DNA of 64,000 nt from Synergistales bacterium (GCA_963666205.1 OY762654.1:1344001-1408000), one strand, 5' to 3'; shown: positions 1-64,000, numbered from the stretch's first letter. Program-made: numbers and translations. The notes: a model not told the origin generated them from the letters alone.

Positions 1-92
1 GGCAGGATAGCCTCGAAAAAAGAAATGTGACCCTTCGCTATCTGGTTGAACTCATCACTGATCTCCTGAAATTTTTCCCTGATAATTCCCAT
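1..92 (-). CDS. 5' part of a gene running off the window start (possibly a DUF3159-like membrane protein)
   Basis: ATG at 92 with GAGG upstream; open frame MGIIREKFQEISDEFNQIAKGHISFFEAIL to the window edge; family call from memory only. Confidence 0.35.
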   Translation of the reverse strand, partial: MGIIREKFQEISDEFNQIAKGHISFFEAIL

Positions 93-160
93 TTTGAAGG
101 CCTCACATTTTCAACTGAAGGGTAAACCTCTCAAGTAAAACAGGCTTACATGAAAAAATG

Positions 161-191
161 AAAACCGGGGCGACAGGAACAGCCCCGGTTT
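161..191 (-). terminator. Intrinsic terminator after tpx
   Basis: AAACCGGGGC...GCCCCGGTTT hairpin 10 bp past the tpx stop, with a T-tract on the minus strand. Confidence 0.7.
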
Positions 192-201
192 GATATTGAG
201 A

Positions 202-723
202 TCAGACCTTATCTGTTATTTTCTCAAGAGCCTGCATGGCCTTTTCGTAATCAGGTTCCTGGGTAACTTCAGACACGATCTGGATATAACGGATAACATC
301 CTCTTTATCGACAATGAACACTGCCCTGGCAAGTAGCCTGAGCTCCTTGATCAGAACTCCCCAGTTCAGCCCGAATGATGCATCCCTGTGGTCAGAAAGG
401 GCAACTGCCCTTTCTATTCCCTTGGTTGAGCAGAAACGACTGAGAGCGAAGGGCAGATCCATGGAAATATTCAGAACATCCACATCACCAGGCATATTGG
501 CAGCATCTTCGTTGAACCAGTGGATCTGAAGATCGCATACAGGGGTATCAAGGGAAGGCGTAACTGAAATAACCTTAATGTGATCAGCAAAATCCTTCAG
601 AGTTTTAGGATTCAGCCCCTGATCCATGACAGCAAAATCCGGAGCCTTGTCGCCCACTGAAAGGGATGGTCCCACAAGAGTGAGGGGATTCCCCTTCATA
701 GTAACTATTCCTGTTCTTTCCAT
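202..723 (-). CDS. tpx: Thiol peroxidase (atypical 2-Cys peroxiredoxin)
   Basis: PSLDTPVC, ISMDLPFA..RFC and LLARAVF motifs; 173 aa. Confidence 0.93.
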   Translation of the reverse strand: MERTGIVTMKGNPLTLVGPSLSVGDKAPDFAVMDQGLNPKTLKDFADHIKVISVTPSLDTPVCDLQIHWFNEDAANMPGDVDVLNISMDLPFALSRFCSTKGIERAVALSDHRDASFGLNWGVLIKELRLLARAVFIVDKEDVIRYIQIVSEVTQEPDYEKAMQALEKITDKV

Positions 724-872
724 ATTATCGTCACCTCACGATACATTATAGATGTATATTTATTGTATCACAGAAATGACGGGTTCACTCTTCAACATAG
801 GGCCTCCGCAAAACAGGAGTGCTACAGTACGGCCCCCCGGGAAGATCTGTTACCCCTTTATCGACATCCCGA

Positions 873-1517
873 TTACATGGCTTTCAGGCTCTGCAGAGTT
901 GCACCAAGGGTTTCATGTTTTACCAGGGTTGTTTTGAACTTCAGAAGAGAAAAAACAGCCTGGATACAGAAACTGATCCCGAAGGCTGCTATAACCGTTC
1001 CGAATCCCACCGGTCCGCCGAGGAGCCAGCCGATAAAAACAGCAGATCCCTCAATTATTCCCCTGGAGATACCCACAGCCAGACCGGTTTTCCGCTCTAT
1101 GGCCACCATGAGACTATCCCGGGGGCCAGCCCCGAAGCCCGAACCTATGTAAAAATAGGAAGCAAAGGATATTATAAAAAGCCCGAGGAACATCATAATA
1201 ATTCCTGATATAAAACCGCTCATCCGGGGTATGACATTAGATTCCAGGATCCAGTCCATGAAGATCCCTATGAGAAACATATTAAGGATGGTTCCCAGAC
1301 CAAGCTTCTCCCCGGAAAGGAAAACAAGGATACAAATCACAAATCCCGTAAGGATGCTGACCTTGCCGATGGACAAACCTATGGTCAGGGAAACACCCTG
1401 GTGAAATACCTCCCATGGTGCAAAACCAAGATGGGCTTTCATGGTAATGACTATACCAAGAGCATATAAAAACAAGCCGAATATAAGCTTGCTCATCCGC
1501 TTACAAAAGCTTTTCAT
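873..1517 (-). CDS. YczE/YyaS/YitT-family membrane protein
   Basis: LGFAPWEVFHQG, GAGPRDSLM, GGPVGFGT motifs; hydrophobic, 214 aa. Confidence 0.85.
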   Translation of the reverse strand: MKSFCKRMSKLIFGLFLYALGIVITMKAHLGFAPWEVFHQGVSLTIGLSIGKVSILTGFVICILVFLSGEKLGLGTILNMFLIGIFMDWILESNVIPRMSGFISGIIMMFLGLFIISFASYFYIGSGFGAGPRDSLMVAIERKTGLAVGISRGIIEGSAVFIGWLLGGPVGFGTVIAAFGISFCIQAVFSLLKFKTTLVKHETLGATLQSLKAM

Positions 1518-1618
1518 TAAAAAACTCCTCCATTGAAGAGATCAGGAAAATAACTGCAGATAATAATGTATATCTACATATGATAACTTACATTCATACA
1601 TAAAAATAGCTGTTTATC

Positions 1619-3379
1619 TCACATGGCATGTATGGGCATGCACCTGAGGAGAGCAACAGATGGGGAAGGCAGAAACAGTTCATTTCCCCGGATCTCACAT
1701 CCGGGATCAGAAGCAAGAAGCAGATCAGGACATGGATCTTCCAGAGGATGGATAAGATTTACTTTATAACTGAAGTTGAAAACCAGCAGGATCCGCCCTC
1801 TCTGGAAGGAAAACCACTTTTTCTCCTCCGAAAAATGCACATGGACCCCGTCAAGGCTTCCATCATGCAGTTCGGGAAATTTCTTCCTTAGAGCTACAAG
1901 TTCCCTGTACCATTCAAGCACTTTGCCATGCTCCTCTTCGGAGAGCTCCTTCCATTTCAATCTTGAACGCAGGAAGGTATTCAGATCCTGGGGGTCTGGA
2001 ATATCCTCTTCTTTCCATCCAAAGGAAAGGAACTCTCTCCTTCTTCCCGAAGTAACGGCTTTACCCAGTTCCGGATCTCCATGGGAAGTGAAGTACTGAA
2101 AAGGGGTTTCTGCTGCCCATTCTTCCCCCTGAAATAACATTGGGATGAAGGGAGAACAGATATACAGTGCCGCTGCACACATCGACATCCCTTTCCCGAC
2201 AAGATGATCAAGCCTCTCTCCCCTGGCCCGGTTACCAACCTGATCATGATCCTGGATAAACCCCACAAGCCTGTCTCCCCTTATTTCCACAGAGGATCTA
2301 CCATGTCTCCTCTTTCTGAAAGAGGAGTATTTCCCATCCCATACATATCCCTTTTTGAGTGCCTTTGCGATATCCTCGAGTTTCCCGAAGTCCTGATAAT
2401 ATCCGGTTCTCTCTCCTGTAAGAAAAGCATGTACCGAATGATGAAGGTCGTCGCACCACTGGGCGTGAATACCGTAGCCTCCCCTTTCCCCTGGAGTTAT
2501 TATGCGGGGATCGTTAAGATCACTTTCGGCGATCACGTATTTCTTCCTTCCGTTATCACGGGAAAGCTGATCCACTTCTGAAGAAAGTTCCTCCAGAAAA
2601 TGAAGGGCAGACATATCAAAAATAGAGTGGACCGCGTCGATACGGAGAACATCAAAGTGGTAATCCCTGAGCCACATTATGGCATTATCAATAAAGAACC
2701 TGCGGACTTCATCGCTGCCCGGTCCGTCAAAATTGATGGCAGAACCCCAGGGTGTAGTGTATTTTTCAGTAAAATATGGTCCATAATGACCAAGATAATT
2801 CCCCTCTGGGCCGAGATGGTTATAGACCACATCAAGGATCATGGAAAACCCTCTCCTGTGGCATTCGTCAACCAGCATCTTCAGCCCATCCGGGCCTCCA
2901 TAGCACTCCATGGGAGCAAAAGGATATACCCCATCATATCCCCATCCCCTGTCCCCTGAAAAGGAATTTACCGGCATAAGCTCTATGTGTGTAATGCCAA
3001 GGACCTGAAGATGATCCAGATGTCCTGTTATTCCCTTGAAGGTTCCTTCCTCGCTGAAAGTACCCGTATGAAGTTCATATATAACTGCAGACCCCAGTTC
3101 ATGAGGCTGCCACGTTCTATCTCTCCACTGAAAAAGGGAATGCTCAACATACCTGGAGTAACCATGAACACCATAGGGCTGCCAGCCGGACCTGGGATCG
3201 GGAAGGGGATCTTTCCCGTCAATGGAGAACTTGTAATCCAGGCCATGTTGGATATGCTCTGAAAAGCAGACCCACCATCCTCCTGTCTGGCGGCTCATCT
3301 CCACCCTGAGATCCCTGGTCACAAGTTGAACAGATCCGGCCGCTGGAGCCCATACCCTGATCCCGTTCATATGATCCAC
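1619..3379 (-). CDS. treZ: Malto-oligosyltrehalose trehalohydrolase (GH13)
   Basis: VWAP, DPRS..QP.GVHG, WGYDGV, DVVYNHLGPEG, RIDAVH, HDQVGNRARGERL. Confidence 0.93.
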   Translation of the reverse strand: MDHMNGIRVWAPAAGSVQLVTRDLRVEMSRQTGGWWVCFSEHIQHGLDYKFSIDGKDPLPDPRSGWQPYGVHGYSRYVEHSLFQWRDRTWQPHELGSAVIYELHTGTFSEEGTFKGITGHLDHLQVLGITHIELMPVNSFSGDRGWGYDGVYPFAPMECYGGPDGLKMLVDECHRRGFSMILDVVYNHLGPEGNYLGHYGPYFTEKYTTPWGSAINFDGPGSDEVRRFFIDNAIMWLRDYHFDVLRIDAVHSIFDMSALHFLEELSSEVDQLSRDNGRKKYVIAESDLNDPRIITPGERGGYGIHAQWCDDLHHSVHAFLTGERTGYYQDFGKLEDIAKALKKGYVWDGKYSSFRKRRHGRSSVEIRGDRLVGFIQDHDQVGNRARGERLDHLVGKGMSMCAAALYICSPFIPMLFQGEEWAAETPFQYFTSHGDPELGKAVTSGRRREFLSFGWKEEDIPDPQDLNTFLRSRLKWKELSEEEHGKVLEWYRELVALRKKFPELHDGSLDGVHVHFSEEKKWFSFQRGRILLVFNFSYKVNLIHPLEDPCPDLLLASDPGCEIRGNELFLPSPSVALLRCMPIHAM

Positions 3380-3386
3380 ACCGTCC

Positions 3387-6035
3387 TCAGATCCTGTACA
3401 GGAGGGCCACAGGAAAAATCTTCAGCATATCCTCCACCCTTATCCTGTTTCCCGAAAATTCTTCTCCCGTAAAGAGGTTTTTCCATTTCCCCTCCGGAAC
3501 ATTGAGAAAGGTTTCACCCCAAGAACTGCCCAGTTTCAGGGGAAGCCTGGGAACCATCACCATACAGTTTTCCCCCCTCAGATAAGACACGAGATGTTTC
3601 CCTTTCTCTCCGGATGGATGAAGGGTACCATAGCTTGAACCAGGCTTGAACGATCCGGGATTTCCCCTCCTGAAATCGAGGGTTTTCATGATAAGCCACA
3701 TTTTACTCAAGCCTGCATCATCTGTGCTTAAAACAGGCGGAACATCAAGATCCATGGCTTCTTTCTGCAATTCAGTGAGTCTGTTGTAATCCACCCCTCT
3801 TCTGTTATCGGGATCCACAAGGGAGAAATTCCAGATCTCACAGCCCTGGAAAATGTCCGCAACCCCGGGAAGGGTCAGCTTGAGAAGGGTCAGAGAAAGA
3901 GAGTTGATCCTTCCCGGCACAATAAGCATCTCCAGAAGATTTTCAAGATCCCTGATAAATGGGGTGTTTGAAAGTATTCCCCTTGTAAAATTGCCCAGCT
4001 TATCCTCATATTCTTTATTGACCCTGTTCCATGAAGTATATTCCTTGGCCTCTCTGGCAGCTTTCTCCAGATAGGACAACAGTCTCTGCTGCGAGACAGG
4101 CCAGATACCCACCAGGGTCTGGTAAAGGAAATATTCCATGTTCCTGTCAGGTTCAGCCTCATTCCAGAAAGGACTGTTCATGGATCTCCATGCCGTAACT
4201 CTCTTCTTCCATTCCCTGGGTACCTCTGAGAGAAGGGCTATCCTGCATCTGACATCCTCACTCCGCTTGGTGTCATGAGTAGAAGTTGCAAGAAGGCTCA
4301 ATGGACAGGAAAGGGCCTTCCAGGCCATCTGGGAATGAAACTCTTTCAGGGATGTTCCAAAATCAGAAGGACTGCCTCCCACTTCGTTCAGACATATGAG
4401 AGGGTTATAACAGTAGAAAAGGGTATCTTCTACTCCCTTTGCCATTACCGGCCCCGTAAGCTGCTGAAATCTGGCCACAAATTCAGTCTCCATAGCCCCA
4501 CTTTTTTTCAGAAGCAGAATGTCCTGGATAAACCTGAGCAGATCCGGGTCAATATCTGGAAAATGAATTACTGCATTTCCGGCAGCTCTTCGAATGACCT
4601 TTATGTCATCTCTCCCCGGCCGTCCCCTTTCGGGAGAAACATAGGTCCTGTAGACATCCATTGATGTAATAAGGGCTTTAAGGGTAAAGGTTATTTCTGA
4701 CCTTGTATAATCACGATATGTCCTGTAGTAACTGCAGATATCGAGGAACATCTGGGTCAGGCGGTTGATGTCACTCCCGAAAAGCTCATTCAGGACAAGC
4801 ATCTTCTTCTCTATGATAATCGTCTCAGGAGTTTTCTCATTTCCCACAAATCTGTCGTAGAACCTGATCAGGCTTCTCTGGGCAGAAGGATCAACGAAAA
4901 GACCTCCCGCCAGGTTAAGAAAGTCGTATCCCGTAGTACCATGGACAGGCCAGCTTTTTCTCAGTTTTTCCCCGGGTAACAGTATCTTCTCAGCTAATAT
5001 CCAGGACCCGGGAGCTTCCTCTGTTATCCTGGAAAAATAACCTTCCGGATCCCTCATTCCATCAGGGTGATCCACCCTGATACCTTCAACTGCTCCATCT
5101 TTCAGCCATCCAAGGACAAGAGCGTGGGTTTCCCTGAATACCCTTTCTTCCTCCACCCTCAGGCCGACAAGGCTGTTGATATCGAAGAACCTTCTGTAGG
5201 CCAGATCTTCCCTGGCCTTGCGCCAGAAAGACAGCCTGTAGTTCTGTGCTCCCAGGATCTCGTCAAGACCATCGGTATCTGAATTTACAGCTTCTATAAC
5301 CCTGTCCGCAATATCCTTCAGATCCGCTTCCTCCTTGAAAAGGCGGGAAATACCTTCTTTGATGACCCTGATGTTCCGGTGACGGAGGCTGGTGGATTCA
5401 TGATCGGTCATACATGGAAGGGGAAGGTTCTCTATGGAATGGGCAAGGAAAAGAATTTCGGAATGACCCGCTTCTTTCCCTATCCTTTCAAGAAGTCCCG
5501 ATATTGATCTTGGAGACATCGGGAAAACCCTGTCCCGGTAACATATGTGGAAGTCTGATCCCTCTCTTGTCAATGAGATCAGCCCTTTTTCAAGGACTCT
5601 TCCATAATGGTCCTCCAGGACTGGAAGAAGTATTTTATTTTTCATTGAACTTTCCGGAGGTTCCCAGTCAACATCAAAAAAAGCCGCATATGGGCTGGAG
5701 GGTCCGTTCTCCAGAACGTCCCACCACCATCTGTTCTCCGGTCCGGAAATTGCCATATGGTTAGGAACAACATCAACAAGGTTTTTAAGCCCGTTCTCCC
5801 GCAGGGCACGTATGAATTCCCTGTGCCCCTTTTCTCCGCCCAGTTCCTCATTGATCCGGAGAGGATCTGTCACATCATAGCCATGAGTACTGCCCGGAGA
5901 AGCCTGCAGATAGGGAGAAGTGTAGAGATGGCTTATTCCAAGACGGACAAAATAGGGCATGAGAAGGGTTAAATCTATGAAACCGAATGAAGGAGTCATC
6001 TGGATCCTGTAGGTGCAAACCGGCAGATCTCTCAT
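3387..6035 (-). CDS. treY: Malto-oligosyltrehalose synthase (GH13)
   Basis: TYRIQ, GSTHGYDV, VPNHM, YRRFFDIN, RVDHPDG, QQLTGPVMAKGVEDT, STHDTKRSED. Confidence 0.95.
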   Translation of the reverse strand: MRDLPVCTYRIQMTPSFGFIDLTLLMPYFVRLGISHLYTSPYLQASPGSTHGYDVTDPLRINEELGGEKGHREFIRALRENGLKNLVDVVPNHMAISGPENRWWWDVLENGPSSPYAAFFDVDWEPPESSMKNKILLPVLEDHYGRVLEKGLISLTREGSDFHICYRDRVFPMSPRSISGLLERIGKEAGHSEILFLAHSIENLPLPCMTDHESTSLRHRNIRVIKEGISRLFKEEADLKDIADRVIEAVNSDTDGLDEILGAQNYRLSFWRKAREDLAYRRFFDINSLVGLRVEEERVFRETHALVLGWLKDGAVEGIRVDHPDGMRDPEGYFSRITEEAPGSWILAEKILLPGEKLRKSWPVHGTTGYDFLNLAGGLFVDPSAQRSLIRFYDRFVGNEKTPETIIIEKKMLVLNELFGSDINRLTQMFLDICSYYRTYRDYTRSEITFTLKALITSMDVYRTYVSPERGRPGRDDIKVIRRAAGNAVIHFPDIDPDLLRFIQDILLLKKSGAMETEFVARFQQLTGPVMAKGVEDTLFYCYNPLICLNEVGGSPSDFGTSLKEFHSQMAWKALSCPLSLLATSTHDTKRSEDVRCRIALLSEVPREWKKRVTAWRSMNSPFWNEAEPDRNMEYFLYQTLVGIWPVSQQRLLSYLEKAAREAKEYTSWNRVNKEYEDKLGNFTRGILSNTPFIRDLENLLEMLIVPGRINSLSLTLLKLTLPGVADIFQGCEIWNFSLVDPDNRRGVDYNRLTELQKEAMDLDVPPVLSTDDAGLSKMWLIMKTLDFRRGNPGSFKPGSSYGTLHPSGEKGKHLVSYLRGENCMVMVPRLPLKLGSSWGETFLNVPEGKWKNLFTGEEFSGNRIRVEDMLKIFPVALLYRI

Positions 6036-8149
6036 TTCTCATCATCTCTTATGTGTTGCAGCACCACGAGAGACTTTCCTCCCATCATCAGATTTTGGCC
6101 CGCCTCCATTTCTGCGGGGGGATCGATGAAAGAATCTACTGCTGTATCAAGAACTTTACTCCATGACAGCCCCCATTTTTCCTCGGGAAGGGTTAAATTC
6201 ACGGATTCGTTACTGGCATTTACCAGGATCAGGAAAGAATCATCCCGTACAGGCATTCCCCTGGAATCCCGGCTTGGTATGGCTTCACCGTTAAGAAAGA
6301 TAGTCATACTCCTGGTATGTCCAGTATTCCAGTCATCCTCTGTCATTCTCTTGCCGTCAGAGTTGAACCAGCCAATATCTCCAAGCTCATTGCCTTTCTT
6401 GGACCTGCCCTGGAACCATTTTTTCCTCTGGAAAACAAGATGCTCTCTCCTGAAGAAGATCAGATTTTTCGTGAAGGAGATGAGGGCATCATCCACCCTT
6501 TCCCAGTCAAACCACGAAATTTCGTTATCCTGGCAGTAGCAATTATTGTTCCCCTTCTGTGTACGCCCCAGTTCATCTCCGCCAAGGAGCATGGGAATGC
6601 CCTGCGAGAGCATCAGGGTGGCAAGGAAATTCCGTTTCTGCCTTTTCCTCAGGGAAAGAACCTGTCCATCCTCCGTTGGACCTTCCAAACCACAGTTCCA
6701 GGACCTGTTATGGTCCTCACCGTCCCTGTTCTCCTCCCCATTGGCCTCATTGTGTTTTTTATTGTAGGAAACCAGGTCTTCCAGTGTGAAACCATCGTGG
6801 GCAGTTATGAAGTTCACGCTTGCGAAGGGCTTTCTGCAGGAGTTTTCGTATAGATCGGGACTTCCTGTGAATCTGGAGGCAAATTCCCCTATCATCTGTT
6901 CTTCTCCCCTCCAGAAATCCCTCATACAATCCCGGTATTTCCCGTTCCATTCGGACCACAAGGGTGGAAAATTACCCACCTGATAGCCGCCCTCTCCGAT
7001 ATCCCATGGTTCAGCAATAAGTTTCACCTGGCTTATTACTGGATCCTGCTGAATGATATCGAAGAAAGAGGAAAGTTTATCTACATCATAAAGTTCCCTG
7101 GCCAATGTGGAAGCGAGATCGAAACGGAAACCGTCCACATGCATCTCATTGATCCAGTACCGGAGAGAATCCATTATGAGCTGCAGCACATGAGGGTGCC
7201 TGGCGTTGAGGGAATTTCCCGTTCCGGTATAATCCATGTAATAACGCTGATCCTCTTCTGTAAGCCTGTAGTAGGCAACATTGTCAATTCCCTTCATGGA
7301 CAGCATTGGACCCAGGTGATTACCCTCTGCAGTGTGGTTATATACTACATCCAGGATCACTTCGATACCCTCCCGATGCAGGACTCTTACCATCTCCTTG
7401 AATTCCCGGACCTCTCCTCCCCCGGGATCAAGGTTCGAATATTCATCATGAGGAGCCAGGTAACCGATGGAGTTATACCCCCAGTAGTTCCTCAGTCCCT
7501 TTTCCATAAGATAATTGTCATGGATGAATTGATGTATGGGCATAAGTTCGATGGAGGTGATCCCCAGGTCGTGAAAATGCCTTATCGAAACTGGATGCGC
7601 CAGAGCAGAATAAGTTCCCCTTATATTTTCGGGAATTTCCGGATTCCTGATTGAAAATCCCCGCACATGCAGTTCATAAATTATCGTTTCATTAAGAGGC
7701 ACTTTGGGGAAATGGTCATCTCCCCAGTCAAAATATGGATCTATCACTACGCTCCTGGGCATGAAGGGAAGGCTGTCCATATCATTCCTGCTTCCTTCAG
7801 TGTCCCTGAAAAAATAAGGGAATACTGCCTCATTCCACTGTACCCGACCCTCTATGGCCTTCGAATAAGGGTCGAGAAGGAACTTGGATGGATTGCAGAG
7901 ATGTCCATTTGTGGGGTCCCAGGGACCATGGACCCGGAAGCCATATCTCTGACCAGGACCTACGGAAGGTAGATAACCATGCCAGCAAAGAGCAGTATAT
8001 TCAGGAAGGTCTACGCAGGTCTGATGTCCTTCATCATTGATGAGACACAATTCCACTTTATCGGCAATCTCGGAGAAAAGAGAAAAATTGGTACCTGTTC
8101 CATCAAAAGTCGCACCCAGGGGAAAAGGTTTTCCTGGCCATATTTCCAT
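6032..8149 (-). CDS. glgX: Glycogen debranching enzyme (isoamylase)
   Basis: PLGAT, NYWGY, DVVYNHTAEG, DGFRFDLA, AEPWD, HDGFTL, TQKGNNNCYCQDN. Confidence 0.95.
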   Translation of the reverse strand: MEIWPGKPFPLGATFDGTGTNFSLFSEIADKVELCLINDEGHQTCVDLPEYTALCWHGYLPSVGPGQRYGFRVHGPWDPTNGHLCNPSKFLLDPYSKAIEGRVQWNEAVFPYFFRDTEGSRNDMDSLPFMPRSVVIDPYFDWGDDHFPKVPLNETIIYELHVRGFSIRNPEIPENIRGTYSALAHPVSIRHFHDLGITSIELMPIHQFIHDNYLMEKGLRNYWGYNSIGYLAPHDEYSNLDPGGGEVREFKEMVRVLHREGIEVILDVVYNHTAEGNHLGPMLSMKGIDNVAYYRLTEEDQRYYMDYTGTGNSLNARHPHVLQLIMDSLRYWINEMHVDGFRFDLASTLARELYDVDKLSSFFDIIQQDPVISQVKLIAEPWDIGEGGYQVGNFPPLWSEWNGKYRDCMRDFWRGEEQMIGEFASRFTGSPDLYENSCRKPFASVNFITAHDGFTLEDLVSYNKKHNEANGEENRDGEDHNRSWNCGLEGPTEDGQVLSLRKRQKRNFLATLMLSQGIPMLLGGDELGRTQKGNNNCYCQDNEISWFDWERVDDALISFTKNLIFFRREHLVFQRKKWFQGRSKKGNELGDIGWFNSDGKRMTEDDWNTGHTRSMTIFLNGEAIPSRDSRGMPVRDDSFLILVNASNESVNLTLPEEKWGLSWSKVLDTAVDSFIDPPAEMEAGQNLMMGGKSLVVLQHIRDDEK

Positions 8150-8272
8150 TCCTTACACCTCCAGACAAGAACAGGGTATCAATGCTGTATTGGGATTCCA
8201 GGCATATCCGCCTTCATCCAAACTATCCCGAGACCTGACTTCCATGGAAAAACAGAATCCAGGCACTTTACA

Positions 8273-10204
8273 TCAGGAACTATTTCTCCTGAAGAAGGTT
8301 ATGGAAAGAGGAGGAAGAGTCAGGGAAAGGGAATGACTTTTTCCGTGAAAGGGAACGGGTGAGGCTTCTCTACCTCCCATATTTCCCTGGCCACTCCCTC
8401 CGTAAACAGTCGAATCGCTGTTGAGTATCTCCTCCCACCATCCGCCGGAAGGTACACCAACCCTGTAATTATGCCTGGGAACCGGGGTAAAGTTACATAG
8501 GACCAGGATCGTCGGATCTGAGAGTCTTCCTTTGCGCAGAAAAGCCAGAACACTGTTCTCTACATCATCACAGCTGACCCATTCAAATCCTGAGGGATCA
8601 AAGTCCTTGCTGTAGAGAGCCGGGGTATTCCTGTAAAGACCGTTGATTTCCTTAACCCATCGTTTTATACCCTGGTGAGAAGGGTATTCCAGAAGATCCC
8701 AGTCCAGGCTCTGTTCGTGATCCCACTCTCTTCTCTGCCCCAGCTCGCCCCCCATGAAAAGGAGTTTCTTTCCGGGATAGGCCGTCATATATCCCAGGAA
8801 AAGGCGGAGGTTGGCAAATTTCTGCCAGTCGTCTCCCGGCATTTTCTCAAGGAGGGATCTCTTCCCATAAACGACCTCGTCGTGAGAAAAGGGGAGAAGG
8901 AAATTCTCGGAATAGGAATATATCATTCCGAAGGTAAGACGGTTATGATGGAATTTACGATGGACAGGATCTTTTGAGGCATAGTCAAGAACATCGTGCA
9001 TCCATCCCATATTCCACTTCATTCCGAAACCAAGCCCCCCTACGTGAACGGGCCGGGTGACCATGGGCCAGGATGTAGACTCTTCTGCAATAATCTGTAC
9101 ATCCGGGAATTCCCTGTAGATGGTCTCATTCAGTTTTTTCAGTAACGAAATGGCCTCGAGGTTTTCTCTACCCCCGAAGCGGTTCGGTATCCATTCCCCC
9201 TCATTCCTGGCATAATCCCGGTAAAGCATGGAAGCAACTCCATCGACCCTCAATCCATCAACATGAAACTTTTCCAGCCAGAAAACAGCACTGCTCAGAA
9301 GAAAAGCCCTTACCTCGTTACGGCCGTAGTTGAATATGCAGCTCCTCCATTCGGGATGAAAACCCTCTTTCGGGTCCTGATGTTCGTAGAGATGGGTCCC
9401 GTCGAAAAAAACCAGGCCATACTCATCGTTCGGGAAATGCGAGGGCACCCAGTCCAGGATCACCCCGATCCCCTCCTGATGAAGATGATCGACCAGAAAC
9501 ATCATATCCTGGGGAGTTCCGTATCGGCTTGACGGAGAAAAGTAACCCAGAGTCTGGTAACCCCATGAACCGTAAAAGGGATGCTCCATAACGGGAAGGA
9601 ACTCCACGTGAGTAAAATTCATCTCCTTAACGTACTCCGCCAGAAGGGGAGCCATCTCCCTGTAGGACAGGGGCCTTCCGCCCTCTTCCAGTACCCGTCT
9701 CCATGAACCTATATGCACCTCATAAATTGAAAGGGGCGAATCCATTGAGTTGGAAGCTCCTCTGCGGGACATCCATTCCCTGTCATGCCACTCATAGACA
9801 AGATCATGGATCACTGAAGCGGTCTTCGGAGCTGTTTCCCAGGCAAAGGCGAAAGGATCACCCTTGTCTACCCTGTACCGCTCCTGCCGTGAAACGATGT
9901 GGTACTTATACCTTTCTCCATCCGGAAGCCCCGGGATAAGGCCCTCCCATATGCCCGAGAGATCCTGCCTTGCCCTTAACGGGTAAATATCGGGTATCCA
10001 CGCGTTGAAATCCCCAACCACGGAGACTCTTTCCGCATTTGGTGCCCACACTGCAAAATAGACCCCTCCGGGATCACTCTCTTTCAGTATATGGGCCCCA
10101 AGCTTTTCAAAAAGGTGAGTATGGTTGCCCTCCCTGAAGAGGTAAATGTCCTCATCAGAAAAGAGGGTAAAATCGTAAAGGACCTGTTCCTTTTCTTTAT
10201 TCAT
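8273..10204 (-). CDS. glgB: 1,4-alpha-glucan branching enzyme
   Basis: FAVWAPNA, EHPFYGSWGYQ, DWVPSHFP, DGLRVDGVASMLY, AEESTSWP, SHDEVV. Confidence 0.95.
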   Translation of the reverse strand: MNKEKEQVLYDFTLFSDEDIYLFREGNHTHLFEKLGAHILKESDPGGVYFAVWAPNAERVSVVGDFNAWIPDIYPLRARQDLSGIWEGLIPGLPDGERYKYHIVSRQERYRVDKGDPFAFAWETAPKTASVIHDLVYEWHDREWMSRRGASNSMDSPLSIYEVHIGSWRRVLEEGGRPLSYREMAPLLAEYVKEMNFTHVEFLPVMEHPFYGSWGYQTLGYFSPSSRYGTPQDMMFLVDHLHQEGIGVILDWVPSHFPNDEYGLVFFDGTHLYEHQDPKEGFHPEWRSCIFNYGRNEVRAFLLSSAVFWLEKFHVDGLRVDGVASMLYRDYARNEGEWIPNRFGGRENLEAISLLKKLNETIYREFPDVQIIAEESTSWPMVTRPVHVGGLGFGMKWNMGWMHDVLDYASKDPVHRKFHHNRLTFGMIYSYSENFLLPFSHDEVVYGKRSLLEKMPGDDWQKFANLRLFLGYMTAYPGKKLLFMGGELGQRREWDHEQSLDWDLLEYPSHQGIKRWVKEINGLYRNTPALYSKDFDPSGFEWVSCDDVENSVLAFLRKGRLSDPTILVLCNFTPVPRHNYRVGVPSGGWWEEILNSDSTVYGGSGQGNMGGREASPVPFHGKSHSLSLTLPPLSITFFRRNSS

Positions 10205-10234
10205 AAGAATTCCTCCTGTGCCTCTTTTCTCTCA

Positions 10235-13200
10235 TCAGACACCTCTCTCCAGGATATTGCGTATCCCTTTAAGGGGTGTGAGAATCCATTCTGGACGGTT
10301 ATCCATTTCGTATCTGATCTCATAAAGAGCCTTCTCGAGCAGAAAGGCTTCCAGAAGTTTCTCTATTCTGCTCCTGTCAGAAGGTATGAATTCAGCGTTG
10401 CCTGCTCTTTCAAGATAGGCATGGAGAAAGACTGAGCTCAATGCCCTGTAGAGAGGGTCAAGGAGAGGCTCCAGGATGGGAGCAAGTTCAGGACGGAGAA
10501 CGATCCTTTTTCTACAGGACGTGGAAACCGCATAATCGAAGGAGCGGATCATACCCGCCACATCCCTGAAGGGAGACCGTTTCAGTCTCCTTTCGCTAAA
10601 GGGTCTTGCGGGCTCTCCTTCAAAATCGATGATCATGAAATCCTTACCTGTGAAAAGAACCTGTCCAAGATGGAAGTCTCCATGTATCCTGATCTTGCAG
10701 GAATCGATAACTCCTTCGGTCAATCTTCGGATACGGCGCAGTATTTCGGCCTCTGCCTTCACGGTTTCGGCGGCTTCTTCCCTGACATATTCCGGCAGCC
10801 CATCTAGATTTCTTCGCAGTGCAAGAAGAGTTCTCCTGACCTGCTCTCTGATACTCTGGTAAACCGAACGCTGATAGAGGGCGGAGAAGCGCTCGGGAAC
10901 AAAGTCCGGATCGGACCGGCCAGAGGCCAGGGCGATATGGAGTTCTGCTGTTCTCCTACCGAGGAGCTGGATCATTTCAAGAAAGAACTCACCAATGGTC
11001 TCTGTCAGAAGGGGCTGCTGATCATGGAGATCAGTATCCAGAAGCTGGGGTGCCCAATGTGCAAGATCTCTGAACTCTTCAGGCCTGGCAAGGATGCTTT
11101 CAAAACAGGTATCAAGGGTACCGAGAGTATAACCCCAGGCATCCCCCTGATTGGGGACATAATCCTGAAGAAGACCCACCGTCAGGGGGAGTCCCTCTCC
11201 AGTTCTGTATTCAAGGATTCCCCTGAATGCGGGTACATTCAGGAAAGCGGCCTTTTTCGAAAGAAAACCTGCCAGTTCCTTTTCCGGATTGAGGCCTTCT
11301 TCAAGTTTACGAAAAAGTTTCAGAACAAGCTTTTTCCCATAGCGGATCGAAGTGTTGCTCTGCTCAAGTTTCATGAGTTGAGAACGCACGGATGGACCGG
11401 AGACCATCCCTTTAAGCCCTGTTCCCCTTCCTGAAAAAGCTCTTCCCTCTTCACCTTTCAGCATCCTGCTATGGATCAGAAGATGAAGCAGTTTTTCCCT
11501 GAAATTCTCATCATGAACCCCATCGTACAGAACACCCTCGCCGGACATCAGAACCACTTTCGAAATGACGGCATCGGGGTGATCTTCCCTGAGTCGGAAT
11601 GCCCCGTCACCTGTCGCGAGAGAAAGGGGGAGCAGGTAGGTTTCTGAAGAACCCTCCGTGAACTGGACCCTGGTAAATGTAAGGAAGGAAATATGTGAAT
11701 CCAGTTTGAGAGTAAAATGATCAGTCAGGGATACCCTGCTGATGGATCGTGATTTGGAACCGAACCACCGGCACTTCTGCAGAAAGGCGGGCAGAATGTT
11801 TTCTTCCAGGGTCTTCCTTGGTATCCCGGAAAGAAGATCCTCCCATTTCGGACACTTCATTTCGGGGACCTCTCTTGTTCCCGAAACCTCGATGGAATCT
11901 TTTTCAGGTGCAAGAAGAAACCAGAAATAATCGTGAGGTCCAATGGTCAGAAGGTAGGGACGCTCCTTTATTTTGGGAAAACTGTTTCCGCTGACGATCT
12001 CTTCAGGCATCAGACCCGCATATTGAAATAGATCAAGTTCCACAACCTGGGAAAAACCGGACAGGTTGGCCACAACGAGTACGATCTCATCTTCCCAGTG
12101 ACGGATGAATGCAAGTATCTTCGGGTTTTCCGGAGCAAGGATCTCGGTCTGCCCCCTGCCAAAGGCTTTGAAACGCTTTCTTGTGGCAAGAATTCTTTTT
12201 GTCCACCAGAGGAGTGAGGACTGGCTGCTTTCCTGGTTCTCCACGTTGACCACCTCAAAATGATATTGGGGATCGATTATTGGAGGAAGGAACAGTTTCT
12301 GGGGATTGGCCCTTGAAAAACCAGCGTTCCTGTCGGCCGACCACTGCATGGGAGTCCTGACCCCATTCCTGTCACCAAGGAAGTAATTGTCTCCCATGCC
12401 TATCTCATCGCCATAATAGATAACGGGAGTCCCGGGAAGGGAAAGAAGAATAACATTGATAAGCTCTATTTTCCGCCTGTTATTTCCCATCAATGGCGCA
12501 AGCCTTCGCCGGATGCCAAGGTTTATCCGGGCCTGCCTCTCCCTTGCAAACACTCTGTACATATAGTCTCTTTCTTCGTCAGTGACCATCTCCAGGGTCA
12601 ACTCATCATGGTTTCGGAGGAACATGGCCCACTGACATATATCAGGGATATGGGGGGTCTGATCCAGAATGTCCACCAGGGGAAACCTGTCCTCCATCTG
12701 AATGGACATGAATATCCGCGGCATTATGGGAAAATGGAAGGCCATATGGCACTCTTCTCCCTGGCCGAAATATGCCACAGCATCTTCAGGCCACTGGTTG
12801 GCTTCCGCAAGAAGCATTGTGCCCGGGAAATGAGTGTCCACATGGGATCTCAGGCTTTTAAGGAAGTCGTGGGTCTCCGAAAGATTTTCGCAGTTCGTCC
12901 CTTCCCGTTCGAAAAGGTAGGGAACAGCATCAAGCCTGAGACCATCCACACCCATATCCAGCCAGAAGTCAAGAACCTTCACCATTGCCTTCCTTACCTG
13001 GGGATTTTCGAAGTTCAGATCAGGCTGGTGGGAATAGAAACGGTGCCAGAAATAACTGCCTGCGACAGGATCCCAGCTCCAGTTGGAAGTCTCAAAATCC
13101 TGAAAGATGATGCGCGCATCTTTGTATCTCTCGGCAGTACCGCTCCAGACATAGTAATTGCGCCATGCCGAACCCGGTCTCGCTCTCCGGGCCTTCTGGA

Positions 13201-13576
13201 ACCAGGGATGCTGGTCCGATGTATGGTTGAGGATCAGCTCCGTTATAACCCTCATTCCTCTGGAATGGACCTCTTTGAGTAAACGCCTGAAATCCTTGAG
13301 ATTCCCGTAATCCGGGTTGACACCCATGTATCCCGAGATGTCATAACCGTCATCCTTCAGAGGGGAGGGATAAAATGGAAGAAGCCAGATAGCTGTCACT
13401 CCCAGGTTTTTAAGGTAGTCGAGTTTTTCCAGCAACCCCCTCAGATCACCGATCCCGTCGCCATTATAGTCAAAGAAAGACTTCACGTGGAGCTGATAAA
13501 CGATCGCATCCTTGAACCAGAGAATATCCTTATCTCCCTCTTCTGACAGAATAGACATGCTTTCTCCTCCTCTCAC
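10235..13576 (-). CDS. treS: Trehalose synthase / maltokinase (TreS-Mak) fusion
   Basis: N-terminal TreS (DDGYDI, HRFYSHQPDLN, RLDAVPYL, FLRNHDELTLE) followed by a maltokinase domain (EQSNTS, IRIHGDFHLGQVL, IDFEGEP, DVAGMIRSFDY). Confidence 0.93.
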   Translation of the reverse strand: MRGGESMSILSEEGDKDILWFKDAIVYQLHVKSFFDYNGDGIGDLRGLLEKLDYLKNLGVTAIWLLPFYPSPLKDDGYDISGYMGVNPDYGNLKDFRRLLKEVHSRGMRVITELILNHTSDQHPWFQKARRARPGSAWRNYYVWSGTAERYKDARIIFQDFETSNWSWDPVAGSYFWHRFYSHQPDLNFENPQVRKAMVKVLDFWLDMGVDGLRLDAVPYLFEREGTNCENLSETHDFLKSLRSHVDTHFPGTMLLAEANQWPEDAVAYFGQGEECHMAFHFPIMPRIFMSIQMEDRFPLVDILDQTPHIPDICQWAMFLRNHDELTLEMVTDEERDYMYRVFARERQARINLGIRRRLAPLMGNNRRKIELINVILLSLPGTPVIYYGDEIGMGDNYFLGDRNGVRTPMQWSADRNAGFSRANPQKLFLPPIIDPQYHFEVVNVENQESSQSSLLWWTKRILATRKRFKAFGRGQTEILAPENPKILAFIRHWEDEIVLVVANLSGFSQVVELDLFQYAGLMPEEIVSGNSFPKIKERPYLLTIGPHDYFWFLLAPEKDSIEVSGTREVPEMKCPKWEDLLSGIPRKTLEENILPAFLQKCRWFGSKSRSISRVSLTDHFTLKLDSHISFLTFTRVQFTEGSSETYLLPLSLATGDGAFRLREDHPDAVISKVVLMSGEGVLYDGVHDENFREKLLHLLIHSRMLKGEEGRAFSGRGTGLKGMVSGPSVRSQLMKLEQSNTSIRYGKKLVLKLFRKLEEGLNPEKELAGFLSKKAAFLNVPAFRGILEYRTGEGLPLTVGLLQDYVPNQGDAWGYTLGTLDTCFESILARPEEFRDLAHWAPQLLDTDLHDQQPLLTETIGEFFLEMIQLLGRRTAELHIALASGRSDPDFVPERFSALYQRSVYQSIREQVRRTLLALRRNLDGLPEYVREEAAETVKAEAEILRRIRRLTEGVIDSCKIRIHGDFHLGQVLFTGKDFMIIDFEGEPARPFSERRLKRSPFRDVAGMIRSFDYAVSTSCRKRIVLRPELAPILEPLLDPLYRALSSVFLHAYLERAGNAEFIPSDRSRIEKLLEAFLLEKALYEIRYEMDNRPEWILTPLKGIRNILERGV

Positions 13577-15552
13577 ATGAAGTAGTCGAAATCTGATTCC
13601 CTTCTAAGTGTCCGATTTACAATAAAGATTCCTGCCGGCAGAATGCCGGGATCCAGATTCACCCCATTGAACTCTCCCTGCCAGAGATGCCTTTCATCGC
13701 CGATGAGTTCATGAAGCATATAGGAATCCTCCGGACTTATGCCAAGATCCCCTAGAGGGACCTTTACCGTACCCGACTGCCTGTGAAAGGGATCCAGGTT
13801 GACAGCCACCATGACAACATTTGAGAGATCTTTCGTCCTTTTTTCGAAAAAAAGGATCTGATCGTTATCCACTTCATAGAATTTAAGGTTGAAGGTTTCC
13901 CAGAGTGCAGGATTTTCATTTCTTATGCGGTTCACCCTTGCTATAAGATCCCTGAGACTCAAGGGACTGTTCAGATCCCACCTTTTTATCTCGTATTTTT
14001 CGGAATCCGCATACTCCTCCCTGTCTTCCAGAGCCTCGGAAACGCAGAGGTCAAAAGCGGGTCCATAGATACCGTAATTGGATGAAAGGGTGGCCGCAAG
14101 GACAAGCCGTGAGACAAAAGCTGCCCTGCCTCCGAACTGGAGGAACTGGGGGAGGATATCAGGCGTGTTGGGCCAGAAATTGGGCCGGAAATACTCCCTG
14201 AGCTCTCCTCTGGTAAGATCTTCCAGGTAAGTCTGTAACTCTGATTTTGTATTCCGCCATGTGAAATAGGTGTAGGATTGACTGAAGCCCGCCTTCGCCA
14301 GCCGGGACATGACCCTGGGACGGGTAAAGGCCTCCGAGAGAAAGATCACATCGGGATGATCCTTTCTGACCGAATTAAATAGCCATTCCCAGAAAGCAAA
14401 GGGTTTCGTATGGGGATTGTCCACCCTGAAGATCCGAACTCCCATATCTATCCAGTGGAACAGGATACTTCCCAGTTCCTTCCACAGGGCCTGCCAATCC
14501 TGACATTCAAAATCGAAAGGAACAATATCCTCGTATTTTTTAGGAGGGTTTTCAGCATACTGGATGACCCCATCCGGACGCCAGCGAAACCATTCCGGAT
14601 GCTCTTTCACATAGGGGTGATCGGGAGAGCATTGAAAAGCCAGATCCAGGGCTATTTCCATGCCCCATTCCTTTGAGCAGCGGATCAGTGACAGAAAATC
14701 CTCTTCTTTCCCCAGTTGATGGTGTATCGATTTATGCCCGCCTTCTGCTGATCCGATGGCCCAGGGACTGCCCGGAGAATCCGTCCCTGCAGTTATGGAG
14801 TTGTTCCTCCCCTTGCGATTTGTTCTCCCGATGGGATGGATGGGCGAAAGGTAGAGGACATCGAAACCCATTCCTGAAATTTCAGGGATCTGCTTTTCCA
14901 GGTCACGAAAAGTCCCGTGCTCTTCTCCTTTTCCCCAGGATCGGGGGAAAACTTCGTACCAGGTGCTGAAGCCGGCCTTTCCCCTGTCCACCCAGAGGGG
15001 CAGTTCTTTTTCATAAAATGAAATACGGTCCTCCTCCACATAACGGCTCATGAGGTTTCCAAGTTCAGGACTCAAAGCGATTCGGGCCGCCCGAAACCCA
15101 TCCTCCTGGCCTTCAATGCTACGGCACCACCCGTCGAAGATCTCGAGAGCATCCTCATCTGCCCTTGACCTGGCTTCCCTGATCATTTCCATGCCTATAA
15201 GGAGTTCCTGTTCTATTTCCTGGCCTGCATCTATCCTTTTTTTCAGATCACCCTGCCATGTCAGAAAGTGGTCGACCCATCCGCAGACCGTGTAAAACCA
15301 TGTTCCCATTTCGTCAGCCCGAAAGCTGCCAGTCCATCGGTCATTTTCGAGAGGGTCCATAAAAATCCTGTTCCAGGAATCATCCTCTGCCTTTCTGTAC
15401 ATAAGACAGGCCACTACCTGGTCGTGACCGTCGGCGAAGATATGGGCCTCAACTTCGATCTTCTCTCCTGCGATCCTTTTCACAGGAAACCTTCCGCAGT
15501 CGACCTCGGGACTCACGGCCTCGATAGATACACGTTTTCTACCTTTGATCAT
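13573..15552 (-). CDS. glgE: Alpha-1,4-glucan:maltose-1-phosphate maltosyltransferase
   Basis: FADGHD, WYEVFPRS, GSPWAIG, QCSPDHP, ENPPKKYED, RVDNPHTKP, NTPDIL. Confidence 0.95.
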   Translation of the reverse strand: MIKGRKRVSIEAVSPEVDCGRFPVKRIAGEKIEVEAHIFADGHDQVVACLMYRKAEDDSWNRIFMDPLENDRWTGSFRADEMGTWFYTVCGWVDHFLTWQGDLKKRIDAGQEIEQELLIGMEMIREARSRADEDALEIFDGWCRSIEGQEDGFRAARIALSPELGNLMSRYVEEDRISFYEKELPLWVDRGKAGFSTWYEVFPRSWGKGEEHGTFRDLEKQIPEISGMGFDVLYLSPIHPIGRTNRKGRNNSITAGTDSPGSPWAIGSAEGGHKSIHHQLGKEEDFLSLIRCSKEWGMEIALDLAFQCSPDHPYVKEHPEWFRWRPDGVIQYAENPPKKYEDIVPFDFECQDWQALWKELGSILFHWIDMGVRIFRVDNPHTKPFAFWEWLFNSVRKDHPDVIFLSEAFTRPRVMSRLAKAGFSQSYTYFTWRNTKSELQTYLEDLTRGELREYFRPNFWPNTPDILPQFLQFGGRAAFVSRLVLAATLSSNYGIYGPAFDLCVSEALEDREEYADSEKYEIKRWDLNSPLSLRDLIARVNRIRNENPALWETFNLKFYEVDNDQILFFEKRTKDLSNVVMVAVNLDPFHRQSGTVKVPLGDLGISPEDSYMLHELIGDERHLWQGEFNGVNLDPGILPAGIFIVNRTLRRESDFDYFM

Positions 15553-16103
15553 GCTTAGATCACTCCCTCTAAATCGGGAAAATACCGGGGGGAAATTATG
15601 GGCTTTAATAGAATTGATCTTAATTACAGGAAAAGGGAAAAGGATGGTTTACGATGAGAAGAAAAAATAAAAAAACAGATTTATCTAGAGCTCACTGGCC
15701 CCCATGTTTAACCAATTACTCACAATTATACCCCAACGGCTTTACAACTTCCAAGTACAGCAATAAAATATCATTGATTCATAATGATAATACAAGTAGA
15801 CTTCGTAAAGATTTACCCTATGCAGGATATGAACAATAAATTCCAGTTACTCTGCCATTGTCTGAATATACTATGTTCATCAAGGTTCTGCTTGTCAGGG
15901 AAATCAATATCCATTAAGATTAACTCGCAGTTATGCAGGAATGTTTACACTTGACTTCATACTTCTCTGGCAGCTGTTTTTCCATTCTTCTCTTCACAAA
16001 TACACCAGACTACCCATACTCTTATTTTCATTCCAGGCAGGTTCCTGTTATCAACAAAAGCATCATTTCTGTTGTCCATATTTGAAAGGAGAGTGACAGC
16101 AAG

Positions 16104-17591
16104 ATGAAGAGATACCTCTGGTTAACAGTAGTTTTTTCTTTAACAATTCTTCTACTGGCCGCAGGAGCAGGTTTCGCTGCTACCTGGTATGTAGCTACAG
16201 ATGGGGACGATGACCCCGGAAACGGTTCTTCATCATTCCCCTTTGAAACCATTCAGTACGCCGTTGACAGCGCTTCCGATGGAGACACCATCCTGGTAGA
16301 AGCGGGTACTTATTTCGAAGACGTCACCGTCGATAAGGATAGGCTGACCCTCAGGTCCCTGACCACCTGGAGCGCCACCATTGATGGCGAAGACTACGGG
16401 ATCGAGCTTACGGGCAACGGTCTTACAGTCGAGGACTTCACTATCAAAAATTCTGTCTATGGAATAGTTGTAAATGGAGACCAGACTGAGGACGTCACCT
16501 TCTCCTCAAACTGGTTCTCCAATATTTCAAATGACGGAATTTCTTTTGCCGGGGAGGTAACCATCGATGGATGTTCCGTTACCATCGAAGATAATGACAT
16601 ATTCAGCTCGGGAATTGGTATCTATATGGCAGGTGATGTGGACATTTTACAGAATGTGGATATAAAGATCCTCGACAACTACATGGACGACTGTGACAAC
16701 AGCGGTATCTATGTTGATGAAATAGATCCTGATGGAAACGACATTTCATTCAAGATCGAAAACAATGATATAAGCCTTTCCGGTGGAATGAGCGGCAGCT
16801 ATGGAATATACATGAATAACGCCGAAAGGACCACCTGGATCAAGGACAATACCATTACAGGAGACTATGATTACGGAATTTACATATACCTTTCAGGCCA
16901 GTATGGGAAAGACCCCTTGCTGCTTTACGTAGATAACAACGAGGTCGGTGAATGTGAATATGGTATTTACATGTACGAACTATTCGAGAATTTTGGTGGT
17001 TCTATCTACACCCGGGACAACACCATCTATGAATGCAGTTACGGGATTTATTTAGACTACGTCGGCTACGACAGGGATGCCGATGGATTCAAAGTCTACG
17101 TTGAAGATAACTATATTACAGACTGCAACGATTATGGTTTGGTGCTCTACGAGTTCTTTTATAACACCACCGGAGAAATTTATGTCCAGGGTAATACTTT
17201 TATTGAAAACGACAATGGAATGCTTGTGGACGAAGGAAACTTCCTGGAAGAATCCACCTTTGTACTGAAAAACAATAATTTCCAGGATAATCTTTTCTAT
17301 GGAGTGGAAAATATTACTGGTGTACTGATCGATGCTCCGGATAACTGGTGGGGAGACCCAAGCGGTCCCTACGACCCGGTTTCTGCTATGGACAACCCCT
17401 CTTACGACAACCCCGACGGTCTGGGGGACGAAGTTACAGAATTTGTAGATTATACACCCTGGAGGGAAAGCCCATACATTCCAGGAGAGGGCAGTTCCGG
17501 CGGCGGCTGTAACACCGGAGCATCCATACCTGGCCTTCTACTGCTGATCCTTCCCCTCCTCGCTCTTGCCAGGTTCAAAAAGAATATCTAA
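16104..17591 (+). CDS. Secreted acidic right-handed parallel beta-helix protein with a Synergist-CTERM-type sorting signal
   Basis: Signal peptide; YVAT.G.D..G.G....PF.TIQ.AVD motif; repeated I.DN.I...YGIY units; NWWGDPSGP; C-terminal SSGGGCNTG, hydrophobic helix and basic tail. Confidence 0.85.
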   Translation: MKRYLWLTVVFSLTILLLAAGAGFAATWYVATDGDDDPGNGSSSFPFETIQYAVDSASDGDTILVEAGTYFEDVTVDKDRLTLRSLTTWSATIDGEDYGIELTGNGLTVEDFTIKNSVYGIVVNGDQTEDVTFSSNWFSNISNDGISFAGEVTIDGCSVTIEDNDIFSSGIGIYMAGDVDILQNVDIKILDNYMDDCDNSGIYVDEIDPDGNDISFKIENNDISLSGGMSGSYGIYMNNAERTTWIKDNTITGDYDYGIYIYLSGQYGKDPLLLYVDNNEVGECEYGIYMYELFENFGGSIYTRDNTIYECSYGIYLDYVGYDRDADGFKVYVEDNYITDCNDYGLVLYEFFYNTTGEIYVQGNTFIENDNGMLVDEGNFLEESTFVLKNNNFQDNLFYGVENITGVLIDAPDNWWGDPSGPYDPVSAMDNPSYDNPDGLGDEVTEFVDYTPWRESPYIPGEGSSGGGCNTGASIPGLLLLILPLLALARFKKNI

Positions 17592-17612
17592 AAACGTGAA
17601 AAAACATAAATC

Positions 17613-17641
17613 AGGGCCCGGAGAGATCCGGGCCTTTTTTT
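17613..17641 (+). terminator. Intrinsic terminator between convergent genes
   Basis: GGCCCGGA-GAGA-TCCGGGCC followed by a T run. Confidence 0.8.
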
Positions 17642-17682
17642 CTGAAACCATATACTGAAAATTTCTGCCTGGCATACTGGTT

Positions 17683-18747
17683 TTATCCGATGGTCTTTTC
17701 CAGGAAACAGAATAAATTGCCGCCCATGACTTTTACAGCATCTTCTTCGGTGTACCCTCGAGCCAGCAGTTCTGCAGTAAGATCCATACATTTACCATGT
17801 CCATTGATACAATCACGGAATTTTGCCGATTCCGGGTCTGCTGTGTCCCTTAAATCATCACAGAAATCGAATCCGAATCCCACATGGTCTATTCCGGCAA
17901 TATCCCGAATATGATCTACATGATGTGCAAGATCTTTTTCTGTCATTTCTTCTGAGACTGAGTCACCCACAAAGAGACTGCAGACATTCATTCCTACAAC
18001 TCCACCCCGGGATGCCAGCCTGCGGATCTGATCATCGGTGAGGTTCCGCATGACAGGAGCCAGTTTACGGCAGTTTGAATGGGAGGCCATAACCGGCCCT
18101 TCGTACAACCTGAGAAGGTCATCCACCCCCTCATCGTTGAGATGACTGATATCCAGATACATTCCCAGCCGGACTGCTTCCTTAATAACCTGAACCCCAA
18201 AGCTGGTAAGCCCGCCCTTGCGGCCCTCTTCCACCTGGTCAAAGAGACAGCCGTCAGCAGCGTAATTTCGACGGCTCCATGTCAGCCCCACTCCCCTGAC
18301 ACCCAATTCATAAAAGATCCTCAACATGGAAAGGTCGTTACCTACAGGATCAAGTCCTTCAAAGGACAGGACTATGGCAAGCTCACCCCTCTGTCGGGCC
18401 TGTCGGATCTCTTCGGTATTACGGCACAACGAAAAAAGCCCAGGACTTTCATCCATTTCGGAATAAAGGGTGCTGATCTGGTCCATGGTCCTTCTGAGTC
18501 CCATTTCAGGCAGAAACTCGTTCTCCACAAAGAGAGAAGAAATGATGAGGTCCACACCGCCAGCCCTCATTCCGGGAAGGTAGTCCTTTTCGATAACCCG
18601 GGTTTCTCCCTTCTGGCGTTTCGCCAGGACAAGGTTAAGGAGGTCAAAATGGGCATCCGCAACCAGATTGTTTTTATGAAGAGCTGCGGCCTGTTCCTTG
18701 AATGCAAGTTGAGTTTTCTGATCATACATCATAAGGTAAACCTCCAC
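17683..18747 (-). CDS. Membrane dipeptidase family (peptidase M19)
   Basis: DAHFD, LSFEG, GLTWSRRN, DISH, ASHSN..RNLTD, GFGFDF. Confidence 0.9.
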   Translation of the reverse strand: MEVYLMMYDQKTQLAFKEQAAALHKNNLVADAHFDLLNLVLAKRQKGETRVIEKDYLPGMRAGGVDLIISSLFVENEFLPEMGLRRTMDQISTLYSEMDESPGLFSLCRNTEEIRQARQRGELAIVLSFEGLDPVGNDLSMLRIFYELGVRGVGLTWSRRNYAADGCLFDQVEEGRKGGLTSFGVQVIKEAVRLGMYLDISHLNDEGVDDLLRLYEGPVMASHSNCRKLAPVMRNLTDDQIRRLASRGGVVGMNVCSLFVGDSVSEEMTEKDLAHHVDHIRDIAGIDHVGFGFDFCDDLRDTADPESAKFRDCINGHGKCMDLTAELLARGYTEEDAVKVMGGNLFCFLEKTIG

Positions 18748-18904
18748 ATATATTTTCAGCTTCTCCGACAGGGAGTATCACAAAATAACTCTTACACCAG
18801 AGATTATAGTCCTTTAAAAGCTCTTATTTTCCCGGTCCCTTGTCTGAATAAATATTCTGAATTAAAGTAAAATGATATTCAACAATAATTGAGGGGGGAC
18901 TGGA

Positions 18905-19645
18905 ATGTCAGTTTACACTATCAGGAGCAAGACGCGCTCGTGGGACGGGGAAAGCATAGGAATTCTTATTCTGGACGCTGCATATCCATGCGTTCCGGGA
19001 AACGTAGGAAATGCTACCACATATCCCTTCCCGGTCCGATACAAGGAGATCAAAGGTTCTTCTATTGAACGGCTTCTGAATGAGAGGGACCCTGAACTCC
19101 TCACTCCCTTCATCGAAGGTGCAAAGGAGCTTGAAGCAGAAGGTGTGCGGGCCATTACCGGAGCATGCGGGTTCATGGCCCTTTTCCAGAAAAAAGTCGC
19201 AGAGTCCGTAAAGGTTCCAGTCTTTTTATCAAGCCTGCTGCAGGTCCCCTTCATTTACAGGACCCTTAGCACTAATCAGAAAATAGGCATTATCACCGCA
19301 AATTCATCCTGCCTGACCGATGAACACTTTGAAAACGTCGGTATCACAAAAGATATGCCTCTCGTTATCTACGGCATGGAGGATCAGGAAGAATTCCGTA
19401 CATCTGTTCTCGAAGAAAAGGGAACCATGGATTCAGACCTGGTCAGGAAAGAAGTTGTCGGAGTTGCGGACCGTATGGTGACAGAACACCCTGAAGTTGC
19501 GGCCATCCTGCTGGAATGCAGCGACCTGCCTCCCTATGCACACGCCGTTCATGGAGCAACGGGCAGACCGGTTTTCGACTTTATAACCATGATAAAACAT
19601 GTCCATTCAGCCCTTGTACCCACACAATATGAGGGGTACATGTAA
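18905..19645 (+). CDS. Aspartate/glutamate/hydantoin racemase superfamily protein
   Basis: IGILILD..PG.VGNA.TY.FPV, AITGACGF, LLECSDLPPY; two catalytic-type Cys. Confidence 0.8.
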   Translation: MSVYTIRSKTRSWDGESIGILILDAAYPCVPGNVGNATTYPFPVRYKEIKGSSIERLLNERDPELLTPFIEGAKELEAEGVRAITGACGFMALFQKKVAESVKVPVFLSSLLQVPFIYRTLSTNQKIGIITANSSCLTDEHFENVGITKDMPLVIYGMEDQEEFRTSVLEEKGTMDSDLVRKEVVGVADRMVTEHPEVAAILLECSDLPPYAHAVHGATGRPVFDFITMIKHVHSALVPTQYEGYM

Positions 19646-19858
19646 ATCCATCTTACTTTCACAGGAATTGAGAAGTCAGCAATACCCTTAGCTATGGAGA
19701 TGGTACCTTCAGGAACAGTCATGTAGAAAGGGAATATTGCGACCCACGCCGCAGAACAACACTCTGCTGTTTCTGCCATGGAATGGATCTATAATGGATT
19801 TTTTCAGAAAATATCAGGGACAGATATCTTTTCTGAAAAAGCTGCTCACATAAAAAAC

Positions 19859-19895
19859 AAGAGGAACGGGTTCTCATCAAAAACCCGTTCCTCTT
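19859..19895. terminator. Bidirectional terminator hairpin
   Basis: AAGAGGAACGGGTT / AACCCGTTCCTCTT inverted repeat between convergent genes. Confidence 0.75.
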
Positions 19896-19918
19896 TAAAA
19901 ACTCTGTCTGAAAGTTGT

Positions 19919-21142
19919 TTACCAGTTTTGGATTGCACCCATCCGATCGCGAAGATATGGAAGAAATTTGGGCTTGTAATGCAATTGCTTTGCCTCATCC
20001 TCCGATATCTCAACTCCCAACCCCGGTCTATCACTGATCTGGATAGAGTCTTTATTCATGGTTATCGGACTCTGAAATACTTTTGCAATTTCCGCATCCG
20101 GATCGACGTATTCCTGGATACCGAAACTGGAAATATGCATATCAATATGAGCCAATGCAGCATGAGCGATCGGGGAAATATCAGATGGTCCATGAAAGGC
20201 CGTCCTTATATCAAATACTTCAGCAAAAGCAGCAAGTTTAAGTAAAGGAGTAATACCTCCAAAGTGACTTATGTCAACCCGGATGTAATCTATCAGTCTC
20301 CTGCTTATCAGATCCCGGCAGTCGGAGATCGTATTAAAAAGCTCTCCTAATCCTATGGGAGTTGAACTCTGCATCTTGATATTTTCCAGCACCTTGTTGT
20401 TAAAAGAATCCACAGGATCTTCCAGAAAGAGAAGATTGTAAGGTTCAAGGGCTTTTGCCACTCTGCAAGCCTGATCTGAAGATAACCTCCCGTGAACATC
20501 GTGGATCAGGCCGATGTTGTCACCAAGTGCTGAACGAAGTTCAGCAGTAACTCTTATAAGGTCATTGGCATATACGTTTTCATCCCAGATCTGTTCTTCC
20601 TTTTTCAGCGTATTAACTTCTATCCTTTTCTGTTTCGGATCCTGATAGGGCTGTCTGAAATATTCTCCCTCACGAAAGGGGTCAGGAGTGTCAAAGCTGT
20701 ATCGTAAAATGGTACAACCCTGTTCAACTTTTTCACGGCACTTCCTGATCAATTCTTCCACATCTGAACCATGGACATGCAGATATATCCGGGCACGATC
20801 GCGGCATTTCCCTCCAAACAGGGAATAAAGGGGAAGATCTGCCCTTTTCCCTTTGATATCCCAAAGGGCCATATCCACTCCTGCAAGGGCAGACATGAAA
20901 ACCGGACCGCCCCTCCAGTAGCCTCCCTTGAAGATCATCTGCCATATATCCTGTATCCTGTCAGAATCGAAACCTTCAAGCCACTCTGCAAAATATTCAT
21001 CGATAAGAGATTTTACTGCAAGTTCTCTGCCATTAAGAGTTGCATCACCATATCCGACAATACCGCTCTTTGTCGTTATCTTTACTATGAGGTAATTTCT
21101 CCCCGGTGAAGTTAATATGGTTTCTATTTTTTTTATTTCCAT
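19919..21142 (-). CDS. Enolase-superfamily acid-sugar dehydratase, mannonate dehydratase/RspA subgroup
   Basis: PGRNYLIVKITT..G..GYGDATLNGRELAV, YWRGGPV, DMALWDIKGK, HDVH, LEDP, GELFN, HGPSDISP. Confidence 0.85.
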   Translation of the reverse strand: MEIKKIETILTSPGRNYLIVKITTKSGIVGYGDATLNGRELAVKSLIDEYFAEWLEGFDSDRIQDIWQMIFKGGYWRGGPVFMSALAGVDMALWDIKGKRADLPLYSLFGGKCRDRARIYLHVHGSDVEELIRKCREKVEQGCTILRYSFDTPDPFREGEYFRQPYQDPKQKRIEVNTLKKEEQIWDENVYANDLIRVTAELRSALGDNIGLIHDVHGRLSSDQACRVAKALEPYNLLFLEDPVDSFNNKVLENIKMQSSTPIGLGELFNTISDCRDLISRRLIDYIRVDISHFGGITPLLKLAAFAEVFDIRTAFHGPSDISPIAHAALAHIDMHISSFGIQEYVDPDAEIAKVFQSPITMNKDSIQISDRPGLGVEISEDEAKQLHYKPKFLPYLRDRMGAIQNW

Positions 21143-21180
21143 AACATCATCTCCTGAAAAACAATAATGCGATATTCATA

Positions 21181-22467
21181 CTATACCTGACCAAGAAGCC
21201 TGGGAAGAAAAAGACTGATGGACGGAACATATGCAACAAGCAACAGAACCACCAGAAGGACTAAAAGGAAGGGCCATATACAGTGAACAACTTTTCCGAA
21301 CTTCGTTTTACCCACAGCTGTAGCAACATAAATAGTTATTCCTACTGGCGGAGTAACCCCTCCGATGATAAAGGTTAAAACCATTACCAGTGCAAAATGG
21401 ATGGGATTCAATCCCATCATTGCTGCTATGGGCTGATAGACAGGAACCATAATTATGGCAGCAGCTGTAGTATCCATAAAACACCCGATAATGAGCATAC
21501 TCAGGATCATTATAAACAGTACTACATGAGGATCTGAAGAAAGGGAAGTTACAAAACCTGCTATCATGACAGGGATTCCCTCTATGGCAAGGATCCATGA
21601 AAAAAGAATTGCAGAGGATACTATAAGCATAGCCATACCGGTCACACTGGCAGAATCTATTATCAGTCCCGGAAAATCCTTAAGCCTGATCTCCTTATAA
21701 AGGAATACTCCCACAAGAATTCCGTAAACAGAAGCTATTGCACCTGCTTCCGTTGCAGTAAATACTCCTGAAAGGATGCCCCCTACAATGATCACCGGCA
21801 TTGTAAGAGCAGGTATTGCTTTGAGAAAGGAAACAACAAAGTTCTTTAAAGAAAATTTAACACTTTCGCCATTGTAGAGACGGGGGTTCCGTTTTGCAAG
21901 AATATAACAGATTATCATGAATCCCAAACCTACCATAAGTCCAGGCAGAAAACCTGATACGAAAAGAGCTCCTATCGAAATCCCGGTTATGGATCCATAG
22001 AGTATCATAAGGATACTCGGAGGGATAATAGACCCTATGGTAGCCCCGGCGGCATTGACCGCTGTGCTGTACGAACGATCATAACCAGCCTCCACCATTG
22101 AAGGGATGAGCATGCTTCCAAGGGCAGCAACATCGGCAGTGGTCGAACCCGATATCCCGGCCATAATTATGTTTGCAACAATGGTTGCATGAGCCAGCCC
22201 TCCGCTGACAAACCCGACAAAGGATGCGGCAAATTCCACGATCCTCTTTGTAACACCGCTCCTGTTCATTATTTCACCGGCAAAAACAAAAAAGGGAATA
22301 GCCATCAGAGAAAATGAATCCGCCCCGGCAAACATTCTCTGTGGAATTATTATCAGGGAGTTACCCGAAAATACAAGGTAAGAAAGAGAAGCTAATCCCA
22401 AACTGAATGCAACCGGTATACCGGTCAAAAGCAAAGCAAAAAATATTATTCCCAAAAACCAGATCAT
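21181..22467 (-). CDS. dctM: TRAP transporter large permease
   Basis: AIPFFVFAGEIM, GISGS..AD, IIPPSI, FTATEA, TPPVG. Confidence 0.93.
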   Translation of the reverse strand: MIWFLGIIFFALLLTGIPVAFSLGLASLSYLVFSGNSLIIIPQRMFAGADSFSLMAIPFFVFAGEIMNRSGVTKRIVEFAASFVGFVSGGLAHATIVANIIMAGISGSTTADVAALGSMLIPSMVEAGYDRSYSTAVNAAGATIGSIIPPSILMILYGSITGISIGALFVSGFLPGLMVGLGFMIICYILAKRNPRLYNGESVKFSLKNFVVSFLKAIPALTMPVIIVGGILSGVFTATEAGAIASVYGILVGVFLYKEIRLKDFPGLIIDSASVTGMAMLIVSSAILFSWILAIEGIPVMIAGFVTSLSSDPHVVLFIMILSMLIIGCFMDTTAAAIIMVPVYQPIAAMMGLNPIHFALVMVLTFIIGGVTPPVGITIYVATAVGKTKFGKVVHCIWPFLLVLLVVLLLVAYVPSISLFLPRLLGQV

Positions 22468-22488
22468 TAATAGCCTCAGCTTTCCAAA

Positions 22489-22974
22489 TCAGGACTCGGA
22501 AGGACCCGATTTAATCAAACGTAATGTTTCTGCCAGCATCGGGATTCCCCCCATAGGAAGGGCAAGATAGGGGAAAAACATGGGCATTCTTAAAACCGAT
22601 GAATGTGTATCCCAACTCATAAAAGCCATTTGAAAACCGATATAAATAAAAACACATAAAAAACCTGCAACGAGAAGATAGATCAGATAGAACATGACCT
22701 TTCTCATCTTTACAGACACCCTGTTCTGGAGAAATTCCATACCTATATGGTTACCTCTCCTCATGGCAATGGCTCCTCCGAGAAAAATAACCCAGACAAA
22801 GGAATATCGGGCAAGCTCTCCAGCCCATGGTATGGGTGAATTCAATAAATATCGCATAAAGACATTGGTAACCGTAACCACAAACATGGTAAGAAAAACT
22901 AACAGAAGAAGACTCTTGAGGATAAACTCGTATACCCTTTCAAAACCTTTAATCTTTACCACTCCCCTTCTCAA
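22489..22974 (-). CDS. dctQ: TRAP transporter small permease
   Basis: V..RY....PIPWA.ELARY..VW..FLG......HI; 4 TM segments; true start may be a few codons downstream. Confidence 0.9.
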   Translation of the reverse strand: MRRGVVKIKGFERVYEFILKSLLLLVFLTMFVVTVTNVFMRYLLNSPIPWAGELARYSFVWVIFLGGAIAMRRGNHIGMEFLQNRVSVKMRKVMFYLIYLLVAGFLCVFIYIGFQMAFMSWDTHSSVLRMPMFFPYLALPMGGIPMLAETLRLIKSGPSES

Positions 22975-22984
22975 AGGTATTAAA

Positions 22985-23008
22985 AAGAGGGCGGGAAACC
23001 CGCCCTCT
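22985..23008 (-). terminator. Hairpin between dctP and dctQ (attenuator or mRNA stabiliser)
   Basis: AGAGGGCGGG-AAA-CCCGCCCTCT with a T-tract on the minus strand. Confidence 0.7.
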
Positions 23009-23028
23009 CAAGAAACAGATCTGGTGAT

Positions 23029-24009
23029 CTATTCGGAGATCTGCTTGAATAATTCCCGAGCCTTCTCACTCTTCATGCAGGCAAAAAGAGTGTAATCAAT
23101 GCTGTTTCTGAAGCTGGTTACATCGGGAGTAACGACCTTCAATGTTTCAGCACATTTATCACGGTAGTACTGATCCTTGGTTGCTGTAGCATTTAACTGG
23201 AATTCCGCAACTTCGTCCGCTGCTTCAAGGATAGCCTTTTTATAATCATCGGACAATTTACCAAAGGCTTTTGCTGACATGGATATAGTTGTGGGACCCT
23301 CAAGATGGTTGGTTATATTCATTACCTTGGTAACTTCATGGAGCGATGCTGTATAAATAGTTTCAGGTGCATTTTCAACACCCTGAACAACTCCTGTTTC
23401 AAGAGCGGTGTAAACTTCACCGAATGGGACTGGCGTGGGTGCTGCTCCAAGCTGTTTGAAAGTATCTACATAAATTGGAGACTCGGGGACTCTCATCTTC
23501 AAACCTTTAAGATCTTCTACCGTATTCAATTCCTTGCCTACGGTGTACATCTGTCTGAAAGGCTGTACAAGGTATGTGAGCACTTTTATCGTTGTCTTTT
23601 CTTCAATAAGTTTTGAGACTTCTTTCCCCACATTACCCTGTAAAACATTGAAGGCATGATCATAACTGTTATAAATGTAGGGGAGAACCAAAAGACCTGA
23701 TTCCTCCACATATGCCGGATAGAACTCCACTGCAATAACTGCCATATCGAGAGTGCCTGTCTTGAGAGCTTCTGCATTTTCTCTCTCTGAACCAAGAGAT
23801 GCCGATGGGAAGATCTTGACCTCAACATTTCCATCCGTCTTGGCATTTACAAGTTCTGCAAATTTTTCACATGAAATATGGACTGAATGCTTTGCTGGAA
23901 GCTGATGACTTAACTTGAGAACAGTTTTGGAACCAGCTTCTGCAGAAGTAAATGAAAAGAACGACAGCGCCATAACAAAAACCATGATACAAGTAATACT
24001 TTTTTTCAT
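23029..24009 (-). CDS. dctP: TRAP substrate-binding protein
   Basis: Signal peptide, FPSASLGSE, DLKGLKMRV, PTPVPFGEVYTALETGVVQGVEN. Confidence 0.93.
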   Translation of the reverse strand: MKKSITCIMVFVMALSFFSFTSAEAGSKTVLKLSHQLPAKHSVHISCEKFAELVNAKTDGNVEVKIFPSASLGSERENAEALKTGTLDMAVIAVEFYPAYVEESGLLVLPYIYNSYDHAFNVLQGNVGKEVSKLIEEKTTIKVLTYLVQPFRQMYTVGKELNTVEDLKGLKMRVPESPIYVDTFKQLGAAPTPVPFGEVYTALETGVVQGVENAPETIYTASLHEVTKVMNITNHLEGPTTISMSAKAFGKLSDDYKKAILEAADEVAEFQLNATATKDQYYRDKCAETLKVVTPDVTSFRNSIDYTLFACMKSEKARELFKQISE

Positions 24010-24133
24010 TGCCTATACCTCCATAGAAAAGATTTTGATGTTGCATTGAAAAGATTTATCCATAATTCCAATCAGCTCTCTGTTTTACAATGATCGAAAA
24101 GAAACAGGTAGTGATGGACCCTGGATCTGAACA

Positions 24134-24781
24134 CTATTCTGCAAACAACCTCTTATTCTCCGAGAAATGATAGTCCATCTGTTCTAAAGCAAGCTCTTTG
24201 TTATTGGAAAGTAGAGCTTCGTAAAGAGTCCGATGTTTCTTTAACTGCTTTTCCATATCCAGATCAACCCTGTTGTGTACAAAGAAGAACCAGAAACTGT
24301 GACCCAATGATTCCCAGGATTTCTTGAGAAAATCACTTTTTGCCAGATTCATGAGAATAGAATGGAACTCCATATCTGCCTTTATCTGGGTAAAAGTGTC
24401 CCCTGTTTCACAATTCGCAGCCATTGTTTCAACGGCATCTCCTAATTGACCAAGCTCCACCCCTGAAAGATCCTGGTTATCAAAGATCCATTCCAAAGCA
24501 GTCTTTTCCAGCATTAACCTCACTTTGTAATAATCCATCATCTCTTCGTAGGATAAATTATTAATAAATGCACCTTTATAGGGTTGAATGGTGATATATC
24601 CCATATTCGCAAGATCTCGAAATGCTTCTCTTACTGCTCCCTTTCCTATATTAAGGTCCTGAGCGATCTGGACTTCAACAAGTCTGTCACCGGGTAAATA
24701 TTTCTTCTTCAAGATACCCTTCAGGAAATAATCAATTACATCGTCCCTCAGAACTCTTCTTTGCAAAGATTCACTTTCCAT
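24134..24781 (-). CDS. GntR/FadR-family regulator (FCD domain)
   Basis: PGDRLVE..IA..L......VREA wHTH; ADMEFH, HRTLYEAL. Confidence 0.9.
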   Translation of the reverse strand: MESESLQRRVLRDDVIDYFLKGILKKKYLPGDRLVEVQIAQDLNIGKGAVREAFRDLANMGYITIQPYKGAFINNLSYEEMMDYYKVRLMLEKTALEWIFDNQDLSGVELGQLGDAVETMAANCETGDTFTQIKADMEFHSILMNLAKSDFLKKSWESLGHSFWFFFVHNRVDLDMEKQLKKHRTLYEALLSNNKELALEQMDYHFSENKRLFAE

Positions 24782-24824
24782 AAGCAGCTCCCCAACCTTA
24801 GAATTAGAGATTTATTGCATACAG

Positions 24825-24886
24825 TCTACTATCTACTATCTACTTTCTGTTTGGCCTAATTTAGCATCCCGGATTTGACATGTCAA
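24825..24886 (-). promoter_or_regulatory. Promoter of the gntR-TRAP operon with a tandem TCTACTA operator candidate
   Basis: Palindromic TTGACATGTCAA at 24875-24886; minus-strand TGc-TAAATT at 17 bp; TCTACTATCTACTATCTACT at 24825-24844. Confidence 0.55.
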
Positions 24887-25471
24887 TAGATAATTATTAT
24901 CAATAAAACATTTACCCTCACATGAAAATGTAACTGCAGGACTCCAGGCTATAAAAATCTTCTGTTTATTCTTTCTATTTCTATAACAATAGCCCTTGAA
25001 CTGCAGCAGTTATTCGCAAAATATCATCTTCAAAAGGAAGGAAGACTCCCCTCCTCATCCCTTATCTATTTATGATTTATCTTTTTCATCATGGGAAAGT
25101 GTGTGGTTACTTTGCCATACGTGATTCAAAGTACCATGTCGGCGAATGAGGGGGCCTTTACATTCAGAACTGTCTCTTATAAATACTGGCGGGTATGCGC
25201 ATAAATCCACCGGAATGTGAAATGGATCAGTTCAAGTTCATAAGACAAGGATTTTAGAAAAAGGCATGAATATCCGCGACCCAGCATCGTACCTCCGCTG
25301 CACTGGATAAAAGGTTGGTCTCTATTTGTATCTGGTATTGAATTTGAATTATGGCTCAAGCTGGACTTGAAATATACCTTGTTGCCAGGAGTCAGGAAAA
25401 AGGGAACAACGGCAATTCCGGAATTTACCACTCGTTTTACCCATAGTGGTACACCGTACTATCAGCACTTC

Positions 25472-25864
25472 CTAAAGAACCCCTTTCAGCCAGACCGCTA
25501 TGGCAGCGGTACCCGCACCAAGGAAGGTTCCCCAGCACATGTCAACCACTGTCACCAGGACAGGCCAGCCTTTGAGAGTCGCAAAGTTGGTGAGATCGTA
25601 TGTTGCATAGCAGATAAAACCGAAAAACGCACCTCTCAGTACAGCCTGGGAAATACTGCCTTCCCTTCCCGTCACGAAAAACACCATTCCCGCAATGAAC
25701 AGCAGGTAAAACAGAACCGCTGCAAGCCAGTTGGGCCTTTCGGCCATAATATAGCCGATCTGTGACTTGTAGAACTTAGGCGCCACAAGACCAAGCCAGG
25801 CTCCGTCCATGGCAACGAAGGGAACCAGAGTAAAAAGGTAGGTCCTCAGAAAACCAGTGATCAT
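25472..25864 (-). CDS. DUF2177-family membrane protein
   Basis: D..WLG.VA..FY, YATYDLTN.ATLKGWP....VDM.WG. Confidence 0.88.
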   Translation of the reverse strand: MITGFLRTYLFTLVPFVAMDGAWLGLVAPKFYKSQIGYIMAERPNWLAAVLFYLLFIAGMVFFVTGREGSISQAVLRGAFFGFICYATYDLTNFATLKGWPVLVTVVDMCWGTFLGAGTAAIAVWLKGVL

Positions 25865-26236
25865 TTTTCAGACACACCCCCCTTATTTCATTGTTATACT
25901 CTATTCTTCTATTCGAAGTAAACCACTGAAGCGGTTATATTGTCCAGAGAAAATGAAATATTCCTCCATGGATAATAAACTGATATAAGGGATCGAGGGT
26001 ATCTTTTACGACATGGGGAAAATGACAGGAAGTGAAGCCCTATTCGATAAGAAGACTTCCCCTGTGAAATTACAATGGTAAAGGTATTGAAAAAATAAAG
26101 GGGAATATGGATAATGAGATTCGATATTGGTGGAGTTTAACGTACTCCTGCACCTTTAAGGCAAATTGCAGACATAAACTTGTTTTATTAATCTTCCTCA
26201 TTGCTATCCCATATGACAAAGTAGGAGAGTTTAAAG

Positions 26237-27199
26237 ATGTCTACATTACCTTACCAACTCCACAATAACATAGCGCTGCTTTGTGAGAGAAGAGAATACG
26301 AACAGGCTCTTGGTCTGGCAAAACAGGATCTGGAGAAAGCAGAAGAGATCCTGGGGAAAAACCACCCTTACCTTACTCCATACCTGGATAAGATCGCGGA
26401 AATATATGAATTACAAGGTCATCATTCCCATGCAAGGTCTATTTATTACAGAACTATTGAGATATGGGAAGAAACTTTTGTGCCTGAATATAACATCCTC
26501 TCAGATATCTTTCGCGGTAAAAGAAAGGAAAATGAACGAAAGTACGGCTTTCCCTATGAGAACTGCCTTCAACTCACCCCGGAACTCCACCTGGGGACAG
26601 GGGACAACCGCAGATGCTATGTGCACCCGGATAACCCCGGGCTCTGCATAAAGATAGATAAACCCTGGAATGAGGGACTTCATAACAGCACATTTAAACG
26701 AATTAAAAGGCTGTTTATGCCCTGGCTGGCAGATTTTTCATCCAACAGGGAAGAAGCAAGATTTTACCGGACCCAAAACAGGTTTCCTTGTGAAAAGTTC
26801 TATGATCATGCTCCACGCTGCCATGGAATAGCTCTCACAAACCTGGGACCTGGCCTGGTGTTTGAACGTATCAGAGACGATGACGGGAATTACTCAGCCC
26901 GCATGGACTCATATCTGGAAAAGTATCCTGGACAGATTAACCATGTTATCCGTCTCATAGAAACCCTTTACGAGGACATGCTCCAACTGGATAAACTGAT
27001 CTTTTGCTGGAACAAAGAAAACCTGATCGTCCAGCAGAAAGATGATAACAATGACAGGTTAATAGTCATAGACTGGAAAAGCGAAGGGAGACCGAACAAC
27101 GATCTCCCGGTAATCAACTTATCTTCGTATCTTGGAAGAAGAAAGATGTATAAGCAGTTCAAAGAACTGGTTTCAAGTCTAAAAAAACAGACCAATTAA
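26237..27199 (+). CDS. N-terminal TPR repeats fused to a YrbL-like (kinase-like) domain
   Basis: E..LGKNHP....L..IA.IY..QG TPR; LG.G..R.CYVHP.NP..CIKI, N.EE..FY, TNLG.GLVFERIRD.DG, ENL, IVID. Confidence 0.7.
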   Translation: MSTLPYQLHNNIALLCERREYEQALGLAKQDLEKAEEILGKNHPYLTPYLDKIAEIYELQGHHSHARSIYYRTIEIWEETFVPEYNILSDIFRGKRKENERKYGFPYENCLQLTPELHLGTGDNRRCYVHPDNPGLCIKIDKPWNEGLHNSTFKRIKRLFMPWLADFSSNREEARFYRTQNRFPCEKFYDHAPRCHGIALTNLGPGLVFERIRDDDGNYSARMDSYLEKYPGQINHVIRLIETLYEDMLQLDKLIFCWNKENLIVQQKDDNNDRLIVIDWKSEGRPNNDLPVINLSSYLGRRKMYKQFKELVSSLKKQTN

Positions 27200-27248
27200 C
27201 TTGATCATTCATTTTGCATAAAGAAACATTGCTCCGGGAAGCAGATTT

Positions 27249-28139
27249 CTAAAACCCCTCAGGAATACCCGATTCGCAGGGAATACCCACCTGGCACATA
27301 CCGCAGCCGGAGGACCCTTCAAGACCCCACTTCTCTTTGACATATGGTGCAACCACCTGCCGTATGTACTCCCGGCATCGCCTTTTATCATGCCCCTTTT
27401 CGGAAATGGCTCCTGCCGGACACCTGGCGATACAGGCTCCGCACTTACCTTCTTTAAGGAAAGGGCAATTATCATAATATGACTCACAGGACCTTGCTGA
27501 TCCCGGCAAAGACATCCTGACCACCACAGAGCCGAACCGGACTGCCTTGCCCAGGGGAGTTATGAGCCCGTCACAAAGACCAAAGGTCCCGAGACCACAG
27601 GCATATGCCAGATGTCTCTCAGACCATTTTGAGGAGTACACATATTTATCGGAGTCCACACTGCACCACTCACCGGCCAGCACAGGGGCAATGGCTTCGA
27701 AACCCTTATCAGAAAGTGCTTTCACTACCTCACTGCGAACCAGGTCGTTAAACTCCTCACCCAACAATCTGGAACGTACCCAGCGTTCGCTGGGATATTC
27801 TCTCTCTTTTCGGTGATCCTCCTTCGTTCTGGCAGTTTGGGGAAGGATCCAGCTGATGACAGACAGATCTTCAGCCTTCACTTCTGATTTCGGGAAAGCC
27901 AGGGTAAATATTTCCAGGGGTGTCCAGTGGTTCTCTCCAACAGCCTCCCTGAAAGTTTCGAAGACAGGGTCATCTCCGCTGCAGAAACCGACCATAGGTT
28001 TGTCCCATGCAGGTTCCTTCCCGAAGGGACCTCCCAGTGCATTTCCCGGAGAAGACATCACAAAAGTTTCTATTATTTCTCTAACCATCTGTGCATTTTT
28101 TTCTACTGAATGCATAATTATCCTCCTCACGGTTCCCAT
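27249..28139 (-). CDS. 4Fe-4S protein, epoxyqueuosine-reductase-like family
   Basis: S.WSERHLAYACGLGTFG, CGACIARCP, CGMCQVGIPCE. Confidence 0.8.
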   Translation of the reverse strand: MGTVRRIIMHSVEKNAQMVREIIETFVMSSPGNALGGPFGKEPAWDKPMVGFCSGDDPVFETFREAVGENHWTPLEIFTLAFPKSEVKAEDLSVISWILPQTARTKEDHRKEREYPSERWVRSRLLGEEFNDLVRSEVVKALSDKGFEAIAPVLAGEWCSVDSDKYVYSSKWSERHLAYACGLGTFGLCDGLITPLGKAVRFGSVVVRMSLPGSARSCESYYDNCPFLKEGKCGACIARCPAGAISEKGHDKRRCREYIRQVVAPYVKEKWGLEGSSGCGMCQVGIPCESGIPEGF

Positions 28140-28283
28140 GTATTATCTCATTCATTGATGTTGAATCCCTGATCTTCCATGAAAATAGAAACCATAGCTT
28201 CTCGTATAATGCACAAAGTTCACATTGTCAATTTCTGGAAATAATAAACTTAATGAACCACTTTTCAAATAAGATTTGAATTA

Positions 28284-29033
28284 TTGCTTATAATGGGGGG
28301 GATTATAGAAAGGATGAGACCAATGCCAAGGCTCGAAGATATAAAGATATTTTATGAACTCATGGACATGCTGGAAATAAAGCTTCGCAACCGTAAGGCT
28401 CGCGGAGAGAGGATCCTGTCCCAATGTGAGGGGAATATGGGATGGCCTGAAAGGGGAATATGTTTCTTCTTCGAACCTGGAGAACAAAGAAGCGACTCAG
28501 GTTCAGGGTACCGTGTTGTCAGAGTAGATACCCATGCTCTTTCCAGCGGATCAAAAATAGCTCTCTGGACACGATTGAGCCAGCATAAGGGAAACAGCAG
28601 AACCGGAGGAGGAGATCACAGGGAATCTGACTTCCGAAAGATAATAGGTTATTCCCTTATCAATAAACATGGCTCTCTTCGTTCATCCACCTGGGGAAAG
28701 GGCAGTTCTGTCATAAAAAAGATCCAACGGCAGGAACTCGCTATTGAACAGGAGGTCAGCAACATCATTGGCCAGATGCCCTTTTTATGGCTGGAAGTAA
28801 ATGATGAACCATCAGAGGATAGCCAGAGGGCCTACCTTGAAAAGAACATTATCGCCCTTTTAAGCAACTGGAATAAAGAGGAAAGGGTTGATGAACCTTC
28901 TGAAGAATGGCTTGGAAGGTACTGCCCTATTGAAGAAGTCAAGGATTCCGGCCTGTGGAACTCCGACCATGTAGATATTGATTATGACCCGGCCTTTCTG
29001 AAAGTATTTCAGATGTATATCGATAAGATCTGA
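28284..29033 (+). CDS. Hypothetical protein, GIY-YIG-like nuclease fold suspected
   Basis: WPERGICFFFE..RVVRVDTH..LWTRLSQH..HRES.FR and LE.N.IALLSN; start may be near 28313. Confidence 0.55.
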   Translation: MLIMGGIIERMRPMPRLEDIKIFYELMDMLEIKLRNRKARGERILSQCEGNMGWPERGICFFFEPGEQRSDSGSGYRVVRVDTHALSSGSKIALWTRLSQHKGNSRTGGGDHRESDFRKIIGYSLINKHGSLRSSTWGKGSSVIKKIQRQELAIEQEVSNIIGQMPFLWLEVNDEPSEDSQRAYLEKNIIALLSNWNKEERVDEPSEEWLGRYCPIEEVKDSGLWNSDHVDIDYDPAFLKVFQMYIDKI

Positions 29034-29066
29034 ATTGAGAATCAAAAGATCGTCTGATAAGGGGAG

Positions 29067-29124
29067 ACATTGCATACATACGGTTAAAATCAAGGTCTGA
29101 CCCCGTTATTGATCGTGTCAATAA
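29067..29124 (+). repeat. Repeat family A, copy 1 (34-bp core 29071-29104)
   Basis: TGCATACATACGGTTAAAATCAAGGTCTGACCCC, identical at 33730, 58002 and 59361. Confidence 0.95.
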
Positions 29125-29164
29125 ACAGGCGGAGGTTTACAGAGTCATACCTCCGTCTGTTTAT
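29121..29164 (-). repeat. Hairpin family B, short form (probable terminator)
   Basis: ATAAACAGGCGGAGGT...ACCTCCGTCTGTTTAT; shares GAG(T/C)CATACCTCC(G/A)TCT with 49942 and 59470. Confidence 0.7.
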
Positions 29165-29244
29165 TTATGTTATGCCTCTTCCTGGTTTTGGAGCTCCCTT
29201 TATCTACAGTTAAAACAGAAGAGCCCGGTGCATATCAGGGAAAA

Positions 29245-31011
29245 TCAGGATAACAACTGTTCCATATCCCTGAGAGCAAAGGGGAGTTGTTCAATAAAAG
29301 CATTCCTTTCCCCTTCTATGGAACTGAAACCGGTGACCGAAAGGATGAGATGATCGGACCGCTGAAGGTAACGGACAGCCAGGCCGTCTTCCTGAGCTGG
29401 ACCGTAGCCTGCAGACTCTATACCCTCTCCCGAGGTCGTACTGGTGGATATAGCAATATCCTGCAGAACTATCCATGCAGGGCTCCTGTAAATAGAGGGC
29501 AGGTTATCCAGAGGCCTGTTCCCCGCTTTCCCTTCCGCAATAGCAAGGAGGAGCCCCAGAATTCCATCAATTCCTTCTCCATTCATACACTGGGAGATCC
29601 TGTTTTTATGCAAATTAAGCGCGCCTCGAAGCACTTCCGCGCATTCACTGCGAGAATTTCCCTGTTCCTCAATTAGCTGCAGAAACTGTTTTGTACCCTC
29701 ATTAAAGGGACGCATCCCTTCTGTCCGCCCCTGCTGAAATTGGCGGAGCATCACCGATTCAAAAGCAGAACGAACACTTCCCCATGCTCTCTTCTGGGCC
29801 AGAAACAGGGCTGTCTGCAAGAATCCGTCAGGACTGACACCTAGTTCTTTTATCCTATCCTTGCCAAAATCGTTGAAACGAAGAAGGCTGAAACAGGTTT
29901 TCGAAAAGAGCTGCGATGCCTCTCTTTTCGCATATGTAACGGTCTCCTTAAGCTCACTCCCTGCTACGGGAGTGACCTCCTCGGCAACTGGGGCCTCTCC
30001 GGAAACAAGGCCATCCTGTCTGGTTCCATTACATATATGGCGTACAAAACGCCCCATGGGTGTTCCATCCCGCCTGGAATGTTCAAAGTTTATACCTATC
30101 CGGCCATTTCCAGGAACGATGAGCTGCAGGGACTTGTCGAACCAGCGGTTCCCCGGATCACCATAGAGGATATCCCTGGAAAGGTCTTCGTCATTCATTG
30201 GTCCACACCGGTCAAGACATAGAACAAACAGGCTTTTTTCAACAGTTTCAATTGCCCTTGCCACGGATGGGGAATTTCGAATAAGGCTTTTTCTGAGGGA
30301 AGCCCATTTTGTTCTTGGCAGACAAGTCAGTGCAGCCAGTGGAAATGGCTCTGGTTCGCTGCTGATATTAAGGATCGATGCAAAGGATCTTTCAAGCCCC
30401 TCACCCGGGAAAATTTCTCCATTATCATCCAGGACCCTCTGCCGGAAGATATGTCCATTACAGATAACAGTGATCCAGTCAGTTCTGTTTCGGATGTTCC
30501 TGTCAATATCTTTTCCTGGAATCCTGGTCATACCGATAATATCTTCATACTGTTCCATGGATAAAGGCAGACCCTTCCAGCAGTCGGGTCCCATTTCACC
30601 CTTCTGGATATCTTTGTAGAACTTCAGAATAGTCTGTACAGCCCTTGCAGCAAGCTCTGTGTTTCCTATTCCCAGTTCTTCTCCCCTGGGATCCAGGAGA
30701 TAAAAGGGGTTACTCTGAACAGGCAGAGATGCCCTATGGGAAAGATACCACTTCTCCCAGTAGGGCATCCATTTGAGAACCTCCGGATCGGAGGGATAAA
30801 GATCATCAAGTTCAGCACGAAGGATCTGTCCCTCCCTTCCAGGTTTCAGAAAGCTTTTTGCCGCTTTCAGGCTCTCTCCAAATTCATTATCCGACAGCAA
30901 AGGTTTTGACCACTTAAGCAGTTGCTCACAGGTTCTCTCCAGGGGTGGAAAGGACCATAAAGGTATCTTTTCTGTCAAAGCTGCTGCGATTCTATCTCTG
31001 GAATTGAACAA
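29245..31011 (-). CDS. Choline/carnitine O-acyltransferase family protein
   Basis: WYLS.R.SLPVQSNP, NRWFDKSLQLIV, GINFEHS..DG (catalytic His), SPDGFLQTA, FES...RQF..GRTE, STS motif; likely TTG start at 31011 behind AGGGG (the ORF track start at 31140 overlaps the upstream gene). Confidence 0.88.
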   Translation of the reverse strand: MFNSRDRIAAALTEKIPLWSFPPLERTCEQLLKWSKPLLSDNEFGESLKAAKSFLKPGREGQILRAELDDLYPSDPEVLKWMPYWEKWYLSHRASLPVQSNPFYLLDPRGEELGIGNTELAARAVQTILKFYKDIQKGEMGPDCWKGLPLSMEQYEDIIGMTRIPGKDIDRNIRNRTDWITVICNGHIFRQRVLDDNGEIFPGEGLERSFASILNISSEPEPFPLAALTCLPRTKWASLRKSLIRNSPSVARAIETVEKSLFVLCLDRCGPMNDEDLSRDILYGDPGNRWFDKSLQLIVPGNGRIGINFEHSRRDGTPMGRFVRHICNGTRQDGLVSGEAPVAEEVTPVAGSELKETVTYAKREASQLFSKTCFSLLRFNDFGKDRIKELGVSPDGFLQTALFLAQKRAWGSVRSAFESVMLRQFQQGRTEGMRPFNEGTKQFLQLIEEQGNSRSECAEVLRGALNLHKNRISQCMNGEGIDGILGLLLAIAEGKAGNRPLDNLPSIYRSPAWIVLQDIAISTSTTSGEGIESAGYGPAQEDGLAVRYLQRSDHLILSVTGFSSIEGERNAFIEQLPFALRDMEQLLS

Positions 31012-31024
31012 GTTAGATTCCCCT

Positions 31025-32035
31025 TTAGAGAAGGGCTTTTTCGATCCTTGCCGTTGCCTCTGGATCCCTGACCCAGGATCTCCATAGTTCGGAGTGGGTC
31101 TGCAGGAACCATTTCGCGGTTTCAGCCGGACCTGTGCCATTCTTCTTCATGTAAGCCAGAGCTTCATTGGTCAGTTCAAGAGAAGTCTTATAACGCTCCA
31201 GCATATCCCGGATCTTCGGTGAACCTTCCAGGAAATCTCGATTAGCGACCTTGAGGACTCTGCATTTAGGGAATGCACAGCCTCCCGTTTCGTTCCAGAC
31301 TTTTTCATCATAAGGAGGTTCTTCCAGTTTAGTCATGTCATACATTCCAAGAATAGGTGTGGGTTCCCAGTAATATGCCAGCACTGGTTTACCTTTTTCA
31401 TAGGCTTCAGCGATGGAAATAGCGAGTGCTGCGGCTGAACCTGTAAAGAAATTCACGAATGTATCATCAAGGCCGTAGGTTTTCAGACGTTTAGCATTTG
31501 TCACGCTAACGATCCACCCCGATGGCCCATTGTTGAAACGTCCCTTTGTCTTCTTTTCCGGATCCCTGAAAAGTTCCCAATAGCGGGAAAGGTCCGTAAC
31601 GGATCTGAGATCTGGCGCCAGAGGTTTGATGCCCCGGGTTTCATCCCCTTCGATAACGTATGTTGGAACATACCAGCCCTGTGGTGCATCCGGAAAATTC
31701 TTGCCAAGGCTTACGATCTCTCCGCGTTTTTCTGCCTTTTCCCAATAAGAAGCAGAATTATCTATCCACGCTTCCATAGCGATCTGCAGATCCCCTCTTT
31801 CTAGTCCCATAAAACCGGGGATCTCTTCTACAAATGTATATCCAACTTCCCGGTTCCATCCATTTTCTATGAGAAAACCGGCCACGCGGTTATGGAACTG
31901 GACACTTTCCCAGCTGAAATCGCCAAAGATTATCTTCCCCTGGTCGCCATAACCGGGCAGAGATCCCCCGAAAAGTAATAAGACTGCCAGAATAAACCCG
32001 CCAATAGTTTTCATACTTTTTTTCCCTTTTCTCAT
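31025..32035 (-). CDS. Glycine betaine/carnitine/choline-type ABC substrate-binding protein (ProX/OpuAC family)
   Basis: Signal peptide, SWESVQFHN, EAW, GWYVPTYV, DPE...KGRF..GP.GW, YYWEPT. Confidence 0.88.
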   Translation of the reverse strand: MRKGKKSMKTIGGFILAVLLLFGGSLPGYGDQGKIIFGDFSWESVQFHNRVAGFLIENGWNREVGYTFVEEIPGFMGLERGDLQIAMEAWIDNSASYWEKAEKRGEIVSLGKNFPDAPQGWYVPTYVIEGDETRGIKPLAPDLRSVTDLSRYWELFRDPEKKTKGRFNNGPSGWIVSVTNAKRLKTYGLDDTFVNFFTGSAAALAISIAEAYEKGKPVLAYYWEPTPILGMYDMTKLEEPPYDEKVWNETGGCAFPKCRVLKVANRDFLEGSPKIRDMLERYKTSLELTNEALAYMKKNGTGPAETAKWFLQTHSELWRSWVRDPEATARIEKALL

Positions 32036-32459
32036 TAAAATCTCCCTTCTTATGCATAAATGCTACACCGATAAACATCCCTCGGGACAGTTCCCGTGAG
32101 AAATCAACACAACAAATGACCTTCTTCATGTTGAAGAAAGCAAAAGGCCTTTAGAACATCGGTCAAACAGGGTAAAAATTCTTTGGGACCATCGGAGGGC
32201 CTGAGACCCGATGGAAAACCCGGAGGAAACACAAAACTAAAATATTGTTTATTATTATAACATATAAGAAAAAACGGTTCCTCAATGGGTGTCCAGGGAC
32301 ATAGTAGACCCTGGTTTCTTTGGGTAATATCTTATATCAATGTTCTTCTCTGGTAATATAGTGTTACACAGAAAAAAGGAAATAGAATTCGGGAAAAGTG
32401 GTCTGAATGTTCCCTGGCACCTGGAGTAACATGATCTTTCCAAACTGGAGGAAAACAAA

Positions 32460-33524
32460 ATGAACCCTAAGCACGCCCAATTAGATTGGTTGTTGTCTCT
32501 ACCCGAATGGCCGAGGGCATCCCTGGCCCTGCTGCCGACCCCCATCCATCGCCTTCCGAGACTGGCAGAACATATCGGTGGTATCGATCTCTGGATGAAG
32601 CGGGACGATCTGACCGGACTGACAGGTGGAGGGAATAAAACTCGGAAACTTGAATTCCTGGTTGCAGATGCCATAAAGGCAGGTGCGGACACACTGGTCA
32701 CTGTTGGGGCGATCCAGTCTAACCATACTCGCCAGACCGCATCAGCTGCTAAAAAAATGGGCCTGGAATGCGCTCTTCTTCACTGTTCCTGGACAGAAGA
32801 GGCCGGCCAGTATTATCGCAGCACCGGAAACATCCTTCTCAGCAGTATTCTGGGGGCAGAACTCTATTTAGACGAAGAGAGACGCCCCATTGAAGACCAG
32901 GGGCCTCTTGACGCTCTCTGCGAACACCTTCGGAGTAAGGGACAAACACCGTATCTAATTCCTGGTGGTGCTTCCGAGCATCCCCTTGGAGGATTCGGTT
33001 ATGCCGCATGTGCTGCAGAGATCACCGAACAGGCGAACTCCATGGGGATTCATGTGGACTATGTGATACACTGCACCGGCAGCAGCAGTACGCAGGCCGG
33101 CCTGGTCGCCGGATTTGCGGCCCTTGGTGAAAGAACAAGAGTGATCGGGATCCCGGATGATGATGAAACCGAGATCAAGCGAGAGCGGGTATTGCGACTG
33201 GCTAATAACACCCTGAAAAAACTTGGACGCCCGGAACAGGTGGAAATTTCGGATATCGAGATAGTTGTGGGAGATAGAAGCCCTTATGGGAAAGCAGACA
33301 GCAAGACCTACGATGTCATACGCCTGATAGCCAGAACGGAAGGTCTCGTAGCAGACCCCGTGTATGAGGGCAAATCGCTGAGGGGTCTGATGGAACTTGC
33401 ACAGAGAGGACGGTTCGAGAAGGGGTCAGTGGTTCTGTTTCTTAACCTTGGAGGAACATCGGGAATTCATGGCTATGCAGACCATTTTGAGCCCATTAAT
33501 CTGCGTCCGCTTCCAAAAGCCTGA
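32460..33524 (+). CDS. PLP-dependent ACC deaminase / D-cysteine desulfhydrase family enzyme
   Basis: PTPIHRL, KRDD..GGNKTRKLE, GAIQSNH.RQ, DPVYEGKS, LGG. Confidence 0.9.
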   Translation: MNPKHAQLDWLLSLPEWPRASLALLPTPIHRLPRLAEHIGGIDLWMKRDDLTGLTGGGNKTRKLEFLVADAIKAGADTLVTVGAIQSNHTRQTASAAKKMGLECALLHCSWTEEAGQYYRSTGNILLSSILGAELYLDEERRPIEDQGPLDALCEHLRSKGQTPYLIPGGASEHPLGGFGYAACAAEITEQANSMGIHVDYVIHCTGSSSTQAGLVAGFAALGERTRVIGIPDDDETEIKRERVLRLANNTLKKLGRPEQVEISDIEIVVGDRSPYGKADSKTYDVIRLIARTEGLVADPVYEGKSLRGLMELAQRGRFEKGSVVLFLNLGGTSGIHGYADHFEPINLRPLPKA

Positions 33525-33532
33525 GCAGTGAG

Positions 33533-33580
33533 ATCCAGACCCTGATCATCTGTAAATTTACAATGATGATCAGGGTTATC
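33533..33580. repeat. Hairpin family C, copy 1 (likely terminator)
   Basis: ATCCAGACCCTGATCATCTGTAAATTTACAATGATGATCAGGGTTATC; homologous to 43675-43723. Confidence 0.75.
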
Positions 33581-33725
33581 GACTGGGCGGTTTCCCCAGG
33601 TTAAAAATGCGATAAATTACAGATAGTAGTGACTTTATCCAATTATTTACCTTGTGGCTACCCAGTAATTCAGATCCTGTATGCACCATTCAAAGACCTT
33701 AAAACCCATTGAAGAAAACCAGGTA

Positions 33726-33783
33726 ACATTGCATACATACGGTTAAAATCAAGGTCTGACCCCATTGTTGATTGTGTCAATAA
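33726..33783 (+). repeat. Repeat family A, copy 2 (core 33730-33763)
   Basis: Identical 34-bp core; 58-bp match to copy 1 with 3 mismatches; ends 18 bp from the glucan synthase stop. Confidence 0.95.
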
Positions 33784-33801
33784 CGGGCAAGACCGCCAAT
33801 C

Positions 33802-36800
33802 TCAATCCTCCGTAACAGGGATACACACATCAACCGAGTGTTCTTTATGGTCATCAACAAGAGGAATGCCCTTATCGTGTTGTTCTATCCCATCAACTCT
33901 CACTCGCATCTCACCATTACCAGGGGGTGTTTGCAGAACGGAGATGTGGTAAACCGTCTCTCGATATCGGTAGTACATTGTGAACCCTTTCCAATCCGGA
34001 GGGAGGCACGGCGTAAAAAACAGCTTATCCACTTCAAGCCTGAGTCCCAGGAGTGATTCCAGGATCAGCCGATACATCCAGGCGGCCGAGCCCGTGTACC
34101 ATGTCCAGCCGCCACGGCCGGTATGGGGAGGCAAGGCATAAACATCGGCTGCAATAACGTACGGTTCCACCTTGTAGGTGGCCGTTTCCTGGGGGGATCT
34201 TGCGTGGTTAACCGGGTTGATCATGGTAAAGAGTTCCCAGGCACGCCGATTGTCCCCCAAGCGAGCGAAGGCCATTGCCGCCCAGATGGCCGCATGCGTA
34301 TACTGTCCTCCGTTTTCTCTCACGCCGGGAACATATCCTTTGATGTAGCCTGGATTTACCGTCGACTTGTCGAAGGGTGGGTCCAGAAGTTGGATCAGCC
34401 CATGCTCGCGGCGAACAAGGCGCTTATCGACCGCTTCCATGGCCATACAGGAACGCTCATGATCTCCCGCACCCGAAAGGACAGACCAGCTCTGCGCAAT
34501 CGAATCAATCTGACATTCAGGGTTATCTGACGATCCAAGGGGCGATCCTTCATCGAAATAGGCGCGGAGGTACCACGCGCCGTCCCAGCCATGCCTCTTA
34601 ATGTTGCCGCGCAACTGCTCGGCCTCCCTTATGCAACGCCCGGCGAAAGCCACGTCACCATGTATGCGGGCAATCTCAGCGAAACGCATTAGCACTTCAA
34701 ATAAGAAAAACCCCAACCATACGCTCTCACCTTTGCCGTGTTCACCCACCCGGTTCATGCTATCGTTCCAGTCACCGGAGCCGATGAGCGGCAGGCCGTG
34801 TTCCCCGAATCTGAGGCCGTTCAATATTGCCCTGACACAGTGATCGTAAAGACTCGCCATCTCTTCAGAGTGTCCGGGTAGATCGTAATAAGAATCTTCA
34901 TCCGGGTTCACACTGCGACCCTGGAGGAAGTGGACAGGCTCATCCAGCACACCGGTATCCCCGGTGGCGAGAACATAGCGGCACGTCGCGACCGACAGCC
35001 AAAGGTAGTCGTCCGAACAGTGAGTACGCACACCTCGACCCGTTGGAGGATGCCACCAATGTTGAACATCTCCTTCCGTGAATTGGCGGCTCGCGCACAG
35101 TAGAATCTGCTCGCGCACGAGATGCGGCCTGGCATGAACAAGAGCCATCACGTCCTGCAGCTGATCCCGGAAACCGAAAGCCCCCCCCGACTGGTAGGTT
35201 GCGCTGCGCGCCCAAAGGCGACACGTAAGAGTCTGGTAAATCAGCCAGCCGTTTGCCAGAACGTTAAGGGATGGATCAGGTGTTTCCACATTGATAGCGC
35301 CGAGGGTATGTTTCCAGTGCTGCCACACCAGGTCAAGGGCGCTGTGCGCAGTGGTTGGTCCTCGAAAATCATTGATCAGTCTTCTGGCATCGTCTGCATC
35401 CCGCCCTATTCCCAGCCTGAAGACGATTTCGCGCTCCTGCCCGGATTCCAGATCGAAGCTGATCTGGATAGCAGCGCAGGGATCCCTCCCTGCTCCCACC
35501 TTGCCAGAAAGACACGTGCGATTCATGGCGGCAGGAGCGTGCAGCGTACCGTTGCGTCCCAGAAATTCTCTCCGATCACCAGTTACAGTGCGACTGGTGT
35601 CGTCCACGTCGAAGAAAGCAGTTCGGTCATGGAATTCCATATTGTAGGGGTTGCGAGCGAAGAGTGCGCCGCTATTCGGATCAATTTCAGTGATCACGTG
35701 CATGGCCGATTTCGACCGCAGGTCGCCAAGCACCCATTCCACATATCCAGTAGCGGAGAGCCGGCGGGATTGACCAGAATCGTTACGCACTTTTAGAACC
35801 GTAAACTTGATCGCTTCATCCATAGCTACATACACCCACAATTCGGAGTGGATACCGTGCTCGGTGTGTTCAAAGACGCTGTAACCGAATCCGTGCCGGG
35901 TGACATATGGCATTTTCCCGCGGCATGGCAGTGGCGTGGGCGACCAGAATTTGCCGAGATCTTCATCACGGAGGTAAAATGCCTCTCCTCTCGAATCGCT
36001 TACAGGATCGTTTCCCCATGGAGTCAGGCGGAACTCATGGGCATTCTCACTCCAGGTGTAGGCTAGGCCGCTCTCTGATATGACAGTCCCGAAGTTCGGG
36101 TTGGCCAGCACATTCACCCAGGGAGCCGGTGTCAGTTGTCCCTGCGCGGTGGTAATAATATACTCGTGTCCGTCATGGGTGAATCCGCCAAGTCCGTTGT
36201 AGAACATCAGATCGGGGCGTGGCAAAGGTGCGACCGCCAGGGGTTCGGAGCGGGGAGTTCGCGTCGGGGTAAGAAGGGGCGCTGTTGTTTCATCAAGACT
36301 CCGTCCATTTATCTGCTCCGCCAGTGTACCCCGGCTGTCACTGATTATTACGCGTGCTACCGTTTGGATAAGGATTCGGTCTTCCTCCGCTATCCGGTCC
36401 TCAGATCTCACAAAAATACCACCGGGTCGATCAGTTATGTTGGCTTCGATGCCTGCCGTAATAAGCCCCATGATCTGGTCGTGGAGGAGTTGCCGATAAC
36501 CTGCATGATCTTCGTTCCAGATCACCAGATCCACAGCTAGTCCCTTTAGACGCCAATAGGCATGGGCCTGCACGAGTTGGCGCACCAGTTCGATATTGGC
36601 CGGATCTCCTATCTTCAGCAGGACAATCGGTAAATCGCCCGAGATGGCGTATCCCCAAAGACCGGATTGGCCCCGGTGGTTCTTTATGAGAACACTCGGG
36701 TCGGCTCGCAGCGAGGCATTGGCATAGATGATCGAACTGGCGAGACGCCCATAGAGTTGCGCATCTGCCTCTGACGCATTAGACTGGCGCAGCAGTACCT

Positions 36801-39800
36801 GACCATGAGTCCAGGCCAGATCAAAGACACGATTCGCGAGTCGACGATCCTGGTACTTTCCCGCCAGTCCTACGGCTGCATCACGTGTTTCACCGATACC
36901 GGTGACCATATCTATGGTTACTGATTCTTCGGGATCCAGGTTTATCCGGCATCGGATGGAAACGATCGGATCAAGCACTGAACCCTCACTGCCCGAGAGT
37001 TCTCCCGTAAAAGAACCATCTCCTCCAATCATCGCTTGTGGATCAGCGACGGTGTTTCCTCGGCCGATAAACTGCATGCGATCGGTTTCGTAGGAAACTG
37101 CTCCTATTTCCGCCCCACGCACAGCCATCAGGTGCATCATCCAGGGCGCCTGTTCGCCTTCGGAGCGAGGCCGACGAGTGCAGAGAATCGCTCGCTGCTG
37201 GTGGATGATCTCGGTCTGCACAAAGAGATTGCTGAATGCCGGATGAAGCGCATCCGGGGCGGGTGGCGCCATAACCACTTCAGCGTAACTGGTAATGTCT
37301 ATCTCTCGCCGCGTCTGCGCGCGGTTGGTTATTTTGACACGGCGCAGTTCGATGTCATCCTCGGGCGAAACAGCTATCTCTGTATATGTATCATAATTGT
37401 GATCACGGCGTCGAAACTCTGCCCGCCCTTCCGAAAAGATCGCTTCATAATTTCCCGATAGGTTAAGCACAGGCTGATATGTAGTTGACCAGAACTCTTT
37501 GCTGGCCACGTCGCGTATGTAACAGAAGGTCCCCCAGTTGTCGCAGGTGCTGTCTTCACGCCAACGGGTGATAGCGAGGTCATTCCAGCGGCTGTAACCG
37601 CCTCCGGCATTGGTTATCATCACGTGGTATCTGCCGTTTGAAAGTAACTGCACTTCAGGGCTCGGTGTGTCGGGACTGTTGAAACAGCGTATCGGCGTCT
37701 CCAAAGCACTGAAAGTCATCGAGTGCTCGGAGAGCTCTGTTGTATGCACATAGAGAGGTGTTGCCTTGGGAATTCGCTCCTGGAGTAACAGCATGGTCGC
37801 CTGGAATAGGGGATCAGACTCGAATCGCTTCTGCATCGGGCGATCCTGAAGCACATGGGACAAAGACAGAAGAGTCATGCCCTGATGATGGGCCATAAAG
37901 GAACGAACCACGGCACTCGATTGACCACGGGGCAGACGGGATGGAGTGTAGTCTATAGCTTCGTAGAAGCCATACCGGGTTTCAAAGCCTTCAGCAGCTA
38001 GTAGCTCAAGATTCAGACACGCCTCATCGGGTGTCACCATCAATGCCAGTGCCGAAGCATAGGGTGCAATCACCAGATCCTCGGCAAGTCCTCGTTTGAG
38101 CCCCAGGCCAGGGACACCAAAGGCGCGATATTGATAGTTTCGATGAACATCTATGGCATTGTAGCCGCTTTCCGAAATGCCCCAAGGCACGTTGCGCTTT
38201 TTCCCATATTCGATCTGGCTGGCCACAGCCACCTTACAGGTCTGGTCAAGCAGCGTGTGTTCGTAAGTCGGCATAACCAGAAGGGGCATCAGGTATTCGA
38301 ACATGGAACCGCTCCACGAAAGCAGTATCGGTTCTCCACCGGCAGTCGTGAGAATCCGTCCCAGGGCAAACCAGCTTTCCTGTGCCAATTCTCCCTGCGC
38401 GATCGCTACAAAAACTGAAAGTCTCGCTTCAGAAGCCAGAAGATCGTAGTAGCTGGAGTCCTTCCGGCCTTCAGCTACGTTGTAGCCGATTGCCAGCAAA
38501 TGTTGTGTTTCATCAAACAGAAAACCGTATTCCATGCGGGCAAGGGTGTCGCATTGCAGGGCAAGCCCTTTTATCGCAGAAATCCTTGTTTTGGCATGCT
38601 GGCTGGCTGTCACGATTAGATCATGTAGTTCTCTGAGGTAAATTTTTTCCTCCATCGTGGAGGCAGGACTGATCCGATGTGCGATCACCGGCAACAGCTT
38701 TTTATCCAGTCCTGCCAGTTCCCGCAATGTCGGGATCTCGTCGAGATTTTGAAAGCCTCCTGGATTATCCTGAGAAGATAAGAGATCTGTCCAGGGTGCA
38801 AGAAGCTTCAGTTCATCGAGGGCGTCCTGGCATTGCCTGGAAAAGGCACGGACCCACCATTCAAATTGGCTCTCGGGGCTGGCATCGGTTGTCTCTATGC
38901 CCGAAACCACAACCGCAACGGACCTTGCCAACTGATCAATGCACAACCGTAACGCCGTGAGCGTGGGAGGGAAAGAATGAGTCGCGGAATCCAGATCCTC
39001 TTCAAGTTGAGCGAACTGGACAGGATTATATATCTCCGGCTTGTTCGCAGCAGTGTCTAAAACGATCCGGAGAGTGTCGCTTAAACTCTCAAAGAACCTC
39101 TTACTCAGGATCTTGTGATCGGGAAGACCGCGCAGACCCGACCTCAATGTCAGCAGATGGCCCGCAAGGTTTCCGCTGTCCACCGACGAAATGTAAAGAG
39201 GCGGCAGGGGTTTCAGAGAACGAGTGTCGTACCAGTTGAAGAAGTGTCCGCGGTGTCGTTCCAGTCCTTCCATGGTGTGAAGTGCCTTTGCTGTACGTTC
39301 TATAAGTTTTCCGGCCAGAATAACGCCAAAGTCGTACGCGGATAAATTTGCCAGCAGCACAAGCCCCATGTTGGTAGGTGAAGTGCGGTGTGCTAACACA
39401 GAAACAGGATACTCCTGGTAGTTATCCGGGGGGAGCCAGTTGTCTTCCGGGCCGATAAAGGTCTCGAAAAATGACCATGTTTTACGGAAGATTTTTCGCA
39501 GGAAGATTATCTGATCCGTTGTCAGTCTTTTTCTGCGACGGGTTATCGGCCGACTGATCCACCAGGCAATAACGGGAGAGGCAAACCAGAGACCTAATAT
39601 CGGGCCTGCCACAACCAAGGTGGCTGACCTGAATGAAGCGATCATTATCACTACTGCAACCACAAGGAGCGGAACAATCCACATGGCTCGATACGAACCG
39701 GCTAGGTCCGTTCGGCCATTGCGATCCGAGGAGTCCGATGGATTCCATTGGAGCAGACCTTGATGTGTGACCAGCGTCCTCCATGCAACGCGAACCATTG

Positions 39801-42600
39801 CATCCAGATTGGAAAATGCTTCGTATGGCAAGCAGACCACTGTGAATACAGCCTGAAAAAAATGACGGCGGGCCGATCTCACTGCGCCGGCAAGGTGCAG
39901 TCCCAGGGTAACATCGGATGGTTTCTTGATCACATTCAAGACCGAGGCCATCAAAGAAGGAATCAGGATAATGCCCATAACCGCCAAAGTCCAAAACCAG
40001 GCTGATGGCAACATGACCCAACTCCATATGGACAGCAGTGTCAATGCCGGGGCCATCAGACTACGCCGCAGGTTATCGAAGATCTTCCAGCGGGACAGCA
40101 TGGAAAGCGGGTTTTTCTGAAGGTGTCCACCAGGACCGGGAATGTATGGCAACAGCCACTGTGCGATCTGCCAATCACCGCGAATCCAACGATGCCGGCG
40201 ACTCACATCCGCGCTGTAGGAAGATGGATATTCCTCGTATAGCTCCACATCGCTCAACAGTCCCGCTCTGGCGTAACAACCTTCCAAAAGATCATGGCTG
40301 AGGATCCGGTTTTCGGGAAAACGCCCGTTAAGTGCCTGCTCAAATGCATCTATCTCATAGATTCCCTTACCTATAAACGAACCTTCACCAAACAGATCCT
40401 GGTAAACATCGGAAACGGCGCGCGTATACGGATCTATACCGAGCTCACTTGCACACATGCGCACATAGTGTGACCGGTTCTCACCAGACAGACTCTCCGC
40501 AACCCGCGGCTGAAGAATGCCGTACCCAGCAACGACACGTTGTTTTTTTTCGTCATAGCAGGGACGATTGAGTGGGTGCGCCATGGCTCCAACAAACTGC
40601 CGCGCCGAATCGCGTGCCAATAGCGTATCTGTATCCAGGGTGATCACGTACTTCACGTCCGATAAGACCGCGGTTTCGCCGACCACAAGTTCGAAGCGAT
40701 CTCTAGCTCCACCGCGCAGAAACCCATTCAGATCCGCTAGCTTGCCGCGTTTTCGCTCGTACCCCATCCATATCCTATCCTGTGGATTCCAGCGGCGGGG
40801 ACGATGAAACAGAAAGAAAGTATCGCCTTCCGGACTCTTGTATTTTTCGTTCAGATCCTGGATCCGTTTTTGGGCCAGGCGCAACAGCGGTTCGTCCCCA
40901 GGAAGAGTAGCTTCCATGGCATCAGAAAAATCTGTGAGCAGAGCAAAGTACAGGTGATCCTCCCGATTTGCCAGGAAGCGGACTTCCATTGCCTTGAACA
41001 GATCCTCGATATTTTGAGTGCCCGTGAGCATCGTCGGAACCACGATCAGCGTTCGTAAATCCTGTGGAATCCCCTTGGAGAAGTCCATTCTCGGGAGGGG
41101 ATGCGGCGGCACCAGCAGCGTTGCCAGCCAATTCACCATACCTACCCCCAGATGACTGGCGCAGAGAAGCGAAAGCAGTCCAACCATCCAGAGTGTCCAG
41201 CCTCTCAACCCGCTGGCATAAGCCTTATCAATGAAACAGCTGGCGACAATAACTGTTATCAGCAGAATGGTGCCGATATACAACTGTAAAGAGAACCGCC
41301 TGCTGAGTTTACTCAGAAGATCAGGAGGCGAAAATCGCACCTCCGCCACTCGTTTAAGTTGTGCCGATCCCTCGTCGATCAGGTAAAACCCGACATGCCC
41401 AGTGCGGTCGCTGCATCCTTTCCGAGCCGCTCCCTCTTGTGCCAGCTTGATTGCCCTGCTCGCTACATCGCTTTCGGATAAGGGACTGCTCTTTGCAATC
41501 TTCTCCACGACGTGGCGATAGCTATCACGGGTAGTAAAATCCATTTTGCCATAAACATCAGCAGGATCTTCTCTCAGGGTCTGCTCGACAACACTCATCT
41601 TTTCGACGAATTCGCGCCAATCCGTCCCGCCGATGAATCTGAGGCTGCCGATGCTGTTGCTGACCGAGATCTGATCAGCGGCTTGTTGCTGGTTCTCCGA
41701 GCGAACCAACTGCTCGATGGTCAGACCAGACTCGGCCAACTGCTGTTCGATCCAGGAAAGCGGCAGGGACAGGGCACCGCCCTGTCCCTGCAGGCGACGC
41801 GTGAGTTCTGCAACAAAGGAACTCACCATTGGCGGGTTCGACCGCGCCATGTCTGCGATAACGAGGATCAGGCTCTTCGGATCCTGTGCAGCAATCTCGA
41901 TCATCTGGTCCGCCCAGAATTCTGCGCGGTTTCTGTTAAGCCTGCCGGCCGCTATCCGGGCGGCAACCCGGCGCAGATTCTCGATCAGTGCCAGACGCAA
42001 CATGATGGGAATGGCCCATAATTCTCCCAATTTCAAAGCAGTCACCTTCTGATAGGCAGCGACAAATCGACTGAGGTTTTCCGGATCAACTCTGCCATCA
42101 CCGTGAGAGATCGTCTCCAGAGCAATGTCATACACCCGCGGGAACCCAGCCGATGGTCCGTTCGACAAGCGAGGAAGTTCCCTGCTGTACCCCTTTGGCA
42201 AATGTCGGGTGGCCGTGCGAATCTGTTCTTCGATCAGATAGAAGTTATCGAGCAGCCATTCTCCGGCCGGTGTTATCCGGCGATCCATGTTGACAGCCTC
42301 TGTCTCCAGGTTATGGACTTTACCCAGGAAAATTTCGTTATCGGCCAGCCGCGCCAGAAGGAGATGCCGCGGGCGTCCAGTCATCAACTTATGCATACCA
42401 GCAAGGGTCTTTCCATGCTGCTCCATCTGGTCTGCGCTGAACAGATCTGATCGAAGGGGCAGTTCCTCACCGACATATTGCTGTTCCAGGTCGCTTCCAC
42501 GGAGGCTCGACCACATACGGGAAAAAGTTTTGCGAACAGTCTTAGCGGTATCCTTCATTATCAATCTCTCCTCTGCCAGATCGGAAACCGTCTCATCCAT
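33802..42600 (-). CDS. ndvB: Cyclic beta-1,2-glucan synthase (NdvB/ChvB/Cgs type; glycosyltransferase, glucoamylase-like and GH94 phosphorylase regions)
   Basis: 2932 aa; EWLLDNFYLI, WMGYERKRGKL, SHDLLEG, RRHRWIRGDWQ, YDLLASEARL, SWSGSMFEY, QSGGAFGFRDQLQD, GDWND, ENGGQYTH, GGWTWYTGSA. Confidence 0.92.
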   Translation of the reverse strand: MDETVSDLAEERLIMKDTAKTVRKTFSRMWSSLRGSDLEQQYVGEELPLRSDLFSADQMEQHGKTLAGMHKLMTGRPRHLLLARLADNEIFLGKVHNLETEAVNMDRRITPAGEWLLDNFYLIEEQIRTATRHLPKGYSRELPRLSNGPSAGFPRVYDIALETISHGDGRVDPENLSRFVAAYQKVTALKLGELWAIPIMLRLALIENLRRVAARIAAGRLNRNRAEFWADQMIEIAAQDPKSLILVIADMARSNPPMVSSFVAELTRRLQGQGGALSLPLSWIEQQLAESGLTIEQLVRSENQQQAADQISVSNSIGSLRFIGGTDWREFVEKMSVVEQTLREDPADVYGKMDFTTRDSYRHVVEKIAKSSPLSESDVASRAIKLAQEGAARKGCSDRTGHVGFYLIDEGSAQLKRVAEVRFSPPDLLSKLSRRFSLQLYIGTILLITVIVASCFIDKAYASGLRGWTLWMVGLLSLLCASHLGVGMVNWLATLLVPPHPLPRMDFSKGIPQDLRTLIVVPTMLTGTQNIEDLFKAMEVRFLANREDHLYFALLTDFSDAMEATLPGDEPLLRLAQKRIQDLNEKYKSPEGDTFFLFHRPRRWNPQDRIWMGYERKRGKLADLNGFLRGGARDRFELVVGETAVLSDVKYVITLDTDTLLARDSARQFVGAMAHPLNRPCYDEKKQRVVAGYGILQPRVAESLSGENRSHYVRMCASELGIDPYTRAVSDVYQDLFGEGSFIGKGIYEIDAFEQALNGRFPENRILSHDLLEGCYARAGLLSDVELYEEYPSSYSADVSRRHRWIRGDWQIAQWLLPYIPGPGGHLQKNPLSMLSRWKIFDNLRRSLMAPALTLLSIWSWVMLPSAWFWTLAVMGIILIPSLMASVLNVIKKPSDVTLGLHLAGAVRSARRHFFQAVFTVVCLPYEAFSNLDAMVRVAWRTLVTHQGLLQWNPSDSSDRNGRTDLAGSYRAMWIVPLLVVAVVIMIASFRSATLVVAGPILGLWFASPVIAWWISRPITRRRKRLTTDQIIFLRKIFRKTWSFFETFIGPEDNWLPPDNYQEYPVSVLAHRTSPTNMGLVLLANLSAYDFGVILAGKLIERTAKALHTMEGLERHRGHFFNWYDTRSLKPLPPLYISSVDSGNLAGHLLTLRSGLRGLPDHKILSKRFFESLSDTLRIVLDTAANKPEIYNPVQFAQLEEDLDSATHSFPPTLTALRLCIDQLARSVAVVVSGIETTDASPESQFEWWVRAFSRQCQDALDELKLLAPWTDLLSSQDNPGGFQNLDEIPTLRELAGLDKKLLPVIAHRISPASTMEEKIYLRELHDLIVTASQHAKTRISAIKGLALQCDTLARMEYGFLFDETQHLLAIGYNVAEGRKDSSYYDLLASEARLSVFVAIAQGELAQESWFALGRILTTAGGEPILLSWSGSMFEYLMPLLVMPTYEHTLLDQTCKVAVASQIEYGKKRNVPWGISESGYNAIDVHRNYQYRAFGVPGLGLKRGLAEDLVIAPYASALALMVTPDEACLNLELLAAEGFETRYGFYEAIDYTPSRLPRGQSSAVVRSFMAHHQGMTLLSLSHVLQDRPMQKRFESDPLFQATMLLLQERIPKATPLYVHTTELSEHSMTFSALETPIRCFNSPDTPSPEVQLLSNGRYHVMITNAGGGYSRWNDLAITRWREDSTCDNWGTFCYIRDVASKEFWSTTYQPVLNLSGNYEAIFSEGRAEFRRRDHNYDTYTEIAVSPEDDIELRRVKITNRAQTRREIDITSYAEVVMAPPAPDALHPAFSNLFVQTEIIHQQRAILCTRRPRSEGEQAPWMMHLMAVRGAEIGAVSYETDRMQFIGRGNTVADPQAMIGGDGSFTGELSGSEGSVLDPIVSIRCRINLDPEESVTIDMVTGIGETRDAAVGLAGKYQDRRLANRVFDLAWTHGQVLLRQSNASEADAQLYGRLASSIIYANASLRADPSVLIKNHRGQSGLWGYAISGDLPIVLLKIGDPANIELVRQLVQAHAYWRLKGLAVDLVIWNEDHAGYRQLLHDQIMGLITAGIEANITDRPGGIFVRSEDRIAEEDRILIQTVARVIISDSRGTLAEQINGRSLDETTAPLLTPTRTPRSEPLAVAPLPRPDLMFYNGLGGFTHDGHEYIITTAQGQLTPAPWVNVLANPNFGTVISESGLAYTWSENAHEFRLTPWGNDPVSDSRGEAFYLRDEDLGKFWSPTPLPCRGKMPYVTRHGFGYSVFEHTEHGIHSELWVYVAMDEAIKFTVLKVRNDSGQSRRLSATGYVEWVLGDLRSKSAMHVITEIDPNSGALFARNPYNMEFHDRTAFFDVDDTSRTVTGDRREFLGRNGTLHAPAAMNRTCLSGKVGAGRDPCAAIQISFDLESGQEREIVFRLGIGRDADDARRLINDFRGPTTAHSALDLVWQHWKHTLGAINVETPDPSLNVLANGWLIYQTLTCRLWARSATYQSGGAFGFRDQLQDVMALVHARPHLVREQILLCASRQFTEGDVQHWWHPPTGRGVRTHCSDDYLWLSVATCRYVLATGDTGVLDEPVHFLQGRSVNPDEDSYYDLPGHSEEMASLYDHCVRAILNGLRFGEHGLPLIGSGDWNDSMNRVGEHGKGESVWLGFFLFEVLMRFAEIARIHGDVAFAGRCIREAEQLRGNIKRHGWDGAWYLRAYFDEGSPLGSSDNPECQIDSIAQSWSVLSGAGDHERSCMAMEAVDKRLVRREHGLIQLLDPPFDKSTVNPGYIKGYVPGVRENGGQYTHAAIWAAMAFARLGDNRRAWELFTMINPVNHARSPQETATYKVEPYVIAADVYALPPHTGRGGWTWYTGSAAWMYRLILESLLGLRLEVDKLFFTPCLPPDWKGFTMYYRYRETVYHISVLQTPPGNGEMRVRVDGIEQHDKGIPLVDDHKEHSVDVCIPVTED

Positions 42601-43170
42601 GTCAAAAAAGTATTATTCATTGCAATAGCCACTGGCTCGGGTATTCAGATCTCTCGACAATCATGGTCTGAACGAAGCAATCAATTCGGTCCATGTGGAA
42701 TTTTCGTAATAAGTAAACTATATTTTCCGATGGACATAACATCCAGGTCGCTGGACCCATCGTCGACCTGGATCAGGGCGGAGAACCCGTTTGGAGGACC
42801 ACCATTGGTCCTCCAAACAAGTCCATTGCTGAATGATGTGTAATTATGATATGGGATTCTTTGCAATCGTGGATATTTGTACATTGACCTTAGGGATAGT
42901 TGGAGTTCTTTCCCCAACCTGAACAATTTAACCTTAAGGTCAAAACTCTAACTATTTATTATATCATTTTGTTCATTATTTACTCTCCGAATAAAAAGGT
43001 ATTCCTTCCGGGGTGAACCTGAGGCAGACATGGACACCCTCGGGATCCACAATTTGACCCCTTTGATTCTTGGTACAGGCATATGGTTGTCAAGCCAGAT
43101 CTACCTTTCATGATAATGAGTTGTAAATTCAGAATATCACCGATTCAGTGTTATAATACTTTAGGGTTAG

Positions 43171-43575
43171 ATGCACTTTAAGAAAGGAAGTGTCAACATG
43201 TTCAACAGAAAGATATGGATTATTGCTCTTGCAGCAATAATGGTGTTTGGCGGCGCATCTTTTGCGGCTGTCGGGGGGGATCTTGTCGGAACATACAGGG
43301 GAGTATTCACAGGGTCAGAGAACTACGGTGTATTTCTTGTCACAGTTAATCCTGACGGATCCATCTACGGAACCGGACATTCACAGGTATTTATGAGTGA
43401 CCTTGTTTTCGAGGGCACTGTAAGACCGGATGGTACGACCGAGTTTTACACTGTTAGCGGAGCCGATAGTCCAATATACTTCAATGGCAGGATCGATTTC
43501 ATAAAGAGGCTTCTGGGCAAATGGACCTACCGGGACAACAATGCCTGGGGCTCGTTCAACGGGTTGATCCAGTAG
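43171..43575 (+). CDS. Small secreted beta-rich hypothetical protein
   Basis: Signal peptide from the probable start ATG at 43198 (AGGAAG upstream); GTYRGVFTG..G.F.VTV..DG.I.GTG repeat-like pattern. Confidence 0.75.
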   Translation: MHFKKGSVNMFNRKIWIIALAAIMVFGGASFAAVGGDLVGTYRGVFTGSENYGVFLVTVNPDGSIYGTGHSQVFMSDLVFEGTVRPDGTTEFYTVSGADSPIYFNGRIDFIKRLLGKWTYRDNNAWGSFNGLIQ

Positions 43576-43674
43576 AACCAGGATATCTTATACTGGAGAA
43601 AATGCTAGGGGTATGAATCATCCCAGTTTCGTAAACTTTGGCATTAGGTTCGTTTTAACAGCCGCAATGGGAAA

Positions 43675-43723
43675 ATCCAGACCCGGATCATCTGCAAGTT
43701 AACACATATGATCCGGGTCTATC
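43675..43723. repeat. Hairpin family C, copy 2
   Basis: ATCCAGACCCGGATCATCTGCAAGTTAACACATATGATCCGGGTCTATC; stem AGACCCGGATCA/TGATCCGGGTCT. Confidence 0.75.
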
Positions 43724-44124
43724 TATTGATTACTTCTATTGAGATCTTACGTAACGATACCCCCTGATTCCTGAAGATTCGAGTCCTGGCGGGAAATAGC
43801 TGAACTGCAAAACCGCGCGTACAATGTCGCGTACATTAGGTGTGCGTAACCAGTGAAAAAAGTTTGAAGGCTATTTGTACCCAGTTTGTCATTCAACTCA
43901 TAGTTATGGCCAGTTTTGGAGTATATCCTGTTTCCAAGGGATCGAGAGCCAGAGAAACTGTCATTTCAACAATAGACCCCGATCTTTCCTTTGTTATTGC
44001 AACAAAGGGACAACAGCCCCAATAGCTATACCTTCATCTTCTTTTATATTCGACCCTTTTCACATTCGGGAATTAACCTGATTACAATTTCAGATACAGA
44101 CACCAAAGGTTCGGATGATCTACA

Positions 44125-44178
44125 TTGACATATACTAATTCATCATTATAATTAAGATAGCTACTCACCAATGATGAG
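44125..44178 (+). promoter_or_regulatory. Sigma70 promoter and candidate operator of the regulator-TAXI-dapA operon
   Basis: TTGACA 44125-44130, 16-bp spacer, TATAAT 44147-44152; CTCA-N7-TGAG dyad at 44164-44178. Confidence 0.7.
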
Positions 44179-44205
44179 CGGTAATGGCGGAGGAATTGAT
44201 ATCAA

Positions 44206-45009
44206 ATGAGTAAAAGTAGAAAAGAAATTGAGTATATTGTCCTTTCAGAATTATCCAAATCAGAACATCCCTTAGGCGCAGGCGCTATTCGGGTCCTTCT
44301 AAACGATCATAATATTGATTTTGGAGAAGCTACGGTCGGAAGATTTTTAAAACATCTTGATCTTGAGGGTTATGTGGACAAAGTAGGGTTCAAAGGCAGG
44401 ATCATTTCTGAACAAGGTCGAATCAGGCTGAAAAGTCTCTCTGACGAGAAAGCAAAAAACAAGAATCTGAAAGATTTCGGATCTTTTCTTTCTACAGATG
44501 ATGGTACCTATGTAAGGGATATTCTTGTTGCCCGGAGGGCTCTTGAATCTGAAGCTGCAGCTCTTGCTGCTCAGAATGCATCTGACGAGGATATCAACAC
44601 GATAGAGACCATACTGGACCACATGAGGTCCTTGCTTGATTCCAATCAGAGCATGGCTGTCACAGACGTTGAATTCCACGACAGTATAGCAAAAGCCTCG
44701 GGAAACAAGATTATCGAAACCGCCTTGAAGGTCATTCGTCATGGGGGGAAAGACTCTGGAATAGTTGAATTTCTGAGAAACAGGGCAGGGAGTCAGATCG
44801 GGAAGGATCACCTGGTAATTCTGGAAGCTATTCGGAACAGAGATTCAAGGAAAGCTCGAAAATTAATGCAGAATCATCTTGATAACATCATCGAAGACCT
44901 GACATCTTATGAAACAAGTGTGTTTGGCGATAATAACCATGAAAATGCCTGTTCGGGCATTAAATCAGAAAAGGAGATGATCTCAAGTGTTAAAACACCA
45001 TCGAAGTAA
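44206..45009 (+). CDS. Transcriptional regulator: NrpR/RNase R-type winged helix plus FCD domain
   Basis: PLGA..I...L......GEATVGR.L..LD..GY....GFKGR; ARRALE...A.LAA, DVEFH..IA.ASGN, H..I.EAI..RD. Confidence 0.8.
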   Translation: MSKSRKEIEYIVLSELSKSEHPLGAGAIRVLLNDHNIDFGEATVGRFLKHLDLEGYVDKVGFKGRIISEQGRIRLKSLSDEKAKNKNLKDFGSFLSTDDGTYVRDILVARRALESEAAALAAQNASDEDINTIETILDHMRSLLDSNQSMAVTDVEFHDSIAKASGNKIIETALKVIRHGGKDSGIVEFLRNRAGSQIGKDHLVILEAIRNRDSRKARKLMQNHLDNIIEDLTSYETSVFGDNNHENACSGIKSEKEMISSVKTPSK

Positions 45010-45970
45010 GAAGCTCATTGCCCTGGTTATCATGTTCCTCTTTATGGCAGTTGGACCGTTAGCTGCAGCTCCCAAGTTCTTTACCATTGCCTCGGGTCCC
45101 GTAGGGGGAGGATGGTATATCCTTGGCGGAGTCCTGGGGGAACTTGTCAAATCTGAGTATCCTGAAACCAAGGTTGCGGTAAGGACCGGAGGAGCTATTT
45201 CCAATCCCACCACTGTCAGCACGGGTAAAGCAGATGTAGCAACAACGCAGGATCAGATTTTCTACCAGGCTTATAACAATTATCCCAGCTTCAAGGAACA
45301 TGGTGATCACAGTAATCTTATGGGATTAGCATATCTGGGCGATATTTATATGGGTGTTTTCCTTGTAAAACAGGATTCTGAATTCCAGTCACTCCAGCAG
45401 ATCGCTGATAACAAAATGCCCATAAGGATAGTAACTGCCCCGAAAGGTTCTTCTCCTTCAAAAGCAACAGAGAGATTACTGGAAGAATATGGTATATCAA
45501 CTGAAGATCTGAAGGAATGGGGAGGAAGTATAAGCTACGTATCCTATTCAGAGGGATCTGCACTGATCAAGGACGGACATGCTGATGCGTGGTGTGGACC
45601 TATAATGCCTGCAACAATAGACCTTGCTGTCAGCCGCCCCCTCAAAGTTCTTCCTATCAGTGAGAAAGTACGTACGGCACTCAATGAGAAATATAAATAC
45701 GGGATCAGGACCATCCCAAAGGGCACCTATGATTTCATAACGGAAGATACCCCTGTTATCGCTGAATCTCCCATCCTTATAGTTAATAAGGATATGCCGG
45801 AAGATGTAGCCTATACCCTTGTCAAAGTCATGTGTAATAACCCTGACAAGATCCGGGGTACCAGCAAGACCTACAGCAAGTGGAGCCCTGAAGTTGCCCC
45901 AAATATCACAGGTGGCCCGATACATCCGGGAGCAGTAAAGTACTACAAAGAAAAAGGTCTTATGCAGTAA
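44987..45970 (+). CDS. TAXI-family TRAP substrate-binding protein
   Basis: TIASGPVGGGWY, TGGA.SN, PIHPGAVKYYKEKG. Confidence 0.9.
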   Translation: MLKHHRSKKLIALVIMFLFMAVGPLAAAPKFFTIASGPVGGGWYILGGVLGELVKSEYPETKVAVRTGGAISNPTTVSTGKADVATTQDQIFYQAYNNYPSFKEHGDHSNLMGLAYLGDIYMGVFLVKQDSEFQSLQQIADNKMPIRIVTAPKGSSPSKATERLLEEYGISTEDLKEWGGSISYVSYSEGSALIKDGHADAWCGPIMPATIDLAVSRPLKVLPISEKVRTALNEKYKYGIRTIPKGTYDFITEDTPVIAESPILIVNKDMPEDVAYTLVKVMCNNPDKIRGTSKTYSKWSPEVAPNITGGPIHPGAVKYYKEKGLMQ

Positions 45971-45986
45971 ACCTTTGAGTCTGTTA

Positions 45987-46027
45987 AGAGGAGAAGAGCA
46001 GAGATATATCCTCTGCTCTTCTCCTCT
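45987..46027 (+). terminator. Long intercistronic hairpin after the TAXI gene
   Basis: AGAGGAGAAGAGCAGAG / CTCTGCTCTTCTCCTCT perfect 17-bp stem. Confidence 0.7.
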
Positions 46028-46066
46028 AGTGTGAGTGTTTAGGTTAGTAATAGTGGAGGGTTCATA

Positions 46067-47962
46067 TTGAAAAGATTTGGGATACCGACAAAATATATCG
46101 TACTTATCCTCTCTATAGTCCTTGTAGGGTTTCATCTTTACACTGCTGCATTTGGCACAGTGATCACCCAGCTTCAGAGAAGTATTCATTTAACACTTGC
46201 CGCTGTTCTTGGCTTTCTTTGTTATCCTCGGTCGAAAGATTCCAGAACCGACCTCTTTGACATCTTTCTGGCAGTAATAGCTGTTTTATGTTTTGGATAC
46301 ATACTGATAAATTACGACAGGATCGCCCTGAGACAATCCCTTGTAAGTTATCTTTCCCCTTTTGATCTGGTAATCGGTGCTGGTGTGATACTCCTCGTGA
46401 TAGAGTTGACCAGAAGGACCGTAGGGAAAGTATTGAGCCTGGTGACCATAGCCTGCCTCCTGTTTGCTTATTACGGCCAGATCATGCCGGATATCATAGC
46501 TCATATAGGGGTCTCCCTGAGAGATATCATCGACTACCAGGCCTTTGGTCTAGACGGTGTATATTCCATGCCCCTCAGCATTTCCGCCACCTATATTGTC
46601 CTCTTTATTATCCTTGGAACCATCATGGAATATTCGAAAGCTGGAGACGTGATAATGGATCTTGGCAAATTGCTGGCAGGAAGGTTCAGGGGCGGCCCTG
46701 CCAAGGTGGCGTGCCTGACCTCTGCTTTCTTTGGATCCATTTCAGGGAGTGCTGCTGCCAACGTTTATGCCACAGGTACATTTACCATACCGATGATGAA
46801 ACGTATAGGATATAAACCGGTAACTGCTGGAGCAGTGGAAGCTATCGCTTCCACTGGCGGACAGATAATGCCTCCTGTAATGGGTGCAGCCGCTTTTATC
46901 ATGGCCGAAACCATAGGCATTCCATATATTTCCATTTGTAAAGCCGCGCTTATGCCTGCTGTTTTTTACTATATAAGCCTCATCCTGGTTCTTGATTTTA
47001 TCGCTGCCAAAAGGAACATTAAAGGCATAGCCCGAGAAGAGCTTCCAAAAGTCAGAGAAGTAATGCCTAAGGTTTACCTGCTGCTGCCTCTGATCGTTCT
47101 GGTGGTGGTCCTTATCAAAGGGTATACCCCCTTTCGCGCCTCTTTCATTGCAATAATCCTGAGTTTCGTTCTGAGCTTTTTCAGAAAGGATACCCGGTTC
47201 ACTCTCAACACTTTTCTTGAGGCTGTGGTGGTTTCCGCAAGACGGACTTCCATGATAGCCATTGCCTGTGCAGCTGCAGGGATAGTGATAGGTACTATCA
47301 CCCAGACAGGTGTCGGGCTTGCCCTTTCAAGCATCATTGTCTCTCTTTCCGGAGGACATCTCTGGCTGGCCCTTATTCTGATCATGGTCAGTTGCATAAT
47401 TATGGGTATGGGAACTCCTACAACTGTCGCTTATATCATTGTGGCGACCTTGGCAGTCCCCATAATGAAGGATCTCAATTTTGCAGATCTTCCATCCCAT
47501 CTTTTCGTCTTTTATTTCGGCGTCATGTCCATGATCACTCCCCCTGTCGCTATAGCAGCATATGCTGCTGGTGAAATAGCGCAGGAGGATCCGATGAAGA
47601 TCGGTTTTGCTGCCACAAAACTTGCCGCGATCGTTTACATCCTCCCCTTTGTCTTCCTCTTTGATAACAGCCTCCTTTTAATCGGAGAATGGCCTTATGT
47701 AGTTATGAGATTATTTTTCCTGCTTCTGGCCGTTTGCATCTTTGCAGGAGCAATTACAGGATGGACACTGATAAACCTTTCTTTAATTATGAGAGCACTG
47801 ATGGTGGGTGTTTTCTGCACCCTTGTAATACCTGACATACCCCTTAACCTATTGGGTACAGCAGCTTTTGGTGCCACTATTGCATTCCTTTACATGAAAT
47901 CGAAAAGAGCGGATGAAAAGTTAAAGACAATAAATATACATGAAGGAAGGGAAGAAATATGA
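46067..47962 (+). CDS. TRAP transporter 4TM/12TM fused permease
   Basis: GGPAKVA, GSISGSAAANV..TG.FTIPMM, EA.ASTGGQIMPPVMGAAAF, GMG.PT, TPPVA. Confidence 0.92.
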   Translation: MKRFGIPTKYIVLILSIVLVGFHLYTAAFGTVITQLQRSIHLTLAAVLGFLCYPRSKDSRTDLFDIFLAVIAVLCFGYILINYDRIALRQSLVSYLSPFDLVIGAGVILLVIELTRRTVGKVLSLVTIACLLFAYYGQIMPDIIAHIGVSLRDIIDYQAFGLDGVYSMPLSISATYIVLFIILGTIMEYSKAGDVIMDLGKLLAGRFRGGPAKVACLTSAFFGSISGSAAANVYATGTFTIPMMKRIGYKPVTAGAVEAIASTGGQIMPPVMGAAAFIMAETIGIPYISICKAALMPAVFYYISLILVLDFIAAKRNIKGIAREELPKVREVMPKVYLLLPLIVLVVVLIKGYTPFRASFIAIILSFVLSFFRKDTRFTLNTFLEAVVVSARRTSMIAIACAAAGIVIGTITQTGVGLALSSIIVSLSGGHLWLALILIMVSCIIMGMGTPTTVAYIIVATLAVPIMKDLNFADLPSHLFVFYFGVMSMITPPVAIAAYAAGEIAQEDPMKIGFAATKLAAIVYILPFVFLFDNSLLLIGEWPYVVMRLFFLLLAVCIFAGAITGWTLINLSLIMRALMVGVFCTLVIPDIPLNLLGTAAFGATIAFLYMKSKRADEKLKTINIHEGREEI

Positions 47963-48888
47963 CAGAAAGTAAAAAAGTTTTTTCAAAACCTGAAGGTTCA
48001 TGGGTAGCACTTATTACCCCTTTTACTGAAGATGACAGGGTCGACATGGACGGATTTGCAACGCTTGTTGATTTCCACGTAAAGAACGGTTCCGACGGAG
48101 TAGTTTTCATGGGCTCCACAGGGGAAGCAACTTCTCTGGATATAGAGGAAAAGAAAGAGATCATTTCAGCCATGGCGGACTATTGTAAAGGAAAGATCCC
48201 TGCCATGTTCGGGGTAACATGCTCCACCACAAAACAGACCGTAGCTCTTGCACAGCATGTTGAAGCCAGGGGCGGAGAAGGAGTGCTTATGGTAGTACCG
48301 CCATATATCATTCCGCCGCAGAAAGCCATTTTCGACCTTTTTGCAACTGTGGCACGATCTGTATCCATCGGGGTTACTCTCTATAACAACCCGGGAAGGG
48401 TGATCGCAAACATTGACCCGTCAACGATTGAAATGCTCGGAGAAATGGACAACGTATTAGCCATCAAGGAAGCATCCCCAAGTATCACACAGCTTATGGG
48501 CGCTGTTCAGGCTGCAGGAAATAAAATGAATGTCCTTTGCTGCGATTCTCCAAAATTCGGTTTGATCCTGCCCCTTATGTCCATGGGCGGACATGGTACA
48601 TCAAATGTTACGGGCAATATCATCCCGGCAGAAATGGCCAGACTTTCCAGGCCATGGGAAACAAAAGAACATGTTTTTGAAGCCAGGGAAACCTTTTTCA
48701 AATACAAACCCCTTATGGAAGCAGCTTATTCGGCAAGCAACCCCATAGCCATAAAGGCTGCCGTCGGTCTTCTCGGCCTGCCTGCAGGGAAACCGAGGCT
48801 GCCGTTGACTCCCCTGGATAACGTGAAACTGGAAAAAATGAAAAAAATGATCGAGACATTCCAGCTTCGGGAAAAATACGGCCTTTAA
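47959..48888 (+). CDS. Dihydrodipicolinate synthase (DapA/NAL) family aldolase, probably catabolic
   Basis: ALITPF, GSTGEA, LYNNPGR, AIKEAS, NPIAIKAA, PRLPL. Confidence 0.85.
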   Translation: MTESKKVFSKPEGSWVALITPFTEDDRVDMDGFATLVDFHVKNGSDGVVFMGSTGEATSLDIEEKKEIISAMADYCKGKIPAMFGVTCSTTKQTVALAQHVEARGGEGVLMVVPPYIIPPQKAIFDLFATVARSVSIGVTLYNNPGRVIANIDPSTIEMLGEMDNVLAIKEASPSITQLMGAVQAAGNKMNVLCCDSPKFGLILPLMSMGGHGTSNVTGNIIPAEMARLSRPWETKEHVFEARETFFKYKPLMEAAYSASNPIAIKAAVGLLGLPAGKPRLPLTPLDNVKLEKMKKMIETFQLREKYGL

Positions 48889-48900
48889 CAGGGAGGTTTT

Positions 48901-49299
48901 TTGAATATGCTCACAAAAATGAGTCTGCAGAATAGTGAAGATTTTCTTCTGACCCTTGGGCCGGGGGAAGATATCTACAAGGAAATAGAAGCCTTTTTCA
49001 GGGCCTCGGGTTACAGGGAACTTGTCATAACAAGTGCTATCGGTTCGATGCTTAAAGCTGTACTGAATTATCCCAGGGATAAATCCCTTCCCCCGGTAAT
49101 TGAATCAAAGGAAGTAGAAGGACCCTTTGAAATAGCTTCAATGGTTGGAACAGTCCGTTACATCGAAGATGACAAAGTACACATACACATGCACGGTTCC
49201 GTTGCAGATAAAGGTGATCAGATATACGGAGGTGCTCTTGCCCGAGGATGCACCACCTATAAAATGCTGGAACTGATAGTAAAAGGAGTTAAAGAGTAA
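48901..49299 (+). CDS. PPC/DUF296-domain protein
   Basis: L.PGED, SAIGS, GPFEIASMVG, HIHMHGSVA...GG. Confidence 0.85.
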   Translation: MNMLTKMSLQNSEDFLLTLGPGEDIYKEIEAFFRASGYRELVITSAIGSMLKAVLNYPRDKSLPPVIESKEVEGPFEIASMVGTVRYIEDDKVHIHMHGSVADKGDQIYGGALARGCTTYKMLELIVKGVKE

Positions 49300-49301
49300 A
49301 C

Positions 49302-49691
49302 ATGGCGGTTCTCTGGTTGAAACACTATATTCCCTCAAAGGATAAACAGGATCAGAATCCCGGGGTATATGAAAAGACATCTGTTTCTCTTGAAGAAATA
49401 GTACAGGCTTCAAAGAAACGTTTTAACGCATCTGGAGTAGACATTATGATCGAGAAAAAAGAATCCCCTGAATTCGACTCGAGAGGGGATAACGAGATCA
49501 CTGTTGAATGTCTCGAGATGGGCCTTAAGGAAACTTCTATACAGGATCTAACCAGTTCTGAAAATCTCAAGGCCCGGGGTTCAATGTTTCCCTGCCCCTC
49601 GAAGGAAACCCTCGAAAACATTATGCAGGACCTTCTTTTTCAGGCCATAGATCTGGCTGATAATGATGATTCAGCCTGCTCTGGCGGTTGA
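49302..49691 (+). CDS. Hypothetical protein, weak resemblance to DUF2703
   Basis: Co-transcribed ORF 2 bp after the DUF296 gene; family resemblance from memory only. Confidence 0.5.
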   Translation: MAVLWLKHYIPSKDKQDQNPGVYEKTSVSLEEIVQASKKRFNASGVDIMIEKKESPEFDSRGDNEITVECLEMGLKETSIQDLTSSENLKARGSMFPCPSKETLENIMQDLLFQAIDLADNDDSACSGG

Positions 49692-49759
49692 AGCCTGGAT
49701 TAGCCAATGGGTCCCATTGGTATGATTCCGGGCAATTGATACCACTTGCAGTAAATGCG

Positions 49760-49794
49760 ACCCGGGGCATAAGATTCTGCCCCGGGTATTTTTT
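49760..49794 (+). terminator. Intrinsic terminator of the TAXI-dapA operon
   Basis: ACCCGGGGCA...TGCCCCGGGT followed by ATTTTTT. Confidence 0.8.
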
Positions 49795-49880
49795 ACCATT
49801 GGAATATATCCTTTTTTCAGGGAGCGAGATTCATGAAAACTGCTGATTCAAGATCTGGCTCCGATTTTTTTATGTGAATA

Positions 49881-49959
49881 AAAAAAGAGACCGGTCGGCA
49901 TAAAGAAGTCTCATCCATCTGGCGAACCAGACGGGCGACTAGAGCCATACCTCCGTCTC
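49881..49959 (-). repeat. Hairpin family B, long form
   Basis: TCTGGCGAACCAGA (49918-49931) and GAGCCATACCTCCGTCT (49942-49958), shared with 59444-59486. Confidence 0.7.
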
Positions 49960-50120
49960 AAATGTTATTTCAGACCTTTCATACCTTAAAATCCAGTAAG
50001 GACATGAGAACCTGTTTCTTCCCAGATCTATGCTTATTCCGATCTAAACCAGTTCCTGCATCTGTCCCTGGACCATCTCATTTATTTCAAAAGAACACGC
50101 AATAATATTGGATCGATTTT

Positions 50121-51653
50121 TTATTTCAGATTCTCCAGATAGGATCCTGCCAGTTTTAAATGTCTATTCAGTTTACTCCTGTCCATTCTTTCAAGGTTTT
50201 TCAGCATTATTTTCTGCCTGGGATTTCTGCTGAATTCATCCCTGTGGACATGAATGAATCGCCAGAAAAGGGAATCAAGTATCTGGCACCACTCTCCCTT
50301 CTGGTAACGGCCCATCCTCAGCAGGTAGCCTGAACTGCACAGATACGGTTTAGTTACCATGCTTCCGCCGTCCGAGAACTGGCTCATACCATATACATTT
50401 GGAACCATTACCCAGTCGAAGGCATCGATAAAACGGGACATGAACCACCGATAAACCTCGTCAGGTTGGACCTCGCAGAGAAGAAGGAAATTCCCGAGCA
50501 GCATCAGCCTCTCGATATGATGAGCATAGGAATATTGTTCTACTTTTTTAAGGCAGATATCTATGGGGATAATCCCCGTTTCACCATTAATAAAAGATTC
50601 AGGAATCGCCCTTTCATGGCGCCAGAAATTTGAAGTTCTCATGATATTACCTCTTTTACGATAAACAAGACGCATAAATTCTCTCCACCCGCAGATCTGC
50701 CTGATAAATCCTTCTATATTGTTAACAGGGATATCTTTTTCTCCCACGTATTTCATCGTATCCTCAAGAACTTCCGAGGGAGTCAGTAACCCTGTATTAA
50801 GGGAAGAAGAGATCACGGAATGGAAAAGAAAAGGATGTTGAGGGGTCATGGCATCCTCATAGTCACCAAAATGACACAGTCTGTGATTTAAAAAATCATC
50901 AAGCATCTCCCTTGCATGATCCCCTGTAACAGGATAGATAAAATTGTTACAGTTACCTGGATTATCAGGATAATTTTTCCCGATTTCGGCAGCAAGATCC
51001 TCCAGATCGGGGGAATAAGAAAAACAAGGCAGGGAAGGGACTTCAATTTCCTGAGGCAGTTTTTGTCGATTGGATGGATCATGGCTCCATTTACCGCCTT
51101 TCGGTCTCCCTTTTTCATCAACAAGTATCTGAAAACGTTTTCTCTGGTTTATGTAAAAACTGGTCATGGAAAGCTGTTTTCCCCTTAGGGGAAGTTGGTC
51201 CTCCTCTCCCCTGAGACAAAGGAAAGCAGGTGATTCCAGAATTTCCAGTGAAAGGCCAGTTTGTTCTGAAGCATCCTTAAGTCTCTTTTCAAGAAGGTGA
51301 TCTGCGGGATCTGCCAGGAAAAGTTTCAGAATTCCTTTTTCATTAATATTTTCAAAAAGATCCCTGTATGCTGAAGCCCCCTTTTGATAACTGACAATTG
51401 CAGTTTCGTATCCTCTGGATGAAAGGTTTTTCTGATATTCAAGACATGATGCCATGTGAAGAAGCAGCTTCTGTTTCGAGAAACTGCAGGGGTACTTCCA
51501 GTCTTTCCAGAAAAGCTGGTCCTGGACTATAAAGACCCTTCTTCCCCTTTTTAAACATGGATGGTGTCTGAAAAGCTGTGTCGGGAAAACAAGAACTCCC
51601 TCATTAAGGGGTGAAGATTCCACTTTTTCTACTTTTATCTTTTCATTCTTCAT
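50121..51653 (-). CDS. Cryptochrome/photolyase-related protein (PhrB-like prokaryotic 6-4 photolyase group)
   Basis: LVFPTQLF, P.GGKWS.D..NR, FGDYEDAM, LFHS..S..LN.GLL, EGFIRQICGWREF, YAHHIERLM, DAFDWVMVPNVYGM, TKPY. Confidence 0.9.
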   Translation of the reverse strand: MKNEKIKVEKVESSPLNEGVLVFPTQLFRHHPCLKRGRRVFIVQDQLFWKDWKYPCSFSKQKLLLHMASCLEYQKNLSSRGYETAIVSYQKGASAYRDLFENINEKGILKLFLADPADHLLEKRLKDASEQTGLSLEILESPAFLCLRGEEDQLPLRGKQLSMTSFYINQRKRFQILVDEKGRPKGGKWSHDPSNRQKLPQEIEVPSLPCFSYSPDLEDLAAEIGKNYPDNPGNCNNFIYPVTGDHAREMLDDFLNHRLCHFGDYEDAMTPQHPFLFHSVISSSLNTGLLTPSEVLEDTMKYVGEKDIPVNNIEGFIRQICGWREFMRLVYRKRGNIMRTSNFWRHERAIPESFINGETGIIPIDICLKKVEQYSYAHHIERLMLLGNFLLLCEVQPDEVYRWFMSRFIDAFDWVMVPNVYGMSQFSDGGSMVTKPYLCSSGYLLRMGRYQKGEWCQILDSLFWRFIHVHRDEFSRNPRQKIMLKNLERMDRSKLNRHLKLAGSYLENLK

Positions 51654-51880
51654 AACAATTACACTCTCCAGTAATTATTCTTTGCAATATATTCTTTCAT
51701 TAACATACTGTTCTTGTAAATAGAATTTGACCAGAATCAGCATCTGAAGAGATGAAGCTGATTTAAAACTGACCGGGGAAGTTGTATGAAAGCTTAATGA
51801 TCAGAAGAGGCCCGATTTCAGAAAAGCTGACTTTACATCTAAAACAATGATCCAGACCACTTTCACATCTTGTATCTAAA

Positions 51881-51939
51881 ACAATTATGTCAAGTTTTCT
51901 ATATAAAAAACTTGACATAATTGTATCGGAACCTATACT
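51881..51939 (+). promoter_or_regulatory. abiE promoter overlapped by an 18-bp perfect inverted repeat (autorepression operator)
   Basis: ACAATTATGTCAAGTTTT (51881-51898) / AAAACTTGACATAATTGT (51907-51924); TTGACA 51912 and TATACT 51934. Confidence 0.8.
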
Positions 51940-51975
51940 TGTTACCAGAGATAACAACTTAAGGAGGGGGCTATT

Positions 51976-52710
51976 ATGCCCGTAATGAAAAAACTCAAGC
52001 AGGACATAGCCAGAATGGAAAGCGGAACCGTTTTTTCATACAATGATCTCAAATTCAGCGAATTACAAAAGGGCGCTCTTGCAAAAGCTCTCAGCAGACT
52101 TGTTAAAGAGGGAATCATTCAGAGATTCTCAAAAGGGAAATACTACAAACCGAGAAAAACCAGGTTTGGATACCTTCCTCCTGCAGAAGACCAGATTATT
52201 GAAAAATGCCTTACCAGAGAGGGAAAAACAAGAATTGGATATGAAAGTGGAATCAATATATATCGAAAACTTGGCCTTACTAACCAGATTTCGAATGAAA
52301 TAATAATAGCAACTTCGAAACTCGGGAAAAGTTCTTTTTATTTTAATAACATCAGAATTAAATTCATCCGACAGAAGAACACGATTACCGATAAGAACAT
52401 CTATTACCTGCAACTCCTGGATGCTTTAAAAGAAATTAAAAAGATCCAGGACAGCGATCTGAATCAGTCTTTGAGGATTCTGAAGACTAAATTACAGGAA
52501 CTGGATCCGAATGAACGAAAAAGGATGATATCTCTGGCAAAACGATACAACCCTGCTACCAGAGCTCTGTTTGGGGCATTGTTGGAAAGTATCGGAGAAT
52601 CTCCAGACGCTCTCTTGCCACTCAAGCGATCCCTGAACTCTCTCACCAGGTTTATTTTGAAACTGGATCCGCAGATCCTACCGAATAAAGCGTTATGGCA
52701 GATCGCTTAG
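51976..52710 (+). CDS. Type IV TA antitoxin, AbiEi-like (DUF6088-type)
   Basis: N-terminal wHTH KALSRLVKEG.I.R..KG.YYKP, GY.SG..IY..LGLT.Q; directly upstream of an AbiEii-type gene. Confidence 0.82.
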   Translation: MPVMKKLKQDIARMESGTVFSYNDLKFSELQKGALAKALSRLVKEGIIQRFSKGKYYKPRKTRFGYLPPAEDQIIEKCLTREGKTRIGYESGINIYRKLGLTNQISNEIIIATSKLGKSSFYFNNIRIKFIRQKNTITDKNIYYLQLLDALKEIKKIQDSDLNQSLRILKTKLQELDPNERKRMISLAKRYNPATRALFGALLESIGESPDALLPLKRSLNSLTRFILKLDPQILPNKALWQIA

Positions 52711-52722
52711 GTAACTGTCATA

Positions 52723-53697
52723 ATGAATATTCACGAAAACCCTGATTTATTCAACGATGTAGTTGACGCCACTTCAATATGGAAAGGGATAAGATCCCTC
52801 TATATTGAAAAGGATTATTGGGTATGCAAAGTGCTGAAAAACCTTTCCAATTCCATATTTCAATCTGAAATAATTTTTAAAGGAGGTACATCTTTATCAA
52901 AAGCATTCGGTATTATAGAGCGTTTCTCTGAAGATATTGACCTTGCGATCATAAAAAGGGACAACCTCACAGACAATCAGATTAAACGAAAAATGAAACA
53001 GGCTATAAGCTGTATTGCTTCAGACCTCAGAGAAGATCCCGCCGACCTACGAATGAGTAAAAGAGGACGCTTTCGTAAAATACCTTTCAAATACCCTCAT
53101 AGAAAAACTTCCTCAAGTATTGTTGATCAGGTTTCAGAAAACCTGTTGGTCGAATTTAACTCTTTTGCCGACCCCAATCCTGCATGTTCAAGAATTATAA
53201 CCAGCTATATCTATGATTTTTTGAAAGAAAATGGCGATGAAGAATTGATATCAGAATATGATCTCTATCCTTTCGAAGTCTCAACCTTATGCCCCAAAAG
53301 AACATTTACGGAAAAGATCTTTGCCATCGGAAGTACCTCATACAGGGAGCATGCTATTGAAAATTTAAAAACCGGTATCCGCCATTTCTATGATCTGCAC
53401 ATGCTCTTTTCACATAAGTACTTCGGGAATTTTATCAGTTCTACTGAATTTCCATTGTATTGCCACAAAGTAAAAGAAGCTGACCATACGAACGCTAACT
53501 TCGGACTTGATTGGGATACACATCCCTTGTCCTCAGCACCTATTTTCAAGAACCCCAATGAATACTGGGCAGAGATATCCCTCACATACGAAAGAGATTT
53601 TGGAGGACTGGTATTCGGGAATTTTCCGGATAAATCAGAGATCGAAAAATCTCTGATAGATATTTCAAATCATGTTATTGAGCACAGTATGGTTTAG
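52723..53697 (+). CDS. Nucleotidyltransferase toxin, AbiEii/AbiGii family
   Basis: IEKDYWV, FKGGTSLSKA...I.RFSEDIDL, RTFTEK, RHFYDL. Confidence 0.9.
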   Translation: MNIHENPDLFNDVVDATSIWKGIRSLYIEKDYWVCKVLKNLSNSIFQSEIIFKGGTSLSKAFGIIERFSEDIDLAIIKRDNLTDNQIKRKMKQAISCIASDLREDPADLRMSKRGRFRKIPFKYPHRKTSSSIVDQVSENLLVEFNSFADPNPACSRIITSYIYDFLKENGDEELISEYDLYPFEVSTLCPKRTFTEKIFAIGSTSYREHAIENLKTGIRHFYDLHMLFSHKYFGNFISSTEFPLYCHKVKEADHTNANFGLDWDTHPLSSAPIFKNPNEYWAEISLTYERDFGGLVFGNFPDKSEIEKSLIDISNHVIEHSMV

Positions 53698-53880
53698 ACC
53701 AAATTCACCGAGGAGTACGCCATAGAAAATGCTCTCGAAGATTACTGATGAATTTAAACATTGTTTTGTTATCAATGTTACAACATCCTGCTGACATAAA
53801 ACTGATCCCCAAGGGGTCACAACTCTGCAAAAGTGGAGATTACCCATTACAATTTGCCCTATTTGAATTACAGCAACTAT

Positions 53881-53917
53881 ATTGCATATAAATGCTTGAA
53901 ATAAAGCCTTGACTCCC
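53881..53917 (+). repeat. Repeat family A, decayed copy
   Basis: ATTGCATATAAATGCTTGAAATAAAGCCTTGACTCCC aligns colinearly with ATTGCATACATACGGTTAAAATCAAGGTCTGACCCC. Confidence 0.6.
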
Positions 53918-54061
53918 AAATAGTTGCTGATTTTAAAGAAAGAATTGGCCGACTTGAAAGATTTTCAGGAAAACTTTTAGTAAACTTGAAACTGATATGT
54001 TATTAGATTGAATAGAGTGTCGAAATAATTCTTACTTAGCAAATTTCAGGGGAGGAAGAGA

Positions 54062-54853
54062 ATGGCTATCAATCTTGAAGAGTGTTCTGCAAAACTCAAA
54101 AAACATCTTTTTCTGAGAACAGAACCATTGGGCATTGGGATGCTGAAGATGGGAGAAGAAAAACCGGATGGATTTCTTCAGCCTTATAAAGATCTGGGCT
54201 ATCATTTATCAACCTGCCAGGGTTTTGCATTATCGAGAAGGAGCAAAATGTCCCTTCTAATGACAATGAATGATATGTGGTGCTTTGAACCGGTTGTGGG
54301 ATTTGGTCTGGCTACTCCGCCAGAAGATTTTCTTGAGGGGCATAACAGGTATCCCGGCACTGCAAGTTCTCTTGAAGCAGGGAAACAATGGGCTTCCAAC
54401 ATGCCCCGTTTCGAGGTTGGCAAATACCAGGGTGTGCTTTCCGCTCCTCTATCTTCATTCGGAAGGGACAGATCTCCTGATGTGGTAATAATATACTGTG
54501 ATCCATCCCAGTTGACCCATATTATGAGAGCCGTTAACTGGATCGATGGACATGATATATATTCAAGGATCTCTGCGCATGCCGCCTGCGTATATGCGGT
54601 GATCCCCACCATGCTGGAAAATAATTTTCAGGTAGTTGTCCCCTGCGGCGGTGACAGAAGAAGAGCAGCAGCCCAGGATAACGAGATCATCTTCAGTGCA
54701 CCCGTTGATAAACTGGAAAAACTTGTAAAAGGTCTTGACGCGGTAGGAGAAGCAGATGGTGGGCTTCCTGTGCAATTTACACTTAAAGAAGAATACCCCC
54801 TGGAACCTCATTATAAAAAAATGGGCCTGGAAATAGGAATGAAACTGGATTAA
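54062..54853 (+). CDS. DUF169-family protein
   Basis: L.LRTEP.G, CQ...LSRR, APL....PDVVIIY..P.Q, AAC, PC.GDR..A..QD.E. Confidence 0.85.
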   Translation: MAINLEECSAKLKKHLFLRTEPLGIGMLKMGEEKPDGFLQPYKDLGYHLSTCQGFALSRRSKMSLLMTMNDMWCFEPVVGFGLATPPEDFLEGHNRYPGTASSLEAGKQWASNMPRFEVGKYQGVLSAPLSSFGRDRSPDVVIIYCDPSQLTHIMRAVNWIDGHDIYSRISAHAACVYAVIPTMLENNFQVVVPCGGDRRRAAAQDNEIIFSAPVDKLEKLVKGLDAVGEADGGLPVQFTLKEEYPLEPHYKKMGLEIGMKLD

Positions 54854-54911
54854 GGATAAATGTGAACACAGAACCGCAATTTTTGCAGAATATTGAATAA
54901 CAAACTACCTC

Positions 54912-54938
54912 AAGGGGAAGCTGTCAAAGCTTCCCCTT
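54912..54938 (+). terminator. Intrinsic terminator
   Basis: AAGGGGAAGCT-GTCAA-AGCTTCCCCTT followed by ATTATT. Confidence 0.7.
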
Positions 54939-55332
54939 ATTATTCACGACCGCATATGATGCAGACAACCCTTTTGCTTTAACCACGAAACATCTCAGTG
55001 CGTTCAGCTTGTCTGAAACAAAAAAAAGAGCTTTCAATATCAATAGGCTAGTACCCGGTTCTTGTGGTTCATGACATTTCTGTCGTCCGGGAACATGTGA
55101 TATATATCAATTGAAAGAAAACATCAGAAAATGATCATTAAAATAAAGGAAAGTGTAAGTTTCAGCCTTAAGCCAAATATGTATCGATATGCTATATTAG
55201 CATGGAGAATTGAGATGGCATTTTGTAGAGGGGTGAAATACTACGAAATTCCGGAATAACAATTTACATGAGTATGGCAAAATATTCAGGAACATATTAC
55301 CTGTTATAGGTCTTTCACTTTTTGTATCTGCC

Positions 55333-57822
55333 TTGTGGATACTTCATAAGGAGCTTAAGGATTACCATGTCCACGATATAATATATCAACTGACACAGAC
55401 CCCTTTAAGATTTATTCTTCTGGCATTTTTATTTACCTTGTTCGATTATTTTACTCTTACCCTGTACGATTTCCTTGCCCTTAGAAGCATAGAGCATCCA
55501 TTGGATTACGGCAATATCTGTTCGGTGTCATTCATTTCCTTTGCTTTTAGCCATAATATAGGATTTTCCCCGGTTTCAGGTGGATCTGTCCGTTACAGAA
55601 TATATACCTCACTGGGTCTTTTACCTGGTGAAATCGCGAGGGTAATAGCCTTTACCACCGGGACTTTCTGGTTAGGATACAGTATTGTTGGAGGGATTGC
55701 TTTTTTGTTTGACCCTCTTGTTCTGCCAGAACAATTTCATATACCCTTTGGTTCCCTCCATTTTCTTGGTATCCTGCTTTTGATCCCCGGGATTTTTTAT
55801 ATAGGATTTTCCCTTCTGAAACATGACACTCTCAAGATCAATGGAATAAAGATGAAACTTTATAGTCCTTCTATACTCCTTCCGCAGATTCTTATTGCTT
55901 TTTCTGACTGGATTCTTGCCGCATCTGTACTGTTTATATTGATACGGGATATTTCTGATATATCGTTTTTTTATTTTTCAGGTATTTTCCTGCTGGCTCA
56001 GCTCTCAGGAGTTTTGAGCCAGGTACCGGGGGGATTAGGTGTCTTTGAAACGGTTATAGTATTGCTTATGCCTCCATCCATTGACAGGCACTCTCTTTTG
56101 GGCACCCTTCTTGTTTACAGAGGTATTTATTACCTTATACCCTTTTTTACGGCAATTATATGCCTGGGATTCCGGGAAACAGGTTTGAACAAAAAGTTGT
56201 TAGTTGCTGGAGGAAAGAGGGTAGCTTTTGTTCTGTTTCCCTTGATACCCTACCTGTTTTCGCTGGGCACTTTTATAGCTGGCGCAATTCTTCTAGCAAC
56301 AGGTTCCCTTCCTGTACCTATAGGCTATCTGCAGTTTCTGGAGAAATATATTCCTCTTACATTAGTTGAGGTATCTCATTTTATGGGTGCTCTCACAGGT
56401 ATGGCTTTGATTTTTCTATCCGGGGGGCTGCGGAGAAAGATAGATACAGCCTGGTTACTTACGTGTGTTCTGCTTACATCGGGAATTATTTTTTCTATTC
56501 TGAGAGGTTCCCATTACGTTGAGGTCGGGATACTTGTGGCCATGCTCATTCCACTTATCCCGGCAAAAAAGCATTTTACCCGCAAAGGCATGCTGTTAGG
56601 GAACGTAATGAGCATTCAATGGCTGGCAAGCGTTTTTCTTGTTTTGATTACCACATCATGGTTAGGATTTTTTTCCTACCGTCATGTAAATTATTCATCA
56701 CAGCTATGGTGGCAGTTTACCCTTGAAAATAATGCGCCAAGATTCCTGAGAGCCCAGGCTGGAATTGTTATTTTCCTCAGTTTAATAGCCCTGAAACAGT
56801 TATTCACACATGCAAAAGCACAAGAGACCATGGGACAGATCGACCGATCCAGGGTCGAAAGCATAGTATCCCTTTCACCAAGAAGTGATGCTTCCCTCGC
56901 CCTTCTGGGAGATAAAAAGTTCTTGTTCAGCAATTCCGGAAATTCCATGATCATGTATGGTGTCCGTGGTAAAAGATGGATCTCCATGGGTGATCCTCTC
57001 GGGGTGAAAGAAGAATGGCCGGGTTTACTATGGGATTTTCGGGAACTTGCCGATAAATATGGTGGAAATGCTATCTTCTACCAGGTATCTCCCACACAGA
57101 TCGTGAATTATGTTGATATGGGATTGACCCTTGTCAAACTTGGAGAAGTGGGCAAAGTCCCTCTCTATGATTTCAATCTTGAAGGAAGTTCACACAAGAA
57201 GTTCAGGTGGACTCTCAGGAAAGCGGAAAAAGAAGGTTTAAGTTTCAGGGTACTTATGCCTCCAGAAACGAATATCATAATGGATAATATCGAAGAGATC
57301 TCCGATCTCTGGCTGGCTGATAAAAACACCAGGGAGAAAGGATTCTCTCTCGGATCTTTTAACAGGGAATACCTGGCCAGATTTCCTGTCGGGATAGTAG
57401 AGCTGAATTCCTCCATAGTGGCTTTCTCAAACTTCTGGGTCAGTTATGAGAAGGAGGAAATATCCCCTGATCTCATGCGTTATAAATCTGGCATTCCCTC
57501 AGAAGTAATGGATTATCTTTTTTTAAAGTCCATGATATGGGGAAAAGAACAGGGATTCAGATATTTTAATCTTGGAATGTCTCCACTTTCCGGACTTGAA
57601 GGACATAAAATGGCGCCCTTATGGCAAAAGTTCGGGAATTTCCTGTACCGTCATGGAGAATATTTTTATAATTTTCAGGGATTAAGAATGTACAAAGATA
57701 AATTTTCGCCCCAATGGGAAGCACGCTACCTCGCATTTCCTGGAAAATTATCTCTGCCAGGAACATTGGCAGATGTGTCGGCACTTATTGCCGGGGGAAT
57801 ACCTGGCATCTTCGGGAAATAA
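55333..57822 (+). CDS. mprF: Bifunctional aminoacyl-phosphatidylglycerol flippase/synthase
   Basis: GGSVRYRIY, SQVPGGLGVFE, YRGIYY, LALLGDK, MGDPLG, KLGE, EKGFSLG, DLMRY, FNLGMSPL, YNFQGLR.YK.KF.P.WE; the true N-terminus probably lies upstream (see findings). Confidence 0.92.
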   Translation: MWILHKELKDYHVHDIIYQLTQTPLRFILLAFLFTLFDYFTLTLYDFLALRSIEHPLDYGNICSVSFISFAFSHNIGFSPVSGGSVRYRIYTSLGLLPGEIARVIAFTTGTFWLGYSIVGGIAFLFDPLVLPEQFHIPFGSLHFLGILLLIPGIFYIGFSLLKHDTLKINGIKMKLYSPSILLPQILIAFSDWILAASVLFILIRDISDISFFYFSGIFLLAQLSGVLSQVPGGLGVFETVIVLLMPPSIDRHSLLGTLLVYRGIYYLIPFFTAIICLGFRETGLNKKLLVAGGKRVAFVLFPLIPYLFSLGTFIAGAILLATGSLPVPIGYLQFLEKYIPLTLVEVSHFMGALTGMALIFLSGGLRRKIDTAWLLTCVLLTSGIIFSILRGSHYVEVGILVAMLIPLIPAKKHFTRKGMLLGNVMSIQWLASVFLVLITTSWLGFFSYRHVNYSSQLWWQFTLENNAPRFLRAQAGIVIFLSLIALKQLFTHAKAQETMGQIDRSRVESIVSLSPRSDASLALLGDKKFLFSNSGNSMIMYGVRGKRWISMGDPLGVKEEWPGLLWDFRELADKYGGNAIFYQVSPTQIVNYVDMGLTLVKLGEVGKVPLYDFNLEGSSHKKFRWTLRKAEKEGLSFRVLMPPETNIIMDNIEEISDLWLADKNTREKGFSLGSFNREYLARFPVGIVELNSSIVAFSNFWVSYEKEEISPDLMRYKSGIPSEVMDYLFLKSMIWGKEQGFRYFNLGMSPLSGLEGHKMAPLWQKFGNFLYRHGEYFYNFQGLRMYKDKFSPQWEARYLAFPGKLSLPGTLADVSALIAGGIPGIFGK

Positions 57823-57998
57823 AACCGCGGTAAAGTCCTTTTTTACCAGGTACTGCCCCATTAAAAAGGAACGCATTCGGGTCTGCGGAATTCCAACCAT
57901 GTTGGCGGCAATTATGACCCGGTTTTTCTGAGAATATACCAGATGTATATCGAAAAGATGTGAATTGGAAATTAGAAAACCACATTACTCAAAGGCAG

Positions 57999-58050
57999 CA
58001 TTGCATACATACGGTTAAAATCAAGGTCTGACCCCATTATTGTTTGTGTA
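57999..58050 (+). repeat. Repeat family A, copy 3 (core 58002-58035)
   Basis: Identical 34-bp core plus ATTATTG; core ends 32 bp from the rhuM stop. Confidence 0.95.
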
Positions 58051-58067
58051 ACCTGATCTCTATTCTG

Positions 58068-59123
58068 CTAGATTTTTTTCGATTTTTCCCCAACAACCTG
58101 AATATCTTTTAACGCCTTATCAAAATCATTTTCGAAAAGATGATCCTGGACTATTCTGTATTTTTCAAACTCGCTTTCGGCAAAGTTTTTTGCCATCTCA
58201 GCAGAAATTTGCCCACTATCCTTCAAGATATCTCTATCAGTAAATTCAATAAACATATCCAGTCGTTTCGACCAGTCTTCCATAGTCATAGGGATCCTGC
58301 GTCTGGCACGCTCCTCCGCCAGATCAAGGTAGGCATTTACAATTCTGCCAAGAGCTCCCAGTTCTTCTTTCGTTAAATAGTTCTTAGCAATAGAAACATC
58401 ACTTTTCAGGATCTTTCCATCGGGGCCATTCTTCCATGAAGTCAATCCCATATTTTCCTTGCTGCTATCAGAACGCTTCGTGATAAGTTCTGCAGCGGTG
58501 TGACCATGAATAGCAAAATGAAGTTTGTTCTGAACCTTGGCAAAAAAGGCTCTGGTTGTGGGTGCATCCCTGTTGTAGTCAATACTGGTAGAATATATAT
58601 CGGTAATTTTCTGATAAAAACGTCTCTCGCTCAGTCGGATCTCCCGGATCTCTTCAAGAAGATGCTCAAAATAATCTTCCCCCAGGAAAGAACCATTTTC
58701 CATCCTTTTTTTATCAAGGACATAACCCTTGATAGCAAATTCTTTGAGAACCTGGGTAGCCCACTGGCGGAACTGTGTCGCTCTAATGGAATTGACCCTG
58801 TAGCCTACAGATATGATGGCATCCAGGTTATAGAACTGGGTTAAATATTCCTTCCCATCAGAAGCAGTATTCCGGAATTTCCGGATAACTGATTCGGCTT
58901 TTAATTCAGAGCTTTGAAAAATATTTTTAAGATGTTCACTCACAGTTCTTACATCAACATCAAAAAGCTCTGCCATAAGCTTTTGTGATAACCATATTGT
59001 GTCATCCTCATACCTGGCTTCTATGCTTGTTTCACCGCTCTGAGCAGTAAATATCAGAAATTCCGATGTGGAGTTCCGGATCATCTGCCTTTGACCTTTC
59101 ATATGGTTTCCCAGTGAGAACAC
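58068..59123 (-). CDS. RhuM-family (virulence RhuM) protein
   Basis: IWLSQKLMAELF, YNLDAIISVGYRVNS.RATQFRQWA, IREIRLSERRFYQK, AKNYL; probable start ATG near 59102. Confidence 0.92.
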   Translation of the reverse strand: MFSLGNHMKGQRQMIRNSTSEFLIFTAQSGETSIEARYEDDTIWLSQKLMAELFDVDVRTVSEHLKNIFQSSELKAESVIRKFRNTASDGKEYLTQFYNLDAIISVGYRVNSIRATQFRQWATQVLKEFAIKGYVLDKKRMENGSFLGEDYFEHLLEEIREIRLSERRFYQKITDIYSTSIDYNRDAPTTRAFFAKVQNKLHFAIHGHTAAELITKRSDSSKENMGLTSWKNGPDGKILKSDVSIAKNYLTKEELGALGRIVNAYLDLAEERARRRIPMTMEDWSKRLDMFIEFTDRDILKDSGQISAEMAKNFAESEFEKYRIVQDHLFENDFDKALKDIQVVGEKSKKI

Positions 59124-59360
59124 CCCCTGTATTTCCGATCTATGCTCATAAAATCATAGCTTTTCCATAGAAAGCTGCTAACAGGACCTCTAATTCAAAC
59201 AAGTCTGATCTAACAAATAAAGGCTGCCTCTCCATATAAATACTATTTGTATATATTTTAGCATTTAGATCTGGAATGGAAAACAGCGTTGTTTTTGTAC
59301 CAATGCTCCCCGAAATGATAAGTTCTGATGCAAACCTGCCCCACTAAATAAAAAGAGAAC

Positions 59361-59410
59361 TGCATACATACGGTTAAAATCAAGGTCTGACCCCATTATT
59401 GGTAATGTCA
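59361..59410 (+). repeat. Repeat family A, copy 4 (core 59361-59394)
   Basis: Identical 34-bp core plus ATTATTG; 41-bp exact match to copy 3. Confidence 0.95.
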
Positions 59411-59412
59411 GG

Positions 59413-59486
59413 AAAAAACGGAGGGGCATCGGGGCCGGATTGTTCTGGCGAACCAGATAACGCCCCCCGGAGCCATACCTCCATCT
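59413..59486 (-). repeat. Hairpin family B, long form, adjacent to repeat A copy 4
   Basis: TCTGGCGAACCAGA 59444-59457; GAGCCATACCTCCATCT 59470-59486; outer GGAGG/CCTCC stem. Confidence 0.7.
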
Positions 59487-59829
59487 CTTCTTTATCGTAG
59501 TCCTTTTCAGGTTTTCAAGGGCTGCTATTATCTGCGATTTTAATAGCAGGCATCATCATCCACTTCTATCTTTCGGGTTCAGAAATCCCAGATTCGTATT
59601 GTCAAAAAGCAAAGTTTGTTCTATGATTACTGGCACATTCTTGGACTCTGAATATTAAAAATATTTCAGCTTTAATATTCCATGTTATAATTTTCGTTCA
59701 CTGCGAACCTTAAATCTCAGGGTATTTTCTGGATTCTCGAAATTTGTTTTTTGAACCATCCCTATTAATCAAATGAATTATCCAGTTTTTGAAATTAAAA
59801 ATATAACGATGTGAAAGGAGTGTTATGTT

Positions 59830-60837
59830 ATGAGAAGAAATAAGTTTTTCCAGATAGTCCTTGTAAGTGCTCTTGCCATTCTTTTTTGCTCAGGCAGCGC
59901 TTTTGCCGTCACATTTATGAGCATGGGTACAGGTTCTACCGGTGGAACCTTCTATCCAGTTGGAGTTATTCTTTCTAATGTATTCAATGAAGAACTTCAG
60001 CCCGAAGGATATAAATTCAGCGCCCAGGCCTCTGGAGGAAGCACTGAAAACCTGGAAATGCTCCGTAACAAGGAGATCAAGCTGGCAGTATGCGGAAGTG
60101 TTCCGGCAGCTAACGCCTATCAGGGTGTTGATAAATACGAAGGCAAAGAGATAAAGAACATCCGTTTTGTCACCGCCCTATGGCCGGAAGCAGTTCAGCT
60201 GATGTACAGGAAAGATTCCGGCATCAAGACCCTGGCTGATTTCAAGGGCAAAAAAGTCTCCGTAGGTCCGGCTGCAGGCGGGGGTGTTTTCTATTTACCC
60301 ACTATCCTCAAGGAATATAATGGCATGACCTTCGATGATTTTGACGCTCAGTACCTGGGTTATGGCGATTCTGTACAGGCGCTCCAGAATGGGCTCATTG
60401 ACGCATGTTATCTGTCTTCAGGATTGCCGACTTCAGCAGTTTCCCAGCTCTATGCCGGACAGGTGGATGTGGGAATGGTCGAATTCACCGATGAGGAAAT
60501 GAAGCGTATTGTCGAGGCAGCCCCCTACTTTACTCCATTGGTTATTCCCGAAAACATGTATTCAAAGCAGGATAAGCCTCTGCATACCCTTGCTATGAAA
60601 TCTTCACTTATCTGTGATCAGGACATTGACGACGAGGTTATCTACAAAATGCTCGATTCCCTGTATCTCAAACATATTGAGGAAGTAAGGGGACAGCACG
60701 GCTCCCTGAAACTTGTGACCCTGGATGAAGCTGTTAAGGGTCTGACCGGGGTACCTATGCATCCCGGTGCTGTAAAATTCTATAGAGAACAGGGCATTAC
60801 CGTTCCTGATCGTCTCCTTCCTCCGGAAATGAAATAA
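59830..60837 (+). CDS. TAXI-family TRAP substrate-binding protein
   Basis: MGTGSTGGTFYP, ASGGSTEN, GKKVSVG, PMHPGAVKFYRE. Confidence 0.92.
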   Translation: MRRNKFFQIVLVSALAILFCSGSAFAVTFMSMGTGSTGGTFYPVGVILSNVFNEELQPEGYKFSAQASGGSTENLEMLRNKEIKLAVCGSVPAANAYQGVDKYEGKEIKNIRFVTALWPEAVQLMYRKDSGIKTLADFKGKKVSVGPAAGGGVFYLPTILKEYNGMTFDDFDAQYLGYGDSVQALQNGLIDACYLSSGLPTSAVSQLYAGQVDVGMVEFTDEEMKRIVEAAPYFTPLVIPENMYSKQDKPLHTLAMKSSLICDQDIDDEVIYKMLDSLYLKHIEEVRGQHGSLKLVTLDEAVKGLTGVPMHPGAVKFYREQGITVPDRLLPPEMK

Positions 60838-60856
60838 ACCAGCTATTCGAATATCA

Positions 60857-60898
60857 GCAAAAAAGCAGGTGCATATTGTCTTGTGCCTGCTTTTTTGC
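60857..60898 (+). terminator. Intercistronic hairpin after the TAXI gene
   Basis: GCAAAAAAGCAGGTGCA...TGTGCCTGCTTTTTTGC. Confidence 0.65.
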
Positions 60899-60910
60899 AT
60901 AACGGGAGAG

Positions 60911-62797
60911 ATGTCAATGTTGGATAATTCCTCTGGAAAACTCACTCAAGTATCATTCAGGAATTTTTTTCTTATTTTTACAGTTGCAGTATCGTTAATT
61001 CACATTTATTACAACAGTTTCGGCCTTATAGAAGTAGTACCCAAAAACATGATCCACGTTTCTTTAATGATGGGCATCGTATTTTTAACCAAAAGGGCAC
61101 GAACAGGTTCTACGTCCGAGTTGCCCTCATTTTTTGACTGGATATTATTTGCTCTCTCCATAGCTGTTGGAGCCCACCTTCTGGTCTCATATGACAGATG
61201 GGTTCATACCCTTTTGACTCCCAACACCATGGATAGAATATACAGCGTGATCTTTATCCTTCTGGTCATAGAGGCTGCCAGACGTACAACAGGCTGGGTC
61301 CTAACCTCAATTGGTGTCACATTCCTGGCATACACATACCTGGGCCCATGGTGTCCGGGAGCTTTTGCCCATGCAGGTTTTTCATTTAGCAGGATCATGG
61401 TAAGGATGACTATGACCTCCGAGGGTATTCTAGGAGTAGCGGCAATGGTATCGGCATCATATATATTCATGTTCATACTCTTCGCCAGTTTCCTTAAGGC
61501 CACAAAGGCCTCGGAATTTTTTAATGATCTTGCCTCCGCTTTAACCGGAGGTACCCGTGGAGGTCCGGCAAAAGCTTCCATTTTTGCAAGTGCACTTACC
61601 GGAACCATTTCCGGGAGCTCCCAGGCAAATGTGGCCACTACGGGTTCCTTTACGATCCCTCTAATGATACACACTGGTTACAAACCCTATTTTGCAGCAG
61701 CGGTCGAGGCAATAGCCTCAACTGGAGGTGTACTCATGCCTCCGATCATGGGTGCAGCGGCTTTTATCATGAGTTCCTACCTGGGTATCTCCTATAACAA
61801 GATAATGCTCGCCGGGATCACCCCCGCGTTACTTTATTACTGGACCCTTTTCCATATGGTCGATCTCGGAGCGGTAAGATGGAAACTGGCAGGTATGCCG
61901 AAGGACCAGCTTCCTGACCTCAAAAAGGTCATGAAACAGAGGGGACACCTTCTTGCGCCCCTCATCCTCATAATAGCCTTTCTGGTAATAGGCTACAGCC
62001 CCCTGTTTGCGGCTTTCATGGGGATCATAAGCGTCATAGTGGTTTCTTTTTTAAGGAAGGAAACAAGGCTTACGATTCCCAAAATGATCGAAGCACTTTC
62101 TGAGGGAGCTGTAAACGGGGCAACCATAGCCATAATATGCGCGGTAATAGGATTTGTAATAGCATCCGTTGGCATGACCGGTATAGGCCAGACCATAGGA
62201 AACAACATCGTAAAGTGGTCGGGCAGCCAGGTATGGCTTACTGGAATACTGTGTATGATAACTGCTATCGTTCTCGGTATGGGACTTCCAGGTCCTGCAT
62301 GTTACATAATCACAGCGACAGTTGCCGCCCCAGCCCTTGTCAAAATAGGCATTCCCCAGCTTGGTGCCCATTTCTTTGCCTTTTATTTCGGGACCATGTC
62401 CTCAGTTATTCCGCCGGTGGCCCTGACATCCTTTACAGCTGCCGCCATTGCCCGATGTAACCCAACAAAAGTGGCTTTTACAGGATTGTTCATAGGGACA
62501 GCCGGTTTTATTATCCCCTTTATGTGGCTCTATAATCCCATCATTCTAGCTGAGTCCTTCAGCTGGGGCAGGTATGCCTGGGTTGTCTCAACTGCCATGG
62601 TAGGCCTTTATTCACTTGCCCACACCATAATAGGTTACGGGTTCGCAAAACTGTTCTTTTATGAAAGGATCATTCTGGGCGCAGCGGCATTGCTGCTTGT
62701 TTTCCCTCACCCTGTGACAAGGTCCATCGGCCTGGTGGTTTTTGCTTCAGGCTTTGCTGCTCATTACATCAGGACCAGGAAAAAAAGGCAAAAATGA
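60911..62797 (+). CDS. TRAP transporter 4TM/12TM fused permease
   Basis: GGPAKA, GTISGSS.ANV..TG.FTIPLM, EA.ASTGG.LMPPIMGAAAF; start moved to ATG 60911 behind GGGAGAG. Confidence 0.92.
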   Translation: MSMLDNSSGKLTQVSFRNFFLIFTVAVSLIHIYYNSFGLIEVVPKNMIHVSLMMGIVFLTKRARTGSTSELPSFFDWILFALSIAVGAHLLVSYDRWVHTLLTPNTMDRIYSVIFILLVIEAARRTTGWVLTSIGVTFLAYTYLGPWCPGAFAHAGFSFSRIMVRMTMTSEGILGVAAMVSASYIFMFILFASFLKATKASEFFNDLASALTGGTRGGPAKASIFASALTGTISGSSQANVATTGSFTIPLMIHTGYKPYFAAAVEAIASTGGVLMPPIMGAAAFIMSSYLGISYNKIMLAGITPALLYYWTLFHMVDLGAVRWKLAGMPKDQLPDLKKVMKQRGHLLAPLILIIAFLVIGYSPLFAAFMGIISVIVVSFLRKETRLTIPKMIEALSEGAVNGATIAIICAVIGFVIASVGMTGIGQTIGNNIVKWSGSQVWLTGILCMITAIVLGMGLPGPACYIITATVAAPALVKIGIPQLGAHFFAFYFGTMSSVIPPVALTSFTAAAIARCNPTKVAFTGLFIGTAGFIIPFMWLYNPIILAESFSWGRYAWVVSTAMVGLYSLAHTIIGYGFAKLFFYERIILGAAALLLVFPHPVTRSIGLVVFASGFAAHYIRTRKKRQK

Positions 62798-62845
62798 CAG
62801 AATAAGGTCAGGGAAGATAGCGAAGAGAGTAAAAAGAAGGTGTTT

Positions 62846-62880
62846 AAAAACCGGGGAGCCTTTTGAGGGCTCCCCGGTTT
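62846..62880. terminator. Bidirectional terminator between convergent genes
   Basis: AAACCGGGGAGCC...GGCTCCCCGGTTT. Confidence 0.8.
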
Positions 62881-62883
62881 CTG

Positions 62884-64000
62884 TTATCTCTTAACCTCAA
62901 AAATTCCTTCCTTCATTACATACCGTATCTTTGAAAGGTCCTGAAGAAGGGAAATATCCTCCAGAGGATTGCCTTCAACAGCTATGAGATCTGCCATCTT
63001 ACCTTCCTCCAGTGTCCCGATCTCCTTTTCAAGCCCTATACATTCAGCCGCGTATGAAGTTCCTGCCATTATAGCCTGCATAGGAGTAAGCCCTGCCTCA
63101 ACCATTGCATAAAATTCAAAAGCATTCTTTCCATGGTCGGCCAGCGGCATTCCGGCATCAGAACCCATAGCATACCTCACCCCGCCATCAAGGGCTCTCT
63201 TGAAACTCAGAAGACGTCTTTTCCTGCTCGCCAGAGCTTTCTGCTGAATATAATCAGGAAGGCCCGAAGTGTCTCCATTCTGCTCTATACGTTTACCATA
63301 GGAAAAGGTGGGAACAAGAAAAGTCCCGTTTTTAATCATTAATGCGATATCTTCATCGTCCAGGGTCGTGCCGTGTTCCAGGGTATCACAGCCAGCAGCC
63401 AGGGCGATCTTTACTCCCCTGGAACCATGGGCATGACATGAAACCGGGATCCCCTGGTTATGAGCCTCCTCAACAGCTACAGTAGCTTCTTCCAGACTTA
63501 GGGCATAGGCGTCGGGTGAAGAACTTTTACGGAAAGTTCTTCCACTGGTCAGAATCTTAATAACATCCACTCCCATTGCAAGGAGTGACCTGGTTGCTTT
63601 TCTCACCTCATCCGGGGAGTCCATTGTGAACCGCTCGTAAAAATTAACCTGGGGAGGATAGAGGGGATAATCGGCTCCTGTAGGAAGTATTCTGAATCCG
63701 CTCGCCAGAACTCTAGGCCCCCGGATAATATTCTGGTTAATTCCATCACGCACAGCAAGGTCTATCAGGTTGTCTGCACCAAGATCCCTTATGGTTGTAA
63801 AACCTGCCTCAAGAGTCATTTCAGCGTTTTTGAAAGCTTTAAGTGTCTTGAAAGGCACGCTTTCCTTAATGCCTGACAGTTCAGTGTCACCCTTTGTCAT
63901 GGCAATGTGGGTATGTGTATCAATAAGGCCGGGAAGAATAGTCATATCGGACATATCCAGAAATAGAGCATCTTCGGCTATTCCAGCTGACCTGTTTCCA
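62884..64000 (-). CDS. Metal-dependent amidohydrolase (Xaa-Pro dipeptidase-like), 5' end beyond the window
   Basis: LPGLIDTHTH, GFTTIRDLG, DVIK, HAHG, LEHG, GSDAG, GK.ADL...GNPLED; frame stays open to the window end. Confidence 0.88.
   Translation of the reverse strand, partial: GNRSAGIAEDALFLDMSDMTILPGLIDTHTHIAMTKGDTELSGIKESVPFKTLKAFKNAEMTLEAGFTTIRDLGADNLIDLAVRDGINQNIIRGPRVLASGFRILPTGADYPLYPPQVNFYERFTMDSPDEVRKATRSLLAMGVDVIKILTSGRTFRKSSSPDAYALSLEEATVAVEEAHNQGIPVSCHAHGSRGVKIALAAGCDTLEHGTTLDDEDIALMIKNGTFLVPTFSYGKRIEQNGDTSGLPDYIQQKALASRKRRLLSFKRALDGGVRYAMGSDAGMPLADHGKNAFEFYAMVEAGLTPMQAIMAGTSYAAECIGLEKEIGTLEEGKMADLIAVEGNPLEDISLLQDLSKIRYVMKEGIFEVKR

Follow-up and report, generated by a model that had tools for sequence, protein, structure and literature searches.

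A dispersed intergenic repeat in a Synergistales genome is very probably the TIR of a TIRtron

A 34-bp sequence recurs in identical form between the genes of a 64,000-nt stretch of a Synergistales chromosome (called the window here), which raises the question of what kind of element it is and whether it mobilises the accessory genes beside it. A sequence-only reading had proposed the end of an element mobilised in trans by a RAYT-like Y1 transposase, with the neighbouring genes as possible cassettes, or alternatively the core of a tyrosine-recombinase site. We conclude that the repeat is very probably the ~36-40-nt TIR of a TIRtron whose single cognate gene lies at 1556563-1557408, and that the window copies are orphan solo ends. 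A TIRtron is the gene for a TIRYT, a RAYT-like Y1 HUH enzyme with a C-terminal helix-turn-helix (HTH), located between inverted copies of the TIR.

The 34-mer has four exact, co-oriented matches in the window, all on the + strand and all intergenic as had been read, and none of 100 shuffles contained any match. All four copies are solos. Copy 1 (29071..29104, +) is of the right-end type with the outer end ...GACCCC; copy 2 (33730..33763, +) has a PALP-enzyme gene on one side and a 2932-aa GH94 gene on the other; copies 3 (58002..58035, +) and 4 (59361..59394, +) lie to the left and right of a RhuM-family gene (58068..59123, - strand; Pfam Virulence_RhuM, E = 2.5e-111) and bracket it as direct copies. 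The gene coordinates agree with the earlier placement of three copies at convergent junctions, namely 28284-29033+ / 29245-31140- for copy 1, 32460-33524+ / 33802-42600- for copy 2 and 55333-57822+ / 58068-59123- for copy 3, and the continuation RTTRTTG..TGT is present in the alignment of all four. Among the neighbouring genes, Pfam recovers the carnitine acyltransferase, the giant GH94 gene, RhuM and AbiEii under the names they had been given. The GIY-YIG-like gene, a candidate ORF of 249 aa (28284..29033, +) that stops 38 nt before copy 1 on the TIR inner side, resembles GIY_YIG_3 clusters in its Atlas features (match 0.97), which is no more than a lead, and has no match in Pfam or NCBIfam. 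A 3'-end remnant of this ORF (57846..58001, +) is fused to copy 3. Copies 1 and 3 have 175-330 nt of upstream flank in common with a fifth copy just outside the window (genome 1409962), and the GIY-YIG-like fragments upstream of these three copies are nested left-end truncations (full length, ~330 nt, ~175 nt). That shared sequence ends a few bases upstream of the repeat is accordingly true of copies 2 and 4 and untrue of copies 1 and 3. On the outer side of copy 4 lies a module that we call Y (59395..59508, +), in which a T-rich run comes after a GC-rich hairpin; alignments reveal a related module after copy 1.

The degenerate left arm described for copy 1 was recovered as an inverted 12-nt remnant overlapping this copy (29061-29072), which pairs with the core (DNA fold -9.7 kcal/mol, z -2.64, 4 of 200 shuffles equal), and both strands of copy 1 beat their shuffles (z -2.64 and -1.86). 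No single-unit hairpin was found for copies 2, 3 and 4 or for the two arms of the TIRtron, five of the seven folds being at shuffle level. The supposed decayed copy at 53881 could not be upheld: it matches at ~26 of 35 positions, counted on the alignment, and was missed by the profile search at E <= 10. No promoter-like site was found at copy 1. The window had been said to hold no transposase or recombinase, and whole-genome searches for Y1_Tnp, Phage_integrase and DDE_Tnp_Tn3 indeed gave no match inside it.

The host genome (G000, 2.95 Mb) is complete; a congener (G001) was used for comparison. Allowing up to 3 mismatches, the 34-mer matched G000 14 times and a reversed control 0 times, and a profile search yielded 16 copies at E <= 8e-11, with the next match at E = 0.11. 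The whole-genome count that had been called for earlier thus comes to 16 copies, all of them intergenic, which span 1.06-2.14 Mb and all lie within ~0.6 Mb of dnaA. The outer end reads GGGGTCAG in 13 of 13 exact G000 copies and fits GGGGWSAS, which corresponds to the motif named in the sequence-only reading and which is the TIRYT terminal consensus in the sections of two surveys that treat this class (PMC3733652; PMC6006769). Twelve of the 16 copies are solos, which cannot form the hairpin required by the mechanism proposed below, and inverted pairs enclose segments of 1.8 kb and 7.4 kb. The GGGGTCAG strand is on the lagging-strand template in 10 of 12 solos (two-sided binomial p = 0.039); this bias relative to replication is not significant because the cluster-wise count is only 5 of 7.

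The Y1 gene that had been predicted to act in trans and to be flanked by the same motif was found 149 kb beyond the window end. It encodes a Y1-HUH transposase with a C-terminal HTH (G000, C1:1556563-1557408) and has an inverted copy on either side, at 1555575(-) and 1557428(+). The protein matches Y1_Tnp (E 3.6e-13, 50.1 bits, cut-off 23) and, at residues 244-282, HTH_28 (28.7 bits, cut-off 25), and it scores just below the cut-off of 80 for the NCBIfam family REP_Tyr_transpos (NF047646, 78.3 bits). Across 11 aligned homologues no substitution occurs at the HUH histidines H59 and H61 or at Tyr118, and 10 of the 11 retain Asn122 of the Y---NP motif. A profile search of solved structures gave E. 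coli TnpArep (4er8_A) as best match, a weak one (E 0.017), and a single-protein search of solved structures gave nothing at E <= 0.01. This TIRYT gene is the only intact one in G000, where its sole paralogue is degenerate. Two extra genes, one of them PC4-like and the other an ORF of 180 aa, separate the TIRYT gene from the right arm in G000 and G001. The two also adjoin each other in a relative (G003) on a contig without TIRYT match. This rules them out as dedicated TIRtron cargo, and because the right arm is located beyond these two genes, the inverted "pair" of G000 and G001 may be a gene-proximal end plus a solo.

Relatives provide further evidence for the association of repeat and gene. 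Of 10 homologue loci examined, 8 have a pair of inverted repeats, 23-50 nt long, around or beside the TIRYT gene, with outer ends that mostly read GGGGTCAG(A/G)(C/T)CT. The pairs of G003, G004, G020, G021 and G027 are compact, their arms being 915-1318 nt apart. A flanking pair was not found at the paralogues L002 and L016 (G000, G001) or at L006 (G037), each of which has one exact 13-mer end beside the gene. Of 268 genomes from the phylum, 14 contain the 31-nt core; these belong to three families, and the control gave 0 matches. In eight genomes of three families (G000, G001, G018, G027, G050, G052, G266 and G267) an orthologue lies between or next to copies, with identities of 57-93% (the G018 orthologue is a 55-residue fragment, 73%). 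The single copy in G035 came without a TIRYT match, as did the copies in G049, a genome that is only 56% complete. Relatives also carry non-coding miniature inverted pairs, in which 30-63 nt separate the arms, and perfect head-to-head TIR palindromes with a spacing of 0 nt; a non-autonomous form therefore exists, as the idea of an originally palindromic mini-element had anticipated. Taken together, the flanked cognate gene, the inverted repeats of the relatives, the adjacency of repeat and orthologue and the match to the TIRtron/TIRYT class show that the RAYT-like idea was right.

The proposal that the repeat brackets accessory genes as cassettes survives in part. RhuM does lie between two direct copies, and several homology breaks relative to G001 fall 4-9 nt from repeat edges: homology of the RhuM block starts at 58043 and ends at 59357. 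In G001 the copy 3 junction holds a decayed remnant, as read from alignments, a terminator-like hairpin takes the position of copy 4, and the counterpart of Y (C14:169705-169820) is on the opposite side of RhuM, preceded by a decayed TIR-like stretch. Copy 1 has a G001 orthologue with 3 mismatches (C14:189008-189038). Overall, the window copies sit in a mosaic, species-variable region. However, copies do not delimit the other variable blocks: copy 2 is in the interior of a G000-specific block without G001 counterpart (32296-43854). No direct repeats surround the G000-specific block 43988-49798. The copy at 2092144 has no counterpart in G001, and some G001 copies have none in G000. The comparison with G001 gave no clean empty site; for the copy at 2092144, the G001 intergenic region is different and longer. 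By reading, none of the inverted pairs has direct repeats just outside its two arms that would indicate a target-site duplication. Excision joints were sought in public contigs from 4 of 23 listed runs. Summed depth is high across both TIR bins, and loose contig ends fall precisely on TIR edges. A few short-sided skips in metagenome contigs, with a side of only 24-40 nt, defy interpretation. The contigs contain neither a copy 3-to-copy 4 joint nor any other excision joint, rare products being invisible in contigs.

Some of these observations could also be accommodated by other explanations. In a domesticated DNA-binding system the identity of the element would be the same and only its present function would differ: the TIR would mainly be a conserved operator or architectural site to which the TIRYT binds with its HTH tail, no longer moving and held at fixed intergenic places by purifying selection. 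The 31-nt core is identical in four of seven orthologous G000/G001 pairs despite flanks of 79-92% identity, and at 12% divergence simple arithmetic gives a neutral 31-mer a ~2% chance of remaining unaltered; this constraint also counts in favour of the TIRtron reading. An exact copy occurs in G266, which belongs to a different family, even though the TIRYT proteins are only 57-62% identical, and each genome has one orthologous TIRYT gene, at a conserved locus in G000 and G001. In addition, the sole promoter-like site upstream of the TIRYT gene, a consensus match (1 vs 0.8 expected), has its -35 box inside the TIR, which makes autoregulation possible. Nevertheless, we consider domestication rather unlikely, as copy positions differ between G000 and G001 (the copy at 2092144, the G001-only copies and copy 4 plus Y across RhuM), the copies have no consistent position or orientation relative to genes, and the miniature inverted pairs of the relatives resemble mobile units. 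The window copies might instead be inert relics, spread by local segmental duplication or gene conversion of intergenic segments without any end-specific enzyme. The five copies of a 37-kb cluster do have extra sequence in common on both sides, namely ~20 nt on the outer side, the Y module (copies 1 and 4) and 175-330 nt of the GIY-YIG-like ORF (three copies). This origin is improbable given that the other 11 copies share nothing past the TIR plus ATT, that contigs from other samples diverge exactly at TIR edges (58035, 58042, 59362, 59397-59400) and that 8 genomes link the repeat family to the TIRYT gene.

Two further classes of ends have to be weighed. A non-palindromic element of ~38 nt that starts with GGGG and forms inverted pairs around 1.8 kb and 7.4 kb is reminiscent of DDE-type transposon ends or their MITEs, for example of the Tn3 family, the ends of which begin with GGGG. 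Movement by a DDE transposase is hardly credible, since the complete genome has 0 DDE_Tnp_Tn3 matches (controls matched in 2 genomes), the 7.4-kb interior consists of transporter and enzyme genes only, and a Y1-HTH gene lies between such ends in every relative examined. It is just as implausible that the repeat is a Xer/dif-like or integron-like cassette site, which would agree with co-oriented window copies beside accessory genes. The six Phage_integrase genes of G000 are at 0.20 and 2.53-2.80 Mb, none of them near the 16 copies, and direct reading finds the arms of the proposed 11-6-11 core symmetric at no more than 6 of 11 positions; this alternative of the sequence-only reading is not supported. 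A single copy also lacks an attC-type hairpin, and the whole window has no Rfam match at gathering threshold.

If the repeat is a TIRtron end, the enzyme family suggests that the HTH tail would anchor the TIRYT on the TIR and that the HUH/Tyr core would act on a single DNA strand, cutting and rejoining it at the conserved GGGGTCAG end or just beyond. A hairpin could form when two inverted ends pair within the same strand, like the palindromes and short pairs of the relatives, and such a hairpin would be a REPIN-like substrate moved in trans by the single-copy gene. Solo ends, unable to fold alone, are most likely leftovers after arm loss or inter-copy recombination. Because they sit at several block junctions of this origin-proximal, species-variable region, they are probably recombination points more than cassette borders. 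It is conceivable, though we doubt it, that solo ends are live substrates and that the TIRYT, or host recombination guided by it, reshuffles accessory blocks in the origin-proximal third of the chromosome. If so, the module of TIR and Y hairpin, found on opposite sides of RhuM in the two species, would have moved as an excised circle, and one-ended mobilisation of flanking DNA in the manner of HUH enzymes would have left the nested left-truncated GIY-YIG fragments at three copies as its footprints.

A consequence of the TIRtron result for annotation is that the accessory genes of the window should not be taken as cassettes of a new mobilisation system. With a complete genome, one intact gene and a degenerate paralogue, 16 sharp ends and a congener at hand, the system is a convenient test case for TIRYTs. 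It poses the questions of why the 31-nt core is nearly invariant across species and families, why solo ends are located at rearrangement junctions and why all copies lie within ~0.6 Mb of dnaA.

Among known systems, MITEs have in common with the element the short non-coding inverted TIR pairs of the relatives (0-63 nt between arms), but the presumed enzyme is a tyrosine HUH nuclease instead of one of the DDE type, and target duplications were not observed. IS200/IS605 elements share the Y1 HUH catalytic core (Pfam Y1_Tnp), and single-strand cut-and-join would be expected of both. As described in portions of Quentin et al. 2018 (PMC6006769), IS200/IS605 elements carry subterminal hairpins and a Y---Q motif and lack inverted terminal repeats; the present element does not belong to them, as its ends are inverted repeats and its motif is Y---NP. 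REP/REPIN sequences and their RAYTs (REPtrons of Enterobacteria and Pseudomonas) are similar in the single-copy Y1 gene, the inverted flanking copies and the dispersal of the repeat between genes, and also in inverted doublets that fold into long hairpins, here in relatives. In contrast to REPs, the single unit is not a palindrome, its core contains neither GTAG nor GTGG by direct reading, and the copy number is in the tens vs hundreds. Since the hairpin with a GT[AG]G foot is lacking and the protein, which has an extra HTH tail, scores 78.3 bits against NF047646 (cut-off 80), the system is not a canonical REP/RAYT one.

The TIRtron/TIRYT class was named by Di Nocera, De Gregorio and Rocco 2013 (PMC3733652), in whose account, as far as its relevant passages go, TIRYT genes are flanked by long TIRs with a common GGGGWSAS, and part of these TIRs make up families of moderate abundance that comprise singles, dimers and groups. 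Quentin et al. equate the class with TnpA-Y1 subclass 2.1, which in the corresponding parts of their survey has HTH_23, HTH_28 or Bac_DnaA_C tails and occurs in 14.9% of the strains (PMC6006769). The names come from genome surveys, and our full-text literature search found no functional study of any TIRYT. The present system differs in that the downstream arm of G000 and G001 lies past two extra resident genes, which are thus inside the pair, that solos predominate (12 of 16) and that the same TIR recurs almost unchanged across three families. On the other hand, it combines a Y1 HUH core with Y---NP, a C-terminal tail of the HTH_28 type, a gene bracketed by long inverted repeats rather than GTAG hairpins, an outer end that fits GGGGWSAS and a modest dispersed family of singles and dimers. 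In conclusion, the element is of the kind already named TIRtron/TIRYT, here in a Synergistota genome.

The exact 34-mer occurs four times in the window, always on the + strand (29071, 33730, 58002 and 59361, here copies 1 to 4), with no match in any of 100 dinucleotide-preserving shuffles. The sequence-only reading had described four identical, co-oriented copies in intergenic positions, three of them at convergent junctions, and all of this is confirmed (4/4 between ORFs, 3/4 between convergent genes). In a flanked alignment, the unit common to the window copies is (A)CATTGC followed by a 31-nt core ending in GACCCC and then by RTTRTTGnTnnTGT, as had been described for this continuation. A decayed copy claimed at 53881 did not hold up: approximately 26 of 35 positions match (counted by eye on the alignment) and the whole-genome profile search at E <= 10 missed this stretch, which was therefore left out of the copy count. 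Copies 1 to 4 are solo ends of a terminal inverted repeat (TIR), all in 'right-end' orientation and none with an inverted partner within the window.

The window corresponds to G000:C1:1344001-1408000 of the complete source genome (G000; 2,948,783 bp), in which the 34-mer is present at 14 places with up to 3 mismatches (9 forward, 5 reverse; reversed-pattern control 0). A profile built from the copies recovered 16 at E <= 8e-11, with the next match at E = 0.11. All 16 are intergenic relative to ORFs of at least 60-90 aa and 13 carry the exact 31-nt core. One inverted pair, 2092144(-)/2099540(+), surrounds 7.4 kb in which the genes are ordinary ones for transporters and enzymes. The 13-nt outer-end motif occurs 19 times compared with once for the reversed control. 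Besides the end of a paralogue at 1643207, five further exact matches to it lie outside the 16-copy family (G000:C1:2109570, 2122591, 1438703, 1509374 and 1888422), those at 2.11-2.12 Mb adjoining segments repeated at ~80% identity; these five may be ends of other or extinct TIRYT families.

A Pfam Y1_Tnp search of the whole source genome gave three matches, the best of which (1556563-1557408, minus strand) sits exactly between the inverted copies 1555575(-) and 1557428(+). The earlier RAYT-like lead was thus correct, the Y1 gene being found in the genome outside the window. The 282-aa product, a TIRYT, combines Y1_Tnp (50.1 bits) with a C-terminal HTH_28 domain (28.7 bits), and the HUH histidines and the tyrosine are invariant in an alignment of 11 homologues. 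Some 20 nt separate the end of the gene-proximal TIR copy from the ATG. Upstream of the gene there is a single sigma-70-like site (locus L001 5420-5447, genome ~1557420-1557447, minus strand), with a -35 box that falls within the TIR and a -10 box that stops 8 nt short of the ATG; this consensus match suggests a transcript with little or no leader and possibly autoregulation. The second arm lies beyond two further genes within the TIR pair (L001 3681-4506, genome 1555681-1556506, minus strand), a PC4-like 71-aa ORF and a 180-aa ORF that belongs to no known family. PC4-like proteins have a single-strand-DNA-binding fold. Both genes appear to be resident rather than cargo, because they are also near each other on a contig of another relative (G003, C177) where no TIRYT match was found. 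A TIRYT paralogue with 54% identity lies 7 kb from dnaA (L002, G000:C1:1640001-1646000, positions 2337-3219). Of its ends it retains one, an exact GGGGTCAGGTCTT located 37 nt ahead of the ATG (genome 1643207), with no recognisable second, downstream arm; in its Y---NP motif the Asn is replaced by Thr. The congener G001 has a paralogue with the same layout (L016), and the source-genome paralogue may be inactive or have been repurposed.

The association of gene and repeat extends to relatives. The TIRYT protein query had a match at E <= 1e-10 in 13 of 41 related genomes, the source genome included. At 8 of the 10 homologue loci searched, an inverted-repeat pair of 23-50 nt flanks or adjoins the gene, with compact pairs (915-1318 nt between arms) in G003, G004, G020, G021 and G027. 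The inverted-repeat search found no flanking pair at the paralogues of the source genome and congener or at the G037 locus; at each of these three loci a single exact 13-mer end adjoins the gene. Most outer ends at homologue loci read GGGGTCAG(A/G)(C/T)CT, and the inner halves vary between clades. Of the 268 genomes searched in the phylum, 14, the source genome included, carry the 31-nt core (up to 3 mismatches; control 0). Without the source genome, these fall into families f1 (1/4), f6 (7/9) and f9 (5/19), with no core match in any other family of the 268 genomes. A TIRYT orthologue of 57-93% identity lies between or directly beside copies in eight core-bearing genomes (G000, G001, G018, G027, G050, G052, G266 and G267), a count that includes a 55-residue fragment in G018 (73% identity) and leaves out G051, G258, G264 and G265. 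G035 and G049 have repeat copies and no TIRYT match by protein query, G049 being only 56% complete. In G027 the TIR overlaps the 3' end of the TIRYT reading frame, and the conserved GGTCTGACC end supplies the TGA stop codon (L004 4345-4400, G027:C1:595345-595400).

Between the source genome and its congener, whose coding DNA is 81-95% identical, the window region is a mosaic. Conserved blocks at 26075-29226 (holding copy 1, with 3 mismatches in the congener), 29245-32295, 49799-51803, 53997-54994 and 58043-59357 (RhuM) alternate with source-specific ones at 32296-43854 (PALP gene, copy 2 and GH94 gene), ~43988-49798, 51804-53996 (a 2.2-kb insertion with the AbiE pair) and 54995-58042 (MprF, a GIY remnant and copy 3). 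A further ~10 kb, starting at copy 4, are source-specific too, and 12.6 kb lying ~120 nt past copy 1 occur only in the congener. The block at 32296-43854 (11.5 kb) encodes a PLP enzyme and a 2932-aa GH94/glucoamylase-domain protein and, at the DNA level, matches nothing in the whole congener genome, and the DUF6088/AbiEii pair at 51804-53996 is a type IV toxin-antitoxin or abortive-infection module. The idea that the repeat brackets gene cassettes is borne out in part. Homology is lost 7 nt from copy 3 on its outer side, 4 nt from copy 4 on its inner side and also at the outer edge of that copy, and 9 nt to the outside of the 2099540 copy. However, other block borders in this comparison are without any TIR copy, the congener offers no clean empty site for the copy at 2092144, and cassettes are not demonstrated. 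By eye, decayed TIR-like remnants lie left of RhuM in the congener, and a module of TIR and 'Y' (a hairpin plus T-run) is left of RhuM there and right of it in the source genome.

Copies 1 to 4 and a copy at 1409962 form a local sub-family whose common sequence exceeds the TIR. All five share ~20 nt on the outer side, the Y module follows copies 1 and 4, and three carry, on the inner side, nested versions of one GIY-YIG-like ORF cut back from the left: copy 1 has it at full length, the copy at 1409962 keeps ~330 nt of it and copy 3 ~175 nt. TIR-containing segments have thus been copied between neighbouring intergenic regions. Pure segmental duplication as the whole explanation is poorly supported: outside the core, genome-wide sharing is limited to three outer bases (ATT, then a T-rich run) and 5-7 inner bases, semi-conserved as CATTGC, TAATAGT or TAATACTGA. 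In assembled contigs of 4 sequencing runs, chosen from 23, similarity between copies stops exactly at the TIR edges, and a single relative from a metagenome shares the TIRYT-proximal junction; these contigs, which would not show a rare excision joint, contained none. Ends of a DDE transposon and Xer or integron sites are likewise poorly supported, including the tyrosine-recombinase-like core offered by the sequence-only reading; the gene between the inverted copies encodes a Y1-HTH protein.

Seven orthologous copy pairs could be compared between the two species (three at the TIRtron locus, that is the TIRYT gene with its bracketing TIRs, and 2099540, 1973976, copy 1 and copy 3). The core is identical in 4/7, and the remaining three show 3-4 mismatches or a remnant in one species. 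By our own arithmetic, ~2% of neutral 31-mers would be unchanged at ~12% divergence, so the core is constrained or homogenised. A domesticated binding site is an alternative reading of the same element that we consider unlikely. Established for the TIR family are its tie to a Y1-HTH gene in eight genomes, constraint on the core, an outer 13 nt conserved against a variable inner half, and hairpin-forming dimers in relatives. As to the last, pairs of inverted TIRs abut without a spacer in G027, giving a perfect head-to-head palindrome at two positions (L005, G027:C1:300001-309000, positions 4474-4533 and 8889-8950). One folds at -35.5 kcal/mol (z -12), and both resemble minimal versions of the element of REPIN or MITE type. 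Non-coding inverted pairs with 30-63 nt between arms occur in G049, G050 and G052. On its own, one TIR does not fold significantly: for copies 2, 3 and 4 and the two TIRtron arms, all five folds are no better than shuffles. Among the folded copies only copy 1 beats shuffles, on both strands, because it retains a 12-nt remnant of an inverted partner.

Relative to dnaA (1635335-1635826, ~1.635 Mb; cumulative GC-skew minimum at 1.70 Mb), all 16 copies (1055456-2138992) fall within -580 kb to +503 kb, an interval equal to 37% of the genome; the distance of the TIRYT gene from dnaA is 78 kb. This origin-proximal confinement is only suggestive, as the interval was picked post hoc and the copies are clustered; hopping over short distances, single-stranded DNA near the origin or chance clustering could explain it. 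The GGGGTCAG strand is on the lagging-strand template in 10/12 solos, or 5/7 when counted by cluster, which is not significant.

By analogy with the HUH Y1 family, the enzyme would cut and rejoin single-stranded DNA via a 5'-phosphotyrosine (PMC6006769), probably anchored on the TIR by its HTH tail, and two inverted ends would pair into a hairpin of the type used by such enzymes. Since inverted ends can form this hairpin, the dimers and the TIRtron itself would be plausible mobile units; the solos may be leftovers still serving as recombination points or binding sites.

RAYT-like genes with long TIRs instead of GTAG REPs have been named TIRtrons, encoding TIRYTs; according to the same report, GGGGWSAS is common to many of their TIRs, which in some genomes form moderately abundant families as singles, dimers and groups (Di Nocera et al. 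2013, PMC3733652). Quentin et al. (2018, PMC6006769) assigned 20 of 26 TIRYTs to TnpA-Y1 subclass 2.1, describe HTH_23, HTH_28 or Bac_DnaA_C tails and a class-2 Y---NP motif for it, and state that they detected no REP-like sequences near its genes, whether they searched automatically or by hand. The source-genome TIRYT falls 1.7 bits below the cut-off of the canonical RAYT model, and the best solved-structure match to the protein profile, E. coli TnpArep (4er8_A), is weak (E 0.017). Every sequence-level defining feature of a TIRtron and its TIRYT is present, and on these features the element belongs to this known kind.
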